NCBI GenBank assembly: GCA_963710755.1
Contig: CAVQBK010000013.1
Span: forward strand, 96,001 to 160,000
Source of the DNA: an uncultured bacterium
GTDB taxonomy: Bacteria > Oederibacteriota > JAAXVQ01 > JAUVAV01
Direction: 5' to 3'
DNA: 64,000 nucleotides
The notes under the pieces are model-generated. The model had not been told where the DNA came from. It was given only the letters and a program-made list of their open reading frames with translations, and ran no database searches. Below, in pieces: positions 1-64,000 of this stretch (position 1 is the first letter of the stretch; every line of letters starts with the position of its first letter). The translations under genes were made by a program, and so were the position numbers.

Positions 1-252
1 CGTTATGAGTTCATACGGATTCCAAAGGTTTTCGTAAGATGTTAATTTTAAAGATCACTGGATTCCGGCTAAAACCGTGCCGGAAGGACGACCATCGTTG
101 TTCATTTATTTAAGAGATATGACACTAGTTATAGCAGACATGGATAATGCCATATCAAGGCAAGAAAGGCAATGGTTTATGTCTGACCAATATAAGCAGG
201 GGCTCATAATTTCGATCCCTTACCTCAAACCCTATTCTTGCTGTTAATGATG

Positions 253-891
253 CTATAGTGTTTGCATGGCCAGCAACCTCCTTACCTCCTGATCGTTGAC
301 CTGGGCAAAATCATCGTACCATTGGCCTATACTGGAAAAATAGCCGGGCGTTGACAAACAGACCACCTTCTCTACCTGAGATCCGAGCAGACGTACACTC
401 TCCGCGCTGGCAACCGGCACAGCCACCACCAGATGTCCCGCTTGCCATTGCCGGAGCATGTGGACGGCCACCTGCATGCTGGCGCCAGTGGCCATGCCGT
501 CATCCACCAGAATAATAGTACGCCCTTTGATTTCAGGATAAGGCCGTTTTCCCCGCAGCCGGATAGCCTGTTCTTTCAGAATTTTCTCCTCCCGCTGCCT
601 GATACTGGCCGCCTCAGCTTCCGAAAGTCCGGCCTGGCGCATGACCAGCGGGTTGTGCACATATCCGCCGCCGGAAGCCACGGCGCCAAAAGCAAGCTCT
701 TCGTCACTGGGCACGCCCAATTTTCGCACCATCAATAAATCCCAGGGCAGATCAAGGATCATGGCGGCTTCCGCTGCCACCACAGCCCCGCCCCGGGGCA
801 AAGCCAGTATCAGCCCTTGGGGCCAAGGCCCCGCCTCCTTTAAAGCAACACCTAACTGCACACCTGCATCTTGCCGGTCTGCAAACATCAT
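253..891 (-). CDS. Phosphoribosyltransferase family protein
   Basis: FADRQDAG N-terminus, LPRGG and PRPP-binding motif ILVDDGMATGAS. Start moved to ATG 891, which follows a G-rich RBS; the longer ORF overlaps polX. Confidence 0.9.
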   Translation of the reverse strand: MMFADRQDAGVQLGVALKEAGPWPQGLILALPRGGAVVAAEAAMILDLPWDLLMVRKLGVPSDEELAFGAVASGGGYVHNPLVMRQAGLSEAEAASIRQREEKILKEQAIRLRGKRPYPEIKGRTIILVDDGMATGASMQVAVHMLRQWQAGHLVVAVPVASAESVRLLGSQVEKVVCLSTPGYFSSIGQWYDDFAQVNDQEVRRLLAMQTL

Positions 892-1039
892 AATCCCCCC
901 TTTTGCGGTTGAAAACGCCGGCCTACCCCAGCGGAGCTGGATAAGATTCTGTATATCCGGATTATCTATCCCAAGCGGATAAATATATAATTGGGACGCA
1001 TCGGCAGCGCAAAAACCGTAGATAATCCAGATACAGACT

Positions 1040-2764
1040 CTAAGGTTTTCGCAACAAGGCGTGTAAATCCTCCAGGCTTCGTGTGTTGACAATATCCCCT
1101 TTTTCCAGCCAGCCCCGCCTGGCCTGGCCAATGCCAAAGCGCATGTGTCCATATCCTGCCGGAGAATGGGCATCTGTGCTAATCGCGATTTTAACCCCTT
1201 TGTCTTTGGCCATGCGGCAGTGCTGATCGTTCAAATCGAGCCGCTCCGGATGGGCATCCAGTTCCAGCCAACAGCCCCGCTCGGCTGCCGCTTGAATGAA
1301 ACGCTCCATGTGAATCTCATAGGGCCGGCGTTCATTAATCAGCCTGCCTGTGGGATGGCCAATAATAGTGACATAAGGATTATCCATGGCTCGAATGAGG
1401 CGTTCCGTTTGCTGGTCTGCCTTGAGGTTGAATTTATAATGGACGGAGGCAATGACAAAATCCAGGTCCCTAAGACTGGCATCCGGCAGATCCAGACTTC
1501 CGTCTTCCAGGATATCCACCTCAATGCCCTTAAGCACCACCAGATCTGTTAATTTAGCGTTGAGGTGGTCTATGACCTGCAGATGCTTGCTTAGGGTCTT
1601 GGGGTTCAAGCCATGAGCCACCGCGAGGCGCTGAGAATGTTCTGTATTGCCCACATAGCGATAGCCCAGCTTCCGGGCCGCGTCCACCATGTCCCCCAGG
1701 CTGGATTGGCCGTCAGTGGCGCGGGTATGCATATGCAAGTCACCGCGGATGTCCTTTAAGCTCACCAACCGGGGCAAGCGTTTTCGGGTCACGGCTTCCA
1801 ATTCCCCCTGGTCTTCTCGCAGCTCAGGTGGGATATAATCGAGCCCCACGGCACGGTAAACGTCCTTTTCCGTTTTACCGGCAATAGTCTCATCACCGCG
1901 GAAAACACCGTATTCATTAATTTTTAGTTTTTGCTCCTGCGCCATTTTGCGCAAATGAATATTATGGGCTTTGGAACCCGTGAAATAAACCATGGCCGCG
2001 CCAAAGCTTTCCGAAGCCACGACCCGCAAGTCCACCTGCACGCCTGACTGGAGCATGACGCTGGTCTTGGTGGGCCCTTTGGCCAGCACCCGCGTCACTT
2101 GATCATAGCGTTCGAAATGAGCCGTTAGACCCTGTAAACGTTGTCCGGCAGCCAGAATATCGAGGTCACCAATTGTCTCACATTGCCGTCTAAAACTACC
2201 GGCCACTTCCAGAGACGGAATGGGGCCAAAGGTCCTTAAATAATCAAGCACCCTCTGCGCCGTGGCATCCGCCATATCCAGCCGTAGGCGTTTAGGTCCT
2301 TGGGCCAGTTTCTGTTTAATCTCTTCGAGAATATTCTTTTCCAGTTTGGGACCAAACCCGCTTAATTGACTGATCAGACCCTTCTGGGCCGCAGCCAGAA
2401 GATCATTCAAATTTTTAATACCCAACTGCTGATAAAGTAGATGCACCCGCTTGCCCCCCAAGCCCGGAAGCTCGATCAGCTCCAGCAATCCCGAAGGTAA
2501 TTCCTTTTCCAGGGAAGATAAAAGCGGTATCCGGCCGGTACGCACCAGATCCTTGATTTTTTTATCCAGTTCTTTACCAATACCTTTGATGGTGGTGAAG
2601 TCAAACTCCTGATCCACCAGCTCACTGATGGATTGAGGCAGGTTTTCCAATAGGCGGGCAACATTGCGGTAGGATTGAATGCGAAAGTTATTATCTCCCT
2701 TGATTTCCAGCAAATCCGCAATCCGGCTGAACTTCCCTGCAATCTCAACGTTTTGCAAGGCCAT
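1040..2764 (-). CDS. polX: DNA polymerase/3'-5' exonuclease PolX (PolX + PHP domain)
   Basis: GSFRR..ETIGDLDIL, VDLRVV, YFTGSKAHN; PHP motifs DLHMHT, TEHS, GHPTGR, STDAH. Confidence 0.95.
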   Translation of the reverse strand: MALQNVEIAGKFSRIADLLEIKGDNNFRIQSYRNVARLLENLPQSISELVDQEFDFTTIKGIGKELDKKIKDLVRTGRIPLLSSLEKELPSGLLELIELPGLGGKRVHLLYQQLGIKNLNDLLAAAQKGLISQLSGFGPKLEKNILEEIKQKLAQGPKRLRLDMADATAQRVLDYLRTFGPIPSLEVAGSFRRQCETIGDLDILAAGQRLQGLTAHFERYDQVTRVLAKGPTKTSVMLQSGVQVDLRVVASESFGAAMVYFTGSKAHNIHLRKMAQEQKLKINEYGVFRGDETIAGKTEKDVYRAVGLDYIPPELREDQGELEAVTRKRLPRLVSLKDIRGDLHMHTRATDGQSSLGDMVDAARKLGYRYVGNTEHSQRLAVAHGLNPKTLSKHLQVIDHLNAKLTDLVVLKGIEVDILEDGSLDLPDASLRDLDFVIASVHYKFNLKADQQTERLIRAMDNPYVTIIGHPTGRLINERRPYEIHMERFIQAAAERGCWLELDAHPERLDLNDQHCRMAKDKGVKIAISTDAHSPAGYGHMRFGIGQARRGWLEKGDIVNTRSLEDLHALLRKP

Positions 2765-2937
2765 GATTATTTCTCCTTAGTTCTTTCGGCCACGCTTCCC
2801 GATCATACCAGCAGACTCCAGAGCACCATTGGCTGTGATGGCAGACGGACTTTTCGATTGGATCAATGCGGATAGCAGGCTCTGAAACAGGGCGCCCGGC
2901 CCACATCGGCCGGACGCCCCGGGAAAAATCAGAAAGC

Positions 2938-3372
2938 TTACTTCAATTCGGTTTGTGCCGACCAGTAGCCGTGCTTGTTGCACAATTCCACCACCGTGAC
3001 CGTGCCTTGTTTGTCTTTTTTAAAATGCGCTGCTGTGGCTGCTTGAACCGCATCGGGCGCGAACATAGAGCGCAGGACAAATTTATTGTTCAGGTAAACA
3101 TCAATCCATTGAATCCAATGATCGGCCTGCATGGGATGGGGGGTGGAGCCAACCTTGATATGCACATCCTTGCATTCATCGGGAATCAGCCCGCAAGTTT
3201 CCGTAGTCACTAAAACAGGCACATGTTTTTCTTTACCCTCAAAGGCCGCATCATGGATCACATCATTTTTTTCCTCGTATTTTTCCTTGGGCGACATACA
3301 CACCGGACATTGTTCCGGCGCACCTTCAAATTCCAAATGCCCGCAGACTTGGCAAACATTGACCTTGCTCAT
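2938..3372 (-). CDS. Rubredoxin-like domain fused to superoxide reductase (desulfoferrodoxin family)
   Basis: CQVCG...CPVC then EKHVP, HPM..DHWIQW, CNKHG iron ligands; GGAGG RBS before ATG 3372. Confidence 0.85.
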   Translation of the reverse strand: MSKVNVCQVCGHLEFEGAPEQCPVCMSPKEKYEEKNDVIHDAAFEGKEKHVPVLVTTETCGLIPDECKDVHIKVGSTPHPMQADHWIQWIDVYLNNKFVLRSMFAPDAVQAATAAHFKKDKQGTVTVVELCNKHGYWSAQTELK

Positions 3373-3471
3373 CTTCAAACCTCCTTTAATTTTGATTTTA
3401 TTTTTTTCTGAATATTGATTGAATTTCATGTCTTTAATCTATGCATTGTGGTAAACCGTGCTTGATGGCAC

Positions 3472-4329
3472 TTAGTGCCAAGCTCGAAAAGATTCTAAAT
3501 AGGGTTTCATGTCACGTTCCCTAAAATCCTGTTCCACCAAAGGCGGCCGCTTGTCCAGTTCCAGTTCCTCATCATAAGTGGGTTTCGGCTTTTGATAAAT
3601 AATCCCCAAGGGAATATGATCGCCCCATTCGGCGGCTTTAACATATGCTGCGGCCTTGTCGCTGGGGTCATGATTTTCCAGATCATAAACGCGTTCCCCG
3701 TACCACTGGTAGGTATTTTTTTTATTAAAGCTCACGCAGGGTTGAAGGATATCAATGATGCTGAAGCCGTCATGTTTGATGCCTGCTTGGATCAGGTTGG
3801 CCAGCTGATCGATGTTCTTGGAAAAACCGCGGGCCACAAACCCGGCACCCAAAGCAATGGCCACTTCCAGAGGGTGAAAAGGCTGCAACACGACGCCGTG
3901 AGTCTGGACCTTGGTGGCATAATGTTCGTCCGTAGTGGGCGAAGCCTGGCCCTTGGTTAGTCCGTAAATCTGATTGTCATGCACCAGCAGGGTAATGTTT
4001 ACATTACGCCGGATATTATGAAGAAAATGATTGCCCCCCTCGCCGTAGCAATCACCATCGCCAGTGCTGACAATGACCGTAAGCTTAGGGTTGGCGATCT
4101 TGGAGGCCACTGCTACCGGTAGGGCCCGGCCATGTAGGCCGTTGAAGCAGTTGGCATTGATGTAATGGGGCAGTTTGGCCGCCTGTCCGATGCCGGAAAC
4201 CAACAGCACATCCTTGGGTGCCAGGTTTTCCTGGGCTAATGCTTTGCGTACGGCATTGGCAATGCCGAAATTTCCACATCCAGGACACCAGGCGATCTCA
4301 TCATGGGTTTTGTAGTCATTAGCAATCAT
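3472..4329 (-). CDS. korB: 2-oxoacid:ferredoxin oxidoreductase beta subunit
   Basis: WCPGCG, GLHGR, GDGD TPP motif, YGLTKGQASPT. Confidence 0.92.
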   Translation of the reverse strand: MIANDYKTHDEIAWCPGCGNFGIANAVRKALAQENLAPKDVLLVSGIGQAAKLPHYINANCFNGLHGRALPVAVASKIANPKLTVIVSTGDGDCYGEGGNHFLHNIRRNVNITLLVHDNQIYGLTKGQASPTTDEHYATKVQTHGVVLQPFHPLEVAIALGAGFVARGFSKNIDQLANLIQAGIKHDGFSIIDILQPCVSFNKKNTYQWYGERVYDLENHDPSDKAAAYVKAAEWGDHIPLGIIYQKPKPTYDEELELDKRPPLVEQDFRERDMKPYLESFRAWH

Positions 4330-6041
4330 GCTTCCAGCTCCTTTGCAATTTTTTCTTTGACCTCATCCAGATTAAAGGGACGGCCGTCATATTTTAAAAG
4401 CGAGCCTGCGACAGCAAGGCCCGTTGCCTGGCGCAGCAGCCCGGCCAGCTGGCCGGTGGCGTTATTTTCAATGGTGAGCACCTTGCGCGCTTTTTTCAAC
4501 TCCTGCTCTACCGCAGCGCCCGGGAATGGCCACACCTGGCTCAAATGCACATAGCCTACTTTGCCGTCAAAGTAGTGTTCGCTGATCTCATGCATGACAC
4601 CCAGGGTAGTGCCAAAACCCAGCAGCACCAGCTCGGCGGTGTCGGCTTGATAAACCGTAGGCGCCACCACTTCCTTTTCCAAGCCCGCCATTTTTTTAAA
4701 GAGCCGCTTGTCAATCATCTTGATGCGAATCTCGCCGTCTTCCGTAATATGTCCTTCTTGGGTATGCTCATCGCTGTCAGCATACAAGGGATCATCGAGT
4801 ACGCCCGGCCTGGCCATGGGGCTGATGCCATTGTCGGTCAGCATGTAACGCTGATAGGCGGAATCGCCCTTCTCTTTTTTGGTAATGAAATAATTCTCCG
4901 CTTTTTCTTTTTGCAGATCCGGTTCCGGCATGACCCCATAGCTGTCCACCAGGTACTGGTCCACCAGCAGAAATACCGGGATTTGGTACTTCTCGGCCAA
5001 GTTGAATGCCCGCTGGGTCAAATAAAAGGCTTCCTCCCTGTTACCCGGTGTCAGCACCACCCGCGCAAATTCCCCATGACCGATATGCAGCACCATATTC
5101 AAATCGCCCTGTTCCGTACGGGTAGGGAATCCGGTGGCCGGTGCCGGCCGCTGGGCATCCATGATCACCAGCGGTGTCTCCGTCATGCCGGCCAGACTGA
5201 CGCCTTCACCCATTAGGGCCAGCCCACCGCCGGACGTGCCGGTCATGGCGCGAACCCCGCTGAAATAGGCACCCAGAGCCATATTGACGGCTGCGATCTC
5301 ATCTTCCGCCTGTTCCACCACTACCCCGGCTTTTTCCATTTGGCCGGCCAAAAAGGTCATCACGCCGGTTGAAGGCGACATGGGATAAGCACAATAAAAA
5401 CCGATCCCCGCTTTGAGAGCCCCCAAGCCAATGGCTTCGCTGCCGTTTAAAAACAACCCCCCTGAGGCCTTGCCTGGGGCAAGCTGAAAATTATCCTGTT
5501 TATAGTTGTCCTTGGCCCACTTAAAGCCCTGATCAGCGGTCTGGATATTTTTCTCAATCAAGTCATCGCCTTTGCCGGCAAATATGTTGGCCAGAATTGT
5601 TTTCACCAGATCAAACTCAAGATGCATCATACCCGCCAGCAGCCCGCAAGCCGCGGCGTTGACAAATAATTCACTGCCGCCGGTTTGTTGGGCCATGTCA
5701 TGGAGTGGTACATCCAGATAGCGTTCATGACTGTCATCCAGTTGATATTTTTGCCCATCCACCACCAACACGCCCTTGTCGGTCAGACTGTCGAGATGGA
5801 GGGCAATGCTTTTTTTATCCAGGCAGACCGTGATATCACTTAGCCGCCGTGGCGCAAAGACCGGTTTGGTGGAAACCCGCAGACGGTTAAAATTGTTGCC
5901 GCCTCGTATTCTGGACATAAAATCAAAATCAATCAGCACATAATAGCCGGCGCTTTGGAACAGCCGGCCAATGGCTTCGCTGATAACTTGCAACCCCTGC
6001 CCGGCTTCCCCGGTAATTTTAATAGTCAGTTCATCACGCAT
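4326..6041 (-). CDS. korA: 2-oxoacid:acceptor oxidoreductase alpha subunit (gamma-alpha fusion)
   Basis: GEAGQG, IRGG, YPMSP, QAEDEIAA, TSGGG, TRTEQGD; 4-bp overlap with the beta gene. Confidence 0.92.
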   Translation of the reverse strand: MRDELTIKITGEAGQGLQVISEAIGRLFQSAGYYVLIDFDFMSRIRGGNNFNRLRVSTKPVFAPRRLSDITVCLDKKSIALHLDSLTDKGVLVVDGQKYQLDDSHERYLDVPLHDMAQQTGGSELFVNAAACGLLAGMMHLEFDLVKTILANIFAGKGDDLIEKNIQTADQGFKWAKDNYKQDNFQLAPGKASGGLFLNGSEAIGLGALKAGIGFYCAYPMSPSTGVMTFLAGQMEKAGVVVEQAEDEIAAVNMALGAYFSGVRAMTGTSGGGLALMGEGVSLAGMTETPLVIMDAQRPAPATGFPTRTEQGDLNMVLHIGHGEFARVVLTPGNREEAFYLTQRAFNLAEKYQIPVFLLVDQYLVDSYGVMPEPDLQKEKAENYFITKKEKGDSAYQRYMLTDNGISPMARPGVLDDPLYADSDEHTQEGHITEDGEIRIKMIDKRLFKKMAGLEKEVVAPTVYQADTAELVLLGFGTTLGVMHEISEHYFDGKVGYVHLSQVWPFPGAAVEQELKKARKVLTIENNATGQLAGLLRQATGLAVAGSLLKYDGRPFNLDEVKEKIAKELEA

Positions 6042-6578
6042 AGGTTTATTTTCCCCTTTCCCAGGTTGAATAGTTCGCCGGATGGCCGGTTTTTTTCAAA
6101 GGTTTCTAAAGAACAGCTGTCAACACTTTTCCCTATTTCCGCTCCAAGTGAATCTCACAATTGGGGAATAACAGGAGACGGTCCTTCTGCCCAACTTCCC
6201 TAGTTAAAAAGCATTTATAGGATAGGGGATTTCCGGTTTGACGCCTAGACGGAAATGCCTTTTTTCACTGACTTTTCACCACTCTAGTTTTAACAGGTCT
6301 TGTTTGGATGGACTCCTAAGACGATGGTGTCACCACGCTTAATTGTTCCTTTTCCCATTATCGAGGAGCGAGAGAAGCATTGGGTGGCAACGCCGTTTCC
6401 CGAAGTGAGGAAAATATTTTTAAATCCAAAACATCTTTTCCGCGCCAGCAATTAAAAAGATCTTGATGTGGGAAGGCAGTCTTTTCCGGAGGGTACCGGC
6501 AGGCCGGCGTCCACCTTTGCCAACTGTTGTCCGCACCAGGGGTTGGCCAATATCCGGCAGGCGATATCAATAAAATAA

Positions 6579-8219
6579 TTATGACTTTTTTCTTTTCTTT
6601 TTGGGGTGGGCAGATGATTTTTTCTTTTCAACCCGGCCGCTTCCTTCGGCTTTGACAATCAGTGGTTTGCGGCCCTTGGCACTAGCCTTGAATTGTTTGA
6701 CAATAGTCTCGGCAGCTTCAAAAGGTACCACCACAAACGAAAAATCGTCGCGGCAGACCACATCCTCAATATCTTGATCACGCAAGCCTGTCTTTTTCTT
6801 CAGGAAATCCACCAGCTTTTTAACGTGATAGCCGGAGCGTTTGCCCAGACCAACAAAGAGGCGCGTTTTACCGGTAAAATCAGGCGAGGCCGAAGGCTGT
6901 TCAATAGGCAGATAGCGGCTTTCATCCAATTTTTCCCTGACCATCATTTTTAAAAGCGTTTGAATCACCACCAGCGGATCGTGCCTGGTGGTCAAGGCTT
7001 CGGCCATAGGGGCAAAGGGGTGCAAGTCCCCTGCTTGGAGCTGATCGCTAATGTCATGCAGCAAGCGTTTTCGTTTCACACTGATGATCTCGTTGATATC
7101 GGGAATGGTCTGCCGTTTAATGGTGGTTTTGGCCTGCCGTTGCAAGTGTGCCAGCTTGCGGAATTCGGAGGGGGTAATAAACGTCACGGCTACCCCTTTT
7201 TTTCCCGCCCGGCCGGTGCGGCCGATGCGATGAATATAACTCTCCGCCTCCCTGGGCAAAGAGAGGTTAATGACATGGGTCAACTCCTGAATGTCCAAGC
7301 CTCTGGCGGCCACGTCGGTGGCCACCAGCATATTAATCTTCCGGTTCCGGAATTTCTTCAGTACCTGTTCCCGCTGTTTTTGCGTAATGTCACCATGAAT
7401 GGCCTCGGCATCATAGCCCCGTTCACTTAACCGGGCGGCGTATTGATCTGTTTCCACCTTGGTACGGCAGAAAATCAGGCCGTAAAAGTCTTCTGCCATA
7501 TCAATGATCCGGCACAACGCTTCAAATTTGTCCGCTTCTTTGACTTCAAAATATATTTGTTCGGTTAAGTCCGTGGTCAGTTGCGTTTTTTTGATGGCTA
7601 TCCGTTTAACCTGGCGCATATATTTGGCCGCCAGGGCTTCGATGCGGTCCGGCATGGTGGCGGAAAAAAGCGCCACCCGTTTGTCCTCATTGCAGGCGGC
7701 CATGATCTGTTCCACATCTTCAAAAAAGCCCATGTTGAGCATTTCATCCGCTTCGTCCAAAACCAAAAATGAGAGTTTGCTTAAATTCAGGGTTTTGCGC
7801 CGCAGATGATCGAGTATGCGGCCGGGTGTGCCCACCACGATATGCACACCTTTTTTCAGATGACGAATCTGGTCGGTAATGTGCTGCCCCCCATAGATGG
7901 GAATTACCTTGATGGGCCTCGGCCCTTTAAAAGAATTAAGCTCATCCGATACCTGAATGGCCAATTCCCGGGTGGGGGCCAAAATCAGCGCTTGCAAATA
8001 ATTTTGTCCGTCATCCAGCATTTCAATAATAGGCAGTCCAAAGGCTGCGGTTTTTCCTGTCCCGGTCTGGGCCTGGCCGATAAGGTCATGTTCCCGGTTC
8101 AGCATCAGGGCAATGGCACTGCTTTGGATGGGCGTCGGTTTCTCAAATCCTTTTTTCCGTATAACTTCCAGGGTTGTCTCACTCAGGCCCAAGTCCTGAA
8201 AATGTTTAAATTCTTTCAT
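6579..8219 (-). CDS. deaD: DEAD-box RNA helicase (DeaD/CshA-like, DbpA-type C-terminal domain)
   Basis: AQTGTGKT, PTRELA, TPGR, DEAD, SAT, ARGLD, HRIGRTGRAG. Confidence 0.93.
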   Translation of the reverse strand: MKEFKHFQDLGLSETTLEVIRKKGFEKPTPIQSSAIALMLNREHDLIGQAQTGTGKTAAFGLPIIEMLDDGQNYLQALILAPTRELAIQVSDELNSFKGPRPIKVIPIYGGQHITDQIRHLKKGVHIVVGTPGRILDHLRRKTLNLSKLSFLVLDEADEMLNMGFFEDVEQIMAACNEDKRVALFSATMPDRIEALAAKYMRQVKRIAIKKTQLTTDLTEQIYFEVKEADKFEALCRIIDMAEDFYGLIFCRTKVETDQYAARLSERGYDAEAIHGDITQKQREQVLKKFRNRKINMLVATDVAARGLDIQELTHVINLSLPREAESYIHRIGRTGRAGKKGVAVTFITPSEFRKLAHLQRQAKTTIKRQTIPDINEIISVKRKRLLHDISDQLQAGDLHPFAPMAEALTTRHDPLVVIQTLLKMMVREKLDESRYLPIEQPSASPDFTGKTRLFVGLGKRSGYHVKKLVDFLKKKTGLRDQDIEDVVCRDDFSFVVVPFEAAETIVKQFKASAKGRKPLIVKAEGSGRVEKKKSSAHPKKKRKKS

Positions 8220-8426
8220 AAAGGCGGCTCATTTCTCTTAAGGTGTTTTGTCATGCTTTCAATGCTCATGGAATCAATTCAGGAAAGACGCCCCGGATAA
8301 CCAGAATTGCGGGCAAGGCTCATAGACTAAATTGCGTGACAGGACCATGGTGGTGAAAATCATGCCTGCATAATGTATAGGACTATTTTGAAATAATCAA
8401 CTTAATTGTTGGTCCGGCCGGGAGCA

Positions 8427-8453
8427 TAAATTCCGCCCCCATTCTGCCGATAC
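8427..8453 (+). promoter_or_regulatory. Sigma-28 (FliA/SigD)-like promoter
   Basis: TAAA-N15-GCCGATAC, ending 42 nt before ATG 8496. Confidence 0.7.
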
Positions 8454-8495
8454 TGAATCGAGGACGTAACGCAACCTTTACTCTTCGGGGATTCC

Positions 8496-9071
8496 ATGGC
8501 TCATCATAAAGGTACCACTTTAGTCTTAGTCCGCAAAATGCTTCAGGCCCAAGGCCCGGAATTTGAAAAGAAAGTACTGGATCAACTGGACGAAGGAGAA
8601 CGGCAGGATTATTTAAACGCCAAGGTGGTTTTTTGGTACCCGGTCTACGACACGATCGACGACAACAAAGCGCTGCTGGCCGTGGCCGCCCAGGCGCTCT
8701 TTCCTGAAGATCCTGCACCCTTGCGCCGCTTTGGCAAGGTGGCCGCCAATTTCGCCATCAATGGTCTTTACAAAATTTTATTTCGCGTGCCCTCCCTTAC
8801 AGTCCTTATGAGGCATGCCCCCATGCTGTGGCGGACCTACAATGATACGGGTGCCTTTTATGTAGAAGACTTACAGCAGGAACAGCAAGCCTTATCCGTT
8901 CGTTTTGTGGTTAAAAACCATCCCGGCCTGCCTTTGAGCGTACGCGAATTTTTGGCTGGTTATTACGCGGCGGTTTTGGAATGGACCGGTGCCAAAAAGG
9001 TGGAGGTCACCCTTAACCAAACCTACACTGATGAGGGTGGCTGGCGCTGGGATATCCAGGCCGAATATTAA
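8496..9071 (+). CDS. DUF2378/TIGR02265-like (V4R/H-NOX-like) protein, paralog 1
   Basis: KGTTLVL, WYP, LWRTYNDTG, LAGYY..L.WTGAK motifs shared with three downstream paralogs. Family assigned from motif resemblance only. Confidence 0.65.
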   Translation: MAHHKGTTLVLVRKMLQAQGPEFEKKVLDQLDEGERQDYLNAKVVFWYPVYDTIDDNKALLAVAAQALFPEDPAPLRRFGKVAANFAINGLYKILFRVPSLTVLMRHAPMLWRTYNDTGAFYVEDLQQEQQALSVRFVVKNHPGLPLSVREFLAGYYAAVLEWTGAKKVEVTLNQTYTDEGGWRWDIQAEY

Positions 9072-9374
9072 GGTTTGGCCAGTTTGGGATTTATTTTTCC
9101 GGGCCTTGCCTGCCCGCTTTTTTTATCATACCATCATTTTTTTCCTATCTTTCGGGGTCCAACCCCTGTACACTTAAACATCATTAAAGTCACCAAGAGA
9201 GGTGTAGCTGTTGGCCGTTAGATAGCCCAAACCACCCCCGTTTTTCATCCACTCTTTGCGTTAGTCGGTGAAGTCTTTTTTGACCATTATGCTTTTATTC
9301 ATCCCAGCATACCCTTAAAGCCTTTAGATATGGTTTTTATTGGGGTTGGGTAAAATCGCTCCCAGGAGGAGATT

Positions 9375-10859
9375 ATGAACATTTTGTTAGTTTATCCCCA
9401 GCATCCGGAAACATTCTGGAGTTTCAAGTACGCCTTAAAATTTATTAAGCGCCAATCGGCCTTCCCTCCCTTGGGGCTGCTGACCATTGCTGCCATGCTG
9501 CCCAAGGATTGGCAATTGAAACTGGTTGACATGAATGTGGACCAGCTCCAGGAACAGGACTTGCGTTGGGCTGATTATGTGTTTATCAGCGCCATCTCTA
9601 TTCAACGCCAATCCACGTTGGGCGTTATAGAGCAATGTCACAAAGCCGGGGTAAAAATCGTGGCCGGCGGGCCGTTGTTCACCTCCTCCCACACCGAGTT
9701 CACCGGTGTTGATCATTTTATATTAAATGAGGCGGAAATCACCTTGCCCCAGTTTTTGCAGGATTTAGAACAAGGCCAGGCCAAGCCCGTCTATTCTTCA
9801 GATCAGTTGGCTGATCTTAGCCTGACGCCGGCACCCCGTTGGGATTTGATCTCCCACAAAAAATACGGGGCCATGAGCGTGCAGTACTCACGCGGTTGTC
9901 CTTTTAACTGCGATTTTTGTGATATCACTCTGCTCTTTGGCCATAAAACGCGTGTAAAAAGCCAAGCACAGATCATCGCCGAATTGGACCGGCTCTACGC
10001 CTACAACTGGAAAGGGTCGGTTTTCTTTGTTGATGATAATTTCATTGGCAATAAACAGCGGCTCAAAAAGGAAATCCTGCCGGCAGTCATCGCCTGGATG
10101 GAAGATCACAAGTATCCCTTTGATTTTTTAACCCAGGCATCCATTAATCTGGCCGATGATGACGAGTTACTGCAGCTCATGGTCAAAGCCGGATTTGATA
10201 CCGTGTTTATCGGGATTGAGTCGCCCAATGAGGAAAGTCTGACCGAATGTTTGAAAAGCCAAAACACCCGGCGCGATTTGATCGACTCCATTAAAAAATG
10301 TCAGCACGCCGGCCTGCAGGTTCAGGGCGGATTTATCGTAGGCTTTGACAGCGATCCCCTCAGCATTTTTGACCAGCATATCCGTTTTATTCAGCAAAGC
10401 GGCATCACCACCGCCATGGTAGGGGTGCTTAATGCCATGAAGGGCACGCGCTTGTTTCAGCGCCTGGAGCAGGAAAACCGCATGCTGACCGTCTCTACCG
10501 GCGATAATACGGATTGCTCCATCAATTTCATTCCCAAGATGGATGTTCAGGTGCTGCTGCAAGGCTATAAAAAAATCATCAACCAGATTTATGCCCCCGC
10601 CAATTATTATAAACGGGTGAAAACTTTTTTAAAACAGTTCAATATGCCTAAAATCCGTCCTTTCCGGCTGCGCTTCGATCTGCTGCCCGCCCTAATTCGC
10701 TCCATCTTCCGTCTGGGCATCATTGGCAGGGAACGCTTTCATTATTGGAAATTGCTGGTCTGGACCTTGTTTCACCGCCCCCATTCCCTGGCTCTGGCGG
10801 TCAGTCTGGCTATCAATGGCTTCCATTTCCGCAAAGTGTTTAAAGGGGTTACCGCTTAA
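9375..10859 (+). CDS. B12-binding radical SAM protein (DUF4070-type C-terminus)
   Basis: FPPLGLLT cobalamin-binding domain, SRGCPFNCDFC, FFVDDNF, GFIVGFDSD; AGGAG RBS. Confidence 0.9.
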   Translation: MNILLVYPQHPETFWSFKYALKFIKRQSAFPPLGLLTIAAMLPKDWQLKLVDMNVDQLQEQDLRWADYVFISAISIQRQSTLGVIEQCHKAGVKIVAGGPLFTSSHTEFTGVDHFILNEAEITLPQFLQDLEQGQAKPVYSSDQLADLSLTPAPRWDLISHKKYGAMSVQYSRGCPFNCDFCDITLLFGHKTRVKSQAQIIAELDRLYAYNWKGSVFFVDDNFIGNKQRLKKEILPAVIAWMEDHKYPFDFLTQASINLADDDELLQLMVKAGFDTVFIGIESPNEESLTECLKSQNTRRDLIDSIKKCQHAGLQVQGGFIVGFDSDPLSIFDQHIRFIQQSGITTAMVGVLNAMKGTRLFQRLEQENRMLTVSTGDNTDCSINFIPKMDVQVLLQGYKKIINQIYAPANYYKRVKTFLKQFNMPKIRPFRLRFDLLPALIRSIFRLGIIGRERFHYWKLLVWTLFHRPHSLALAVSLAINGFHFRKVFKGVTA

Positions 10860-10874
10860 CCATTTATCTAAATG

Positions 10875-10908
10875 GGGTTATCTCGCAGTTCCGGCTGCGG
10901 GATAACCC
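10875..10908 (+). terminator. Stem-loop downstream of the radical SAM gene
   Basis: gggttatctcgcag...ctgcgggataaccc inverted repeat. Confidence 0.55.
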
Positions 10909-11011
10909 GTCTTGGCCCACATCCTAGGGCCCCTCTCCTCATCAGAGTAGTCGTATGATTAATAGTCGTTTCATTTCTCAAGCCCATCCGTTTTCACGAT
11001 GACCGCTGCAT

Positions 11012-11038
11012 TCAGGAACCGCCGATCCTTTCCGATAA
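11012..11038 (+). promoter_or_regulatory. Sigma-28-like promoter
   Basis: TCAG-N15-TCCGATAA upstream of ATG 11083. Confidence 0.55.
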
Positions 11039-11082
11039 TAATAAAGAAATGTTTTATCCTTGGATATGGAGGGGCAAGCCCT

Positions 11083-11658
11083 ATGTCAAACAGCAAGGGC
11101 GTCACATGGGTCCTGATACGAAAATCACTCCAGGAACGGGGCCCGGACTTTGAGAAACACGTACTCAGCCAAGTTACGGAAAAAGAGCGGAACATCTATT
11201 TCAAGGCCAACGTCCATAATTGGTACCCGGTCACCACTGATCTTCCCGATGAAAAAACGCTCCTCACCATAACCTCCAAAGCACTCTTTCCCAATGACCC
11301 CCAACCTTTGCGCAGCTTCGGAAAAATGGCGGCCGACCATGCCATTAACAACCTCTATAAATTATTATTTCGCATTCCCTCTGTTTATTCCTTGGTCAAA
11401 CGTGCGGCCCTGGCGTGGCGGACCTACAATGATACCGGTGCTTTTTATGTAGAAGCATTTCTCAAGGAGGGTCGCCATATTTCTTTTCAATTCGTCTTGA
11501 AGCAGTACCCCACTTTGCCGGAAAACGTGCGTGAAATGTTGGCCGGTTATTACGGTGCCGTGATGACGTGGACTGGCGCCAAAACCGCGGAGGTGTCCAT
11601 TAACCAAAGCTACACCGAGGTTGTTGGCTGGCGCTGGACTATCATGGCCCACTATTAG
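11083..11658 (+). CDS. DUF2378/V4R-like protein, paralog 2
   Basis: Aligns end to end with 8496..9071; GGAGG RBS before ATG 11083. Confidence 0.65.
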   Translation: MSNSKGVTWVLIRKSLQERGPDFEKHVLSQVTEKERNIYFKANVHNWYPVTTDLPDEKTLLTITSKALFPNDPQPLRSFGKMAADHAINNLYKLLFRIPSVYSLVKRAALAWRTYNDTGAFYVEAFLKEGRHISFQFVLKQYPTLPENVREMLAGYYGAVMTWTGAKTAEVSINQSYTEVVGWRWTIMAHY

Positions 11659-11707
11659 CGCCTGGACAAGGTTGTCTACAGATCGGGACTATTTTGCCGG
11701 CTTCCAT

Positions 11708-11734
11708 TGAAATGCCACCTTCACATGCCGAAAC
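11708..11734 (+). promoter_or_regulatory. Sigma-28-like promoter
   Basis: TGAA-N15-GCCGAAAC. Confidence 0.55.
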
Positions 11735-11764
11735 TCAAACAGACTACAACTCTTTCGTAAAAGG

Positions 11765-12349
11765 ATGGTCAGCATGCCCCATACCAAAGGCACCACCTTG
11801 GTCTTGATACGGCAGTTACTGCAGGAAAAAGGCCCGGACTTTGAAAAGCAAGTACTCAACCAAATCACGGACATAGAACGGGAATACTATTTCAAGGCCA
11901 ATGTTCACGGCTGGTACCCGATGCTCGACAACATCCCCGAAGAAAAAACACTTCTTGTCGCTACCACCTGTGCTCTCTTCCCCGACGATCCGGCACCTCT
12001 GAGAAGTTTTGGAAAGCTGGCAGCCAATTACGCCATCAGTGATCTCTATAAATTATTATTCCGTATTCCCTCTATTCATTTCATTTTAAAGCGTGCGGCC
12101 ATAATGTGGCGGACCTACAATGATACCGGTGCTTTTTATGTGGAAGAATTTGTTAAAGAGGGCAAATCGATTTCCTTTCAATTCGTCTTAAAACATTATC
12201 CCACCTTGCCGTGGAATGCGCGGGAAATGCTGGCCGGGTACTACACGGCTGTGCTGGAATGGACCGGCGCTAAAACCGTGGACATCACCCTGAACCAAAC
12301 GTACACTGAAGAAGAGGGCTGGCGTTGGGTTGTTAAAGCCGGCTATTAA
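11765..12349 (+). CDS. DUF2378/V4R-like protein, paralog 3
   Basis: Same motifs as paralogs 1, 2 and 4. Confidence 0.65.
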   Translation: MVSMPHTKGTTLVLIRQLLQEKGPDFEKQVLNQITDIEREYYFKANVHGWYPMLDNIPEEKTLLVATTCALFPDDPAPLRSFGKLAANYAISDLYKLLFRIPSIHFILKRAAIMWRTYNDTGAFYVEEFVKEGKSISFQFVLKHYPTLPWNAREMLAGYYTAVLEWTGAKTVDITLNQTYTEEEGWRWVVKAGY

Positions 12350-12387
12350 TAGGTGCTCACGATCTTCACCTTTTTCCCGTCCCTCAT

Positions 12388-12414
12388 TGATAGACCACCG
12401 CTACTTGCCGAAAC
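12388..12414 (+). promoter_or_regulatory. Sigma-28-like promoter
   Basis: TGAT-N15-GCCGAAAC; the most conserved part of this spacer when compared with 11708..11734. Confidence 0.5.
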
Positions 12415-12448
12415 TAACACAAGAAGTTTATAACGCGCCCGCAAAAGG

Positions 12449-13033
12449 ATGGCCAGTATGCCTAATACCAAAGGCACCACCTTGGTCTTGATACGACAGT
12501 TACTGCAGGAAAAAGGCCCGGACATGGAAAAGCAAGTGCTCAGTCAGATCACAGACCTAGAGCGACAAGCTTATTACAAGGCCAATGTGCTTACCTGGTA
12601 CCCTGTGCTCGAGGATGTGCCTGATGAAAAAACCATTATCACCGTTGCTTCCAAAGCCCTCTTTCCCGATGACCCTGAACCTCTGCGTAAATTTGGAAAG
12701 CTAGCGGCCAATTATGCCATTAACAAGCTTTATAAAATACTGTTCCGCATTCCTTCAGTTCATTTTATTATGAAGCGTGCGGCTGTAATGTGGCGCACTT
12801 ACAATGATACCGGTGCTTTTTACGTGGAAGAATTTATTAAAAATAATCATTTTTTATCATGCCAGTTGGTTTTAAGACATTATCCCACCCTCCCCAATAA
12901 TGTGCGGGAAATGCTGGCAGGCTATTACAGCACGGTATTGGAATGGACCGGCGCCAAGACCACGGAAGTCACCCGCAATGATAACTATGATGAATTCAAG
13001 GCCTGGATTTGGTATCTCAAAGCCACTTATTAG
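12449..13033 (+). CDS. DUF2378/V4R-like protein, paralog 4
   Basis: Same motifs; C-terminus diverges (RNDNYDEFKAWIWYLKATY). Confidence 0.65.
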   Translation: MASMPNTKGTTLVLIRQLLQEKGPDMEKQVLSQITDLERQAYYKANVLTWYPVLEDVPDEKTIITVASKALFPDDPEPLRKFGKLAANYAINKLYKILFRIPSVHFIMKRAAVMWRTYNDTGAFYVEEFIKNNHFLSCQLVLRHYPTLPNNVREMLAGYYSTVLEWTGAKTTEVTRNDNYDEFKAWIWYLKATY

Positions 13034-13175
13034 ATCCTAGACAAGCCATCTATTTAAGAACCCGTCCATGTTGCTTTCCCTCGAATTTTACCGCTATTTA
13101 AAAACGTTATCCTTGCAAAAGGCCCTTCATTTTTGCCTTGACGGAGCCTGGCGGGACATGGTAAGTCATACAACT

Positions 13176-13628
13176 ATGGTTGACATATCAATTAATTTAT
13201 CATCACTAAGTGCGCGGGCCTTCGAAAAGTTTTGGCAGATACGGCGGATTGTCAATCTGCTGGCCACCCGGGATCTGAAACCCATAGGCATCGGCTTGAA
13301 GCAAGCCTTGCTGATTTACTATCTCAACCGCGAAGGCAGCACTTCCCAGGCCCAATTGGCCCGCTTTACAGGCAGTGACCCGGCGGCCATTGCCCGGGCA
13401 GTGCATACACTGCTGAACCAAGGCTGGATTGTCCAGAAGGATGATCATCGTGACCGCAGACGGCACACCTTGGTTCTGACCGCCCGAGGTAAGGCACTGG
13501 CCCGGCAAATCTCAGAAATGTTTCAGCGTCTGGAAGAACGGTTTAGCACAGCCCTATCCAAGGAAGAATCGGAAACCCTGACACGGTTACTGGATAAAAT
13601 TTTAGGCGGTTTTAATCAAACGGCCTAA
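13176..13628 (+). CDS. MarR family transcriptional regulator
   Basis: wHTH with DRRR...LTARG; upstream of emrAB-tolC. Start uncertain; palindrome TTGACATATCAA at 13180-13191 may be the operator. Confidence 0.85.
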   Translation: MVDISINLSSLSARAFEKFWQIRRIVNLLATRDLKPIGIGLKQALLIYYLNREGSTSQAQLARFTGSDPAAIARAVHTLLNQGWIVQKDDHRDRRRHTLVLTARGKALARQISEMFQRLEERFSTALSKEESETLTRLLDKILGGFNQTA

Positions 13629-13815
13629 GGCCTAATTAGTTTCGGTTGCGAAAAGAGGTCTTGTCGATCTTAACAAAATAGTCTTCTTCTCTTGGAGGAT
13701 ACCTTTTTCAGCGGGCGCCCACTGGGGATAGGACTATTGTCTTTTCCCTTACCGGGACTAATGATAATTATTTTGTGAACAGTAAAATTAATTTAAAAGA
13801 AAAGGAAAAGTTCCC

Positions 13816-14703
13816 ATGGCACCGAAAAACAAAACAAGCAATTCGGCCGCGGCCGAACCTTCGGCCTCCACTCCTCCTCATACCCCTAAACCCCGGCCCT
13901 GGTGGAAACACCGCCGGGCAAAAATCACCGGACTGATTGTGGCCTTGCTGGCGTTGACAGGATTTGTGATTTGGTTCATTTTTTTCCGTCCCTATCTTTA
14001 CACCAATGACGCCCGCATTGCAGCCACCACTGTGCAGATGGCGCCTCCTGGAGCCGGCGGTATGGTCATTGCCATCTCCGTCACCGAAGGCAGCCGGGTA
14101 AAAGCCGATGACATTCTCGTAGAACTTGACCACCGCGTGGCCCAGGCCAACCTGCAAAGAGCCAAAACCCACCTGGCTTTGGCGGAAAAGGACTATCAAC
14201 GCACCCAGCAACTGGCTGCCGGCAACGGTGTTTCTCCTCGGCAGTTGGATACAGCCCACGCCGCCTATCTCACCGCTCAGGCAGAGGGACAATTGGCCCA
14301 AATCGCGCTGGATAACACCTATTTACGCAGCCCTCTGGACGGCATTGTGATTCAGAAAAGCACGGAAATAGGTGACATGCTTCAGCCCGGGCAGACCGCG
14401 GTGACCGTGGCTGACATGGACCACGCCTGGGTTTCGGCCAATGTCGAAGAAACCAGAGTCGGTCAGCTTAAAATTGACCAGCCGGTCACCATTTCCATTG
14501 ATGCCGGCGGAACCCTTACTGGCAAAGTCCTGGAAATCCGCGCTGCTACAGCCGCCCAATTCGCCCTGATTCCGGCGGAAAATCCATCGGGCAATTTCAC
14601 CAAACTAGTGCAACGCATCCCCATCAAAGTGGCGCTCGATCCCCATCCGGGCCGCCAACTCCGCGCGGGGGAATCGGTGGAGATTAAGGTGCGCATCCGC
14701 TAG
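13816..14703 (+). CDS. emrA: EmrA/HlyD family membrane fusion protein
   Basis: N-terminal TM, YTNDA, FALIPAENPSGNFTKLVQRIPIK. Confidence 0.9.
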   Translation: MAPKNKTSNSAAAEPSASTPPHTPKPRPWWKHRRAKITGLIVALLALTGFVIWFIFFRPYLYTNDARIAATTVQMAPPGAGGMVIAISVTEGSRVKADDILVELDHRVAQANLQRAKTHLALAEKDYQRTQQLAAGNGVSPRQLDTAHAAYLTAQAEGQLAQIALDNTYLRSPLDGIVIQKSTEIGDMLQPGQTAVTVADMDHAWVSANVEETRVGQLKIDQPVTISIDAGGTLTGKVLEIRAATAAQFALIPAENPSGNFTKLVQRIPIKVALDPHPGRQLRAGESVEIKVRIR

Positions 14704-14854
14704 CCGTGGATCAGCTGGCCAGGCCTGACTTTAAATCAAGATCTTTGTTTAAGACCAAATAAAATATCCCCCAATGAATTATTGTGCTTCATCCCCGCTC
14801 GCTTCGCGTAATGCGGGGAATTCGCGAGGGCGTATTAATCGTAGGTTAGGCAAA

Positions 14855-16420
14855 ATGATAAACATGTTTAAAGAACGTTTCACTTATAAATGGCAGGTCC
14901 TCTTGGTGGCCATCATCGGCACCTTTATGGCCATCCTCGATTCCAGCATCGTCAATGTATCCCTGCCGGTCATCATGGCTGACTTCGGGTCGTCCGTGGA
15001 TGATATCCAGTGGGTGGTCACCGGTTATATGCTGAGCTATTCCACCTTTATGCCACTCACCGGCTGGTTTCGCGATAAAATCGGACATAAAAATCTATAC
15101 ATTTTCAGCATTTCCCTTTTCACGATAGGATCTTTTCTATGCGTTTTATCCTGGAATCTACCTTCCCTTATTGTGGCCCGGATTATTCAAGCCTTTGGCG
15201 CCGGCTCGATCACCCCGACTGCCATGTCCATGATTTCCGATGTTTTTGATCCTCGTGAACGGGGACGGGCTCTGGGTTACTGGGGCTTGGGCATTATTGT
15301 GGCCCCCGCTATCGGGCCCACGCTGGGCGGGATTTTAACGCGCACTTTGGGCTGGCGTTCCATTTTCATGGTTAACCTTCCTATTGGCGTCATCTGTGTT
15401 CTGATTGCCATGGTTCTGATAAAAAAAGATATTCTACATAACTTAAAGCGTCGTTTTGATCTGGCCGGTTTTTTATTTCTATCCCTCTTTCTTTTCGCCT
15501 TTTTACTTGGCCTGTCTAAAGGCAATCAGGAAGGCTGGACGTCTTTCTTTATCCTTGCCTGTTTCTCTCTATCTCTAATAGGGTTGGTCGGTTTTCTGCT
15601 GGTCGAGAGTTTGGTGCCCGATGGGATTATTGATTTAACCTTGTTTAAATCGCCCGTGTTTTCCATTTGCATGTTGGTCAATGCAGTGCGCGCTATTGCC
15701 CTGTTCGGCAGCACCTTTTTGCTGCCAGTGTTCATGCAGAATCTCATGGGGTTGGACGAAATCACGACTGGTCTGATTCTTTTGCCCGGGGCATTGGTTA
15801 TGGCCTTTCTCATCCCCATGGTAGGAAGGATGGCCGACAAAATCGGGCCTCGTATCCCATCCATCATTGGATTGTTGCTGCTGGCCTGGTTCATGTATAT
15901 TTACCGCAATCTCAATGTTAATACACGTATTATAGACATCATCTGGCCTACTATAATCCGCAGTGCCGGTCTGGTGCTGCTCATGGCCCCCATTATGGCA
16001 GCTTCTTTAAACGCCGCGCCCCGACGCAAGGCAGCGGTGGTTTCTTCCTTCTCCGCCTTAATCCAGCAAGTGGGGGGGGCTATAGGCATTGCTATTCTCA
16101 CAACAATGCTCACCATGCGCACGGCCTTTCACATGAACAGCATGGGGTCTAGCATTCGCTTGGGCACGGCCGCCCAACACTTCCTCCATCAAGCCGCCAC
16201 CTGGGCCATGCAGTTAGGCCATAACAGCCTGGAAGCCGTGGGGGTGGCGCGCGGCTTATTATTTGGCCATGTGGTGCAAACCGCCTCCGTGGCTGGTTTT
16301 GAAGATGCCTTTTTATTCGGCATGGTGATTGCCCTATTGGCTATTATCCCCGCACTTTTTTTACCCTTAAAGGTTGAGATCCACAAAGAACAAGAAACCG
16401 ATCTTATTGTCATGGAGTAG
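14855..16420 (+). CDS. emrB: EmrB/QacA DHA2 family MFS efflux permease
   Basis: FMAILDSSIVNVSLP, WVVTGY, GPTLGG, WRSIFMVNLPIG. Confidence 0.92.
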   Translation: MINMFKERFTYKWQVLLVAIIGTFMAILDSSIVNVSLPVIMADFGSSVDDIQWVVTGYMLSYSTFMPLTGWFRDKIGHKNLYIFSISLFTIGSFLCVLSWNLPSLIVARIIQAFGAGSITPTAMSMISDVFDPRERGRALGYWGLGIIVAPAIGPTLGGILTRTLGWRSIFMVNLPIGVICVLIAMVLIKKDILHNLKRRFDLAGFLFLSLFLFAFLLGLSKGNQEGWTSFFILACFSLSLIGLVGFLLVESLVPDGIIDLTLFKSPVFSICMLVNAVRAIALFGSTFLLPVFMQNLMGLDEITTGLILLPGALVMAFLIPMVGRMADKIGPRIPSIIGLLLLAWFMYIYRNLNVNTRIIDIIWPTIIRSAGLVLLMAPIMAASLNAAPRRKAAVVSSFSALIQQVGGAIGIAILTTMLTMRTAFHMNSMGSSIRLGTAAQHFLHQAATWAMQLGHNSLEAVGVARGLLFGHVVQTASVAGFEDAFLFGMVIALLAIIPALFLPLKVEIHKEQETDLIVME

Positions 16421-16424
16421 ACTT

Positions 16425-17759
16425 ATGAAAAAATCTATTTTCCTTTTATTTTTGACCTCAGTTTCATTGGCCGCGATGGCCGTTGCCGAAAGCCTTCCGC
16501 CCTCTTCTGCGGCTAGCAACTTAAGTTTGGCTTCAGCTGTTGACGAAGGCTTGGCCCACAGTCCGGAAATTCATAAATTGGAGGCGCAAAAAGAGGCTGC
16601 TGCCTGGAAGCGTCTAGAGGCGCTGTCGCCCAACCTGCCGCATCTTTCGGCCGCGGCAAATCAAATTCTAGACCAAAAATATTTATACCTGAGCCAATAC
16701 TCGCAGGGTATGGTGATTGAATTTCCCAGCGCCGGGCCCACCACCACCATTAATCTGGATGTTTCTTGGATGATCTTTGACGGGTTGTCAGCCTACAACG
16801 CCTATCAGGCCGCTGATTTGAATTACCAAGCCAGTCAGGCCGCGCTGACGCGTGCCCGTTTTCAGCTGGAACAAAACATCCGGCTCCACTTCTATCAAAC
16901 CCTGGCAGCCCAAGCTTTGTTGGAGGTTGCCGGGCATAACATTACCACCCTGAAGGATCATCTGGCTATTGCCAAGGTAGGTGTGCGCAGCGGGACCGCC
17001 ACCAGTTTTAATGTGCTGCGCATCGAGGCCCTGTTGGAAGAAGCACAGGCTGAAAAAATCCAAGCTGAAAACAATGAAATCATGGCCAAAAGAAGTCTGT
17101 ATTTGACCATGGGTGCACCCGAGGACAGCCGCACCCTTAAGGGCGCCTTGCCCAAGCCTCAAGAGCAGGACCTGAACCGCAAGCTGGTCCCTGATTTTTC
17201 CAATCGTGACGATCTACGGGCCCAAGTCTTACGGCAAAAAGCTGCTGAAAAGGCGAGTCTGGCAGCTACGGGCTTCTGGTGGCCCAAGCTGATTTTATAC
17301 GGTGAGGAGCAGTTTTACAAATATAAGGCCTTTGATCCGGCCATTGTAGAAACCCAAAACTTCAAAACCGATTATATGCTGGGTGTTCGTTTGACCTGGT
17401 CTTTTTTCGATGGCGGCGCCACCTGGGCGCGTCAGAAGGAAGCCGGTTATCAAGCCCAATCAGCTGCCGCATCCTCCCGCCAAATGGCATTGGCTGCGCC
17501 CGTTGAATTTGATTCGTGGAAAAGAAAATGGACTTACAATACCATCCTCTTTCAAGCCCGTCTGCGGGCTGAGGAAAAATCGCAGGAAAGTGTTCGCCTG
17601 GCCACCTTGGGGTTGCAGGCCGGCACCAATACCAACACCGACGTGCTGGACGCGGAGTTGGATCTGTTCCGGGCCCGCGCGGGCATTGTGCAGGCACAAC
17701 TGAATGCCGCCGAAGCGCTGATCAATTTGGAATTGGCTTTGGGTTATAAACTGCAATAA
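16425..17759 (+). CDS. TolC family outer membrane efflux protein
   Basis: Signal peptide, two OEP repeats, DVLDAE motif; in an operon with emrAB. Confidence 0.85.
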   Translation: MKKSIFLLFLTSVSLAAMAVAESLPPSSAASNLSLASAVDEGLAHSPEIHKLEAQKEAAAWKRLEALSPNLPHLSAAANQILDQKYLYLSQYSQGMVIEFPSAGPTTTINLDVSWMIFDGLSAYNAYQAADLNYQASQAALTRARFQLEQNIRLHFYQTLAAQALLEVAGHNITTLKDHLAIAKVGVRSGTATSFNVLRIEALLEEAQAEKIQAENNEIMAKRSLYLTMGAPEDSRTLKGALPKPQEQDLNRKLVPDFSNRDDLRAQVLRQKAAEKASLAATGFWWPKLILYGEEQFYKYKAFDPAIVETQNFKTDYMLGVRLTWSFFDGGATWARQKEAGYQAQSAAASSRQMALAAPVEFDSWKRKWTYNTILFQARLRAEEKSQESVRLATLGLQAGTNTNTDVLDAELDLFRARAGIVQAQLNAAEALINLELALGYKLQ

Positions 17760-17766
17760 ATACCGC

Positions 17767-17799
17767 AGAAAGAGACGCCCTTATTAGGCGTCTCTTTCT
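17767..17799. terminator. Bidirectional intrinsic terminator between convergent genes
   Basis: agaaagagacgcc-N7-ggcgtctctttct, a perfect 13-bp stem. Confidence 0.85.
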
Positions 17800-17820
17800 T
17801 GTGTCATTAATGGTCACCCT

Positions 17821-18591
17821 CTATTTTAAATCCTCTTTCATTTTGTCATATTGTTCTTTGGTAATCTCACCACGGGCATAACGTTTTTTCAAGATGTCCA
17901 GTGCATTCTCACCACCCAAGGTTCCGTGATATCCGCTACGGACCGCTTTAACAACCACGTAAACAACGATCACTAAAACAATAAGTACGACCAACCAACC
18001 GAAAGGGCCAAAAAATCCATGGCCCATCCATCCCCCATAACCATAAGGCATCATGTTCCAATTCCTCCTTCCATGCATTCCATGCCCATAACTGCCGGGT
18101 TCAAAACCATCCATCATCATGTTCATCATAGGTCCCATCATGCCATAGGGACCTTCCATCATGCCATAGCCGTAAGGTCCCATCATACCTCGGCCCATCA
18201 TACCATGGCCCATCATGCCGTTACCCCACCAGCCTTTGCCGTGGTGACCTTGCCCGCCAAATCCATAACATCCCAGATAGTGGGCACCAATCATCCGATA
18301 GCGGTAATCGCTCATAGCCGTGTTCTCGCCGCCCATCATGTTATTCATGTAGTTGCGCGATTGATTATCGGGATACATGCCTGCGGCCACGGCCTGGCCT
18401 AGTTGTTTTAATTGTTCCGCTGTCACTTTGCTGCAGTCAATCTGGTCATTTTTGGTGACATTCTGGCTGTGTCTGATCTGTTCCATGATTTGCTGTACCC
18501 CTGCTGCTTCGGCAGCCTTGGTTTCAGCTGCTGCCATAATCGGCAACACTATTACTGCCATCATTATGATCATGGCCAATCCTTTTCGCAT
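17821..18591 (-). CDS. Exported Met/Gly/His-rich protein with a TM segment and C-terminal SHOCT domain
   Basis: Signal peptide, GMMG repeats, TM, then ALDILKKRYARGEITKEQY. Confidence 0.8.
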   Translation of the reverse strand: MRKGLAMIIMMAVIVLPIMAAAETKAAEAAGVQQIMEQIRHSQNVTKNDQIDCSKVTAEQLKQLGQAVAAGMYPDNQSRNYMNNMMGGENTAMSDYRYRMIGAHYLGCYGFGGQGHHGKGWWGNGMMGHGMMGRGMMGPYGYGMMEGPYGMMGPMMNMMMDGFEPGSYGHGMHGRRNWNMMPYGYGGWMGHGFFGPFGWLVVLIVLVIVVYVVVKAVRSGYHGTLGGENALDILKKRYARGEITKEQYDKMKEDLK

Positions 18592-18715
18592 CTCGCTCAC
18601 CTCTTCACTTAAGAATTTATAGTTCACTTCTTAATTAATCCCGCAACATTCACCTCCTCTACTTTCTTGAGTGAAATTTTGACCCCTTTCGCACTATCTC
18701 CGGAATCAACAATTA

Positions 18716-21220
18716 TTAATCTTCCTTCCCGCTATGGATAGCACCATAGGGATGGGCCGGGGATTTGACTTTCCCCAGGAAAAGGCGATGCAATTTATGT
18801 CCCAGTTCCAAATGACTATAAACACTCTTTTTCGCCCAATCTTCTATGAAGATCCAGACGATACAATAGCCCCAAATCAGACCAATGCTGCGCCAAGAAA
18901 TAGGCGCCATCAGGCCCAGGCCAAAGGCCACCAGCAGTGTGGCTAAAATTTTGGTTATGACGGCCGACCAAAAAAGCACGGCCGAAGGAAAAGGACGGCT
19001 AAAAAATGATTTTTTAGTGCGAGCAACAAAAAGGGTCAAATGCCCGGCTACCGCCAATTTGAGAAAAATAAAACTTTGTATTTGACTGTTATCCAACTTA
19101 AGCAGTTCCTTGGCAATGAGCAACAATCCGAAAGTCTCAACCACCCCGATCAATCCCAATACGGTGGACACGGTCAGCACGCGATCCATTTTCCAGCGTA
19201 CTGGTTTGGGATCAAGCCAGGTGTTGTCATAGGCAATGGACATAATCGGAAGATCATTGAAGAAGGCCAGTAAAATGATCATGACCGCGGTGATGGGATA
19301 AAAGTTAAAAACCAACATGGCCAGGACCACAAAAAACATAATCCGAATGGTCTCCGTAATGCGGTAAATGGCATAACTGTTCATGCGCTCAAAAATCTTA
19401 CGGGCTTCTTCCACAGCTCTAATGATAACCGAAAGTCCGGGGGCGGTCAGCACCAGGTCGGCCGCAGCTCGGGCGGCATCAGTGGCTCCGCTGACAGCGA
19501 CCCCATTTTCAGCCTGCTTAAGGGCCGGCGCGTCATTGACACCGTCACCGGTCATACCCACAATATGGCCGCGGCTTTGCAAGGCTTTCACAATCATATA
19601 CTTGTGTTCCGGGAAAACCTGGGCAAAGCCATCGGCTGCTTCCACGGCCTTGATTTGTTCCGCATCCAGGGTTTCGCCCTTTTTATCGCCAAAAAAATCT
19701 TCGGCGCGGAGAATATTGGTTCCCAATCCGATCTTGCCCGCAATTTCCGCGGCAATGGCCTTGTTATCACCAGTGACCATCTTAACCTTGATGCCGTGTT
19801 CGCCGGCCTTTTTGATGGTTTCTGCAGAATCATCGCGGGGTGGATCAAACAGTGGTATAATGCCCAAAAACTTCCAATGATCATCTTTCTCGCTGCGCGC
19901 CACGCCCAACGTGCGATACCCTTTTGAGGCCATCTCCTCGATAATTTTATCAGCCCGCTGCTGATCATCCTCTTTGAGTCCGCATAGCTTCATAATAACT
20001 TGGGGTGCGCCTTTGGTAACCCGGAATGTGTGCCCTTTTTCGCCCTTAACCGTGGCTTCCGTGCGTTTGTTAACCGGATCAAAGGGCACAAAATTTTGTT
20101 CTTCATAGGCTTTAAGCACCTTCTGGTCCTTGAGCCCGCCCAGCACCGCCAAATCAATGGCATCCTTATTTTCTGCTTTTGAAGCCAGCGCGGCATCCAA
20201 TAATAATTCATCTTCATTTTTGGCGCTGAATAAAACCAAGTCTCCCAAGGTCAATTGATTTTTAGTCAGGGTACCGGTTTTATCGGAGCACAAAATATCC
20301 ATGCCTGCCATTTCTTCAATGGATTCCAAGCGGGTTACAATAGCCTTGAGTTTGGATAGTACCCGGGACCCAATGGCCATGGTCACCGAGAGCACAGCCG
20401 GCATGGCCACGGGAATGGCCGCCACCACTAAAATCAGTACAAATTGCATAAGGGTCAGAAAATGCTCACCCCGGAACATCTGAACTAAAAGCAGAATAAC
20501 CGCCAGACCCAGGCTCAAATAAATCAGGTAATCGCCGATTTGTAACACCGCTTTCTGAAAATGAGAGACGGTCTTGGCTTCCGAAATCATCTCTGCGGTT
20601 TGGCCAAAATAAGTATCTTTGCCGGTGGCGGTGACCACGGCTACCATTTCGCCCTGTTTGACGACAGAACCGCTGTAGGCCATATCTTCCGGTTTTTTTT
20701 CCACCGGCAACGATTCCCCGGTCAAGGCCGACTGATCAATGTTCAAATAATCGCCCTCCGCCAACTTAACATCAGCCGGTACCACATCGCCTAAACGCAA
20801 ACGCACCACATCGCCGGGCACCAGCTCGTCGGCATCGATCTGCGACCATTCTTCATCCCGCTTCACCCTGGCCTTGAGCGCCAATTGCTTCTTCAGGGAA
20901 TCCACGGCATTGGCAGCCTGATGTTCCTGCCAGAACCCTACGACTGCATTAAAAACCAGCAAGACGCCGATGATAATAAAGTCATCCCATTGCCGTACCA
21001 CCGCCGAGAGAATGGCCGCTACTTCAATCATCCAGGGAATGGGTCCCCAAAAATAGCTGAGAAATTCCAAAAGGGTATTCTTTTTTTTCTCAATAATCGA
21101 ATTGGGGCCATAAGTGTCCAACCGCTTGCGTGCATCCTCAGTACTCAACCCCTTTTTGCTGGTCTCTAAAACTTTAAGAACCTCTTCCAGTGATTTGTTT
21201 TTGGCTTCCTTGCTGTCCAT
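18716..21220 (-). CDS. Plasma-membrane proton-efflux P-type ATPase (P3A)
   Basis: FWGPIPWMIE, TGES, IPVAMPAV, CSDKTGTLT, KGAP, GDGVNDAPAL, IFERMNSY. Confidence 0.93.
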   Translation of the reverse strand: MDSKEAKNKSLEEVLKVLETSKKGLSTEDARKRLDTYGPNSIIEKKKNTLLEFLSYFWGPIPWMIEVAAILSAVVRQWDDFIIIGVLLVFNAVVGFWQEHQAANAVDSLKKQLALKARVKRDEEWSQIDADELVPGDVVRLRLGDVVPADVKLAEGDYLNIDQSALTGESLPVEKKPEDMAYSGSVVKQGEMVAVVTATGKDTYFGQTAEMISEAKTVSHFQKAVLQIGDYLIYLSLGLAVILLLVQMFRGEHFLTLMQFVLILVVAAIPVAMPAVLSVTMAIGSRVLSKLKAIVTRLESIEEMAGMDILCSDKTGTLTKNQLTLGDLVLFSAKNEDELLLDAALASKAENKDAIDLAVLGGLKDQKVLKAYEEQNFVPFDPVNKRTEATVKGEKGHTFRVTKGAPQVIMKLCGLKEDDQQRADKIIEEMASKGYRTLGVARSEKDDHWKFLGIIPLFDPPRDDSAETIKKAGEHGIKVKMVTGDNKAIAAEIAGKIGLGTNILRAEDFFGDKKGETLDAEQIKAVEAADGFAQVFPEHKYMIVKALQSRGHIVGMTGDGVNDAPALKQAENGVAVSGATDAARAAADLVLTAPGLSVIIRAVEEARKIFERMNSYAIYRITETIRIMFFVVLAMLVFNFYPITAVMIILLAFFNDLPIMSIAYDNTWLDPKPVRWKMDRVLTVSTVLGLIGVVETFGLLLIAKELLKLDNSQIQSFIFLKLAVAGHLTLFVARTKKSFFSRPFPSAVLFWSAVITKILATLLVAFGLGLMAPISWRSIGLIWGYCIVWIFIEDWAKKSVYSHLELGHKLHRLFLGKVKSPAHPYGAIHSGKED

Positions 21221-21241
21221 AAGCGCCTCCCCTTTCCCGAC

Positions 21242-22600
21242 TTAAGATACAACGGCCATCCGTTGGTCCATATGCTTGATGGCGTTCAAAATCCCTTTTT
21301 TCATTTCTTCCAATTCGCTGTCCGTGGAAGCTTCCATATTCAGCCGTAGCACTGACTCTGTGTTGGAAGCCCGCAGATTGAACCACCACGAACTAAAGGT
21401 GACCGTTAAGCCGTCAAGCAAGTCTGTTTTTTCCTTTTGATAATGTTCTTCGAACAGTTTAAAGACACGCTGCTTATCGGTAACTTTGATATTGATCTCG
21501 CCGCTCTTAAAATATTTCTGCAACGGTTTGATCAGCTGGGAAACCGGTTGCCTTTTCAAAGCCAACAAGTTGAGCATTTGGATCATGGCAAAAACCGCAT
21601 TGTCCGTAAATCCAGTGGTTCTGAAATAATAATGACCTGACAATTCTCCTGCGAAAAGAGCGTTGGTCTCCCGCATGCGTGCTTTGATAAAAGAATGCCC
21701 CACCCTACACCGTTCCGCATGTCCGCCGGCTTGGCTAATGGTTTCCGGTACCGTATGGGAAGAACGCAAATCATAGAGAATAGTGGCGCCCGGTTCCTGG
21801 GGAAGCAGGGATTGGGCAATCAAAGCCGTGACCAAGTCCTCCGGTATACGCCGGCCTTGTTCGTCCACAAATCCGCAGCGGTCCGCATCTCCGTCAAAAG
21901 CCACCCCCAGATCAGCTTTTTCTTTAACCACTCTGGCCTGCAAATCTTCGGTGTTGGCTTCAATAAGGGGATTGGCCACATGATGGGGGAAATGGCCATC
22001 GGGATGCATATACATAGCGGTTAAACGCCAGGCCGGCACCTTTTTAAAGAGCGCTGCAATTTCATCGCCCGCCATGCCATTGCCCGCATCCACCACAATA
22101 TGCAGTGGTACAGGCTGATGGACAAAAGTGGCCAGGTCCTCAACATAACGGTTCGAAGGTTTTTCTTTGACCAAGTTGCCCATCTTGGCAGGTTCAGCTG
22201 CAGGCGTATCGGCTTGCACCAGGCGTTCAATCTCCGGCAGGCCATGATCTCCGCTCAACGGAATGGCATTCTCCCGGCATAATTTAAAGCCATTGATGGC
22301 AGCCGGCAGATGGGAAGCCGTGACCATGGCCCCGCCGTCAAAATGGCCTTCACCAATGGCATGATAAAGCCGGGGCGTCGTGACCATGCCGATATCCGTC
22401 ACCTCTGCCCCGGCCTGGAGCGCCCCTTCGATAAAGGCACGAGCCAACCCCGGCGACGACAGCCGCATGTCCCGGCCCACCACGATGGTTCTGGCCTTCA
22501 AATATCGTACATAAGCGCCGCCGATTTTTCGGGCCAGACCCTCATTGAGTTCTTCGGGATAAGCACCCCTGATATCATAAGCTCTGAAAATGTTGCTCAT
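21242..22600 (-). CDS. Phosphomannomutase/phosphoglucomutase
   Basis: FRAYDIRG, TASH, DGDADR, GELSGH. Confidence 0.93.
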   Translation of the reverse strand: MSNIFRAYDIRGAYPEELNEGLARKIGGAYVRYLKARTIVVGRDMRLSSPGLARAFIEGALQAGAEVTDIGMVTTPRLYHAIGEGHFDGGAMVTASHLPAAINGFKLCRENAIPLSGDHGLPEIERLVQADTPAAEPAKMGNLVKEKPSNRYVEDLATFVHQPVPLHIVVDAGNGMAGDEIAALFKKVPAWRLTAMYMHPDGHFPHHVANPLIEANTEDLQARVVKEKADLGVAFDGDADRCGFVDEQGRRIPEDLVTALIAQSLLPQEPGATILYDLRSSHTVPETISQAGGHAERCRVGHSFIKARMRETNALFAGELSGHYYFRTTGFTDNAVFAMIQMLNLLALKRQPVSQLIKPLQKYFKSGEINIKVTDKQRVFKLFEEHYQKEKTDLLDGLTVTFSSWWFNLRASNTESVLRLNMEASTDSELEEMKKGILNAIKHMDQRMAVVS

Positions 22601-22614
22601 ACCGATTACCTCCC

Positions 22615-23667
22615 TTACGCCACGGTAACTTCTTTTTCCAAAAAAACATCCTGAATGGTGTGGAGCAATTCCACCCCGTCATCCATGGGACGCTGAAAAG
22701 CTTTCCTTCCCGAAATCAGACCCATGCCCCCGGCACGTTTGTTAATCACCGCGGTTTTCACTGCTTGTTGCAGATCATTGGACCCGGAAGCGCCGCCTGA
22801 ATTAATTAAGCCGGCCCGGCCCATGTAACAATTGGCCACTTGGTAACGGGTAAGGTCAATGGGATGATCAGAGGTTAAATGATCATAAACGAGCGGACTG
22901 GTTTTGCCAAACCCGATGGCTGTAAAGCCGCCATTGGTGGTAGGCTGTTTTTGTTTGATAATATCGGCTTCAATGGTTACGCCCAAATGGTTGGCCTGGC
23001 CCGTCAAATCAGCGGCTGTACTGTAGTCCACTTTGTTTTTAGTGAAACTTTCATTGCGCAGATAACACCACAACACGGTGAACATCCCCAATTGATGGGC
23101 TGCTTCAAAGGCCTGGCTTATTTCTTCCAGCTGACGCCGCGACTCGGTGGAGCCAAAGTAGATGGTGGCCCCTATGCCCACAGCGCCCATGTCGAAGCCC
23201 TGATCCACTGAGGCAAAAAGCCGCTGATCATAGGAATTGGGATAGCTGAGCAGTTCGTTGTGATTGATTTTTAATATAAAAGGGATTTTGTGAGCATAAC
23301 GGCGGGAAAGGGATCCCAGGACCCCCAAGGTGGATGCCACCGCATTGCAGCCGCCTTCGACGGCCAGTTTAACTATATTTTCAGGATCAAAATAAATGGG
23401 GTTGGGTGCAAACGCCGAGCCCGCCGAATGCTCAATACCTTGGTCTACCGGTAGAATGGAAAGATAACCTGTACCTGCGAGCCGGCCATGGTTGAACATC
23501 GCATTCAGGTTGCGCAATACAGCTGGCGGCCGGTCGGAGCCGATCCAGACTTTATCCACAAAATCCGGGCCCGGTAAATGAAGATGATTTTTGGTAATGT
23601 GAGTACACTCATGTTCCAGCAAATCATTGGCATCCTTTCCCAAAATAGAAGCAATTTTATCAATCAT
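22615..23667 (-). CDS. fbaB: Class I fructose-bisphosphate aldolase (DhnA/FbaB type)
   Basis: [33 protein letters not shown]. Confidence 0.95.
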
Positions 23668-24320
23668 AATAGGCCTCCCTTTCTATACCTGTAATTAATT
23701 ACGACTATTCTTTATTACGAACCGGTCTTGCCACTTGATCAGCCTTGTTCTTTATAGCTTTACTGCCTGGGGCTTTAAAACGCTTACCATTTAATTCATA
23801 ATTGATGGACACCGTTTTTTATGATACCAGTTGAATTCATCGCCAAACAACATTTGCCGGCACAACGCGCCAGGACAATGAGCCCAAAAAAGCAGATCCA
23901 ATCAGAAAGTAAAGAGGCGAAGGCAACTACAATCAGGAACTACAGGGAAGGAATGGATGAAATTTTGTAATAAAAGATCCGTAAGATCGGAAATCTATTG
24001 GCGTGGAAAAAGCAGGTTGTCTGCACCGGCTTGCAATATCTGGAGGTTCGATTTGGCGAAACACGTTAGTTGCCCCCTTTACACTTTGATTGGAACAACC
24101 TGTTATGCTACCAACAACTTCATCCCGTCGGTTTGACGTGAACCATTACCACCATGTCACTTCCGGAAATTGCTGTCAAGATAAAATAATAATGGGCTTT
24201 GTCTTAAAAGCCGAATTTACTCGCAACCAGCAAGCTGGATGGTGATCTCAACGCCGGATAGTTTATGTTGCGGAATTTAAAAGCTTCGATTTTTAAAGAT
24301 ACGAAGCTCTTTTCATTATG

Positions 24321-24412
24321 GTCATTCCGGCAAGTTCTTAGTCGAAAACCAGGGATTTTATAAGCTGTAAATCAAACCATTCGGCCCCCGCCTAAACGAT
24401 ACCGGGGTGATG
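24321..24412. repeat. Degenerate REP-like palindromic element (GTCATTCCGGC...GGGGTGATGA type)
   Basis: Two-hairpin layout; related to ggattccggctaaaaccgtgccggaaggac at 60-89. Confidence 0.35.
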
Positions 24413-24467
24413 ATCAAAACGTCTTTTCACTACCAGAATTAGACTAGCGGCATCTGGAATACTGCTT

Positions 24468-26447
24468 TTACTCATACCGCAAGGCTTCAATGGGATTAAG
24501 ATTGGCGGCTTTGCGTGCCGGCCATAGACCGAAAACCAGACCCACCAGAATGGAAAACAGAGTTACCATTAACACCGCCGGTGCGGAGACGCTGACTACC
24601 CATCCGGTAAAAAGTGTCAGCAACAGCGCCAGGGACACGCCAATGACGATTCCCATCAGCCCGCCAAACACGGTCATGACCATGGCCTCAATCAAAAACT
24701 GCAGCATAATGTCTTTTTGCCGGGCACCTATGGCCTTGCGCAAGCCGATCTCCCTGGTTCTTTCCGTGACCGACACGAGCATGATGTTCATAATACCAAT
24801 GCCTCCTACCAGCAGCGAGATGGCGGCAATACAGCCCAGCAGCAAGGTCATGGTTTTGGTAACCCCTTCCAGCGCCTGCTGAATCTCAGCCATGTTGCGG
24901 ATGGAGAAGGCGTCTTCCTCATCTTCTTCCCGTACCTTGTGTCGTTTCACCAGTAAACTTTGTATATTATCTTCAGCCTGGTCCATATAATGCAGATCGT
25001 CGATCTCCACATCAAAGGAATCCACATACTGCTTACCCAGCAAGCGGTACATGGCTGTGGTCACCGGCATCACAATAGTGTCATCCTGATCACCGCCAAA
25101 GCCGCTCCCTTTTTCAGGAAGGATACCGATAACCAAAAATTGAATGCGGTTGATTTTAATAATTTTTCCCACTGGGTCCTGGTCGCCGAATAATTCGTTA
25201 ACCACGGTTTTGCCTAACACCGCCACCCGCGATCGGTCCTTTATTTCCTTGGCCGAAAAATACCGGCCTACCGTAGGCTGGGCGGAACGCATTTCAGCAT
25301 AATCCAGCCCCTGTCCCCGAACCGTGGTGTTCCAGTTTTTATTGCGATACACCACCTGGGCCCGTCCGGCGACGCTGGGCGAAATCCTCTTGATATGAGG
25401 CAATTTGGCCATGGCTTCACCATCAAGCAGGGTAAAACGGGTCACGGCCCCGGCCTGCTGGGCCACGCCGCCGCGGTGAAACCCACCGGAGCGCACACTA
25501 AGCAAATTGGTCCCCAGCGAAGCCATGCGCTCGCGCATGGATACTTCCGCGCCTTTGCCCAAGGCCAGCATGGCAATCACCGAGGCCACACCGATAAGGA
25601 TGCCAAGTATAGAAAGGAAAGAACGCATTTTGTTGCTGATCAGGGACTGAAATCCCTGGCGCAAATTCTCACCGATTTCAGCCAAAAAGAGCTTACTTTT
25701 TTCCGAACCAGCGGAATCAACGTCCGCGGCCGGTTTTTGTGTGCCAGCTGTCGGAGCCTTTTTCTTCACCTGCTCGTCGGAAAGGATATAGCCATCACGC
25801 ATAACGATAATCCGGCTGGCCCGTTCCGCCAGTTCCCGCTCATGAGTGACCATCACAATGGTCTTGCCCTGAGCATGGAGCTGATGCAGAATGTCCATAA
25901 TTTCTGTTTCACTTTTAGAATCCAGATTGCCTGTAGGCTCATCGGCAAAAATAATGGGCGGGTCATTAACCAAGGAGCGCGCAATGGCCACCCGTTGTTG
26001 TTGTCCTCCCGAGAGTTCATTGGGACGGTGATACTTTCTTTCCCCCAGTCCCACTTGCTCCAACCGCTGCGCCGCTTTTTCCATTAGATGATCGTTCTGT
26101 CCATAAATCAGCGGCAGGGCCACATTTTGCAAGGCCGACATGCGTGGCAGCAAATGAAACTGCTGAAACACAAAACCCGCATGCTGGTTGCGCAAAGCGG
26201 CCAAGCGGTCCGTACTTAATTGGGAGACGTCATTACCCAATAAAAAATACTGCCCTTCATCGGGACGGTCCAACAGGCCTAAAATATGCAGCATGGTGGA
26301 TTTGCCCGACCCTGACGGTCCCATAATGGCCACGAATTCATTGGCTCTAATCTGCAGGGAAACCTGTTGCATGGCGCGCACTTCACTCCCGCCAATGCGG
26401 TAGGTTTTGGAAACGTTTTTTAATTCAACAATGATATTGTTTTTCAT
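24468..26447 (-). CDS. macB: MacB-type ABC transporter (ATPase + permease)
   Basis: [45 protein letters not shown]. Confidence 0.93.
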
Positions 26448-26454
26448 TTTAACC

Positions 26455-27441
26455 TTAATGCCGGTTTCCCCGGCCTCGCCTCATGTTGGGCATAAAGGGA
26501 TTCTGACCTTGCCGGCCATTGGAGGACCCACTCTTGGTTTGCACAAAATTATCACCGGGGATCACCACCACATCATCGGGTGATAAGCCTTGAGTAATTT
26601 CCACATCCGTTAAATTGGTGATGCCTGTTTGCACCCAGCGCCGTTCAAAGGGTCTGTCGCCATTGGTCTTGACCAGGACAAAACTGCGGTCATTTTTCTG
26701 TTTTAACGCCCGCACCGGAATAATCACAGCCTGCTCCTTGCGCGCCTTGATAATCTCAATGTTGGCACTCATACCCGAACGAAAGACCGCCGGCACTTGG
26801 TCAGGTATAATTTCCACCTGATAAGTGGTCACATTATTGACCACCGTGGATTCATAGGAAATATGGTCCACCACGCCTTCGGCACGCACATCCGGATAGG
26901 CATCAAGCTCAATCGTGGCTTGTTGCCCCACCTTGACGCTACCAATATCAGTTTCATCCACATCCGCTTTTACCATCAAGCGGTCGGAGAGCACGAACAG
27001 CACATCATTGCTGGTGACGGTTTGACCCGGTTCTATGTTACGCACGATCACATTGCCTGTAATAGGGGCAATGATGGGTGTGGCCTTATAGGCTTCTTCC
27101 CAGTAGGATAATTCCTTGGGCGCCTGCAGACGGGCTGCGTCCAAAAGCGCGGCTCTTTCCGTGGAACTCATGAGCGCCAAAATTTGGCCCTTGTTCACGC
27201 GATCCCCTTCCTTGACCAGAATCTTTTCCATCCGCCCGCCGATGGGTGGTTTGATTTCCAAACGGTTTTGCGGCGCCACGGTGCCGGTGGTGGAAACCGT
27301 GGACATGATGGTGCCCACTTCCGGTTTGATTTCCTCCAATTGTACCTTGGTTTGGCTGGGGGTAAGTTTTTTCCATAAGCCCAGCCCCAGCAAAGCCAGG
27401 ACCACCAAACTTATGGTGATGATTACGTTACGTTTATTCAT
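26455..27441 (-). CDS. macA: MacA-type periplasmic adaptor subunit
   Basis: N-terminal TM, lipoyl halves, VDETDIG, RSGMSA. Confidence 0.85.
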   Translation of the reverse strand: MNKRNVIITISLVVLALLGLGLWKKLTPSQTKVQLEEIKPEVGTIMSTVSTTGTVAPQNRLEIKPPIGGRMEKILVKEGDRVNKGQILALMSSTERAALLDAARLQAPKELSYWEEAYKATPIIAPITGNVIVRNIEPGQTVTSNDVLFVLSDRLMVKADVDETDIGSVKVGQQATIELDAYPDVRAEGVVDHISYESTVVNNVTTYQVEIIPDQVPAVFRSGMSANIEIIKARKEQAVIIPVRALKQKNDRSFVLVKTNGDRPFERRWVQTGITNLTDVEITQGLSPDDVVVIPGDNFVQTKSGSSNGRQGQNPFMPNMRRGRGNRH

Positions 27442-28708
27442 ATGGCAAACCCTCTCCCTTGGTTTGAAGCCAAGCGGCTTCGGCCGACCACATGGCGGCC
27501 TTTGAATTTAAATATGATTTTTGCGTGCTTACCAAACGGTCTTCGATAATGGACCAGTCATCAAAAGAAATCAAGCCGCTCGAATATTGGGCATTGGCAA
27601 TTTTTCCCCGTGCCAGTGCTGCTTGTAAATATTTATCCTGCACTTCATAAATACCCAGGGCGTCCTGAAGAGCGTTCCAATCCTGTTGCAGGGCTACCTG
27701 CACTGAAGTGCTGATATTTTGTAGGTCATTTTCCGCCTGACTCAGGCCTGCTTGAGCTCGGGCAATGGCCCCCATGCGGCTGCCGCCGCTAAAAAGCGGC
27801 AAAGAAAGGCTCAGCCCGGCGCTGGCATGTTTTTCCTCAGGAAACCAGTGATCATCGGAAAGCCCGGCGGAAAGACTGAGCGCCAGACTGGGATAAAGGG
27901 AGCCATACACAGACTTAAGCTGCCAGCGGGTGCCGGTCAGATCAGCCCCGGCGCCTTTCACCAAGGGGGTAAGGCTAGCCATGGCCTGAAAATCTGGTAT
28001 GGCTTCCGTTTTTTCCGGTTTCGTAAACTCCCCTTGGATTTGAAATTCTGTGGACGTCAGTCCCAATTGCCTGGCCAACGCCCGCTTGGCCAGCTCATTG
28101 GCCCGGTGCGCTTGTCGAACTTCAAACTGGGCCTGGGCCAAATCGGCTTGCGCCGTTAACAATGCCCCAATATGTTCGCGACCGGCGTCATAACGCAATT
28201 TCACCATACCCAGATTCTGTTCCCGCCGGCTGGCAATGTTTTCAGTGATGGTAATCAGCTCCATGCTCTTCAGCAACCCGATATAGGCCTGTCTTAAGTC
28301 GTAACGTACCTGGGCTGAAGTCTGGTTAAATTGACTGGTGGCTTTGGTCAACTGGGCCTGGGCCTGACCTACCGCGGCCGGGGTCTGCAGTCCGTCAAAG
28401 ATCGTCTGTCGGGCGGAAACAGAGGCGGAAAAATTGTTGGACTCCACGTTTTCCAAATCACCGCTTTTCTGTACAGAGGCATTTAAATCCAATTGTGGAT
28501 ACCAGTTGCTGTAGGCAATGGTTAAATTGGCCTTGGCTTGTTGCAGCCGGTTGTAGGCGGATTTCATGTCCCAATTGGTTTTCATGGCCTGTTGCACACA
28601 ATCGTCCCAGGATAAAATTTGCTGGCCATAAACTGGCAGGCTTAGAAGGGGGCCTGCCAGTAGGGTTGCGGCCAACAACAAAAAGGCGTGCTTTGCTTTC
28701 ATGGTCAA
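27434..28708 (-). CDS. TolC family protein
   Basis: Signal peptide and OEP repeats; overlaps macA. Confidence 0.85.
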   Translation of the reverse strand: MTMKAKHAFLLLAATLLAGPLLSLPVYGQQILSWDDCVQQAMKTNWDMKSAYNRLQQAKANLTIAYSNWYPQLDLNASVQKSGDLENVESNNFSASVSARQTIFDGLQTPAAVGQAQAQLTKATSQFNQTSAQVRYDLRQAYIGLLKSMELITITENIASRREQNLGMVKLRYDAGREHIGALLTAQADLAQAQFEVRQAHRANELAKRALARQLGLTSTEFQIQGEFTKPEKTEAIPDFQAMASLTPLVKGAGADLTGTRWQLKSVYGSLYPSLALSLSAGLSDDHWFPEEKHASAGLSLSLPLFSGGSRMGAIARAQAGLSQAENDLQNISTSVQVALQQDWNALQDALGIYEVQDKYLQAALARGKIANAQYSSGLISFDDWSIIEDRLVSTQKSYLNSKAAMWSAEAAWLQTKGEGLPYE

Positions 28709-28885
28709 TAATCCTTTATGGAGGTTGATGCCCGGTCGGTTTAACGGCCCGGATGTGCTTTAATCGACATCTCTAACATTTATTGAGATATGCCGGTTCT
28801 AGTAAAAAAGTTGCATTTTATTTTCTATAAAATTCCGCACCTGCCAGGATTTGGATCGATCGTCCTGTTAGTTTGCTATGGTCTT

Positions 28886-29110
28886 CTATTTGAAACGGTT
28901 GATGAGATATAAAACAAGACTGATCAACAGGCTCAGCAGCAGGCTGGTACCCAAAGGGATATACAGTTTAACATGTTCATTTTCAATAAAAACATCACCA
29001 GGCAAGTGCCCTAGGAAGGGGATTTTAAAACCCGATTTTAAAATTAAGCCAATGACCACAAGGAACAGGCCTAATATAATTAGCATTTTCCCCCAAGATG
29101 AAAATGGCAT
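28886..29110 (-). CDS. DUF2905 family small membrane protein
   Basis: GHLPGD...YIPLGTSLLLS motif. Confidence 0.85.
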   Translation of the reverse strand: MPFSSWGKMLIILGLFLVVIGLILKSGFKIPFLGHLPGDVFIENEHVKLYIPLGTSLLLSLLISLVLYLINRFK

Positions 29111-29231
29111 TGATGCTCCTCCTCATATGCTGTGCCAACCGGCGTATTATCTCAAATTGTATTGGCCATCTCAAGCACCATCCCAATCCGAGCCCATGTT
29201 GTCCAACGTTTGTTACCGTCTGAGTTAAATC

Positions 29232-29260
29232 TTGCCATTCTGCTGATCATGTTTCATAAT
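29232..29260 (+). promoter_or_regulatory. Sigma-70-like promoter for the dedA-family gene
   Basis: TTGCCA-N17-CATAAT. Confidence 0.5.
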
Positions 29261-29287
29261 CACCTATTCTTTTAACCAGGGGATAAC

Positions 29288-29854
29288 ATGTTAGCGACCT
29301 TAATTGCCAATTATGGCTATTTGGCGATCTTTGTGGGCACCTTTTTTGAAGGGGAAACCATTTTGATTTTGGGTGGCTTTGCAGCTCATCGCGGGTACCT
29401 CTATTTGCCCTTTGTCATTTTGCTTTCTTTCTTGGGGGCCACGGCAGGTGATCAATTTTACTATTTTTTAGGACGCCACCATAAGTTACCTTGGTTTTTA
29501 AAGAAACCGTCCTGGCAACCGCAAATCGATAAAATCCAACAGTGGCTGCATAAAATCAAAATCCCTCTGATCATTGGATTTCGATTCTTTTATGGCTTTC
29601 GTACCCTCACCCCTTTTGTTATAGGCATGAGCGGTATTCGTCCCCGTATTTTCATTCCGCTGAATATACTTGGTGCCTTGCTCTGGTCTACCACTTTTGG
29701 AGTACTCGGCTATCTCTTCGGTACGGTTTTGGAAAAGTTGTTTAAAAACATAAGACATTATGAACGTGAAGTTTTTTTCGGCATTCTCATACTCAGCTTG
29801 GCAGTCGGGGTTACCTTTTCCTTGGTAAAACGTTGGCGTGCTCACCATCATTAA
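29288..29854 (+). CDS. DedA family protein
   Basis: FFEGET, GDQFYYFLGR, RFFYGFR. Confidence 0.9.
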   Translation: MLATLIANYGYLAIFVGTFFEGETILILGGFAAHRGYLYLPFVILLSFLGATAGDQFYYFLGRHHKLPWFLKKPSWQPQIDKIQQWLHKIKIPLIIGFRFFYGFRTLTPFVIGMSGIRPRIFIPLNILGALLWSTTFGVLGYLFGTVLEKLFKNIRHYEREVFFGILILSLAVGVTFSLVKRWRAHHH

Positions 29855-30052
29855 TTCTATTTCTCCACATAACTCACTTAGCCGCTCCTTCCCTGTTCGG
29901 GGTAAAAGATCAGCAAAAAGCGGCAAGGGCTGGTTTCTTATACGGCCCATGATCTTTAAAGTTAAATTATCCTATTGATCCAAAAGCTGAGGACACTCTT
30001 ACCCTCATTTACCTCGCCGTACCTTGGCTCTAATATCCAAGGAGGCCCTATC

Positions 30053-30814
30053 ATGGACTTGCAATTAAAGGATAAGACCGTTCTTATTACCGGTGCTGCC
30101 AATGGCATTGGACGCGCCACTGCCCAAGCTTTTGGCCGGGAAGGCTGCCGGGTAGTGGTCGTGGACATGGACAGCCAAGGTGGTCAAGAAACCGCCAGGC
30201 TAATCCAGCAGGCCAAGGGAGAGTCCCAGTTCAAACAAGTGGATGTTTGTTCAAGCCAGGAGTTTAAAAACGCCGTGGACTTCACCCTGGAAAATTATGG
30301 TGCCTTGGATGTTTTGGTTAATAATGCCGGTATCGAAGGCGACCAGGCACCTCTCGATCAAAGTACCGAAGCCAATTGGGACAGGGTAATCACCACTAAT
30401 CTCAAGAGTGTTTGGCGGGGCATGAAATTGGTTATTCCTCACATGGTTAAGCAAGGTGGCGGGGCCATTGTCAATGTAGCTTCCGTGGCTGGTTTGGTGG
30501 GATTCACAGGCCTTTCAGCCTATAATGCCTCCAAAGCAGGGATCATCCTGCTGACCAAGACCGTGGCCTTGGAGAACGCCACCATCCCTATTCGTGTTAA
30601 TGCCGTTTGCCCGGGCGTCATCAAAACGCCCATGGTGGAACGCATGACCAAAGGCGATAAAACTTTGGAAGAACAGTTTTCAGCCATGGAACCGGTGAAG
30701 CGCATGGGACTTCCCGAAGAGATCGCCCAAGCCATCGTCTGGCTCAGCAGCGCGTCCGCAAGTTTTGTCACGGGCCACGCCATGGTAGTGGACGGAGGTC
30801 TGACGGCGCAGTAA
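30053..30814 (+). CDS. SDR family oxidoreductase
   Basis: TGAANGIG, NNAG, YNASK, PG, VDGG; GGAGG RBS. Confidence 0.93.
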   Translation: MDLQLKDKTVLITGAANGIGRATAQAFGREGCRVVVVDMDSQGGQETARLIQQAKGESQFKQVDVCSSQEFKNAVDFTLENYGALDVLVNNAGIEGDQAPLDQSTEANWDRVITTNLKSVWRGMKLVIPHMVKQGGGAIVNVASVAGLVGFTGLSAYNASKAGIILLTKTVALENATIPIRVNAVCPGVIKTPMVERMTKGDKTLEEQFSAMEPVKRMGLPEEIAQAIVWLSSASASFVTGHAMVVDGGLTAQ

Positions 30815-30981
30815 GTTCATCACTCCTGTACCCGCTTACCCATTAGGGCTTTAGTACTTATGAAGCAAGGCCATCCAGGCCCCCATGCTCCGGCTTTGCC
30901 CTGAAAGGTGATATGTCTGCACAGCTCTTGAATCGGACGCAAAAAAGCTTTTAAAATTAAAACCACACCTCATTGCTCCCT

Positions 30982-31008
30982 TCAGCACCATTCTACCCCA
31001 TCCGATAA
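30982..31008 (+). promoter_or_regulatory. Sigma-28-like promoter
   Basis: TCAG-N15-TCCGATAA; both boxes identical to those at 11012..11038. Confidence 0.5.
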
Positions 31009-31054
31009 TAGCATTGGCTGTTGCGCCCAAAGACAACGTCCTTTTCCGAGGCAA

Positions 31055-32035
31055 ATGATGGATACTGAAAACCCTATTCAAGAGAACGTATTTTATTATA
31101 ATATTGACATTTCCGGCACCTGCAATCTGCGCTGTCCTTCCTGCCCACGCGGCAATGAACAACAACATCGACACGGCTTTATGGATATAACCTTGTATGA
31201 ATCCATTCTGAAAAAAATCCGTCTTGAAACCACGGCCAAGACCACACACCTGTTTTTGTTCAATTGGGGCGAGCCCACACTCCATCCTCAGCTTCCCAAA
31301 ATGATCGACATGGCTAACCACTACGGATTGCCGCCTTTTATTTCCACTAATTTAGTCCGACCTCTTAATTTAAAATCTATAATTAATGCGCAACCACGGG
31401 CTATTCGCATCTCCCTTTCCGGCATGACGCCGGAAATCTACAACCAGACCCACGTCAATGGCAATCTCTGGCTTTTAAAATCCAATCTATATCAGCTCAA
31501 GGCCCTGATGGAACAACAACCAGCATCCTTTGATGTAGAACTGTGTTATCTTAAGTACAATCATAACATGGGCGCTGATTATCTTCAGGCCAAGGCTTTG
31601 GCCAAAGAGTTGGGTTTTGGCTTCGTGGAGGCTTGGGCTTTTATAATGCCCCTGGAAAAATTATTAAGCTATTACGAGGGTGAAACTGCGCCCGTACAGG
31701 AGCTGGTAGACCGTTTGGTGATTAAACCGGAAGAATTCAAGGAAATCAGCGGCATGATCAAAGATCAGCATACGGACTGTATGTTCCGTGCCCAGCAAAC
31801 AATTATCGATTTTGACGGCAGTGTGCCCCTATGCTGTGCCGTTTATTCGCCTAAAAATTTTATCCATCCCAATTTTCTGGCCGTTACCCAACATGAATTG
31901 CAGGAACTCAAATACAACCATGATCTCTGCCGGCAGTGCATGGCCCACCACGCTCATATCAGTTATGCCTATGGCGCCTCGGAACAATTGGATGCCCTGG
32001 GCAACAGCCGCTCGGGACTTGCGTCGGCCAGGTAG
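31055..32035 (+). CDS. Radical SAM protein with SPASM/twitch-like C-terminus
   Basis: CNLRCPSC, NWGEP, C...DGSVPLCC...CRQC. Confidence 0.85.
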   Translation: MMDTENPIQENVFYYNIDISGTCNLRCPSCPRGNEQQHRHGFMDITLYESILKKIRLETTAKTTHLFLFNWGEPTLHPQLPKMIDMANHYGLPPFISTNLVRPLNLKSIINAQPRAIRISLSGMTPEIYNQTHVNGNLWLLKSNLYQLKALMEQQPASFDVELCYLKYNHNMGADYLQAKALAKELGFGFVEAWAFIMPLEKLLSYYEGETAPVQELVDRLVIKPEEFKEISGMIKDQHTDCMFRAQQTIIDFDGSVPLCCAVYSPKNFIHPNFLAVTQHELQELKYNHDLCRQCMAHHAHISYAYGASEQLDALGNSRSGLASAR

Positions 32036-32156
32036 GCTTTAATTAGCTCCACTACAACCAACTTGACCAATAGGTAATAAAAGGGTTAGTCTAATTGTCT
32101 ACTTTTATGAAAGCAAGGCCGGAAGGATAAAGTACATTCCTGAACAAGGCGGTCTA

Positions 32157-32858
32157 ATGTTGAAAATCCTGGCCCTCTCCGATAAACCTTCCCATCTTTT
32201 AGAATTAAAGCTCGGCAATATGGCTGAAGACCAGCTGGATTTCAATGCGATTTGCAGTTGCGGTGATCTGGACAAAGAATATCTTGATCTGATCACCTTT
32301 AAAGCTCCGGGCCGGTTGTTCTACATTCACGGTAATCACGATCAGGTGAGTACCAGCATGCCCACAGGGCTGGGGCCCGATCAGAATGCCTTGCAGTATA
32401 TGGGTTGGGGCGGTACGGGATTGCATCACCGGGTGGTGGAAGAGCAGGGCTATATTTTCTGCGGGTTCGATGGCGTGCGGTCCGACAACCAGCAGCCCTT
32501 TCATTTCACGGAAAAACAAATGCGCATCTGGGTGCGCCGTACGGCCGCCGCCATTCGCCGCCGGCAATGGCGGGACCGTTTATTGGGCCGGCCGTTAAAG
32601 CCGGTGATTGTACTCTCTCATACCCCGCCTCAAGGCGTGCATGAGGATGGCTCCAGCTATCATGAAGGGTTTAACTGTTTCCACGAGTTTATTCGTCTGG
32701 TCAAGCCCATCCTGTGGCTGCACGGCCACATCCATTTGCAGTCTTTTACCCAAATGCAAACCACCAGAATCGAGGAGACCCTGGTGGTTAATGTTTATGA
32801 ATTTAAAGTGATGACGATCAAGGACAATGACATCGAGGTGGGTTATCAGGTGGGGTAA
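32157..32858 (+). CDS. Metallophosphoesterase (calcineurin-like)
   Basis: LSD, GDLD, GNHD, SHTPP, HGHIH. Confidence 0.88.
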   Translation: MLKILALSDKPSHLLELKLGNMAEDQLDFNAICSCGDLDKEYLDLITFKAPGRLFYIHGNHDQVSTSMPTGLGPDQNALQYMGWGGTGLHHRVVEEQGYIFCGFDGVRSDNQQPFHFTEKQMRIWVRRTAAAIRRRQWRDRLLGRPLKPVIVLSHTPPQGVHEDGSSYHEGFNCFHEFIRLVKPILWLHGHIHLQSFTQMQTTRIEETLVVNVYEFKVMTIKDNDIEVGYQVG

Positions 32859-32900
32859 AGCAAATTCTAATATTTGCAGAACCTGCTTTCGATATTTGAA

Positions 32901-33711
32901 TTAATAACCAACAGCGATCCAATTAAACTTTCCAATGACTGGCATTCCTATGACTGTAAATTTAATTTTGGTCGGTGCACTGGATAGCTTTATACTGGCT
33001 GAATCTCCGCTAGCTTGACAATAAACGACAGGTACTTGGGTGAAACTGTTTGTTGGAAAAACAAAAGTTGCGATAAAATTTGAAAGAAGACCCCCCGCCA
33101 CTAATAATTTTTGTATTATCTGTTTATTGACATACTATTAATATAAACTGTGGGCACCCAAAGTGCGTGCGCTTGGTTTATAGATCCATCAGCAATGAGA
33201 TTCATCCGTTGAGGTAAGATATTGTGAAGCAGTAACATTGCCAATTTATCAGCATTGGCGGCATTATCGGCATTATCGGCACTATCGGCATTATCAGCCT
33301 GTGTTGCATTCTCAGCTGAATCAGCATGATGGATGATTTGGCCTGCATGGCATAAGGTACACCCACCAATTGTACCCGTGGTGTCATCTCAGCATCTGTT
33401 GCCACACGGATTCCTAAATATAAGGATTTGGAAAAATCTACGCCCGAGAGGTCCAGCTTATTGGTTCCTGCTCCAATAATCGTATTAAAAAAACCTTCTT
33501 TAGTGGTTACCGGATTGATGTCCTGCCATAGCACATTACCAGCCTCCGGTGCATCATAAATGGTAAAGGTTACTGAATATTCCCCATCTACAATTGACGA
33601 TCCGTCCTGCTTGGTCAAGCGGCCCTGGTAATTAAATTGAGCAGGAACATCAGCAATAGCTGCCCCACTTGCAGCTGAACACAATAATGCTAAAATTAGT
33701 ATTTTTTTCAT
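32901..33711 (-). pseudogene. Frameshifted secreted tail-fibre-like surface protein, copy 2
   Basis: Signal peptide, VPAQFNYQGRL...EMTPRVQLVGVPYAM. The reading continues in other frames as ADN repeats, IADGSI and a C-terminal domain ending FNWIAVGY. Confidence 0.6.
33248..33298. repeat. Degenerate 9-bp tandem repeat (tatcggcat) encoding A-D-N/S repeats
   Basis: gcattatcggcattatcggcactatcggcattatcagc. Confidence 0.7.
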
Positions 33712-33746
33712 AATATTCCTCCGCTTTCGAAATCTTTTACCTTTAA

Positions 33747-34593
33747 TTAAAATAAAATCCATGCTATCCATTGAAAATCCCTTGATGCTGGCTGGACATT
33801 TAAAATATCACCTGAAAAAGTGTGTACTGTGTATACCCTTGCAGTTCTTCCATATTCGTGAATAACATATATGAAATCTGATAAAGGACCACTACCAATA
33901 AGTGTTACCAACAATTGATGATTGTTAGTAGGCACAGTAATTGTTGCTAAACCATTAGTATTGTTTGGCCTTGGCCGGCTGCGATTCTCGGGTAATTTCT
34001 TTGCACCCCTAAATAAAAATAAGTTGGAAATGTTGGTGCTTTATCCTGAGTGACTGCATTATCAGCAATACACCAAGCTGTCACTGTATTAGAAATATCC
34101 TGAAAATAATGGACAGCAACCTGATTGCTTAACTTGTCGGCATTGGTCGATGGGTGGCACTAGTAACATTGGTCGCATGGTCCGCATGGACGGCATCGGT
34201 AGCCGTCTCGGCATGAACCGCACTTTGGGCCAGCATGGCATAAATGGCTTTGGATCGCGAAGCGTGGGGTCATTTCCAATCACCATTAACCGCCATGCCG
34301 ATATAAAGCTGCTGGTCAAAATCCACCCCTGTCAAAGGTGTGGTGCCTGAGCCGAGGGTCACATTGAAATAACCGCTATTAGTGGTGATATCAAAGGTGT
34401 CCTCCCAAAGAGCCGTACCCGCTGATTCAACGTTATACAAACTGAAATGAATGGAATACTGATTGTCCGCAACCGGCGTGCCGTCGGGCTGAGTCAAACG
34501 GGACTGAAATCCCAGGGTGGACGGCACAGCGGCCAAGGCCGTGGCTGTCAGCAGGCTCGCTCCCAGCAGCAACAGCAGCACAATTTTTCTCAT
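33747..34593 (-). pseudogene. Frameshifted secreted tail-fibre-like surface protein, copy 1
   Basis: Signal peptide, VPSTLGFQSRL...; a frameshift near 34275 interrupts EMTPR. Out-of-frame YAMLAQSAVHAETA.., TNADKL and a C-terminal FQWIA segment follow. Confidence 0.6.
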
Positions 34594-34867
34594 AGGATGG
34601 CTCCATTAAATTTTATCAAAGGTTTAGCAACATTAAGAAAGAGTGATAGATAATGTTACTATCAATGCGAGTCGGCTAAAGGTATTAGGCACCATCTGTC
34701 TGTCCCCACAGGCCAATGGGCTTAGCCAGCCAACCCTTCCCTCCAGGAGTTGATAGTGTGTTGAGGTGGCTATAACAGTACCATTCCCAACAAATACTGT
34801 CAATTTTTTCCTGTAATTCAAGAGCCCCTTAAGTCCTGCCCAAGGTCTCTTTACCATCAAATGGTGA

Positions 34868-34896
34868 TTGACTTTTCTTGCGGTCAGGCATAGCTT
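34868..34896 (+). promoter_or_regulatory. Sigma-70-like promoter
   Basis: TTGACT-N17-TAGCTT upstream of 34944. Confidence 0.45.
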
Positions 34897-34943
34897 AAAG
34901 CTTAAGAAACATCCTAAATTGCACCAGGAAGGAGACTGCTGCC

Positions 34944-35495
34944 ATGAACAAGAAAACTGGTTTAAGTGCCCTAGTGGTCATGCTCTTATTTTTAACCTCT
35001 TGTGCCAAGGCTCCGCTTAAGGAAAAAGCTGCTGCCGAGCAGGCCCGGATGGCCGCCCTGGCGGCGGATGCCCAGCGCTATGCCGAGGCCACCATGACTT
35101 CAGCTCGGAAGCTTTGGGATCAGGCTGAAACTTCACTCAAACAAAAACAATATCGAGCTGCCAAAGCCGCTTTTCGCGCCGCGCGTCAGTCCTATGACAA
35201 AGCAGCCATGCTGGTGAGTCAAAACAAAGAAGTTATGGTTAACGCCATTAAAGAAGGCGTGGATGAAGCCGATCAGGATTGGCAGACACTCAACCAAAAA
35301 ATGGATCAAACCGGAAAACGATTATCCAAAGACCTTAAAAAAGCCTGGAAGGATGACCAGCTGATGGTCCGGACTGCATTGCAATCAGCCCATGCCTTTT
35401 TAAAAGACCAGGATCCCTTGGATGCTCGGCAACAGCTCAACAATGCCAAGACCTTGATTGAAAAATGGAAGAAATTATTGAAAAGCAAACTTTAA
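34944..35495 (+). CDS. Helical lipoprotein (DUF4398-like)
   Basis: Lipobox LTSC; Ala-rich helical repeats (AQRYA...A..L..A). Confidence 0.6.
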   Translation: MNKKTGLSALVVMLLFLTSCAKAPLKEKAAAEQARMAALAADAQRYAEATMTSARKLWDQAETSLKQKQYRAAKAAFRAARQSYDKAAMLVSQNKEVMVNAIKEGVDEADQDWQTLNQKMDQTGKRLSKDLKKAWKDDQLMVRTALQSAHAFLKDQDPLDARQQLNNAKTLIEKWKKLLKSKL

Positions 35496-35504
35496 GCGCC
35501 TGAC

Positions 35505-36608
35505 TCATACCTTCCAATCCAGTTTAAGGTTGATATGAAACACGGCCATGATCCAAACAATTAAATTGACCACGATCCATATGGGCGAGTAAATGAAATA
35601 AAAGAAGATGTAGCCGAGAAAATTGAATTTAAATTTAAAATACCGGGCAAAGCCATAGTGCAGCCCGGCGGACATGACCAGGGCGATGACCGTAGGCAGC
35701 GCGCCATCCACAATCACCAGGTGATAATGGGTGATCCATAGAAAAATACCGGCAAAGCCATGAAAATACTGGGCAATCATGAAGATAAATGGCAACAGTA
35801 CCATTAATTGAGCGCGGCGCAATACCTCAAACACGCTTCCAATAATCACAAAAGGCAACAGTACCAAAAGCAAGGGGACAATCAGACGCGGGCTGCCAAA
35901 GACGTGGGTAACGAAATACAAAAAATGATTTTTAACCCAGTAAAGGTTGTTCATGGCCCAACGCTTACGCTGACGCATCCAGTCATTCAAGGTCACAGGA
36001 ACCTCATTGAGCACTTTCAAGGCCGGCTCATAGCCAAATCGGGCCCGTTTGCGAAATGCCCGGGCCGCGAAATCCATGTCTTCATTGACCACTGCACGAA
36101 AGCCTTCCAATTTTTCAAACCATTTTTTCCTGACCGCAAAAGCAGCACCATTCATGGAAGGACAGCGCCTACCGAGCCTGGCAAACAGCCAGGTGGCAAT
36201 GGCAAATTCCAAAAATTCATAGCTTACCATGGTGGAAAGGGGCGAAGTGACCACCGCTTCCTTGGGAATTTCAGCCAGGTCGTGATTAAGCATATGCTGG
36301 TTGAGCCGGTGCAGAAAACGTTTGTCATCATTTAATAGAATGTCATTGTCCAAAAACAGTAACACGTCCGTTTTGGCGGTCATGCCCAGCTGATTGAGCG
36401 TGGCGACCTTGCCCAGATGCGCTTGATTGAGATGTACGGTAATTTGGTCGCGAAACGGCGTCAGCGCCCGGCTGATGGCTTCGGTCTGTTCCCCATCGAC
36501 AGCCACAATAATTTCCTTGTCCATATAGTCATTGGCCACCAGCTTGGCCAGCATATCCTGCAGACGTTTGGGTTGGCGGTAAACCGGAATAATGACCGTA
36601 ATCTTCAT
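35505..36608 (-). CDS. Glycosyltransferase family 2 with C-terminal TM helices
   Basis: IIPVY, DND, NEDMD, QRKRW processive-type motif. Confidence 0.88.
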   Translation of the reverse strand: MKITVIIPVYRQPKRLQDMLAKLVANDYMDKEIIVAVDGEQTEAISRALTPFRDQITVHLNQAHLGKVATLNQLGMTAKTDVLLFLDNDILLNDDKRFLHRLNQHMLNHDLAEIPKEAVVTSPLSTMVSYEFLEFAIATWLFARLGRRCPSMNGAAFAVRKKWFEKLEGFRAVVNEDMDFAARAFRKRARFGYEPALKVLNEVPVTLNDWMRQRKRWAMNNLYWVKNHFLYFVTHVFGSPRLIVPLLLVLLPFVIIGSVFEVLRRAQLMVLLPFIFMIAQYFHGFAGIFLWITHYHLVIVDGALPTVIALVMSAGLHYGFARYFKFKFNFLGYIFFYFIYSPIWIVVNLIVWIMAVFHINLKLDWKV

Positions 36609-37933
36609 AGGCCCTGTTCAATCCCTTGTCGAATCAATTCCCCATACCAATGAGCGCTGGCTTTAAGCAGACGCTGTTGTTGGGGGGCGTCATTATATAC
36701 GATACCGAACCGTTTACTCAATCCATAAGACCATTCAAAATTGTCCATCCAGGACCAGACATAATAGCCTTTAATCCGCACCCCGGCCCGGCGTGCGCGG
36801 CGCATGGCCTGAATATGTTCTGAAAGAAAGTCAATTCTGGCCCGGTCTTCCACCAGGCCATCCTGAACCTGGTCCTCAAAAGCAGCTCCATTTTCGGTAA
36901 CATAGATCAATGGGTGTTTGTAAGTCCGGTCCAGCCAATGCAGCAGGTCCGCCAAACCCTGAGGATAAATGGGCCAACCCATGGCGGTTCGGGGTAAGGT
37001 TCTGGAGGACAGCACTGCATCAGCCGAGGGGACGACACGGCCAAGTCCCGGCTTTACCAAGGGCATGTAATAATTCACCCCTAAAAAGTCGAGGGGCTTG
37101 GCTATCAGCTCAAGATCACGTTGCAGCCGCCCTGCCGTAAGCAGGTTCATAAAAGCCTGATAGGGCGCAGGATAACGGCCGTGATAAACAGGGTCCATAA
37201 ATAACCGGTTGACACTGTGATGGACCCAGCCGCTTTCCACCATGCGACGATGTCCGGCCTTATAAACCGGATTAAAACAATTGACCAAGCCCACCTGCAA
37301 GTCTTGGTCATGACTTTTGATAGCTGCCCTGGCTTTGGCATGAGCCAAGAGAAGAAAATGGCATGCTCGCAAAGCTTTGATGGGATTTTTAAAACCCGGG
37401 GCGTGCTTGCCAGAGATATACCCGTGGGTCATGATCGTGGCCGGTTCATTGATAGTGGTCCACAGCCGGACCCGGTCGCCCAGGCTTTTCACCATCAGGG
37501 CGGCATACTCGGCAAAGCGTTCGGTGGTATCACGCGCCAGCCAGCCCCCCTTCTGCTCCAGGGCCTGCGGCAGATCCCAATGGTAAAGGGTGATCATGGG
37601 CACCAGCTGATGTTTCAGCAGGGTATCCACCAACTGCTTATAAAAATCCAGGCCTTTGTGATTGACAGGTCCCTGGCCTTGAGGAAAAACACGCGGCCAG
37701 CTTATGGAAAAACGATAGGAATTCAGCCCCAACGCAGCCATCATGGCCACATCCTGTTCAACGCGGTGATAATGATCGCAAGTCACCCGTCCGCTGGTGC
37801 CATCCTTTATTTTACCAGGACGATCGCAAAATGTATCCCAAATGGAAAGGCCCTTGCCGTCTTCATTCCAAGCGCCTTCGATCTGATAAGCCGAGGTGGC
37901 GGTGCCCCACAAAAACTCATGCTGTTCATTCAT
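36605..37933 (-). CDS. GH1 beta-glucosidase
   Basis: FLWGTATSAYQIEG, TINEP, VTENG, WSWMDNFEW. Confidence 0.95.
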   Translation of the reverse strand: MNEQHEFLWGTATSAYQIEGAWNEDGKGLSIWDTFCDRPGKIKDGTSGRVTCDHYHRVEQDVAMMAALGLNSYRFSISWPRVFPQGQGPVNHKGLDFYKQLVDTLLKHQLVPMITLYHWDLPQALEQKGGWLARDTTERFAEYAALMVKSLGDRVRLWTTINEPATIMTHGYISGKHAPGFKNPIKALRACHFLLLAHAKARAAIKSHDQDLQVGLVNCFNPVYKAGHRRMVESGWVHHSVNRLFMDPVYHGRYPAPYQAFMNLLTAGRLQRDLELIAKPLDFLGVNYYMPLVKPGLGRVVPSADAVLSSRTLPRTAMGWPIYPQGLADLLHWLDRTYKHPLIYVTENGAAFEDQVQDGLVEDRARIDFLSEHIQAMRRARRAGVRIKGYYVWSWMDNFEWSYGLSKRFGIVYNDAPQQQRLLKASAHWYGELIRQGIEQGL

Positions 37934-37947
37934 GATCGATCGCGCTC

Positions 37948-39774
37948 CTAGGCTCCGGCCGAAGCCTTCCCCATGTCCGATTGTTCCTGCTGCAAGCCTC
38001 CATGTTTTTGGGCGAGGGTTTCAATTTCACGGCGGTAACGTTGATAGTCAGGGGATTGGGCAGGGGTGTAATTGAAATTTTTATACAAACCGGTAAGTCG
38101 TATGAAAAAGTCCCTGGCCTTCTCCTTACTTTCAAAGCTATATTCGCGGTCAAGGATGGTTTTTAATAAGGTGAAACTTTCTCTCTGCCGTTCCTGGCTC
38201 ACGGACACATCCACCTCATCAAAAGCATCCTGCTGCAAGTAAACCATATCCAGCAGCAGCGCTTTTTGATAGACCACATAATCTTCAATACTGATCCCCT
38301 CTTCCCCGCTGACTTGCATCATTTGATTAATCCCATCGCCCTGATGAATCAGGTCCTGAAAACGATGGACATCCTCCATCCAGGTCGGCCCATAGTGGTC
38401 GTCGTACCACTTGTCCAGCTGGTCAAAATAGCGTGACCAGGAGATCAACGGGTCAATGGCCGGATAATAACGGCGATAAGCCCGATCCGCACTGAGGCCC
38501 AGAAAAGTTTTCACCGTAGCCAGCGTGGCCTGCGTGACCGGTTCATCAAAATTGCCTCCGGCCGGGGAAACGGTGCCGATCATGGTCAGACTTCCGTTGC
38601 GGTTGTCCTCGTTCTCGATAATGCCGGCCCGCTCGTAGATGCTTTTAATGTTGGAATCCAAGTAAGCGGGAAAAGCCTCTTCGCCCGGAATTTCTTCCAT
38701 GCGCCCCGAGGTCTCCCGCAGAGCCTGGGCCCACCGGCTCGTGGAATCGGCAATCAACAACACGTGATACCCCATTTGCCGATAATATTCGCCCAGCGTC
38801 ATGCCCGTATAGATCGAAGATTCCCGCGCGGCCACAGGCATGGCGGAGGTGTTGCAGATAATGATGGTTCGGTCCATGAGCGAACCACCGGTTTTGGGAT
38901 CTTTCATCTGGGGATATTCGGTGATGGTCTCCACCACTTCGCCGGCCCGCTCACCGCAGGCCACAATAATCACAATGTCCACGGAGGCGTGACGGGCAAT
39001 CAGACCTTGGAGCACGGTTTTACCTGCTCCAAAAGGCCCGGGAATGCAGGCGGTACCGCCGCGGGCGATGGGATAAAACGTATCAATAATACGCTGGGTG
39101 GTGGTCATGGGTTCAGAAGGATAAAGCCGTCGGGCCAGCCGTTTATCCAGCAATGCTTCCGACAGGGGCTTGCGCACCGGCCAGCGCTGGACCATGGTCA
39201 AAGCGAGTTCTTGTTGGTCCTCGGTTTTGAGCCAGGCTATAGGCGTCTCAATAGTGTAGGCACCGTGTAAAATACGGATGACCTGGGCCTGGCCGGTCAA
39301 ATCATTGGACGCCATAATATAATGTCGAAAGGGACCTTCAGGCACATACCCGATGACCTGACCTGCCCTGACCTGATCACCGGCCTGAACCACGGGGGTA
39401 AAGGTCCAGGTTTTTTCATGATCCAAGGGCAGCACCCTTACCCCGCGGGGCAGAAAAAAACCATGGTCGCGGGCAATGTCAGCCAGCGGTTTCTGCAGGC
39501 CGTCATAGACCTGTCCCAGCAGGCCCGGTCCCAGGGAGACCGACAGCAACTCACTGGTCAGTTCCACCCGGTCACCAACTTTGATCCCGCCCGTATCCTC
39601 AAACACCTGCATATCCGCGTGTCGCCCTTCCACCCGCAGCACCTCTGCCATCAGCCGTTCCTGACCAACCAGAATATAGCCCACCTCGTTTTTCTTGATG
39701 GGACCATTCTCTGCTTCAATGGTAACCAGATTCTCGCGTACGGCAATTACCCGCGCTCGGGTAGCCTCGGACAT
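37948..39774 (-). CDS. atpA: V/A-type ATP synthase subunit A (NtpA)
   Basis: GPFGAGKT, CGERAGE, PVAARE, DSTSRWAQA, PGEEAFPAYL. Confidence 0.95.
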   Translation of the reverse strand: MSEATRARVIAVRENLVTIEAENGPIKKNEVGYILVGQERLMAEVLRVEGRHADMQVFEDTGGIKVGDRVELTSELLSVSLGPGLLGQVYDGLQKPLADIARDHGFFLPRGVRVLPLDHEKTWTFTPVVQAGDQVRAGQVIGYVPEGPFRHYIMASNDLTGQAQVIRILHGAYTIETPIAWLKTEDQQELALTMVQRWPVRKPLSEALLDKRLARRLYPSEPMTTTQRIIDTFYPIARGGTACIPGPFGAGKTVLQGLIARHASVDIVIIVACGERAGEVVETITEYPQMKDPKTGGSLMDRTIIICNTSAMPVAARESSIYTGMTLGEYYRQMGYHVLLIADSTSRWAQALRETSGRMEEIPGEEAFPAYLDSNIKSIYERAGIIENEDNRNGSLTMIGTVSPAGGNFDEPVTQATLATVKTFLGLSADRAYRRYYPAIDPLISWSRYFDQLDKWYDDHYGPTWMEDVHRFQDLIHQGDGINQMMQVSGEEGISIEDYVVYQKALLLDMVYLQQDAFDEVDVSVSQERQRESFTLLKTILDREYSFESKEKARDFFIRLTGLYKNFNYTPAQSPDYQRYRREIETLAQKHGGLQQEQSDMGKASAGA

Positions 39775-39787
39775 TCTAATGCCCGGC

Positions 39788-40465
39788 TTAGACGAATGCT
39801 TGTCCACCGATGGCCTCCTCAACCAGCAATTTAAACCGCTCCTGCGCAGGCCCAGCCTGATAAGAGAGCCAGCGCTCTATAATATCCCACTTAAACAAAT
39901 AAGCCAGCAACGCCTGTAAGTTAAACGTGTTGAACGTCACCAGTTGCGACACATTTTCCCAAATGAGCGACAACAGCACATGCTCCAACTCATAAGTTTC
40001 CGCCCTGTCCATCCTCTGCTTCAGGTCCTTGACCGCGGGAAAAAGATGATCCAGGTGAAAATAGGGTTCCTGCCAGTGACGCGCAATGATTCCCACCCAT
40101 TCCCCCACGCCCCAGAGTTCTTCCGGTCTAGGCGCCGGTCTGCCCAGATAGCGGCGGCGCAACGCGGTCATCAGGGTACGGAGATTGACCCGGAAAGTTA
40201 CCATAGCACGCAAGGCCGGGTTGGTCACCGCGGCCATCATGTTGGCATAGTGGTGAATCATGTCCCGATCCGTCCGTTCCAGAGGATGCCGTTGCCAGCG
40301 CAGAAAATTATGGGTCACCTCTACAATCACCTGGTCTTTAGGATCAAGCATGCGCAGTCTTTCCCTCAGCCTCAAGGCGCTGATCGGCAGCCGTTCCACC
40401 TGATCAAAAGGCGGCAGAAAAGGCAGGCTGGCCATGAGGGTGTAGAACGGATTAACCGGACTCAT
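39788..40465 (-). CDS. DUF2764 family V-ATPase-associated protein (subunit C-like)
   Basis: YTLMASLP N-terminus, ALLAY..KW.I..RW; lies between subunits E and A. Confidence 0.75.
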   Translation of the reverse strand: MSPVNPFYTLMASLPFLPPFDQVERLPISALRLRERLRMLDPKDQVIVEVTHNFLRWQRHPLERTDRDMIHHYANMMAAVTNPALRAMVTFRVNLRTLMTALRRRYLGRPAPRPEELWGVGEWVGIIARHWQEPYFHLDHLFPAVKDLKQRMDRAETYELEHVLLSLIWENVSQLVTFNTFNLQALLAYLFKWDIIERWLSYQAGPAQERFKLLVEEAIGGQAFV

Positions 40466-40471
40466 GACCGG

Positions 40472-41143
40472 CTATTCCACACCCTGGATAACCGCGCGAA
40501 AGCGCGGCGCCAGATGCTTTAACAGCAGCTCGGAAATAGCTTTTTGGGTCAGGTCGATTTCCAAATCTTCGCCCCGCAATTGCACACGCAAGCCTACTTG
40601 ATCGTCACCACCGGGGTGCAGATCCACCCCTTCGCGCAACATCTCACTGGACACGGCCAGCAGAAAATGGCGCAGCCGCTGTTTGCCTTTGCCTGACAGT
40701 TCCGTACCGGCATAATCTTCAAACAGCTCATTGGCGATCTGAATGTCCATGCCCTGGTCGGCGGGAATGGACGCCGAGCTTTTCAGGGCAATGGCCAGAA
40801 CCATCTGTTTTAAAAAATCATGGTCCTGCAGTTCCATGGAAACCAGCCGTCTCACATGAGCGGCAAACACGGACTTGAGATCTGTTTCCAGCCTGATCTC
40901 CACGTCCCGGACTGCCAGACGCAGGGCTTCATCAGCAGATCGGCGCTCCGCCTCAATTTCAGCCTTGGCTTTAGCTCGCAGGGCTTCCGCTTCTTCCCTG
41001 GCCTTAAAGAGCAGTTGTGAAGCCTGCTGCTGGGCCTGCTCCACAATCTTGGAGGCTTCGTCGCGACCCGATTGAATGCCCTCATCTTTCAGGCGGTTGA
41101 TCAGTTCCTGTACACCTGAGGAGCCTTTGCTTTCCTGAGCCAT
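40472..41143 (-). CDS. atpE: V/A-type ATP synthase subunit E
   Basis: VQELINRLKDEGI coiled-coil N-terminus; operon context. Confidence 0.85.
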   Translation of the reverse strand: MAQESKGSSGVQELINRLKDEGIQSGRDEASKIVEQAQQQASQLLFKAREEAEALRAKAKAEIEAERRSADEALRLAVRDVEIRLETDLKSVFAAHVRRLVSMELQDHDFLKQMVLAIALKSSASIPADQGMDIQIANELFEDYAGTELSGKGKQRLRHFLLAVSSEMLREGVDLHPGGDDQVGLRVQLRGEDLEIDLTQKAISELLLKHLAPRFRAVIQGVE

Positions 41144-41146
41144 AGT

Positions 41147-41608
41147 TTACTTTCCTCCCGGCAGTAATCCGGCCAAGACCAGCGCGAAAACAAAAGTGAA
41201 TACTGAGAACCCTTCCACCAGGGCGGCCGGTGCCAGTGATATACCAAACACTTCGGGTTTGCTTTTGGAGGTTTGAATGGCCGAGGCGCAGGTATAGCCC
41301 TGGTAAATGGCGCTGAACAGCAGGGCCACGCCCGTGAGCAGACCGATGGCAAAAATACCGGGCGCATTGGCCAGGTTGAGCGAACCGCTCAGAGAGAGCA
41401 TGATCACGATGCCGTAAATGGTCTGCGAAGAAGGCATGGCCGAAGCACCGATAAAGCGGCCATGGCCGCTTTCGGTCTCTAAAATAGCACCGCAAGCCGC
41501 CTGGCCGGCGCGGGCGCACCCAATCACACTGCCCACGGCCGCCAGGGCCATGGGAGAAAATACCCCCATCCAGCCCATCAATAAAAAAACCTTATCGCTC
41601 ACGTTCAT
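41147..41608 (-). CDS. atpK: V/A-type ATP synthase subunit K (4-TM proteolipid)
   Basis: PSSQTIYG, YQG, conserved Glu in LVEG. Confidence 0.9.
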   Translation of the reverse strand: MNVSDKVFLLMGWMGVFSPMALAAVGSVIGCARAGQAACGAILETESGHGRFIGASAMPSSQTIYGIVIMLSLSGSLNLANAPGIFAIGLLTGVALLFSAIYQGYTCASAIQTSKSKPEVFGISLAPAALVEGFSVFTFVFALVLAGLLPGGK

Positions 41609-41611
41609 TGT

Positions 41612-43387
41612 TTATTGCTCCTTTCGGGAAAATGCGCGGAAGGATGTGCCCTCCTCAGGAATACTCCAACGGAAAAATTCAATAAAATTGAGGCGCAGCC
41701 CATGGATCACACCGCTGGCCATGGCCAGCATAAAATTAATGCCATGACCGAAAAGCAAAATAAAAAACGCCGCCACCAATCCCAATCCCGGGAGGCTTTG
41801 GTTGACCTGGCCGGCAAGATGATTAAAGGTCGTGGCCAGAGAAGCGCTTGCCAGTCCCAGGGCAAACAAGCGCAGGTAACTCATTATGTCACCAAAAGCG
41901 CCCGACACCTGGGCCAATTGGCCCAGACCACCAAACAATCGCTTGGCCAAACTACCCCTGGTGACGCTAAACCCGGCGACCAGCATCGCGCCGAGGCTCA
42001 GCAGCACCATGCTCTGCGTCTGAACCGAAGAGACTTGCAGGTGCAGCACACCCGAGAACCACCACCAGCCTGCGCCCATAAGCATGAGGCACCATCCCAA
42101 AGAGGACAGTGCCCTGAGCTCGCGCCGCCAATGCCAGGTATTAGCGGTATTAGCCACCAGCAGATGAACCAGCCCAATGGCCAGGGAAAGATTCATCATT
42201 ACCTTAAAGTCATTAATATCCAGCAGCTTTAATTGCCCCAGCCAGGCATGACCCTGCAGGCTGACGCCGAAGTAACTGCCCACCATCACGCCCCATAGCA
42301 AAGAAGCCGCCACCAGGCTAAGCAGCAGCCTGCGAAAACGTATTTGCCAGGCCGTAGCATTTAATCTTTTCCACAGCAAGGCCAAAGCCGCGGCCATCAC
42401 CAGGGCATAACCGGCATCGGAGATAATAATGGCATAAAAAACGGCAAAGGAAAAAAAGACCACCACCGAAGGATCCCAGAGCCAATAGCTGGGCATGGTG
42501 TAAAATTGAACCAAATCCTGACCCCCGGCCACAGCCGGCTGATTGTGCAGCAAGGTGGGCGGCGTTTCGTCAGGGCCGGGGTCTGCCATCTCCAAGGCCA
42601 GGCCATGGTCTTGGCTGTACGTTTTCAACCGGCCGGCCTTATGCTTGGGTGCCCAGGCTTGCAACGCAAAAACATCGGGCGTATCCAATGTTTGCCGGGC
42701 AGCCTCCAGTCTGCCGGCCTGATCCTCCAGACGGCCCAGATTCTTGGCGAACAAAGCGCACCAGCGGGTCAGACTGACCCGTTCATTTTCCAGCTCATCC
42801 ATTTCCAGCTCCACCTCTTCCAGGCGCTCCGCCAGACGGCTGAGACTGTCATGCCCCAGATGAGTACGGTGAACCGGCATGTCCTTGGGTTCGTGCTTGG
42901 CCATCACCACCACATAATTGAAACGATTATCCTGGGCCACCAGTTCCCAGGTCAGGTTTTTTTTATCCAGTATAGGCAGTTGGCGGTGAGTCAGAATATA
43001 AAACCAGAAGCGCCAATGCCCCATGTTCTGGGCCGGCTCCATTTTAAAATCGCCCCAGGGCTTGAGCTCTTCTATTTTATTTTTCAGGGCATCCTGATCA
43101 TCTTCTAGAATTTGTATCCGCTCTTTGATTTCCAGCACCCGGGCCTGGACAGCTTCAATATCGAAGGCTTGCGGATCCTTGAGTTGTTTGCGCCGGCGAG
43201 GACAGCTCAGCAGGTATTGCAACGCCTCTCTGGCTTGGGCCGTAGGTCCGCTGTCAGAACTTTTTTCCCCGCTGGCGGTGAGCGGAATGATGTGTAAAAT
43301 GCCCATAGCTTGCAGATCGAGCAGAACCTGGGCTTTTTCCTGCAGGGGCCCATAAAAGGTGATTTTGGCCAGCGCCTGAATACTCAT
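41612..43387 (-). CDS. atpI: V/A-type ATP synthase subunit I
   Basis: PPTLL, DAGY, SYLRLFALGL, HGLRLNFIEFF. Confidence 0.93.
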   Translation of the reverse strand: MSIQALAKITFYGPLQEKAQVLLDLQAMGILHIIPLTASGEKSSDSGPTAQAREALQYLLSCPRRRKQLKDPQAFDIEAVQARVLEIKERIQILEDDQDALKNKIEELKPWGDFKMEPAQNMGHWRFWFYILTHRQLPILDKKNLTWELVAQDNRFNYVVVMAKHEPKDMPVHRTHLGHDSLSRLAERLEEVELEMDELENERVSLTRWCALFAKNLGRLEDQAGRLEAARQTLDTPDVFALQAWAPKHKAGRLKTYSQDHGLALEMADPGPDETPPTLLHNQPAVAGGQDLVQFYTMPSYWLWDPSVVVFFSFAVFYAIIISDAGYALVMAAALALLWKRLNATAWQIRFRRLLLSLVAASLLWGVMVGSYFGVSLQGHAWLGQLKLLDINDFKVMMNLSLAIGLVHLLVANTANTWHWRRELRALSSLGWCLMLMGAGWWWFSGVLHLQVSSVQTQSMVLLSLGAMLVAGFSVTRGSLAKRLFGGLGQLAQVSGAFGDIMSYLRLFALGLASASLATTFNHLAGQVNQSLPGLGLVAAFFILLFGHGINFMLAMASGVIHGLRLNFIEFFRWSIPEEGTSFRAFSRKEQ

Positions 43388-43402
43388 AACCCGCTCCCCC
43401 TA

Positions 43403-44017
43403 CTATGATGACCAAGACGGCCGTGATCGTTCATGCATTTGCTTGGCAATTTTGGACCGCACCACCGCAGCCCGTTCCGCATCACCCAGAAAAATCCGGA
43501 TACGGGCAATAGTGGTTTCTGTCTGCGGAATCAACACTTTCTTGAACAGATTTACCCGCTGAGTAATGCGCTTGACAGCCTGGGCCAGTAAATTTACCCG
43601 TCGGGCCATGACCTGCAAACGGGCCCGAAGGTCCAGCATGATTTTCATTTCCTTGACCAGGCGGTCCACCCAATGCGGCTTGGCCAGCATGGAATAGGGA
43701 TAAACAAAAAAGGCAACCTCTTCCAGTTTGGGCAACACCACGCCCACCACATTTTCCTGGCCGAGCCGCACGTCTTTAATCTTTACCAGACCGGCCACGG
43801 CGATGGCCTTATTGGCCAGCATAGGCAATTGAGCGCCCACCAAAGCCAGAGCCTCTCGCTCCTGCTGATGCAGGGTGCCGAGCGCTCTTTCCGCCTTTCT
43901 TTGTTCCCCCAGCAGCTGCATGCGCTTGAGCTCCAGCGAAGGCAGGAGCCGCTGATACAGTTTTAATTTAACCCGCTCTTTTTGCAGGCTGCTTTTATTC
44001 ATCGAAATTCTGCTCAT
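43403..44017 (-). CDS. atpD: V/A-type ATP synthase subunit D
   Basis: LPSLELKR, TQRVNLFKKVLIP. Confidence 0.92.
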   Translation of the reverse strand: MSRISMNKSSLQKERVKLKLYQRLLPSLELKRMQLLGEQRKAERALGTLHQQEREALALVGAQLPMLANKAIAVAGLVKIKDVRLGQENVVGVVLPKLEEVAFFVYPYSMLAKPHWVDRLVKEMKIMLDLRARLQVMARRVNLLAQAVKRITQRVNLFKKVLIPQTETTIARIRIFLGDAERAAVVRSKIAKQMHERSRPSWSS

Positions 44018-44062
44018 GGTTTATCCTTATGGTCCATGCAAGTTGTATAACTCCATCTCACG

Positions 44063-44089
44063 GCGGGGTTCAACCTGTTGAACCCCTGC
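44063..44089. other. Intra-operon hairpin between subunits B and D
   Basis: ggggttcaac-ct-gttgaacccc. Confidence 0.5.
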
Positions 44090-44146
44090 AATGAGCGCTT
44101 CACCCCTGTCTATGTCCGCAGTGTATGTTTATGAGTTGTCTTTTTT

Positions 44147-45511
44147 TTATTTCGGCGATACGGCCTGGTCTTCGGCCTGCTGTGCCTGTGCTTTATCGTT
44201 TCCCGGGTAATATTTATCGATTAAGCTCTGCTTCATCAGCAATTCTTCCGGCTGAAAACACTCGGCCAGGGTCTCCCAGCACCGGTCCAGGGCTTGGAGT
44301 ACGGGCATAGCCACTTCGATGGCCATGAAGCGCTCGCGAAACAGTCGGCCAAACTTCAGAAGTTTCTGATCATAATCGGAAAGTTCAAACGCCATGGCCT
44401 GCTTGCGCTGGGTTTCCATAGCCTCTGAATAAAAGCGAATCATGGTATTCATGATCTGGCCGTGGTCTTCCCTGGTGGCTTTGCCCACCACATGCTGTTT
44501 GAGGCGCGACAGGCTGCCAAAGGGGTCGATCATCTTTTGGTAAAGATAAAGCTGGCCTTCCGTGATGTAACCGGTGTTGTCCGGCACGGGATGGGTTACG
44601 TCATTGCCGGGCATGGTGGTCACGGTCAGAATAGTGACCGAGCCGGCACCTTTGTAGTCGCAGGCTTTTTCATAGCGCTTGGCCAGTTGGGTGTAGAGGT
44701 CGCCCAGATAACCCCTGGTGGCGGGAATGCGCTCCATGGCAATACCGATCTCCTTCATGGCGTCGGCATAAGCGGTCATGTCGGTCATGAGCACCAGCAC
44801 CCTTTTATGCTGGTTAACGGCAAAGTGTTCAGCCACGGCCAGGGCCAGGTCAGGCACCTGCAGGCGCTCCACGATGGGGTCGGAAGCCAGGTTGACGTAC
44901 ATCACAGTGCGATGAAACACGCCGTGGTCTTCAAAAGCTTTGCGGAAAAAATAATAATCGTCAAAAATCAAGCCTAACCCGGCAAACACCACCACATCGG
45001 CATCAGCCTGAAAGCCGATGCGCGCCAGCAGTTGGTTGTAAGGTTCACCGGCCACGGAAAAAATGGGTATTTTCTGGCTCTCCACCAGGGAATTGAACAG
45101 GTCGATCATGGGCACTTCGGTCTGAATCATGTTGGAAGGCATAACCCGCATCATGGGGTTGACCGTGGGCCCCATGACATTGATGGTGGGGTCCGTGGAC
45201 AGGTCGGGGCCGTCATCCAGAATGTCGCCGGACCCTTTGAAAATGCGGCCCAAAATGTTGTCGGAACAGGTAACTTTGAGAGGATGGCCTAGAAAGCGGA
45301 CATGGGCGTCCGTGGACAGGCCCTTGCTGCCGCTGAAGACTTGCAGCCGTACCAAAGGACCGTTGAGTTCCACCACCTTGGCCAGGGACTGCTCACGTGC
45401 GCCAAACTCCACCACCGCCAAATCGCCGAAGGCAATATCATCAGCCTTGACGGTGATGGTGTCCCCGATGATTTCAAGGATTTGCGTATGCCGCCGCAGT
45501 TCTTCAAACAT
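44147..45511 (-). CDS. atpB: V/A-type ATP synthase subunit B
   Basis: SQKIPIFS, TDMTAYA, RGYLGDLY, THPVPDNTGYITEGQ; GGGAG before ATG 45511. Confidence 0.95.
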   Translation of the reverse strand: MFEELRRHTQILEIIGDTITVKADDIAFGDLAVVEFGAREQSLAKVVELNGPLVRLQVFSGSKGLSTDAHVRFLGHPLKVTCSDNILGRIFKGSGDILDDGPDLSTDPTINVMGPTVNPMMRVMPSNMIQTEVPMIDLFNSLVESQKIPIFSVAGEPYNQLLARIGFQADADVVVFAGLGLIFDDYYFFRKAFEDHGVFHRTVMYVNLASDPIVERLQVPDLALAVAEHFAVNQHKRVLVLMTDMTAYADAMKEIGIAMERIPATRGYLGDLYTQLAKRYEKACDYKGAGSVTILTVTTMPGNDVTHPVPDNTGYITEGQLYLYQKMIDPFGSLSRLKQHVVGKATREDHGQIMNTMIRFYSEAMETQRKQAMAFELSDYDQKLLKFGRLFRERFMAIEVAMPVLQALDRCWETLAECFQPEELLMKQSLIDKYYPGNDKAQAQQAEDQAVSPK

Positions 45512-45673
45512 GCGCTTGCTCTCCCAACCCGGTGTTTTTGACAGGCGTCGATGGCATGGCCTGCCTGTGATTTGAAGTGCTGTTTCGAAGTGCCGCGTCT
45601 TGACTGAAGCGTCTTTAATTATGCAATGAAAGCCGGAGGCATGCAAGGGCAATGATCGACCTTAAAAGCGGAC

Positions 45674-46309
45674 CTAGCCCAGCCACCCTGGGAACAACTC
45701 GGTCAGACCATTGGCCATAAATTGCACGGCTGCCGCGGACAGCAGCAACCCCATCAGGCGCGTTGAGATTTTAAGGCCATTGGCCCCCAGAAATTTACTG
45801 ACCGGCCTGGCCAGACTGAGGATAAGACCGGTCAGAAGGCCGATGAGCAGACTGATGCCAAGCAGCAGCATATAATGATGCATGCCGCTATGACGATGAG
45901 CAAAGAGAATCATGGAACTGATGGCGCCAGGACCGCTTAGCAGGGGTATGGCCAGAGGCACAAAAATATAGCCATCGTCCTTTGGATTGGTTTCAGCCAA
46001 TTCAGCGCGGTCGAGCTGAAAGCGATGGTCAGCCAGCATCATTTTAATGCCGATCAGGAGAAGTAAAATACCCCCGGCCACACGAAAAGAGGCAATCTGA
46101 ATGCCAAAGGCTTCCAGCAATTTCTCACCGGCAAGCGCAGACAAGGCCAGTACGACAAACACCGTGGCCGCAGCCAGCCAAGCCGCTCGTTGCTTACCTT
46201 TGAGGGCACCTTCCCCTACCAGAGAAAGCAAAACCGGTATGCCGCCAATGGGATCGACAATGGCCAGCAAGGTAATGAACATGTTAACGTACTCGTGGAT
46301 GTTTTTCAT
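45674..46309 (-). CDS. MarC family membrane protein
   Basis: DPIG, FRVAGG, PLAIPLLSGPGAI, RLMGLLL. Confidence 0.93.
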   Translation of the reverse strand: MKNIHEYVNMFITLLAIVDPIGGIPVLLSLVGEGALKGKQRAAWLAAATVFVVLALSALAGEKLLEAFGIQIASFRVAGGILLLLIGIKMMLADHRFQLDRAELAETNPKDDGYIFVPLAIPLLSGPGAISSMILFAHRHSGMHHYMLLLGISLLIGLLTGLILSLARPVSKFLGANGLKISTRLMGLLLSAAAVQFMANGLTELFPGWLG

Positions 46310-46321
46310 GACCTTTAATCC

Positions 46322-49300
46322 TCATGCGGCTTGAAACGGGCCGCGCAGACGTCGCCGGGGATGACCCGGTATCGGCGGCCTCGCGGGCAAGATTATGGAT
46401 CTAATTTTTTCCAAAAGCAAGATCAAAGGTGTAAAGAACCTTGTCTTGTTCATGTTCGCCGTGGTCAGGCTGTGGTTGATCCAATTCTTCATCAGCTCGA
46501 TTAACCAAGTTAACCCAAGACTGCTTATCATCACGGCTGCCGCCAAACCAGGTCCTTGCCAGTGGCCATTCATTACCGCCAGAGCCAGATGTCCGGCAGC
46601 CCCCACAGCCAGCAGCAGCGTTAGTCCGCTGAAGGTCACCATACCCTGCATGGAAGACGGTCCTTTGAGGATGGCCTTCACCCACGACGGGATACCTACA
46701 TCCTTCTCACTGGGATTCAGGAAACGAAGAATCCAATCCATATCATCGGGTCCCAACCATTCTGCCTCACAAAGGGGTTTAAAATAATCGTTTTGCAATA
46801 ATTGGCGCAGGTCCTGGTTATGGTTTAAATACTGGGCTTTTCCGGCCCGGCCCATGTCCGCTATCACCACCGGCAGGATGCCGGCCAAGGCTGTCTTTTT
46901 GGTATCATGGGTGCTGCGCCAAACCACTTTGGCCAAATGATCACCCAGGGTTCTGACCAGAGACAGGTCTTGGCCCTGTATTAAATAGGTTTCTTCAAGC
47001 ACCGTTGTACGCAGCCGCTCCATTTCATGGAGCTGGTCCGTCACCACTTCCTCCAGACTTTTAGGGTGCGCCACCACCGAATTTCCGGCAAGCGCTTGAA
47101 AAGAAACCCGGTCCAGCTGCTCTGCAGATAGTAATGTGTGATTCCCTTGCATCACCGTAAAATATTTAAAATATCGGTTAAGCAATGCTTTGATGGCCGG
47201 GAACATGACCCGATCTATCCGCAAGGTTGCATAAGTCTTGTCGGTCATGATTTTGGTGCGGAGGAAATTCATTGCCGTAAAGGTAAACCCCGCGGGCACA
47301 ACGTCTCCCTTTGACAGAGGTTGGAGCACCATCTGACCGAGAGCCTTATCCAAAGTCAATACCATGCGCCCTACAAAGGCCCCGCGGTTTTTATCTGATA
47401 ATCGTTTCCACCTTACCGGTTTGCTCTTCATAAGGTAAAAGTCATAAATAGATCCCCTCATTTTGTTGACGACGAAATGCTGCCATGGGTTAAACACGTT
47501 GGCCAACCCATTCAAATCGGGATCAAAATCCTGCAGCGCATAGTGCTTCTCCAAATAATGGCGAATGGTGCGTTCCAGTGCCTTCCTATCCGCGGACTTG
47601 GCAGCAAACCTTGCCAGCACTAGTGGACGCATGGCTTCCTCTACACCGGGAAGACCGGCAAGTGCTTTAATAGCCTCGCGATTATTCAGGCCCAGTTGCT
47701 GCCATAAAGGGCCTTTTTGCGGATCCAGCAAGCTTTCCAGCGACATTTGCTGGAGTTCTAATTTTTGCTCCCCATTGATCAGGCTGGTCGTAGGGAGAAT
47801 GACGTTGAGCAGGATGTTGGCCAGGGCATGTTCCAGAAAGGGTTTCACGGTCTCGGGCTTTTGAGCGCGCTGTTCCAAGCCCTGCACGATGGCGGTCAGG
47901 ATCTGGTGTTGTTTTTCTTGTTCCACGCCATAGTATTGCAAGGTTAAAATAAATTGCCGTAGCCGCCCTGCTTCGTGAGCCATGACGCCTGGGGGAGAAA
48001 ACCATAGGGCCAGAGCCTGCTTCAAGTCATCGTCCTGCCCCGAAGCCAAGGACCAGATCCATTGATCCAGTGAAGTAAGAACCGGCGGCCCTTCCAAGGA
48101 AGAGGGATGGGCCCGGATTTGTTCCAACAACAGGCCATGGCAGGCACTCAAGATTTGCAAGGATTTTAAAGGTTGTTTCTTCGTCTCAGCCATCACCAGC
48201 CGGTACAGTTGGTCGGACAGCTCCATCAGTCCTTTTCCTTGAGGGGCTGTTAAACCCTGACGTGTGTCGAGGAGCAACGCCAATTTCCAAGCTAAGAGGT
48301 GATAATCCGCCAGCCTACGTACACCTAGCCGTTCCTGGTTTAATTGAGCCAGACGGGCTGCGGCTTCAGGGTCCAAGAGATCGGGTTCCTTGGCCAGAGT
48401 CTCCACCATCAGGCCGACCCAGCGTAAAGGAGTGGGCCTCCCTTCGGCTCTCACCTTTTGAAAAAAGAGATCACCAGGGGCAGCCATTCTCTGTAACATT
48501 TTGAGGTTTTGGTCCAATTCATGATTCTGGTCTTCCGGTGTATACGCCAGCCAGGCGGTTAAAAGTTTATAAAACAACAGGTTGTAGTCATCACCAAACC
48601 AATTTTCCAGCCGGCTGCGCATTTGTATAAAATCATCGAGCGATTCCAAAGGCCTGCGCTGAGCCTGCCGCACCAGATAATGGTTAAAAAAGGGTAAGTC
48701 CTTTGGGTTAATGGACCAGGGGACGGTTCCGCGCTTGAAAGGACGATTGAGCCAGGCTTCAGTCACTTCTGCAAGCAGTTGGGGCTGGTCTGAAAGGGTC
48801 AGGCCAAAATACCGGTGCAGGCTGCCTATGTAAACCTGCTGGCTCGGTGCGGCAGCCACCAGCAGGGATTTGAGGAGAGTCGATTTATCTGCTCGGGGCA
48901 GTTGCAGGTTAAAGTATTGCTGGAACCAGGGCCCAAAAAGACGGGGGCAACGGTCTATCATCCAGTAAGCCAGTCGGCGTTTGATTCGCCAGTCAGCTTG
49001 CTGCAGTTTTTTCTGGAAAGATTGCCAGCGGCGGTCATGCATACTGACATCCTGTAGGTTCAGAGTTTGCACATCCTTTTTCCATCGGGGCACCCAGTCG
49101 GGCTGAGGTTCAGATCCGCTGCTGGTCATCATACCTAATAAGCCCGGTATTAAGGTTGTAAAGTCATGGTCCATCACTGCCTTGATCGTATAGCCCAGCA
49201 CCACGGCAGCAGCTCCGGTCATCAGCAAGCGTCGGGATCCCCAGGCTTTCACAGCCAAGGCCTTCACCCCTTTCTTCGCAGTTTTCCCCAGAGGGCGCCA

Positions 49301-50845
49301 TGAAAAAGCGCGTTCCATCGCAGGGCGCACCCCTTTCCAGGCGCGCTGAACTTCTTCAGCCGAAGCCTGATAAATCCAAATCTTAAGGTGGCCCAGCCTG
49401 AGGACCATCTCCGGTTTGAGCACTGACGGCAAGTCCTTAACCGGATTGGCTTGAAAAACCACGAGCCGCCTTTGACCGTCAGGTAAAGTCAGCCGTGCCA
49501 TGCGCCAAAGCTCGCTTTGATTCTGACCGGCCATGGTTAAGAGATGCACCAAAAATCGAATCATCTCTTGAAAGCGTTCTTGTTCCCGGGTGAGCGTATG
49601 GCTTCCAGGCATGCTGGTTTTAGGCCCTTGATAAAAGCGCGTAAGCAAAGACAAACTTGCAGGATGCTTGTCCAGATAGGATGCCAGAGCCGTGGCTCTT
49701 TGGGTCAGAAGACCAAAATAAGGATTGGCTGCCTCGGGACGGGTTAGACTGGGGATGATGGAGATGGTGGAAAAACCATGTGCCTGCAAAGCTTGTAGAA
49801 AGTCTTGCGTATGAAATCCTCCGGTCACCACGACGGCCACGTTTTGTTTTTCTTCAGCCATGGTCCGCGCCCAATGGTCTGCAAAAACACGGCTCCGTTG
49901 GTGGGCGGTTGCATAAAAGGTCCTGGCCACCTTAAGTTTGTTATCCAAAAAGACGGGATCATTATTAACCAGCCAGGAAGTCTGCACTGCCCGGGGAAGG
50001 AGATGCAAGCAAGCCTTGATATTGAACCAATGCGGATGAGCCAGGAAGGTCGCCACGTCCTGTGGCGTGGCTGAAATAGTGAGCACTCTTTCCAGTACGT
50101 CCAAGCGTTGCTGCCATGGCTTTAAAACTGAAGACTTGGCATTACTGCCACCAGGAGCAAATTGATTTTGAAGCGCTTCTTTTAAATCCTGGAAGTAACC
50201 CAAGGTTTCGGTGGTTAACAAGGTACGTGCTTGCTGAAGATTGGCTTCATACAAAGCTTTATCTTCAAACCCTTTCACCATCAGAGGCGTGGGATTCAAA
50301 GTTGCACCATATTCAGCGCCTGTGATCAAGCCCTGCTGAAGCAAATAATCTGCGATTGATTGACGAATAACAGGATTGACCAGCCCGCGCAAAGGGGAGA
50401 GATCCAGATAATCCCAAGCGCCTTCCACGCCCACCAGCCTGACGCCTTGATGTTTGGCCAAATAACGGACCAGCCCGGCAATATGACGCTGTACCTCCTC
50501 CTGGCCATGTAGATCCTGCACCTGAATGATCAATGGCCCGGTGCCAAGGTGCCGGCTAACCACGGTGCCCAAGGCTTTGGGTACAGTGACAACCTTAGGA
50601 TCCAGGCTTGGCCGCGCCTTAGGAATAAAAGCCCAGCTCACTTCAGGACTAAGCCAGCTGAGCAACATTATCATGATAAGGCCAGCCCTTAGCTTCCTGT
50701 GGTGCCTGAACAGTGTCAAGGCAACGGGTTTGACCTTTCTGTGATGGGACAACCATTTCATAAGATGCAAATCGACACCCCAAAAGTCAAGTCGCCTGGG
50801 ACATGTCCTGCCGGTAATTGGCCGGGCAAGGACAGTTGTACCCAA
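46322..50845 (-). CDS. Large (about 1480-1507 aa) hypothetical exported/membrane protein with an N-terminal QDLH/VGVEGA domain
   Basis: Long uninterrupted ORF, probable start near 50761. Signal-like hydrophobic segment, IQVQDLHG..VQRHI, VGVEGA, ITGAEY, GFED..LY..NL, VVTGGFHT; internal and C-terminal TM segments. Confidence 0.8.
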   Translation of the reverse strand: MGTTVLARPITGRTCPRRLDFWGVDLHLMKWLSHHRKVKPVALTLFRHHRKLRAGLIMIMLLSWLSPEVSWAFIPKARPSLDPKVVTVPKALGTVVSRHLGTGPLIIQVQDLHGQEEVQRHIAGLVRYLAKHQGVRLVGVEGAWDYLDLSPLRGLVNPVIRQSIADYLLQQGLITGAEYGATLNPTPLMVKGFEDKALYEANLQQARTLLTTETLGYFQDLKEALQNQFAPGGSNAKSSVLKPWQQRLDVLERVLTISATPQDVATFLAHPHWFNIKACLHLLPRAVQTSWLVNNDPVFLDNKLKVARTFYATAHQRSRVFADHWARTMAEEKQNVAVVVTGGFHTQDFLQALQAHGFSTISIIPSLTRPEAANPYFGLLTQRATALASYLDKHPASLSLLTRFYQGPKTSMPGSHTLTREQERFQEMIRFLVHLLTMAGQNQSELWRMARLTLPDGQRRLVVFQANPVKDLPSVLKPEMVLRLGHLKIWIYQASAEEVQRAWKGVRPAMERAFSWRPLGKTAKKGVKALAVKAWGSRRLLMTGAAAVVLGYTIKAVMDHDFTTLIPGLLGMMTSSGSEPQPDWVPRWKKDVQTLNLQDVSMHDRRWQSFQKKLQQADWRIKRRLAYWMIDRCPRLFGPWFQQYFNLQLPRADKSTLLKSLLVAAAPSQQVYIGSLHRYFGLTLSDQPQLLAEVTEAWLNRPFKRGTVPWSINPKDLPFFNHYLVRQAQRRPLESLDDFIQMRSRLENWFGDDYNLLFYKLLTAWLAYTPEDQNHELDQNLKMLQRMAAPGDLFFQKVRAEGRPTPLRWVGLMVETLAKEPDLLDPEAAARLAQLNQERLGVRRLADYHLLAWKLALLLDTRQGLTAPQGKGLMELSDQLYRLVMAETKKQPLKSLQILSACHGLLLEQIRAHPSSLEGPPVLTSLDQWIWSLASGQDDDLKQALALWFSPPGVMAHEAGRLRQFILTLQYYGVEQEKQHQILTAIVQGLEQRAQKPETVKPFLEHALANILLNVILPTTSLINGEQKLELQQMSLESLLDPQKGPLWQQLGLNNREAIKALAGLPGVEEAMRPLVLARFAAKSADRKALERTIRHYLEKHYALQDFDPDLNGLANVFNPWQHFVVNKMRGSIYDFYLMKSKPVRWKRLSDKNRGAFVGRMVLTLDKALGQMVLQPLSKGDVVPAGFTFTAMNFLRTKIMTDKTYATLRIDRVMFPAIKALLNRYFKYFTVMQGNHTLLSAEQLDRVSFQALAGNSVVAHPKSLEEVVTDQLHEMERLRTTVLEETYLIQGQDLSLVRTLGDHLAKVVWRSTHDTKKTALAGILPVVIADMGRAGKAQYLNHNQDLRQLLQNDYFKPLCEAEWLGPDDMDWILRFLNPSEKDVGIPSWVKAILKGPSSMQGMVTFSGLTLLLAVGAAGHLALAVMNGHWQGPGLAAAVMISSLGLTWLIELMKNWINHSLTTANMNKTRFFTPLILLLEKIRSIILPARPPIPGHPRRRLRGPFQAA

Positions 50846-51054
50846 AGGTGCATCCCACTATAACATCAGAAAAAAGGTGCATCAATTTTCGATGCCAGGA
50901 AAAATGTATTAAATAATTATATTCAAATAGATTGTTTCATTTTAAGAAAAAAGAAGGTGTACTTTTTTGGAAGATCCTTGAGGATGGGAGCCAGAGCAAA
51001 CCCTTTGGCTTGCCCCTTTGTTTACCCCATGACGGTTATTTCGGTCCACACTTG

Positions 51055-51423
51055 CTACAGTTGATCGAGCGATAAAATGCCCTTAATATCCTTGTCCTGT
51101 CCGATCACCAGGACTTCCCGCTGATTTTGTTCTTTCATCAACTGGGTAACTTCGTCGAGATCATGCTCTTCCAGCACATATTTCACATGACTCTTCATGA
51201 CATCGGCCACCATAAGCTGGTCTACGCCGGATGCGTTTTCCAATCTGTATTGATTAATATCACGTTCTGCAATAATGCCGGTTAATCGGCCATCATTAAA
51301 AACCGGTAAAAAGGCCACACGGCGTGATTTCATTTTAGCTTCCGCTTCCTTGACCGGTAACTGGGATTCAACCAGCTCTACATTTTCAATCATTTTTTCC
51401 TTTACCTGCGCCATTGTTGCCAC
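51055..51423 (-). CDS. CBS domain-containing protein
   Basis: Two CBS repeats (LPV...GIIAERDI; GILSL); GGAGG RBS, GTG start. Confidence 0.88.
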   Translation of the reverse strand: MATMAQVKEKMIENVELVESQLPVKEAEAKMKSRRVAFLPVFNDGRLTGIIAERDINQYRLENASGVDQLMVADVMKSHVKYVLEEHDLDEVTQLMKEQNQREVLVIGQDKDIKGILSLDQL

Positions 51424-51629
51424 CTCCCTGTTCTGGTTCGATTTTTCCCTCTCAGTAATTCAATGGCCAACACTATCCTATTGACCAGACCCTTTTGTCT
51501 TACTATAATTACTACTCTAATGTTTTGAAGTCAAATCATTTTTCTTGCAAGTGAAATAGGCATAATTGGGACAACATCGCCGAGGTTCACCTTGCATGAA
51601 AGTATATACCTTCATGAGGAGTTAAAATC

Positions 51630-52367
51630 ATGATGTACTCCAACAGCCGGGAGTTTGGGGCCACCTCCTCCCTCAAGACAGAAACACTCACTGTGCATTG
51701 GGCTGCACTCTTTATTATGCCTGGGGTGTTCTTATTACTGTTTTTGCTTCCTGCTTTACTGCCTCTTGATGCCCAATGGTCTCGGTGGCTCTTGATCCCC
51801 CAACAGTGGCCTTGGTGGCATTTTGCTGTGATTTATATGGCCGCCGGCTTGCTGACCATTCCTAGAACCCTCATTGCCATAAGTGCCGGATTTTTTTTGG
51901 GATTAAAAGCAGGAATGATTGCCGCCTTTTCCGGTTGGCTGATAGCGTCTTTGGCGGCTTATATGATTGGTTTTTATTTGGCCGGCAAACTTTTACCCCA
52001 CTTTTTATTCATTAACAGCAATTTTAAAATTATTCAGCAGCAAGCGCAAAAACACGGATTCAAGACGGCTCTCCTTTGCCGGCTGTTGCCGGTCTTTCCC
52101 CTGGGGTGGTCGTCTTATGCATTGGGAAGTATGAAGGCGGGCTTTATGGATTATTTAGGCGGTTCTCTTCTGGGATCACTGCCTCTTACGTTAGCCTACG
52201 TCGGGCTGGGTCAAAGTGTCCGAGTAGCGGGCATCCTCCTATCCGGCGCACCATTGGACCTGGGGATGAAAGCTTATGCTCCCCTGGTGATGACCATACT
52301 CATGCTAGCCGCTGCTGTAACCTTTGGGGTTCATTTTAAAAGCCAGTTCGGTCCTGCAGCACGGTAG
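51630..52367 (+). CDS. TVP38/TMEM64 (VTT domain) membrane protein
   Basis: P...I..G..LG, RLLPVFP, SYALG, GSLP. Confidence 0.85.
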   Translation: MMYSNSREFGATSSLKTETLTVHWAALFIMPGVFLLLFLLPALLPLDAQWSRWLLIPQQWPWWHFAVIYMAAGLLTIPRTLIAISAGFFLGLKAGMIAAFSGWLIASLAAYMIGFYLAGKLLPHFLFINSNFKIIQQQAQKHGFKTALLCRLLPVFPLGWSSYALGSMKAGFMDYLGGSLLGSLPLTLAYVGLGQSVRVAGILLSGAPLDLGMKAYAPLVMTILMLAAAVTFGVHFKSQFGPAAR

Positions 52368-52419
52368 CCCTGGTCACTCATCCAAAAGGAATGGATGAAT
52401 TAGCCCTTGGCCAAGGGGG

Positions 52420-52461
52420 TTGACAAGCTTTGTTGAACCATGTAGTATTTTCGAGGTCTAA
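52420..52461 (+). promoter_or_regulatory. Sigma-70 promoter with adjacent CosR-like operator
   Basis: TTGACA-N17-TAGTAT followed by TTCGA-GG-TCTAA at 52450-52461. Confidence 0.65.
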
Positions 52462-52493
52462 TTATTGGTATTGAAATGATTGGGAGTTTAACT

Positions 52494-53057
52494 ATGGCCG
52501 ATAAAGCCAAAGCCATTGCACCTGCGGTAAATCCTAAATTAACAGCCACCAGCACCAATAAAAATGTACGGGTATTGCAGGCGCTGCGAAGAATAGTGCG
52601 GGCCATTGAATTACACTCGAAAAAACTGGCTCATCAGTATCATATCACAGCTCCTCAGTTGGTCTGTTTAATCAAGCTCAGAGAAGACGGCCCTTTGACC
52701 ATTACAGCCCTTTCCCGGCTGGTTCATCTCAGTCCCAGCACGTTGGTTGGTATTATGGACCGGTTGGAAGAAAAGGCGCTGGTACAGCGCACACGCAGCA
52801 GCCATGACCGCCGGGTGGTGCATATCTCCATTACCGCCAAAGGCATCCTCCTGGCCGAACAAGCGCCTTCTCCCCTGCAAGACAAACTGGCTCAGGCCTT
52901 GGATCTGCTGCCGGAACTGGAACATTTGTCTATTACCCTGGCTTTGGAAAAAATTGTGGACTTGATGGAAGCCGGCCATATCGAAGGCGAACCGGTATTA
53001 AAAACCGGTCCAGTCCATCAACTCAGCGATGATCCTGACCACGCCGCAGAGCAATAA
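52494..53057 (+). CDS. MarR family regulator, CosR/EctR-like
   Basis: LRRIVRAIELHSKKL...TAPQL, DRR, APSPLQ resemble the CosR/EctR subfamily; directly upstream of osmolyte genes. Confidence 0.85.
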   Translation: MADKAKAIAPAVNPKLTATSTNKNVRVLQALRRIVRAIELHSKKLAHQYHITAPQLVCLIKLREDGPLTITALSRLVHLSPSTLVGIMDRLEEKALVQRTRSSHDRRVVHISITAKGILLAEQAPSPLQDKLAQALDLLPELEHLSITLALEKIVDLMEAGHIEGEPVLKTGPVHQLSDDPDHAAEQ

Positions 53058-53100
53058 CCCTTTTCAGACCACCTACTTCCAAAAACTTCAGAAATGAGTC

Positions 53101-54003
53101 ATGATGAACATTATTGATGGAAAGTTACATTTATCCGAACATCAAAGCGTTGATATCGTTTTGGGCGATTACAATCAAAGAATTAAGCTCTATGGTCTTA
53201 CCGGCACGGACCTCAACCAGGAGCGGCTGGAATGGCTGTGCCGCCAACAAAGCACCCTGGGTCATCCTTACGGCAAAATTATCGTTTATGCCCTGCCCGG
53301 CGGGGAAATGGACTGGCTGGCTATGGGTTTTGTAAAAGAAGGGGTAATTGGGGGTTTTTTTCGTAATCAGACCGACGCGGTTATCAGGTCTTATTTTATC
53401 GACCCCGACCGGCGCAGTGATGAGTTGCAAGCCAAACACGACAAATATGTGCAAATCGCCAGGGATAAAGCTTCTATTACGCCCGCCTGTCCAAAGGGCT
53501 TTACCTGCCATTTGGCCCAGCCCGAAGATGCTCCGGCAATTTCAGCGCTTCTAAAGCGGACTTTCAAGGATTACCCCTCCTCCCTGGAAGCGGATCACCT
53601 GCAAAAAGCAATGGCCAACCGGCACAACCACTTCCGTCTCATCCGCAACCACCGGCAACAGCTGGTGGCGGCCATGTCCGCTGAAATCGACCACGAACGA
53701 AGCAGCGCAGAAATGACGGATTGCGCTACGGACCCTGACTACCGCGGCTTGGGTCTGATGGCCTGCCTGCTTGGCCGTCTTGAGCAAGACTTACATAAAC
53801 AATTTGGCATCATCAATTTCTATACCTTGGCCCGGGCGGACATGCTCAGCATCAATTGCGTGTTCAGCAAACTGGACTACCATTACACGGGACGGCTGGT
53901 CAACAACTGCCGCATGCCCAATGGATGGGAGTCCATGAATATCTGGTGCAAAAGGTTATCACCAAAGGAGAACCATGGATCATCGCAGCCAGCGTCAAAA
54001 TGA
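53101..54003 (+). CDS. ablB: Beta-lysine N-acetyltransferase
   Basis: [52 protein letters not shown]. Confidence 0.88.
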
Positions 54004-55300
54004 AATATCCAGTCAAATCAATGAGCATTCAGCCGCTACCAATGCCTCCCATTGGTATGACTGGCAGTGGCAATTGCGCCATTGCGTCAGAAATATGGAT
54101 CAATTTGAACACTTATTGGGGGTAACCTTTCCTGAAGAAAAGATGCGTCAACTAAAAGAAGCGGCCGCCAAATTTCCCATTTCCGTGACCCCTTACTATC
54201 TGTCTTTAATTGATACCACCGATCTGGAGAACGACCCGATCTTCAAGCAATCTTGTCCTTCTTCCCTGGAATTACAGACCATGCATCATGATTTGGCTGA
54301 TCCGCTTTCAGAGGACAAAGACAGCCCGGTCCCAGGCATCACCCACCGCTATCCGGACCGGGTGTTGTTTTTGGTTTCCAATACGTGCACCATGTATTGC
54401 CGGCATTGCACCCGCAAACGCAAGGTGGGTGAAAAAGACTCCATCCCCTCAAAAACAGCGGTCAAAAAAGGCCTGGAGTATATCCGGTCCACGCCGGCGG
54501 TACGCGATGTGCTACTCTCCGGCGGCGATCCCTTTTTGCTCCCCGATGATTATCTGGATTGGATTTTAACGGAATTACGCAAAATCAAACATGTGGAAAT
54601 TATCCGTATCGGCACCAGGACCCCGGTGGTACTTCCCTATCGCATCACCGACAATCTGGTGAACATGCTTAAACGCCATCACCCTCTGTGGATCAACACC
54701 CATTTTAACCATCCCCGGGAAATCACCAAATCATCGAGCATAGCCCTGGCCAAATTGGCTGATGCCGGCATCCCTCTAGGCAACCAGTCGGTGCTGCTGG
54801 CCGGGGTTAATGACTGCCCCAGAATCATGAAGCGGTTGATGCAAAAGCTGGTCCAGAACCGGGTGCGTCCCTATTACATGTATCAATGTGATCTTTCGGA
54901 AGGGCTGAATCATTTCCGTACGCCTGTGGGCAAAGGCATCGAAATTTTGGAGAGTCTTATTGGTCATACCAGCGGGTTGTGCGTACCGACGTATGTTATT
55001 GACGCACCCGGTGGCGGCGGCAAGATTCCCATCATGCCTCAGTATCTGATTTCCTGGTCCACCAATAAAGTGATCCTGCGTAATTATGAAGGCGTGATCA
55101 CCACTTATCGCGAGCCCGATTCGTACGAGCCCTTTTTCTGCAACCGCAATTGCGACCACTGCCAGTTACAGCTGAAGTTGGACCCCAAAGAGGATCCCGA
55201 AACCGTGGGGATCGAAAAACTGCTGGCCGATTACGATGAAACCATTGCCCTCGTTCCCAGCAACACGAGCCGTCTGAAACGGCGGCGCCGGAAGAGTTGA
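53975..55300 (+). CDS. ablA: Lysine 2,3-aminomutase
   Basis: [38 protein letters not shown]; overlaps ablB. Confidence 0.93.
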
Positions 55301-55309
55301 GCGGCCTGC

Positions 55310-55858
55310 TTATTTAATGGGCGCCACATAATAAATCATTTTAGCCTGCATATCATCCAATTCATAAGGTGTGTCCAGGGTGTAGCCTTTGGCTTGAGCG
55401 GCTTTCGTAAGCGCCGGATAACCCTTCATGGGCCCCAGACTGTAGGACAAGGCATTGCGCAAAGGAAACGCAGCCACCAGACAGAGACGCTGCTCCACGG
55501 TTTTAATCTGATAGCGGGTTTTCAATTCCTCTACTTTGGACAGATCGGCTTCAGGCACCACCAGGCCACAGTCGCTGCGCAATTTCATTTTATCCACCTT
55601 ACGGGGATCATCATAATAAATACCCAGTCCCAGGGTGGGGGTGATGCCTTCTTTTTGCACTTGATTGTAAACCCGCATGAACACTTTGCCTGTATCCTGG
55701 TAAGGTCCTTGGTAGGCTTCATACACCATGGTGTAGGGCCCCATGGTTTTTTCTGAAACGGCAAGTGAGGAAAACATGCCCATATAACCCAGAAACGCAG
55801 CCAGCCCAATGGCCAGACCCAACAGCGCCACACTCGTCACTGCCAGTATTTTTCTCAT
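55310..55858 (-). CDS. GyrI-like small-molecule-binding protein with N-terminal anchor
   Basis: GPYQ..G, GIYYDDP, LRSDCG. Confidence 0.75.
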   Translation of the reverse strand: MRKILAVTSVALLGLAIGLAAFLGYMGMFSSLAVSEKTMGPYTMVYEAYQGPYQDTGKVFMRVYNQVQKEGITPTLGLGIYYDDPRKVDKMKLRSDCGLVVPEADLSKVEELKTRYQIKTVEQRLCLVAAFPLRNALSYSLGPMKGYPALTKAAQAKGYTLDTPYELDDMQAKMIYYVAPIK

Positions 55859-55972
55859 GATACACTCCTTGGTTTGTGAGACTATGCCTGCACCCAGCCT
55901 CGCCCCGCCAAAAATTTGGAGAGAGGGATTGCAAGGTATTGTATGCCATGGTCATGGCGGGGTCCATAAAAT

Positions 55973-57673
55973 TTAAGATTTCGGCATTTTTTTTAAAAAT
56001 TCGAAATTACAGATGCGAATATCGGGCTGGCCGCAATGGTCGCGAATCACCCTGCGTTCCTTATTAACAGAAATGAGCAAATGCTTGCCGCTCAGGTTTA
56101 GGTCTTCAACGCCCACCCGCTGCAGTTTTTCTTTGGTTAATTGAATGATATTAAAGTACTCTTCCCGCGTAATAATACCTTCACGGTAGGCATACAGGGT
56201 GTTAATGCCTTCGCAAAAATCATCTTCTGCCTCTGCCAGACGTTCATCAGGCCCGTTCCAATAGCCCCAGATAATGATGTAATGGCGGTCCTTCATGAGG
56301 ATGGGCTTACCATCCGGGGTGGTAAGCGGTTTATGGGTTTCATAACGCTGATTGTCAAAAAAACGGTCAATAATGTCACTCTTGTTGGCCATCATATAAA
56401 TGGCCCGGGGATAAATGGTAGCCACACCCTTTTGGTTTAATTCCACGGCCAGTTGAACTTCTTCAAAGGGACTATTGTACCCGTATTCCAGAATTTTGCG
56501 CTCATCATCCAAAAAAGGGTCCATATCGGGGACCAGTCCCACCTTGGACACTTCCCACACCACATGCAGGTTGTCTTTGGTAATAGTGTAATAACTCTCA
56601 CTGAACATGGATATTTTAGTACGTTTGGTGCTTTCCCAGCGTTCGGGCATGAAAAAATCGAACAGAAATGGGTCTTTTCCCACCACCCACAGACGGCCTT
56701 TGGTGCTTTCCACTTGGCCAAAAATATAGTCCACATCAAAAATACGCATGTGGTTCAACCCATCGTTGATAGTGATCGGCACTTCAATGGCAAAACGATT
56801 TTTCTGCCGGCGGTGATAATCCTTACGCTTTACTTTTTTCAAAATCCGCTCTTTTTCTTCCGTACGTGCCAGCAGTTCAAAATCAATCAGGGCGTAGTGT
56901 TCAGTCGGACATGAATGTTGGTCGCGGCCGTTCAGGCGCTGAGGATCGACCACCACATGGTTGGGCTTGTTATCGCGCACCACAAACCCCAGCCGGCTAA
57001 GCTTCTCCGCAGCATCAGCCGCCAAATTCCGGGCCTGCTCCCCGTTGATCAGGCGGTTTTCAAAAGCCAGGGCCGCGTCCATACCATCCACCCATTGATA
57101 AATCATCATATAGAGCCGGTTCATGTCCAGGTCTACATCCACATGTTGGCTGATGAGCATTTTCATTTTGTATTCGCTTCTGCCGGTTTGCCACAATTTA
57201 TGCCGCTGAGCGGGCACATAGATGGCCAAGGGTTTCTGGATGGCAATCAAGTAAGGCGAGTCTATAACTGCGTCCTGCAGCTGTTGCACCAGGGCAAATT
57301 CTTCAAAGGGACTGTTAAAACGGGCATGAAGTAAATCTTCGTAAATTTCAGCTCCGGGAATCTCCTCACCCATGCGGTTCCATTTAATCACCAGGTCATG
57401 GTCGCGGTTGTCGATCGCTTTGGTCCTAACCTTGTAAACACAACTGGTACCGGCCAAACGCTGGGCATGTTCCTTGAACCAGGGACTCTCGGCCTTGAAA
57501 TCCATGGGATTGTGCGCATTCAAAATGGGCAACCCCTCGCGGGTGATGAAAAAATCATCGTCATTTCCCATCCTGATATGGGCATACTCCACATCGAAAA
57601 TAGTTCTCACGCCAAAGGCTTGCTGGCCTTGTTTGCTCTCGTACCAGCTTCTGATCAAATCATCCTTAATCAT
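55973..57673 (-). CDS. Hypothetical protein with two tandem protein-kinase-like domains
   Basis: Internal duplication (FNSPFEEF / YNSPFEEV); the N-terminal half has LVIK, RDNKPNH and IDFE; AAGGAG RBS. Confidence 0.65.
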   Translation of the reverse strand: MIKDDLIRSWYESKQGQQAFGVRTIFDVEYAHIRMGNDDDFFITREGLPILNAHNPMDFKAESPWFKEHAQRLAGTSCVYKVRTKAIDNRDHDLVIKWNRMGEEIPGAEIYEDLLHARFNSPFEEFALVQQLQDAVIDSPYLIAIQKPLAIYVPAQRHKLWQTGRSEYKMKMLISQHVDVDLDMNRLYMMIYQWVDGMDAALAFENRLINGEQARNLAADAAEKLSRLGFVVRDNKPNHVVVDPQRLNGRDQHSCPTEHYALIDFELLARTEEKERILKKVKRKDYHRRQKNRFAIEVPITINDGLNHMRIFDVDYIFGQVESTKGRLWVVGKDPFLFDFFMPERWESTKRTKISMFSESYYTITKDNLHVVWEVSKVGLVPDMDPFLDDERKILEYGYNSPFEEVQLAVELNQKGVATIYPRAIYMMANKSDIIDRFFDNQRYETHKPLTTPDGKPILMKDRHYIIIWGYWNGPDERLAEAEDDFCEGINTLYAYREGIITREEYFNIIQLTKEKLQRVGVEDLNLSGKHLLISVNKERRVIRDHCGQPDIRICNFEFLKKMPKS

Positions 57674-57767
57674 TCGTCTTTTACTCCTTAGTTGCCCAGC
57701 CGTAGGCGTTCTTTCCAGCTAATATCTTTACCAGGTTTTACGGAGGGAACCATTCTGCCGGCTCAGC

Positions 57768-58181
57768 TTACAAATCAAAATAAACTTCCCCTTCCCATTT
57801 TCCTTGATTAACAGACACCTTCAACTGGTGGTAAGTGGCGCTTTTAATTTCACGTACCAAAGTCCCCTCGCCCAGAATGGCAAACGAGCCGTCTACTGTG
57901 AGCTCGTGGCCCTGCTCCTCTTGTTCCACCTTAATCCGCCCTGCAATCATATGATGGACTGTGGCCTCATAAATAAGTTCGTTTAAAAAGTGGACCAACA
58001 ACTCCTGCTCATCTTCTCCTATTAAAACTATAGTCTTTCGTTGAACCGGACCGGCCGGCAGCCGGACAGTCATGATGGCGTTCAACCCTGCGGCCGCCTC
58101 CTGATAAAAACTTTCCCGCGAGTATGCCCATACCCTCAAACCCATGTCCGCCGTATGCTCCAACAGCTCAAACCCTTTCAT
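57768..58181 (-). CDS. Archease
   Basis: EHTADMG, EIKSATYH, YFDL C-terminus; overlaps rtcB. Confidence 0.93.
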   Translation of the reverse strand: MKGFELLEHTADMGLRVWAYSRESFYQEAAAGLNAIMTVRLPAGPVQRKTIVLIGEDEQELLVHFLNELIYEATVHHMIAGRIKVEQEEQGHELTVDGSFAILGEGTLVREIKSATYHQLKVSVNQGKWEGEVYFDL

Positions 58182-59644
58182 CCCTTGATCACGCCCATAG
58201 GAACCAGCCGTGCGGCCTTTTTGGACAATCCCAGGCGATGGGCCACCTCCACCACCCGGTCAATTTCTTTGTATGCTCCGGGCGCCTCCTCCACCAAGGT
58301 CTTGCGGTTATGCGCCATTACCTCTATGCCTTTGGCTGCTAAAGCCGGCAGCAGAGTCTGATGCTTAAATTTTTTCAAAGCACCCTGCCGGGAAAGCACC
58401 CTGCCCGCACCGTGCGCAGTGGAACCAAAGGACAACGTCATGGCCTGGGGGGCGCCGACAGCCACATAAGACGCGGTGCCCATGCTGCCAGGAATTAATA
58501 CCGGCTGACCGAGGTGACGGTAATCGGCAGGCACGTCACTATGATCGGCAGGAAAAGAGCGGGTAGCGCCTTTGCGGTGGACACATACCGGCAGGATTTG
58601 GCCTCCTACTTGGTGGTTTTCAATTTTGGCGATATTATGGGCCACATCATAAACCAATCTTAGTCCCAAAGCACCCCAGCTTTTTTGAAACACTTTCTCA
58701 AAGCTCTCCCTGACCCAATGAGTAATACATTGCCGGTTGGCCCAGGCATAATTGGCGGCTGCTGCCATAGCCGCCAGGTAATCTTGGCCTTCCCTGGACT
58801 TGACCGGCGCGCAGGCCAATTGCCGATCCGGCAGCTCGATGCCATAGTAGCGTGCAGACTGAATAAAAAGAGGTAAAAAATCATCGCATACTTGATAGCC
58901 CAATCCCCGGGACCCGCAATGAATCAAAATGCATATCTGACCCTTTTCCAGACCAAGGCCGCGGGCAACCTCTGAATCAAAGAGCTCATCCACCTTTTGG
59001 ATTTCCAAAAAGTGGTTGCCCGAGCCCAAGGTACCCAGTTGCTGTGCTCCCCGTTCTTTGGCGCGTGTGCTGACGAGGTCATCATCAGCATTGGCTATGA
59101 CGCCCTGGCTTTCGGTATGAGCCAGATCTTCATCCGTGCCAAAACCTTGCTCCACCGCCCAAGCGGCGCCCCGGTGCAAGACTTGGTTCATCATGGACGG
59201 CTTCAGGTTTATGCGGCCTTTGCTGCCCACGCCGCTGGGAACGGCTTGGTACAACGCCTTGACCAAGGCTTCCAAACGTGGCCGCAGGTCTTCTTCCCGC
59301 AAATCGGACCGTATTAGGCGTACTCCGCAGTTGATGTCATAGCCCACCCCGCCGGGAGAGACAATGCCGGTCTCTACATCAAATGCCGCCACCCCGCCGA
59401 TGGGAAATCCATAACCCCAATGGATATCGGGCATGGCCAGAGCCCGGCCCACAATGCCCGGTAAGCAGGCCACATGGTGTACTTGTTCCAGGGCCTTATC
59501 CTGCATGGCCGCTTGCACAAGCTGCTCATCAGCAAATACTAGCCCATCAACCTTCATATTTGGGTGATCCTGCCTGCTGATAAGCCATTGAAAAGGGGCA
59601 ATTTCTTTCAAGGCGCCGATGGAATGGAGGTCTGGTTTAGCCAT
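58178..59644 (-). CDS. rtcB: RNA-splicing ligase RtcB
   Basis: MPDIHWGYGFPIG, GYDINCG, GSGNHF, HCGSRG, HRKGAT, PGSMG, HGAGR. Confidence 0.95.
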   Translation of the reverse strand: MAKPDLHSIGALKEIAPFQWLISRQDHPNMKVDGLVFADEQLVQAAMQDKALEQVHHVACLPGIVGRALAMPDIHWGYGFPIGGVAAFDVETGIVSPGGVGYDINCGVRLIRSDLREEDLRPRLEALVKALYQAVPSGVGSKGRINLKPSMMNQVLHRGAAWAVEQGFGTDEDLAHTESQGVIANADDDLVSTRAKERGAQQLGTLGSGNHFLEIQKVDELFDSEVARGLGLEKGQICILIHCGSRGLGYQVCDDFLPLFIQSARYYGIELPDRQLACAPVKSREGQDYLAAMAAAANYAWANRQCITHWVRESFEKVFQKSWGALGLRLVYDVAHNIAKIENHQVGGQILPVCVHRKGATRSFPADHSDVPADYRHLGQPVLIPGSMGTASYVAVGAPQAMTLSFGSTAHGAGRVLSRQGALKKFKHQTLLPALAAKGIEVMAHNRKTLVEEAPGAYKEIDRVVEVAHRLGLSKKAARLVPMGVIKG

Positions 59645-59827
59645 GGGTAACCTCTTTTGGCTTTAAATAATCCGCCTCGGTCAGGATTAGAACTACCGCA
59701 TTTTGATAGAAATCATCACACCTTTTAAAGAGGCTGTCAATGGAAGGAAGAGGATTTTCATATGAATTTTAATTGAAATTAATATAAATATGTTTTATTA
59801 AGAAAAACAGTGAAAAAAAATTATATC

Positions 59828-59876
59828 ATCACAATAAAATACCCCGCAATTTAATTGCGGGGTATTTTATTGTGAT
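59828..59876 (-). terminator. Perfect 23-bp inverted repeat, probable terminator
   Basis: atcacaataaaataccccgcaat-tta-attgcggggtattttattgtgat just downstream of the lipoprotein gene. Confidence 0.8.
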
Positions 59877-59898
59877 TTAACCAACCAGGTTTATTGGA

Positions 59899-60357
59899 CT
59901 AATTCCAATTAACGTTTGGTATTTGATAAATGTATGGTGTCTCAGGTTGTGTATCTTTGGTATAAGTTGGCGATGACCCAATTTCAACATCATTTTCATA
60001 AATCGTAATCTTGGCATTACCACCATCCAACACAGCAAATCCGCCACCCACTCCAGGACATTGATTATGTCCGATAGTAATTGTTGTTTCCCAAGGTAAA
60101 GCAACCATACCAACTTGCACTTCGTTGCCCCAAGAGTCACCATAACCAACAAAGCATTGTTGAGAAGTGCCAGTGACAGCAATTTTAATTTGCGAAGTGG
60201 GCACGGCAAAGGTAGGCGTTGCGGTAGCAGTCGGCATTGTGGTCGGTGTAGCGGTAGGATCGGCCGGTTTGGGATCAGTTGGTGATTCGGAACAGCTCGC
60301 AATCATCATTCCCAGACAAGCAGCGGCCACCATGGTAATAAACAAGTTTCTTTTCAT
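59899..60357 (-). CDS. Lipoprotein with Pro/Thr-rich linker
   Basis: Lipobox IASC, PTATPTTMPTATATPT linker, small beta-rich domain with two Cys. Confidence 0.75.
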   Translation of the reverse strand: MKRNLFITMVAAACLGMMIASCSESPTDPKPADPTATPTTMPTATATPTFAVPTSQIKIAVTGTSQQCFVGYGDSWGNEVQVGMVALPWETTITIGHNQCPGVGGGFAVLDGGNAKITIYENDVEIGSSPTYTKDTQPETPYIYQIPNVNWN

Positions 60358-60405
60358 TGCTTTCCCCTTTCAATTCGATGATTTTTTCTTTCTTAATCAA
60401 CTTTA

Positions 60406-60433
60406 TTATCGTGATCATCACGACTCGACTTTA
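60406..60433 (-). promoter_or_regulatory. Sigma-28-like promoter
   Basis: TAAA-N16-CACGATAA on the minus strand, with an A11 tract upstream. Confidence 0.45.
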
Positions 60434-60465
60434 GGACTATAATTTTTTTTTTTACCGTCGTCTAA

Positions 60466-61044
60466 TTACTGCCAATGATAATTGATGACACATGAGGCAT
60501 GGCCATCGGCCACGCATTTAGGATGATCCCAGACCAGGTTTTGTGCGCCCGCAAATTCCAGAACCGCGCTAGTCCATCCGATAGTGCCCAAACAACCCGC
60601 CCGTCCGTAGACGTCGGCCCCCACCAATTCAAGGGACAACATCGTCGCGCTTTTATAGATGATATTGACCAGCCCGGCATTGAAATAATGCCTCCAGGCT
60701 GAGGGCAATTGACCGGCCACAAAGGCGGGAGAACCGATTTTTAAAAATAATTTCATAAACGTGGAAAAATCTTTTTGGGCGACAAATCGGGCGCCTTGGA
60801 TAAAGGCGTCCTCCTTTCCCTCGCCCCAGAGACGGTTGCAGACCTCATAAAGATGCAGATAGAGTTCCGCCGGATACCAGGCCACTTGCGGCATTTTTCC
60901 AACAGACCAAAGCTCTTTTTCCGAAGGTGATAATTCTCCTAAGAAATCTTTCAATCCCGTTCGGCCATATTGGCTGATAATCCATTCCCTGGTGCCGCTG
61001 AATATTAATCCTTTGACTGATCCTCTGCCCTTATCCGTTGTCAT
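60466..61044 (-). CDS. DUF2378/V4R-like protein, distant fifth paralog
   Basis: VKG, WYP, WRHYFNAG, L.FAGA and V4R-type C..DG...C; AAGGAG RBS before ATG 61044. Confidence 0.65.
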   Translation of the reverse strand: MTTDKGRGSVKGLIFSGTREWIISQYGRTGLKDFLGELSPSEKELWSVGKMPQVAWYPAELYLHLYEVCNRLWGEGKEDAFIQGARFVAQKDFSTFMKLFLKIGSPAFVAGQLPSAWRHYFNAGLVNIIYKSATMLSLELVGADVYGRAGCLGTIGWTSAVLEFAGAQNLVWDHPKCVADGHASCVINYHWQ

Positions 61045-61072
61045 GATTGCTCCTTCAAATGACTTAGGGTTA

Positions 61073-61099
61073 GTATCGTATTGGATAGGCAGGAAATTA
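61073..61099 (-). promoter_or_regulatory. Sigma-28-like promoter
   Basis: TAAT-N15-TACGATAC on the minus strand. Confidence 0.4.
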
Positions 61100-61630
61100 A
61101 ATGGACAGATGGCCAGGCCGAGGAAATCGAGCTTGAAACTTACAAGCAATTTGGGGATGCCGGAGATAATGAAGGGGTAAACTCAAGAGTTCTTAGGTTA
61201 TAAATGGCTGGAAGTGTAATAACTCAAACTTGATCTGACAAGTAATGTCCACACCGTTGAGAAAACAGTGCCGCAGTAGGATGAGCTTTTCATGTTGATT
61301 TTATTTTGTCAGGTCTATTTCGAAAGACAACTGTGATTGTGGGTGGCCTCAGCTTGCGAAACGATGATAAAATTAATCCTTTTTGCAAATACTTTTCCAA
61401 AAGATCTAACGGAGCAATTTTTAAAACAAAAAAGATAAATCTTGGAACTTAATGCCTTCCTGTAATAAGCATGCTACGATGAAAATGCAGCACTGACCAT
61501 AATTGTGAAATAAATTTCGGATTATCACACTTGAAGTCTGGAGTCGCGGCACCATGATAAGGCAAAGTTCAAGGGGTGAGCCCTATCACAGCAATGTTTG
61601 CGGCAAGAATACTGATAAAAGCGTTTATGC

Positions 61631-64000
61631 TTACGCTGCGTTTCTAAGGGAACGGTTCTGCCGCGACGGTGCAAACTTCTCAAAGGCTTCTTGATTGATG
61701 ATCTGAAGTAAAGGCCGTAATTCGTCCAGCACCCGGCCCTTCATCATATTGCTGTCCAACATGAAGCTCGGCAGGTAAATGTCCTTCAGGCCATCCTTGG
61801 TTGTCAGATCGCCCACATGCACGGACCCCAGTTCGGGAATGGCCCGAGCCAAACTGGACAGGCTCATTAAATTATTGATTCTATTTTCATCTGACAGGTT
61901 AACGGCTTGCGATTGCCAAAATTGCTGAAGCAGCTTTTCGAAACGTGCCCGCATTTGAATATTACCCGTGACCGCCCAAAGCTTATAAGTCTGGGCCAAA
62001 GGCTGATTAGGTTGGGTTAAGGCGCTCGCCAAAGGCGACGCTTGGCCCTTCAGCACCATATTTATATAAGCCGGCGCATTCCAGAGCCGCAGGAGCCGCA
62101 TAACCGGCGCCTGCCATGAACGGGGCAGGTGGTTGATGGTCTTGAAAAAAGTTTCAAACAGGGTTATTGGTGCTTGCCAAGCGGTATGCGTCACCCCTTC
62201 CATTAAAAGGTCAACTTCCCAGCGCTGTTCATTTTCCTGGCGCAGTTGAGTTAGAGAAGCGCCGAGCAAGGCTTCTGTGACTGCTTTCCTGCTCTTCTGC
62301 CACCATGAAGATCCTTCTGGCTGTCGCACCACCTCGCGCAGCAGGCTGTCAGGCAGAAATAAAACAGTCTGGGTAAACAGCTGATCCCCGACTTCTTCTC
62401 CTGCCAACACCAGCCGGCCTTTCCAATCGCGAGCCCGTTTTTCTCGCAATTGCGATAATGGTTTTATAGCCATGTCCGGCATGGACCGGGCTTGCCTGAC
62501 CGCAGCCTGCAAGCTCACAGGATCGGGCAGGTGATTTTGACGCAACAACCTAATCAACGCCGGATGGTGATCGTCAATCATCACCCCACTTTTCAAGGGC
62601 CGATTAATGAGAATGTTAACCAAAAGACGCAGCGCTTTAAGCGGCGCGCCAAAAATCATTCCCAGGCCACTGCGGGTGATGGGCTTTTCCTGATCAGCAG
62701 TGAAAACAAACTGCCCTAACAGCCACCGCAGCATACGCTGCCCGACCGAAAGCCGCGTGTAATAGGGTTGGTTAGCTTCTTCGACCATGCTGAATTTCTG
62801 GCTTGGTTCGGATGGGATCGTGCTGCCGGTTCCTCCATTGGCTTCACCGCTGGTGCCAGGGGCGGCAGGAGGTGGGTCATTGTTTCCGCCATCCTTTTGA
62901 TCATTTTGATCCTCATTTTCCGCGGCTTTGGCACCCTTGAGTGGTGAAGTCGATTGTAAAAAGGCATGCTGCTCTCTACTCCCCGCCACATTGGTTTCCC
63001 ATTTTCCCAAATCCACCTCTTCCAGAGGGGGAATATCTGTTTTAACCTCAATATGGTCAATCCCTAACTCCCGGCAAGGTTGTTCGAAATCGGCATCATT
63101 TTGCATCACCGTAATAACAGCATGGCCGAGCCTTTCTGCTTCCATAATTGTCTTGCCTTCCACAGAAAATTCATAACGCTTATCGCCTTTGATTAAAAAT
63201 ATTTTAAGAGGCTTTAATTCACCATTTTTTTTCTGATATACCGTAAATTGGCAATCGCTCTGCTGATAGGATATGGGTATAAGGGGGTTTCCCGTAATAA
63301 TCAGTCCTCCTTCACGGAGGGAATTGTCGTTGGCCATTTGGGTGAGAATTTTTTCTTCCAATCCAGGATAGGTCCCCAATAAATTCAAACAAATTTTTAT
63401 TTTGCTTTTGACGTTAATACCAAAAGGATTGTGTTTTAATCCCAGTCCAAGCCGCAAAGCCTCATTATCATAATTGGTGCTCTCCGCGCTTATCCCACGG
63501 GGCAAACTGCTTTCATCCTTTTTATAATCCTTGAACCAGGAATTAAAGCGTCTGTAACTCCGGACACTGGTATCCACCCTGCCACCCAAATAGTAAATCC
63601 CAACAATCTTGTTCCCTTTAAAATATGCGATCCTGTAATTTTTCGGATCCAGCGATGAACGTTGGTCGGTAATCACAAATTCAGGCATATGCGTTTCAGA
63701 AACAATAACGTGATGCCGTGGGTTTAATTGACTGGCATCGGCTGCTATTTTGGCTGCTTCCACTGGAGACCAACCAATAATATTGATATTTATGCCCACA
63801 TCATTCTCATTTTTAGGCAGAAGAATGCGCGCCGGTAATTCACCTTCCTGTGTAAGGTATTGGCGGATGCGGGCCAGGTGATGATCGCGGTTGACCAGAT
63901 CAAAAAGATTGTATTTATTGCGGTCGCCGGCAATTTTATTGATTTGCCATTTCAATTTTTGGGAAAGTTTATTTTTAATCGTTTGTAGTGTGAAAAAGGC
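61631..64000 (-). CDS. 3' part of a large hypothetical protein (5' end outside the window)
   Basis: The frame stays open to base 64000. Degenerate methyltransferase-like segment, low-complexity linker, helical C-terminal domain ending RQNRSLRNAA. Confidence 0.75.
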   Translation of the reverse strand, partial: AFFTLQTIKNKLSQKLKWQINKIAGDRNKYNLFDLVNRDHHLARIRQYLTQEGELPARILLPKNENDVGININIIGWSPVEAAKIAADASQLNPRHHVIVSETHMPEFVITDQRSSLDPKNYRIAYFKGNKIVGIYYLGGRVDTSVRSYRRFNSWFKDYKKDESSLPRGISAESTNYDNEALRLGLGLKHNPFGINVKSKIKICLNLLGTYPGLEEKILTQMANDNSLREGGLIITGNPLIPISYQQSDCQFTVYQKKNGELKPLKIFLIKGDKRYEFSVEGKTIMEAERLGHAVITVMQNDADFEQPCRELGIDHIEVKTDIPPLEEVDLGKWETNVAGSREQHAFLQSTSPLKGAKAAENEDQNDQKDGGNNDPPPAAPGTSGEANGGTGSTIPSEPSQKFSMVEEANQPYYTRLSVGQRMLRWLLGQFVFTADQEKPITRSGLGMIFGAPLKALRLLVNILINRPLKSGVMIDDHHPALIRLLRQNHLPDPVSLQAAVRQARSMPDMAIKPLSQLREKRARDWKGRLVLAGEEVGDQLFTQTVLFLPDSLLREVVRQPEGSSWWQKSRKAVTEALLGASLTQLRQENEQRWEVDLLMEGVTHTAWQAPITLFETFFKTINHLPRSWQAPVMRLLRLWNAPAYINMVLKGQASPLASALTQPNQPLAQTYKLWAVTGNIQMRARFEKLLQQFWQSQAVNLSDENRINNLMSLSSLARAIPELGSVHVGDLTTKDGLKDIYLPSFMLDSNMMKGRVLDELRPLLQIINQEAFEKFAPSRQNRSLRNAA

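Follow-up and report, generated by a model that had tools for sequence, protein, structure and literature searches.

A candidate sigma-28-type promoter motif in front of five paralogous genes with a predicted H-NOX-like fold in an uncultured bacterium

The 64-kb stretch of DNA analysed here (the window) carries five paralogous genes, of which paralogs 2–4 are tandem duplicates and paralogs 3 and 4 recent ones (Table 1). Paralog 5 has 20% identity to paralog 1, yet is a clear member of the family: an HMM built without it scored it at E 7.2e-28. The same HMM found exactly five members among the 477 ORFs of the window and a related locus, L001, so that the set can be spoken of as "all five" paralogs. 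A terminator-like hairpin with a T run behind paralog 1 suggests that this gene is a monocistronic unit. Behind paralog 4, a MarR-family gene starts after 34 nt, and a terminator scan listed no terminator between the two.

Table 1. Genes, terminator-like hairpin and candidate promoter sites in the window. Scores are matches to the consensus TTAAG-N16-CCGATA.
Feature	Coordinates	Strand	Description
Paralog 1	8496..9071	+	191 aa; predicted H-NOX-like fold; distant DUF2378 relative
Hairpin with T run	9100..9125	+	Intrinsic-terminator-like; 3' of paralog 1
Paralog 2	11083..11658	+	191 aa; start moved from 10999 by alignment of N-termini
Paralog 3	11765..12349	+	194 aa; alternative start 11775
Paralog 4	12449..13033	+	194 aa
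Paralog 5	60466..61044	-	192 aa; start corrected to 61044
Radical-SAM protein	31055..32035	+	326 aa; weak SPASM-like C-terminus
Lipoprotein	59899..60357	-	152 aa; lipobox (IASC) and Pro/Thr-rich linker
Paralog 1 site	8427..8454	+	TAAA-N15-GCCGATAC then T; 9/11
Paralog 2 site	11012..11039	+	TCAG-N15-TCCGATAA then T; 10/11
Paralog 3 site	11708..11735	+	TGAA-N15-GCCGAAAC then T; 8/11
Paralog 4 site	12388..12415	+	TGAT-N15-GCCGAAAC then T; 8/11
Paralog 5 site	61072..61099	-	TAAT-N15-TACGATAC then T; 9/11
Radical-SAM gene site	30982..31009	+	TCAG-N15-TCCGATAA then T; 10/11
Lipoprotein gene site	60405..60433	-	TAAAG-N16-ACGATAAT (TAAA-N16-CACGATAA in the earlier note); 9/11
Candidate eighth site	46370..46396	-	ATAAT-N16-CCGATAC; 60 nt 5' of a MarC-family gene

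What kind of protein do the paralogs encode? No Pfam family, DUF2378 (PF09536) and V4R included, matches any of the five at E≤10, and TIGR02265 is reached by paralog 1 only, below its cut-off (E 0.045; 13.6 bits against 25 bits). Among 67 relatives of the family, 17 match DUF2378 weakly (E≤0.01) and one matches HNOB, and V4R is not among the Pfam families matched. Given these 17 matches, profile comparison places the paralogs in a family that is related to DUF2378/TIGR02265 but separate from it. At 50% identity it falls into about 1,360 representative clusters. Myxococcota contribute most of the nearest Atlas clusters, and in one of these 17% of the members carry DUF2378. DUF2378/TIGR02265 is itself a Myxococcus paralogous family, of which the window proteins are distant relatives that fall below the curated cut-offs. 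The label "DUF2378/V4R-like" in an earlier note on this DNA says more than these results: the relation to DUF2378 is only a distant one, and no Pfam match at E≤10 stands behind the label.

Structure prediction gives a model of high confidence (AlphaFold2, pLDDT 94.4), whose best counterparts in the PDB are H-NOX domains, over the whole length (Foldseek E 2.3e-5, TM 0.55–0.61), with Bet3/TRAPP folds ranking low. On this model the paralogs adopt an H-NOX-like fold. In H-NOX domains a conserved proximal histidine ligates the haem. The paralogs share the fold but not this histidine: no column of the 67-sequence alignment contains at least 30% His or Cys, implying that the family has no conserved haem ligand, and at the position of His107 in paralog 1 most relatives have Arg or Gln.

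The earlier note had described seven two-box sites, and direct reading of the sequence finds each of them in place, on the correct strand and 28–48 nt 5' of a start codon. All five paralogs in the window carry one, as had been claimed, with 42, 44, 30, 34 and 28 nt between the end of the -10 8-mer and the start codons of paralogs 1–5, respectively; the distance is 46 nt for the radical-SAM gene, whose boxes are indeed identical to those of the paralog 2 site, and 48 nt for the lipoprotein gene. The lipoprotein site, for which a 16-nt spacing had been given, is present as well, but it is less certain than the others because a sigma-70-like alternative, TAGACG-N17-TATAGT, lies just upstream. The candidate eighth site, which falls within the 3' end of a 1507-aa ORF, has no T at -7; it is weak and may have arisen by chance.

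Six positions, A-32, C-13, G-12, A-11, A-9 and T-7, are invariant in all eight sequences compared, and T-34 is found in seven, being absent from the lipoprotein site. Within the spacer, CC at -24/-23 recurs in seven sequences and C at -27 in six, positions that lie outside the sigma-28 consensus. For the class 3 flagellar promoters that sigma-28 reads in E. coli and Pseudomonas aeruginosa, PMC12784957, in the part available here, places the -10 element GCCGATAA at -15 to -8, 15 nt from the TAAA of a TCTAAAG -35 element; A-11 is flipped out, and contacts are made to G-12 and C-13. The window sites, apart from the lipoprotein site with N16, have the same 15-nt spacing, and their -10 core is at the same positions. 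The CGA of this core (-13 to -11) is present in 8/8 sequences, and the 8-mers agree with GCCGATAA at seven of eight positions (paralogs 1 and 2, radical-SAM gene), six (paralogs 3 and 4, lipoprotein gene) or five (paralog 5). The -35 box is degenerate: exact TAAA occurs in two of the seven sites, T-34 and A-32 are its only conserved positions, and the 5-mers match TTAAG at 3–4 of 5 positions. The FliA/SigD-type TAAA-N15 motif proposed earlier is borne out in its -10 half (C-13, G-12 and A-11 in 8/8) and much less so in its -35 half. Purines stand at the predicted +1 of six sites (paralogs 1–5 and the radical-SAM gene) when the alignment is read.

Another match is provided by Bdellovibrio bacteriovorus, in which the FliA attack-phase consensus TTAAG-N16-CCGATA is present in 92 of 140 mapped attack-phase promoters, and the FliA regulon includes many non-flagellar targets, mostly hypothetical genes (Karunker et al. 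2013, PMC3627812, in the part available here). Judged by eye from Table S3 of that paper, its mapped variants include TTCAG-N16-ACGAAACT (Bd1483), TTCAG-N17-CCGATACT (Bd0470) and TAAAG-N16-CCGAAACT (Bd0027); the window sites use the same box variants and geometry (TTCAG at -35; CCGATACT, CCGAAACT and ACGAAACT at -10). There are differences, however. By eye, the -7 base of the Bdellovibrio promoters listed is mostly G, whereas it is always T in the window sites, and their spacers are not C-rich, whereas those of the window have conserved C's. In Bdellovibrio the transcription starts are mapped and the fliA gene (bd3318) is known; for the window motif both the starts and the sigma factor are predicted. 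The window also carries genes typical of anaerobes, unlike Bdellovibrio: a ferredoxin oxidoreductase, a desulfoferrodoxin and several radical-SAM enzymes.

The Bdellovibrio consensus is independent of the window and was used to score it. A score of 10/11 is reached at two of 127,948 window positions, and these are the paralog 2 and radical-SAM sites. Scores of at least 9/11 are found at 17 positions, five of them sites described here; the 15 that score 9/11 include the sites of paralog 1, paralog 5 and the lipoprotein gene. In promoter position, six of 56 genes have a score of at least 9/11, compared with 0.35 ± 0.61 in 1000 shuffles (maximum 4), so the motif exceeds the shuffled control within the 64-kb window. 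At the looser threshold of at least 8/11 the genes number eight, namely the seven described here and the MarC-family gene, which is not in excess of the shuffles (2.91 ± 1.62, maximum 9). The paralog 3 and 4 sites reach only 8/11, a level attained by 123 window positions, and a cruder count of TAAA-N15-GCCGATAA leaves paralogs 4 and 5 and the lipoprotein gene (8/12) at background level. In leave-one-out PWM scans, held-out sites ranked 6, 6, 6, 9, 21 and 97 of 127,936, one of the sixth places being that of paralog 5. A pattern chosen post hoc, TNA-N18-CGAWAMT, has nine matches against 1.63 ± 1.35 expected, six of the nine being sites described here. The motif is more than chance.

L001 was the only related locus found, and it offers one informative ortholog, the remainder being 97% identical to the window. 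Upstream of paralog 1 the two loci have drifted apart, and only AGCnTAA and TCTGCCGATACT, a 12-nt block over the -10 box, remain alike; to this extent the motif is conserved before one ortholog. Only two positions in L001 score at least 9/11, and these lie 5' of the orthologs of paralogs 1 and 2. Within the window, the promoters of paralogs 3 and 4 agree at 23 of 30 bases (counted by hand), and the 5' leaders of the two genes have diverged where the boxes have not.

Which sigma factor would read these sites? On balance, we think it probable that they form a single class of promoter in front of the five paralogs, the radical-SAM gene and probably the lipoprotein gene, and that this class is recognised by an alternative sigma factor, which most likely belongs to the sigma-28 (FliA/SigD/WhiG) family. 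The invariant T-7 is non-canonical for this family: T at -7 is said not to be conserved in sigma-28 promoters and is described as a sigma-70 feature (PMC12784957, in the part available here). Together with the degenerate -35 box, the extra C's at -27, -24 and -23 and the non-flagellar targets, it sets the window sites apart from the E. coli and P. aeruginosa promoters. It also gives some weight to a different sigma factor, whether of group 1/2 (housekeeping or RpoS-like, with C-13 preferred and T-7 needed) or another of group 3 (sigma-32-like or sigma-F-like), a reading that we consider possible but unlikely. A-11 is invariant along with T-7, the -35 hexamers TTGAAA, TTGATA and TTCAGG stand at N17, in keeping with sigma-70 geometry, and GATAAT, GATACT and GAAACT can be read as -10 elements, the first two with four to five of six matches to TATAAT. 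RpoS, moreover, prefers C-13 and a CTATACT-like -10 element. Against this, the motif is distinct from the canonical sigma-70 promoters of the window (51481, TTGACC-N17-TATAAT; 52420, TTGACA-N17-TAGTAT), which have T at -12 where 8/8 sequences of the motif have G. It is G-12 that speaks against the sigma-70 housekeeping class, despite A-11 and T-7, and none of the sites appears in a sigma-70 scan with a threshold of 9 matches in 12. The window's two best matches to the sigma-28-type consensus are, furthermore, sites of this set.

It is distinctly improbable that the conserved blocks are mainly a transcription-factor operator overlapping an ordinary promoter, although the conserved spacer positions C-27, C-24 and C-23 would suit one and the protein encoded next to paralog 4, of the MarR family, is one candidate for binding it. 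The motif has no dyad symmetry and consists of two blocks whose 15-nt spacing and whose distance from the start codons are fixed. Its best-conserved bases are exactly those of the -10 element, A-11 included, and it matches the experimentally mapped FliA-type promoters of Bdellovibrio. That the motif is a functionless product of chance and of common descent of tandemly duplicated upstream regions is highly improbable: the duplication of paralogs 2–4, the likeness of the paralog 3 and 4 promoters and the background-level consensus scores of several sites speak for it, but the same motif precedes the divergent paralog 5 and the unrelated radical-SAM and lipoprotein genes, the shuffle and leave-one-out controls go against it, the L001 footprint is limited to the boxes, and paralogs 3 and 4 have kept the boxes while their leaders diverged.

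Returning to a sigma-28-family factor, we infer its identity, the transcription starts and the co-regulation of the genes as follows. Region 4 of the factor would read TTnAG/TAAA at -35 to -31, and regions 2/3 would read (G/T)CCGAWAM at -15 to -8, flipping out A-11. Transcription would start some 7 nt downstream of the invariant T-7, leaving 5' leaders of roughly 20–40 nt. With a common promoter before all of them, the genes behind the sites would be switched on together once the sigma factor is free. Among the 53 window proteins scanned, none has a sigma-factor domain and none is flagellar; the window covers 64 kb of a contig that is at least 531 kb long. Non-flagellar precedents exist in Streptomyces WhiG, a family member with a role in developmental control (PMC12871210, in the part available here), and in the sigma-28 of Chlamydia, likewise a precedent for developmental rather than flagellar control. 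Their targets differ from the window genes, and no sigma or anti-sigma gene was seen in the 64-kb window.

Finally, a more specific picture can be drawn, although we regard it as quite unlikely as a whole: in an uncultured anaerobe, a sigma-28-family factor that has lost its link with flagella might drive a bank of haem-less, ligand-binding paralogs of H-NOX fold, and radical-SAM enzymes with them, as a programme for sensing, dispersal or development, through a lineage-specific grammar with obligatory T-7 and CC at -24/-23. Control of non-flagellar genes by sigma-28 is already known in some bacteria and no new principle is opened; if true, the present case would add one more example of sigma-28-type control beyond flagella to those of Bdellovibrio, Chlamydia and Streptomyces. 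Should the sigma factor be confirmed, the motif would be a regulatory handle on an uncharacterised H-NOX-fold family without a haem ligand, and clues to the function of this family would come from its co-regulated partners (radical-SAM enzymes and the lipoprotein) and from the condition under which the sigma factor becomes free.

The earlier note placed a two-box, promoter-like motif before five related genes (paralogs 1–5), a radical-SAM gene and a lipoprotein gene, and reading of the DNA bears out all seven sites in their coordinates, boxes and spacings. Each paralog encodes a protein of ~190 aa. The −10 box, an 8-mer, is invariably followed by T in these sites, giving the core CGAWAMT, and with two start codons corrected it ends 28–44 nt before the paralogs; for the radical-SAM and lipoprotein genes the distance is 46 and 48 nt, respectively. 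When eight sequences are aligned on CGA, A-32, C-13, G-12, A-11, A-9 and T-7 are invariant, T-34, C-24 and C-23 are kept in seven, and T-35, C-27, T-16, C-14, T-10, A-6 and A-5 in six. The spacer cytosines at −27, −24 and −23 (for example window positions 8434 and 8437–8438) belong to no sigma-28 consensus known to us. The window also carries canonical sigma-70 promoters, so that the organism's housekeeping grammar is of the usual kind and the motif forms a class apart.

Features of the window, in window coordinates
Feature	Position	Strand	Remarks
DEAD-box helicase gene	6579–8219		
Paralog 1	8496–9071	+	~190 aa
Terminator-like hairpin	9100–9125		3′ of paralog 1
B12-binding radical-SAM gene with DUF4070	9375–10859	+	Between paralogs 1 and 2
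Paralog 2	11083–11658	+	Start moved to 11083 from aligned N-termini
Paralog 3	11765–12349	+	
Paralog 4	12449–13033	+	
MarR-family regulator, then HlyD-, MFS- and outer-membrane-factor-type efflux genes	13068–17759	+	MarR-family gene, 13068–13628
Radical-SAM gene	31055–32035	+	Motif upstream
Region of lower G+C	32859–34943		~46% G+C; small ORFs without Pfam match
ORF with 9-nt tandem repeat	33202–33771		Encodes Asn/Ala/Asp-rich repeats
V/A-type ATPase gene cluster	37948–45652	−	Includes DUF2764 subunit
1507-aa ORF	46322–50845	−	No Pfam or NCBIfam family
Canonical sigma-70 promoter	51481–51509		11/12
Canonical sigma-70 promoter	52420–52448		10/12
MarR-family, GNAT acetyltransferase and lysine-2,3-aminomutase genes	52476–55300	+	In a row
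Gene for 566-aa protein	55973–57673	−	No Pfam match
RtcB ligase gene, then archease gene	57768–59644	−	
Lipoprotein gene	59899–60357	−	Motif upstream
Paralog 5	60466–61044	−	Start moved to 61044 from aligned N-termini

The core is of ordinary overall frequency in the window (64 kb, ~50% G+C), with 27 occurrences of CGAWAMT on both strands against ~31 expected. It is the placement that stands out: 10 of the 27 lie within 6,559 intergenic bases, and eight of these ten fall 27–47 nt before a same-strand start codon. For scoring we used a consensus from another organism, TTAAG-N16-CCGATA, chosen to avoid circularity and representing mapped Bdellovibrio attack-phase promoters (PMC3627812). Among 127,948 window positions, two score 10/11, those of paralog 2 and the radical-SAM gene, and 15 score 9/11, including those of paralogs 1 and 5 and of the lipoprotein gene, whose site in this frame is spaced like the rest. 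Of the remaining 12 positions with at least 9/11, a single one is intergenic, 214 nt from an ORF; the other 11 fall inside ORFs, and one of these precedes the MarC-family gene.

Promoter position was assessed over 56 upstream regions, with the motif ending 20–60 nt before the start, against 1000 dinucleotide shuffles. Six of the 56 genes reach at least 9/11, compared with 0.35 ± 0.61 in the shuffles (maximum 4). At the threshold of at least 8/11 eight genes are recovered, namely the seven of the finding and the MarC-family gene, with the other 48 scoring at most 7; this count lies within the shuffle range (2.91 ± 1.62, maximum 9). Held-out sites ranked 6, 6, 6, 9, 21 and 97 of 127,936 with leave-one-out PWMs. 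A post-hoc pattern, TNA-N18-CGAWAMT, occurs nine times (shuffles: 1.63 ± 1.35); six of these occurrences are sites of the finding and three are background (1.6 expected). With a crude count of matches to TAAA-N15-GCCGATAA, paralog 1 (11/12) alone is outstanding, and paralogs 4 and 5 and the lipoprotein gene (8/12) lie inside the background.

Several further matches were set aside. That at 50885–50912 (−), before the 1507-aa ORF, was rejected as overlapping the stem-loop of a terminator-like hairpin (50895–50879), and is also disfavoured by nearby sigma-70-like promoters and by a likely start codon further off. A signal-peptide-like segment after an internal Met makes it probable that translation of this ORF begins 3′ of the listed TTG. 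The copies of GCCGATAAT at 33264 and 33273 (−) fall in a 9-nt tandem repeat within an ORF and are attributed to chance, and the matches at 52447 (−) and 57574 (+) have no gene in position. The 46370 site before the MarC-family gene is intragenic, lacks T-7 and is doubtful. An intergenic CCGAAACT at 13638–13645 (−), with AA directly after it and a TCGACA box on its upstream side, faces into the MarR-family gene from the 3′ end, in antisense orientation, and does not have the T-34/A-32 pattern.

A scan of genome contigs for related loci gave one, L001, on a MAG contig; a word-based protein search returned four matches, all of them paralogs from the window itself or the ortholog in L001, and the plasmid collection gave no match. 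Identity between L001 and the window is 77–81% over the ferredoxin-oxidoreductase region and 72% over the paralog-1 gene. The stretch carrying the B12/radical-SAM gene and paralogs 2–3 is 97% identical, and because it is nearly the same in both it is uninformative on conservation. The DNA ahead of the paralog-1 ortholog is diverged apart from AGCnTAA and TCTGCCGATACT, a 12-nt block conserved without mismatch. The site there is CTAAG-N16-CCGATAC, scoring 10/11, and in all of L001 only two positions reach at least 9/11, those before the paralog-1 and paralog-2 orthologs. By hand count, paralogs 3 and 4 share 23 of 30 bases of the promoter block, and their 5′ leaders have diverged. With a single informative ortholog and a single pair of paralogs, these comparisons suggest conservation on evidence that is good but thin. 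L001 is a mosaic relative to the window (L001 10831–13527 against window 9375–12077), which could reflect recent exchange or chimeric co-assembly. Its B12/DUF4070 radical-SAM gene (L001 10663–12315) stands in the same gene order as in the window, and the DEAD-box helicase gene is absent.

Which factor reads the sites? From the form of the boxes we lean towards promoters that would be read by a sigma-28-family factor. The published consensus is (−15)GCCGATAA(−8) with (−36)TCTAAAG(−30), A-11 being flipped out. Among mapped Bdellovibrio promoters, those labelled as FliA sites include variants seen in the window: by hand position count Bd1483 has TTCAG-N16-ACGAAACT, Bd0470 TTCAG-N17-CCGATACT and Bd0027 TAAAG-N16-CCGAAACT, and the starts mapped for them fit an A at −11 or −10 (PMC3627812, Table S3). 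Compared with sigma-28 promoters, however, the −35 box of the window sites is degenerate and the conserved spacer cytosines have no place in the consensus, and most Bdellovibrio FliA-site rows read, by eye, CCGATAAG (PMC3627812), in contrast to T-7 in the window. No sigma-factor gene was found among the proteins of the 64-kb window. Recognition by another sigma factor is a distinctly less probable alternative, the boxes being readable also as TTGAAA/TTCAGG-N17-GATAAT/GATACT; sigma-54 and ECF readings were rejected, inspection by eye showing neither GG-N10-GC on the coding strand nor a conserved AAC/CGT pair. That the sites are a transcription-factor operator is improbable, and that they arose by chance is more improbable still. 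An Rfam search gave no family and a tRNA search none.

The description of the proteins as DUF2378-like stands only in part. No Pfam model passed for any of the five paralogs even at E ≤ 10, and TIGR02265 matched paralog 1 only (E 0.045); of 67 aligned family members, 17 match DUF2378 weakly and one matches HNOB. At E ≤ 0.001 a profile search gathered 1,360 representative clusters, and Myxococcota account for most of the nearest Atlas clusters. Identity to paralog 1 is 55–59% for the other plus-strand paralogs and only 20% for paralog 5. A family HMM of 66 sequences, with paralog 5 left out, scored the latter at E 7.2e-28 and identified exactly the five paralogs among 477 ORFs of the window and L001. 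The confident AlphaFold2 model (pLDDT 94.4) resembles H-NOX domains over its whole length (E 2.3e-5, TM 0.55–0.61), with BcsD and Bet3/TRAPP folds lower in the list. No column of the family alignment is rich in His or Cys, making a canonical haem sensor unlikely. A lipobox and a linker rich in Pro and Thr are present in the lipoprotein, and the radical-SAM protein whose gene follows the motif has a weak SPASM-like tail.

Paralog 1 looks monocistronic because a terminator-like hairpin follows it. The MarR-family regulator begins 34 nt past paralog 4, the terminator scan listing none in between. The DUF4070 radical-SAM gene has no copy of the motif, and its product gives weak BchE-, HpnJ- and PhpK-like matches; it is conceivable that this protein and the H-NOX-fold proteins act as enzyme and carrier. 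Elsewhere, the 566-aa protein has Atlas neighbours that include Kdo/WaaP lipopolysaccharide-kinase-type clusters (scores 0.93), a lead only, and the GNAT acetyltransferase and lysine-2,3-aminomutase genes, in a row with a MarR-family gene, resemble the pair that makes the osmolyte N-epsilon-acetyl-beta-lysine.

In Bdellovibrio, many non-flagellar genes, most of them hypothetical, are documented to be under sigma-28-type control (PMC3627812), and non-flagellar sigma-28 relatives are known from Streptomyces and Chlamydia. Our searches of the literature on DUF2378, TIGR02265 and PF09536 found no report tying the family to such a motif; the DUF2378 papers, by their titles and the opening lines of their abstracts, deal with how myxobacteria respond to the quorum signals of their prey. 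What is new is the link of the motif to the H-NOX-fold family, together with its local grammar of T-7 and CC at −24/−23. The paralogs themselves would most likely serve as small hydrophobic-ligand binders or carriers.

Follow-up and report, generated by a model that had tools for sequence, protein, structure and literature searches.

The question raised by this locus is what kind of protein is encoded by a long, reverse-strand ORF in the window, i.e. the 64,000 nt stretch of DNA from an uncultured bacterium that was analysed. The original prediction, made from the letters and their translations, was of a modular exported protein belonging to a polymorphic family, with a constant processing or export domain and variable cargo, possibly for interaction with a host or prey. 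In the current study, ORF 46322..50845 was found to be a genuine gene, and a divergent, small member of a large family of proteins built of head, body and tail. Its parts are given below (nt positions of the window; residues in ORF numbering), together with a relative at the window's edge.

46322..50845, reverse strand: whole ORF, 1507 codons from TTG plus stop.
50630..50761, reverse strand: predicted Sec-type signal peptide, residues 29–72 (alignment columns, hydropathy).
49652..50584, reverse strand: head, predicted TIKI/erythromycin-esterase fold, residues ~88–398 (31-paralog alignment, model, fold matches).
49229..49651, reverse strand: basic, helical neck, residues 399–539, net charge about +15 (low-confidence model helices).
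49172..49228, reverse strand: first clear hydrophobic (membrane) segment after the head, residues 540–558 (hydropathy 1.69).
46628..49171, reverse strand: orphan body, residues 559–1406 (no family match; predicted all-helical, low confidence).
46490..46627, reverse strand: membrane hairpin, residues 1407–1425 and 1434–1452 (hydropathy 1.95 and 1.81).
46325..46357, reverse strand: family tail RRRLRGPFQAA-COOH, a basic cluster followed by small residues (tail pattern, alignment).
61631..64000, reverse strand: C-terminal part of a second family member, C13:157631-164263, of 2210 aa.

Judging from the alignment with its paralogs, the ATG at residue 29 (nt 50761) is a likelier start than the TTG; the gene-caller version starts at M58 and is 1450 aa long. 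A hydropathy scan recovered the second of two proposed transmembrane pairs, and the basic tail after it, as described. Of the first pair only the segment at 540–558 is clear, while the next stretch is weakly hydrophobic.

The head domain is present in 31 copies in this 3.44 Mb genome, phmmer and hmmsearch each returning exactly 31 ORFs (at least 200 aa), with no borderline hits up to E 10. These ORFs range from 619 to 9465 aa, most being 1,000–4,000 aa, and sum to 80,562 aa, or 7.0% of the 3,441,520 bases. Each member has a signal peptide, a TIKI-fold head of ~320–450 residues, one or more membrane segments, a differing body and a short basic tail. The motifs picked out in the ~300-aa domain (QDLH, VGVEGA, GAEY, GFED..LY, R...F and VVTGGFH) all lie on invariant or nearly invariant columns of the 31-paralog alignment, while the bodies are mutually unrelated, most being left unmatched by all-against-all BLAST. 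The proposal of a constant N-terminal domain with a variable remainder is thus borne out, and the gene is far from being single-copy with full-length collinear orthologs, as the query body has no match in 15 related genomes, the same genus included. The best same-genus match to the query head is only 36–37% identical. A larger paralog does have a same-genus ortholog, and that ortholog is a mosaic.

Beyond this genome the head profile matches 9,773 protein clusters, and within this phylum the head is carried by a single order. Among the best 150 of the 9,773 cluster representatives, the match starts at residues 1–42 in 149 and at residue 101 in the remaining one. Over the head, eleven distant relatives share 29–38% identity with the query; the three that carry names are Omnitrophota or Elusimicrobiota, in keeping with the proposed likeness to the N-termini of giant proteins from those lineages. 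A description of this head was not found in the literature, and the family is uncatalogued: it combines the same export signal, enzyme-like head and short tail with differing bodies between them.

The signal-like N-terminus was confirmed in the alignment, which shows a basic n-region, a hydrophobic core, an invariant Pro (at -6 in 31/31) and small residues at -1 (A/S/T in 31/31) and -3 (27/31). The c-region consensus is [S/T/G/A]-[W/F]-[A/S/T]↓[F/L], where the arrow marks predicted cleavage, and the query would be cut after S-W-A, before F. The alignment columns of the 31 paralogs and the hydropathy of the query are those of a Sec-dependent export signal, with an unusually fixed junction, P-x-x-S-W-A↓F-E/D.

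At the other end, the pattern [SAGQTNM][SA][AV]-COOH closes 22 of the 31 family ORFs compared with 21 of 2147 other ORFs of at least 200 aa, and the basic C-terminal tail with its small-residue end is a second constant part of the family. Variable cargo is an apt description of the bodies, which differ from copy to copy, but not of the extreme C-terminus. Three of the headed ORFs without the tail are probably split genes, as in each case the directly following ORF bears one. The type IX secretion (T9SS) type A sorting domain, TIGR04183, gave no NCBIfam match on the query; as a positive control, it was detected on three other large proteins of the genome, and the proteins carrying it are a different set from the headed family.

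Sequence models gave no assignment for the head. It matched nothing in Pfam, NCBIfam or the PDB sequences, and none of the 31 heads had a Pfam match. PF05139 matched neither the query nor the 31 heads (E up to 10), nor anything in a six-frame search of the genome, and PF01963 had no match in the genome up to E 10. For PF04187 (cut-off 27.7 bits) the genome gave a single match, of 12.5 bits (E 0.12), on the GGFH region of one paralog. Comparison of the 31-paralog alignment with 8 TraB proteins of the same phylum (low diversity) by hhalign gave a probability of 0.2.

An AlphaFold model of the head, built from the 31 paralogs only, had a pLDDT of 78, with most of the core above 88; the query head lacks a helical insert of 54–68 residues that is present in 29 of the 31 paralogs. 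The five best PDB matches by Foldseek were Bcr135-type proteins (3b55, 2rad chains A and B) and EreC (6xcs, 6xcq), with probabilities of 0.80–0.99 and low TM-scores (0.21–0.25). A search of 48,161 chains, independent of Foldseek, placed EreC first (Z 9.5), followed by 2qgm (8.4), 2rad (8.2), ChaN (8.1) and HopBA1 (7.8), all of them TIKI superfamily folds at moderate Z; according to the tool's own note, a Z of 8–9.5 is only modestly above the level of unmatched models. Further comparison added 3b55 (Z 7.9) and the catalytic region of MARTX RRSP (6a7h 3879–4058, Z 6.5). At fold level the modelled head belongs to the TIKI superfamily, with a predicted alpha/beta architecture of parallel sheet core and flanking helices.

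The candidate catalytic residues are D111, H113, E141, R317 and H345 (D83, H85, E113, R289 and H317 counted from M29). Their order, Asp-x-His, Glu exactly 28 residues after the His, Arg, and Gly-Gly-Phe-His, is invariant among the 31 paralogs. Across the query and the 150 best of the 9,773 cluster representatives, D, H, E and R are retained in 151/151 and the second His in 150/151 (one gap), and all 11 distant relatives keep H, E, R and H, with D in 10 of them. In the model (M29 numbering), strand 77–82 runs into DLH, strand 109–112 into EGA, and the second His follows strand 308–313. The accessible text of PMC6254334 gives the 2His/2Glu site of the TIKI superfamily in RRSP as E3900, H3902, E3930 and H4030, and the pair of Bcr135 as His85-Glu113; the Glu of the head likewise stands 28 residues after the His, both at strand ends. 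A site of 2His/2Glu type at strand ends is thus predicted in the head, its first acidic residue being Asp where RRSP has Glu; the equivalence of these residues to those of TIKI enzymes rests on spacing and strand position. The fold matches and residue conservation together bear out the EreA/ChaN-type fold and the H/E/R/GxxH pattern that had been suggested.

Among known proteins the Ere family (EreA/B/C and Bacillus cereus Bcr135/136, PF05139) is structurally closest, with 6xcq superimposing at Z 9.5 (rmsd 4.0 over 167 residues) and 6xcs at 9.1. In common with this family, the head has two halves separated by a helical lid, and a second His that follows a Gly-rich strand end. However, PF05139 does not match the head, identity in the structural alignments is about 14%, and nothing points to macrolides as a substrate. 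Ere enzymes are cytoplasmic and free-standing, whereas the head follows an export signal peptide and is joined to very large, membrane-bound bodies. ChaN (Cofac_haem_bdg, PF04187), HopBA1 and RRSP resemble the head in fold (Z 8.1, 7.8 and 6.5). ChaN differs in being a small haem-binding protein, and is an example of ligand binding by a TIKI-type fold in the absence of catalysis; HopBA1 and RRSP are modules of injected effectors that lie within or at the end of their proteins, while the family head always leads its protein. RRSP is also described, in the portion of PMC6254334 available, as using the TIKI fold as a metal-independent endopeptidase within a very large multi-domain protein, and TraB/PrgY/GumN and metazoan TIKI (PF01963) are placed there in the same superfamily as Ere. 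Among the fold matches listed, no entry was a TraB/TIKI protein by title, and such proteins are of a few hundred residues, not giants.

The long region described as unrecognisable remained so: the query has no Pfam, NCBIfam or PDB sequence match, and residues 600–1507 have no homologue among 5.8 billion clusters (word-limited search). The query body is a lineage-specific, predicted helical region, whose only similarity is a weak one (E 1e-5) between residues ~1114–1328 and paralog C4:54396-55031. Elsewhere in the family, 15 of the 31 bodies carry Pfam enzymes and 16 have no Pfam match. The domains include PPDK_N (5 proteins), PEP-utilizers, cytidylate kinase, HD, NUDIX, GT1/TreT, GNAT, LMW phosphatase, GH77, alpha-amylase, NTP_transferase and GGDEF. 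These enzymes are of housekeeping type and often nucleotide-using, the bodies have many membrane segments, and no recurrent junction motif was found in them. At least one membrane segment follows the head in 29 of the 31 paralogs, at residues 590–720 in 20 of these. In the query, 7 Lys/Arg occur in the 20 residues before segment 540–558 and none after it, which by the positive-inside rule would make the neck cytoplasmic; the paralogs as a group have no consistent bias in the charges on either side of the segment.

These features are best explained, at about even chances, by an exported, membrane-tethered hydrolase head that serves the maturation or sorting of its own protein. The signal peptide would be cut after the conserved W-A, leaving the head outside the cytoplasmic membrane and held by the next membrane segment. 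There it would act as a hydrolase (peptidase or esterase), through the activation of water by His-Glu proposed for Ere/TIKI enzymes. Since all 31 otherwise unrelated proteins carry their own head, with no partner gene, the head is most likely to act in cis or at its own insertion site, where it may mature, trim, anchor or sort its own protein, rather than on a free substrate common to all. The bodies, often ATP-, NTP- or PEP-using enzymes, would stay on the cytoplasmic side or be woven through the membrane, and the tail may be another signal common to the family, serving sorting or turnover. In layout (outside head plus membrane anchor) the nearest analogy appears to be PrgY and TIKI, whose domains lie outside the cytoplasm on a membrane tether and act on the N-termini of peptides or proteins. 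The processing or export role first proposed for the head is plausible.

A different view, considered unlikely, is that of polymorphic effector or toxin delivery, where the head would be a trafficking or autoprocessing module and the bodies would be delivered to, or act on, prey or host; the literature on Omnitrophota contains a related idea of predation. This would suit a constant head on unrelated bodies, as well as the rapid turnover seen in the missing query body, the diverged same-genus head and the mosaic ortholog; nucleotide-using enzymes would be at home in a target cell's cytoplasm, HopBA1 and MARTX RRSP are injected effectors with TIKI-fold domains, and attachment and cell-wall attack are proposed for giant proteins in the accessible text of West-Roberts et al. 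2023 (bioRxiv 10.1101/2023.11.21.568195). However, no immunity-like or other recurrent gene adjoins the 31 loci (at most 5 of the 31 share one), no toxin family is found among the Pfam matches of the 31 proteins, and the C-terminal tip, where polymorphic toxins vary, is conserved. The number of internal membrane segments speaks for proteins that stay in the membrane of the producer, and the type IX sorting domain is confined to other proteins. By its conserved tip, its lack of a recurrent neighbour and the lack of toxin families among its Pfam matches, the family does not fit the definition of a polymorphic toxin system, and the suggested host or prey interaction is not supported; the bodies are housekeeping-type and membrane-rich.

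It is distinctly improbable that the proteins are receptor-like, with the exported head sensing a ligand and the membrane segment signalling to cytoplasmic enzymes. Bacterial receptors usually combine an outside domain, a membrane segment and an inside enzyme; GGDEF, HD or phosphatase domains occur in some of the bodies, and a haem binder, ChaN, is among the best fold matches. Yet 31 sensors would account less well than an enzyme for the near-total conservation of the full catalytic-type set in distant relatives, most bodies are non-signalling (glucan enzymes, kinases, NUDIX, transferases) or unrecognisable, and bodies that reach 9,465 aa and contain dozens of membrane segments do not resemble receptors. 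Least probable is a non-catalytic docking head that would assemble the members into one envelope structure, using its conserved residues to bind a stabilising metal or cofactor: shared head and tail could be assembly handles, and PMC6254334, as far as accessible, describes structural, non-catalytic metals in EreB/Bcr136 and a TIKI-fold protein without catalytic motif or activity, PMT, but the family, unlike PMT, keeps all catalytic-type positions.

The hydrolase-head explanation could be carried further, more doubtfully, to a self-contained system of signal peptide, head and tail that is dedicated to the biogenesis of very large multi-enzyme membrane proteins. The head would then be a cis-acting maturation enzyme: by trimming its own chain, ligating it or locally opening the envelope, it would license whatever body stands between head and tail for insertion. 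If true, this would explain the ongoing invention and swapping of giant proteins in several uncultured phyla.

The giant proteins of Omnitrophota and related phyla (West-Roberts et al. 2023; 10.64898/2026.06.07.730766) are, in the accessible parts of these sources, similar in their very long ORFs, signal peptide, membrane helices and bodies of PPDK_N/NUDIX/GGDEF type, the first source giving one giant-protein class with these three domains. Their N-termini are said there to be generally without identifiable domains, save C39 or S8 peptidases (West-Roberts et al. 2023); neither erythromycin nor TraB appears as a word in the accessible text of either source, and 'ChaN' was matched only by the opening letters of a different word. 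The giants also reach 30,000 aa and more, well above the size of most family members, and the nearest named relatives of the present genome are labelled FCPU426, Firestonebacteria or Goldiibacteriota. The second family member in the window, the head of which lies beyond the window's end, carries an HD domain.

The gene under study (the query) is a single open frame of 1507 codons when counted from its TTG codon, from which residues are numbered here unless M29 is named. Alignment with paralogs suggests that translation really begins with the ATG of residue 29 (nt 50761), and the gene caller's record begins at M58, giving a length of 1450 aa. An AT-rich, promoter-like spacer lies upstream. The query and its relevant neighbours in the window are:

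46322-50845, minus strand: the query
45674-46309: MarC-family gene, 12 bases downstream of the query, between it and the V-type ATPase operon
37948-45652, minus strand: V-type ATPase genes in the order B, D, I, K, a 223-aa ORF, a DUF2764 protein, A
61631-64000: C-terminal 789 codons of a second member of the family described below

The gene for the catalytic A subunit stands last in the ATPase order. A functional tie between the query and the downstream MarC and V-type ATPase genes was considered and dropped, as nothing pointed to one. Among sequencing runs, none of RNA was listed for this stretch, and three of DNA contained just 6-9% of its words.

A hydropathy scan of the query gave an N-terminal hydrophobic core (residues 56-74), one clear segment at 540-558, a hairpin (1407-1425 and 1434-1452) and a weaker stretch at 1470-1488, and the C-terminus reads RRRLRGPFQAA. 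This agrees overall with the layout originally predicted (a signal-like N-terminus, a domain with catalytic-looking motifs, two transmembrane pairs around a long middle region, and a basic tail), except that the first of the supposed pairs consists of one clear and one weak segment.

When the genome from which the window derives (GCA_963710755.1; 3,441,520 bases in 13 contigs, 98% complete) was searched in six frames with the query protein, dozens of matches were found, all inside the first ~450 residues and each opening a very long frame. A phmmer search with residues 29-430 recovered 31 ORFs of at least 200 aa, and a family profile returned the identical 31, with no others up to an E value of 10. 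They range from 619 to 9465 aa and sum to 80,562 aa, or 7.0% of the genome. Each carries the same enzyme-like N-terminal domain (the head), followed by a variable middle (the body) and, in most, a short basic C-terminus (the tail); the query ranks lowest of the 31 by score against the profile. Two members sit on short contigs, one truncated by the contig end and the other just 619 aa long. The heads on contigs C11 and C12 (8.8 and 9.3 kb) are near-identical to that of the copy at 146591-150532 of contig C4, and the small ORFs upstream are the same; these near-duplicates reflect either very recent duplication or strain variants left unmerged by the assembler.

An AlphaFold model of the head, based on the alignment of the 31 N-termini, had a mean pLDDT of 78, with the core (~60 to 350) mostly above 88. 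The top five PDB matches in Foldseek were 3b55, 2rad chains A and B (Bcr135-type) and the EreC entries 6xcs and 6xcq, with probabilities of 0.80-0.99, TM-scores of just 0.21-0.25, and an E value of 0.001 or lower in one match only. A Foldseek-independent search of 48,161 chains was headed by EreC (Z 9.5; rmsd 4.0 over 167 residues), 2qgm (8.4), 2rad (8.2), ChaN (8.1) and HopBA1 (7.8), and a second comparison added 6xcs (9.1), 3b55 (7.9) and the MARTX RRSP catalytic region (6a7h, 3879-4058; 6.5), values to be read with the caveat that unmatched models, too, commonly reach a best Z of 7-8. According to the accessible text of PMC6254334, these proteins all belong to the TIKI superfamily. The strength of the assignment lies in one superfamily topping both search methods rather than in the magnitude of Z.

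At the sequence level, searches of Pfam, NCBIfam and PDB with the full-length query (phmmer for PDB), of Pfam with all 31 heads, and of PDB with a profile of the head alignment gave chance-level matches only, the best being SHOCT_2, a hemophore model and a Rossmann-like stretch of monodehydroascorbate reductase; no Pfam family matched the heads consistently. Models PF01963 and PF05139 found nothing in the genome at E values up to 10, and the sole match of PF04187 (12.5 bits) fell on the GGFH region of a paralog. Alignment by hhalign to eight TraB proteins from other genomes of the phylum gave a probability of 0.2, a negative that carries little weight given how narrow this set is. Membership of the Ere, TraB or ChaN families was rejected on these results, and since the Pfam and hhalign links to known families fail, the head is placed, on the strength of its model, in the TIKI superfamily at the level of fold and counted as a new family there.

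The mean column identity of the 31 aligned N-termini is 33%. Numbered from M29, the invariant or near-invariant residues are D83 (nearly invariant) and H85 in QDLHC, followed by Q91; E113-G114 in EGA; G144 and G148 in LTGAEY; G164 in GxE; F282-Y283 and R289 in FY..AD.RS; G314-G315 and H317 in TGGFH; and P337 and Y348 in NPYF. The motifs picked out in the original prediction are exactly these columns. A helical insert of 54-68 residues is present in 29 of the 31 heads, the query and one other copy being without it. The first His comes after strand 77-82 of the model, the Glu after strand 109-112, and the second His after strand 308-313.

The accessible text of PMC6254334 describes a 2His/2Glu site in RRSP (E3900, H3902, E3930, H4030) and a His85-Glu113 pair in Bcr135, along with a proposed His-Glu water-activating mechanism that the Ere enzymes share. 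The head has an Asp two positions before its first His and a Glu exactly 28 residues past that His, the same His-to-Glu spacing as in RRSP and Bcr135; that the numbers 85 and 113 (from M29) also equal those of Bcr135 is coincidence. Conservation was assessed by aligning to the family profile the query with its 150 best cluster representatives (151 close sequences) and 11 distant relatives. The D, H, E and R are each present in 151/151 close sequences and the second His in 150/151 (one gap); all 11 distant relatives keep H, E, R and the second His, and 10/11 keep D. Retention of catalytic-type residues across both sets points to the head being an active enzyme.

All 31 copies open with a basic stretch and a hydrophobic core, then P-x-x-[S/T/G/A]-[W/F]-[A/S/T] before [F/L]-[E/D/N]. 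The residue at -1 is small in 31/31 and that at -3 in 27/31, and the Pro is invariant. As a sequence pattern this fits signal peptidase I, and the head would be exported; the junction is more fixed than an ordinary signal peptide requires. A tripartite efflux set encoded in the window implies a diderm envelope, which bears on where an exported head would be located:

24468-28708, minus strand: MacB-type ABC transporter, HlyD-family adaptor and outer-membrane efflux protein

Past the head the proteins have little in common. All-against-all BLAST of the regions beyond residue 500 gave just 40 matches; 11 of the 31 bodies lack a counterpart among the others, and for most of the remainder the matched part covers a tenth to a third of the body. 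No 5-mer is common to five or more bodies, enrichment of any 4-mer or gapped motif stays within ~8-fold, and the junction tag R-S-E-x-R does not occur in the 80,562 family residues. Pfam domains were detected at E values of 1e-4 or better in 15 of the 31 proteins. PPDK_N occurs in five and PEP-utilizers in two, with others carrying cytidylate kinase, HD, NUDIX, TreT/GT1, GNAT, LMW phosphatase, transglutaminase core, GH77, NTP_transferase, GGDEF or alpha-amylase domains; glucoamylase and M50 matches fell below cut-off. Because the body enzymes require nucleotides or PEP, the bodies would be placed on the cytoplasmic side. Beyond the head comes a hydrophobic segment in 29/31 copies (at residues 590-720 in 20), and its flanking charges show no consistent orientation across paralogs, those of the query pointing the 'wrong' way.

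The body of the query has no Pfam match, and none was found in 15 relatives, the same genus included, or in a word-limited search of 5.8 billion clusters; its sole stretch shared with a paralog is 23% identical. A single-sequence AlphaFold model of it was all-helical with a pLDDT of 39.6, too poor for structure search. The query head has a best same-genus match of 36-37% identity. At the other end of the range, a 4062-aa paralog aligns through its first 2990 residues with one 4084-aa frame of a same-genus genome at 64-95% identity, and segments lying ~470 and 455 residues apart in the former adjoin in the latter. This mosaic could reflect module gain or loss, or internal repeats. The query is thus an example of a species-specific orphan in a family that also has conserved mosaic orthologs.

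The proteins are also united at their C-termini. An ending of the form [SAGQTNM][SA][AV]-COOH is found in 22/31 family ORFs versus 21/2147 other ORFs of at least 200 aa, and the same ending with at least four Lys/Arg just upstream in 18 family ORFs versus 10 others. A loose ~80-residue region precedes the tail in many copies; the query has the tail, with a membrane hairpin in place of this region. Three of the 10 tailed ORFs from outside the family lie directly downstream of tail-less headed ORFs:

Contig C3, 409620-423666: tail-less headed ORF with a tailed ORF directly after it
Contig C13, 366376-383030: the same arrangement
Contig C3, 91754-98182: the same arrangement

Each pair is probably one gene broken in two by a frameshift, a stop or an assembly error. 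Another of the 10 tailed ORFs, 8125 aa long (contig C4, 21455-45832), has a basic tail ending in small residues; the family profile finds no head in it at E values up to 10, its first 700 residues have no NCBIfam match, and its front end may be different or very divergent. A second class of large exported proteins in this genome, about 1,500-3,200 aa long, has a T9SS type A sorting domain at the C-terminus, with TIGR04183 above cut-off in 3/3 tested:

Contig C6, 140255-149266: large protein with T9SS sorting domain
Contig C4, 163554-173018: large protein with T9SS sorting domain
Contig C3, 55099-61002: large protein with T9SS sorting domain

The big proteins of this genome therefore fall into two separate sets, the headed family being distinct from the type IX one.

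The family profile matched 9,773 of 1.84 billion representatives at an E value of 0.001 or better (8,455 at 1e-10; 6,275 at 1e-30). In 149 of the best 150 of these the domain starts at residue 1-42, in proteins of 388-7768 aa. Three of the 11 distant relatives are named, as Omnitrophota (including Ca. Tantalella) or Elusimicrobiota, and the clusters nearest to the head in the ESM Atlas are unnamed proteins from these two groups. Among the best 80 reference-genome loci, those with a taxon name belong to FCPU426, Firestonebacteria or Goldiibacteriota, the rest being 'uncultured bacterium'. Within the phylum of the window, 16 of 99 genomes match: the present one, 10/10 of its family, 4/4 of the sister family in the same order, and one genome (86% complete, 4% contamination) whose single match is weak (E 2e-6). 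Copy numbers run to 7-42 matches per genome. The other 83 have no match, and the family is confined to one order inside this phylum.

What such proteins do can be proposed in outline. An exported head would act as a hydrolase in cis, on its own protein, with the body in the cytoplasm and the tail serving as a signal. Cis action is preferred since every one of 31 unrelated proteins has held on to an intact, strongly constrained head of its own, and no partner gene lies alongside (no conserved companion was found across the 31 loci, any neighbour family being common to at most five). The rival readings, each less probable, are delivery of the proteins as effectors, in line with the host or prey interaction originally suggested, receptor-like sensing, and a non-catalytic scaffold; the conservation of the catalytic-type residues speaks against the last two.

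Omnitrophota, Elusimicrobiota and uncultured phyla close to them have giant proteins that pose a recognised puzzle; the N-terminal regions of these proteins are, according to the accessible text of West-Roberts et al. 2023 (bioRxiv 10.1101/2023.11.21.568195), generally without identifiable domains. The available main texts of that preprint and of a second (10.64898/2026.06.07.730766) make no mention of the head, supplements, which might list it, aside. Literature on Tiki or erythromycin esterase together with Omnitrophota, Elusimicrobia or giant proteins yielded no description of it, and, as far as searched, no published account was found of large membrane proteins built on this head-body-tail plan. 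The family is real, strongly constrained and uncatalogued. Its head, a known catalytic fold without a sequence match in Pfam, NCBIfam or PDB, leads about ten thousand protein clusters and, with the tail, unites many unrelated huge ORFs as one family with a common logic, giving a testable handle on the puzzle. The family also thrives in the present lineage (nearest named relatives: FCPU426, Firestonebacteria or Goldiibacteriota), where it takes up 7% of a genome. The head is of a size that permits expression and assay, which would offer a first experimental entry into the making and role of these proteins.

One further gene group in the window lies on the opposite strand to the query:

52476-55300, plus strand: MarR regulator, GNAT acetyltransferase and lysine-2,3-aminomutase-like radical SAM enzyme, in a row

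The last two are presumably the gene pair for synthesis of the osmolyte N-epsilon-acetyl-beta-lysine.
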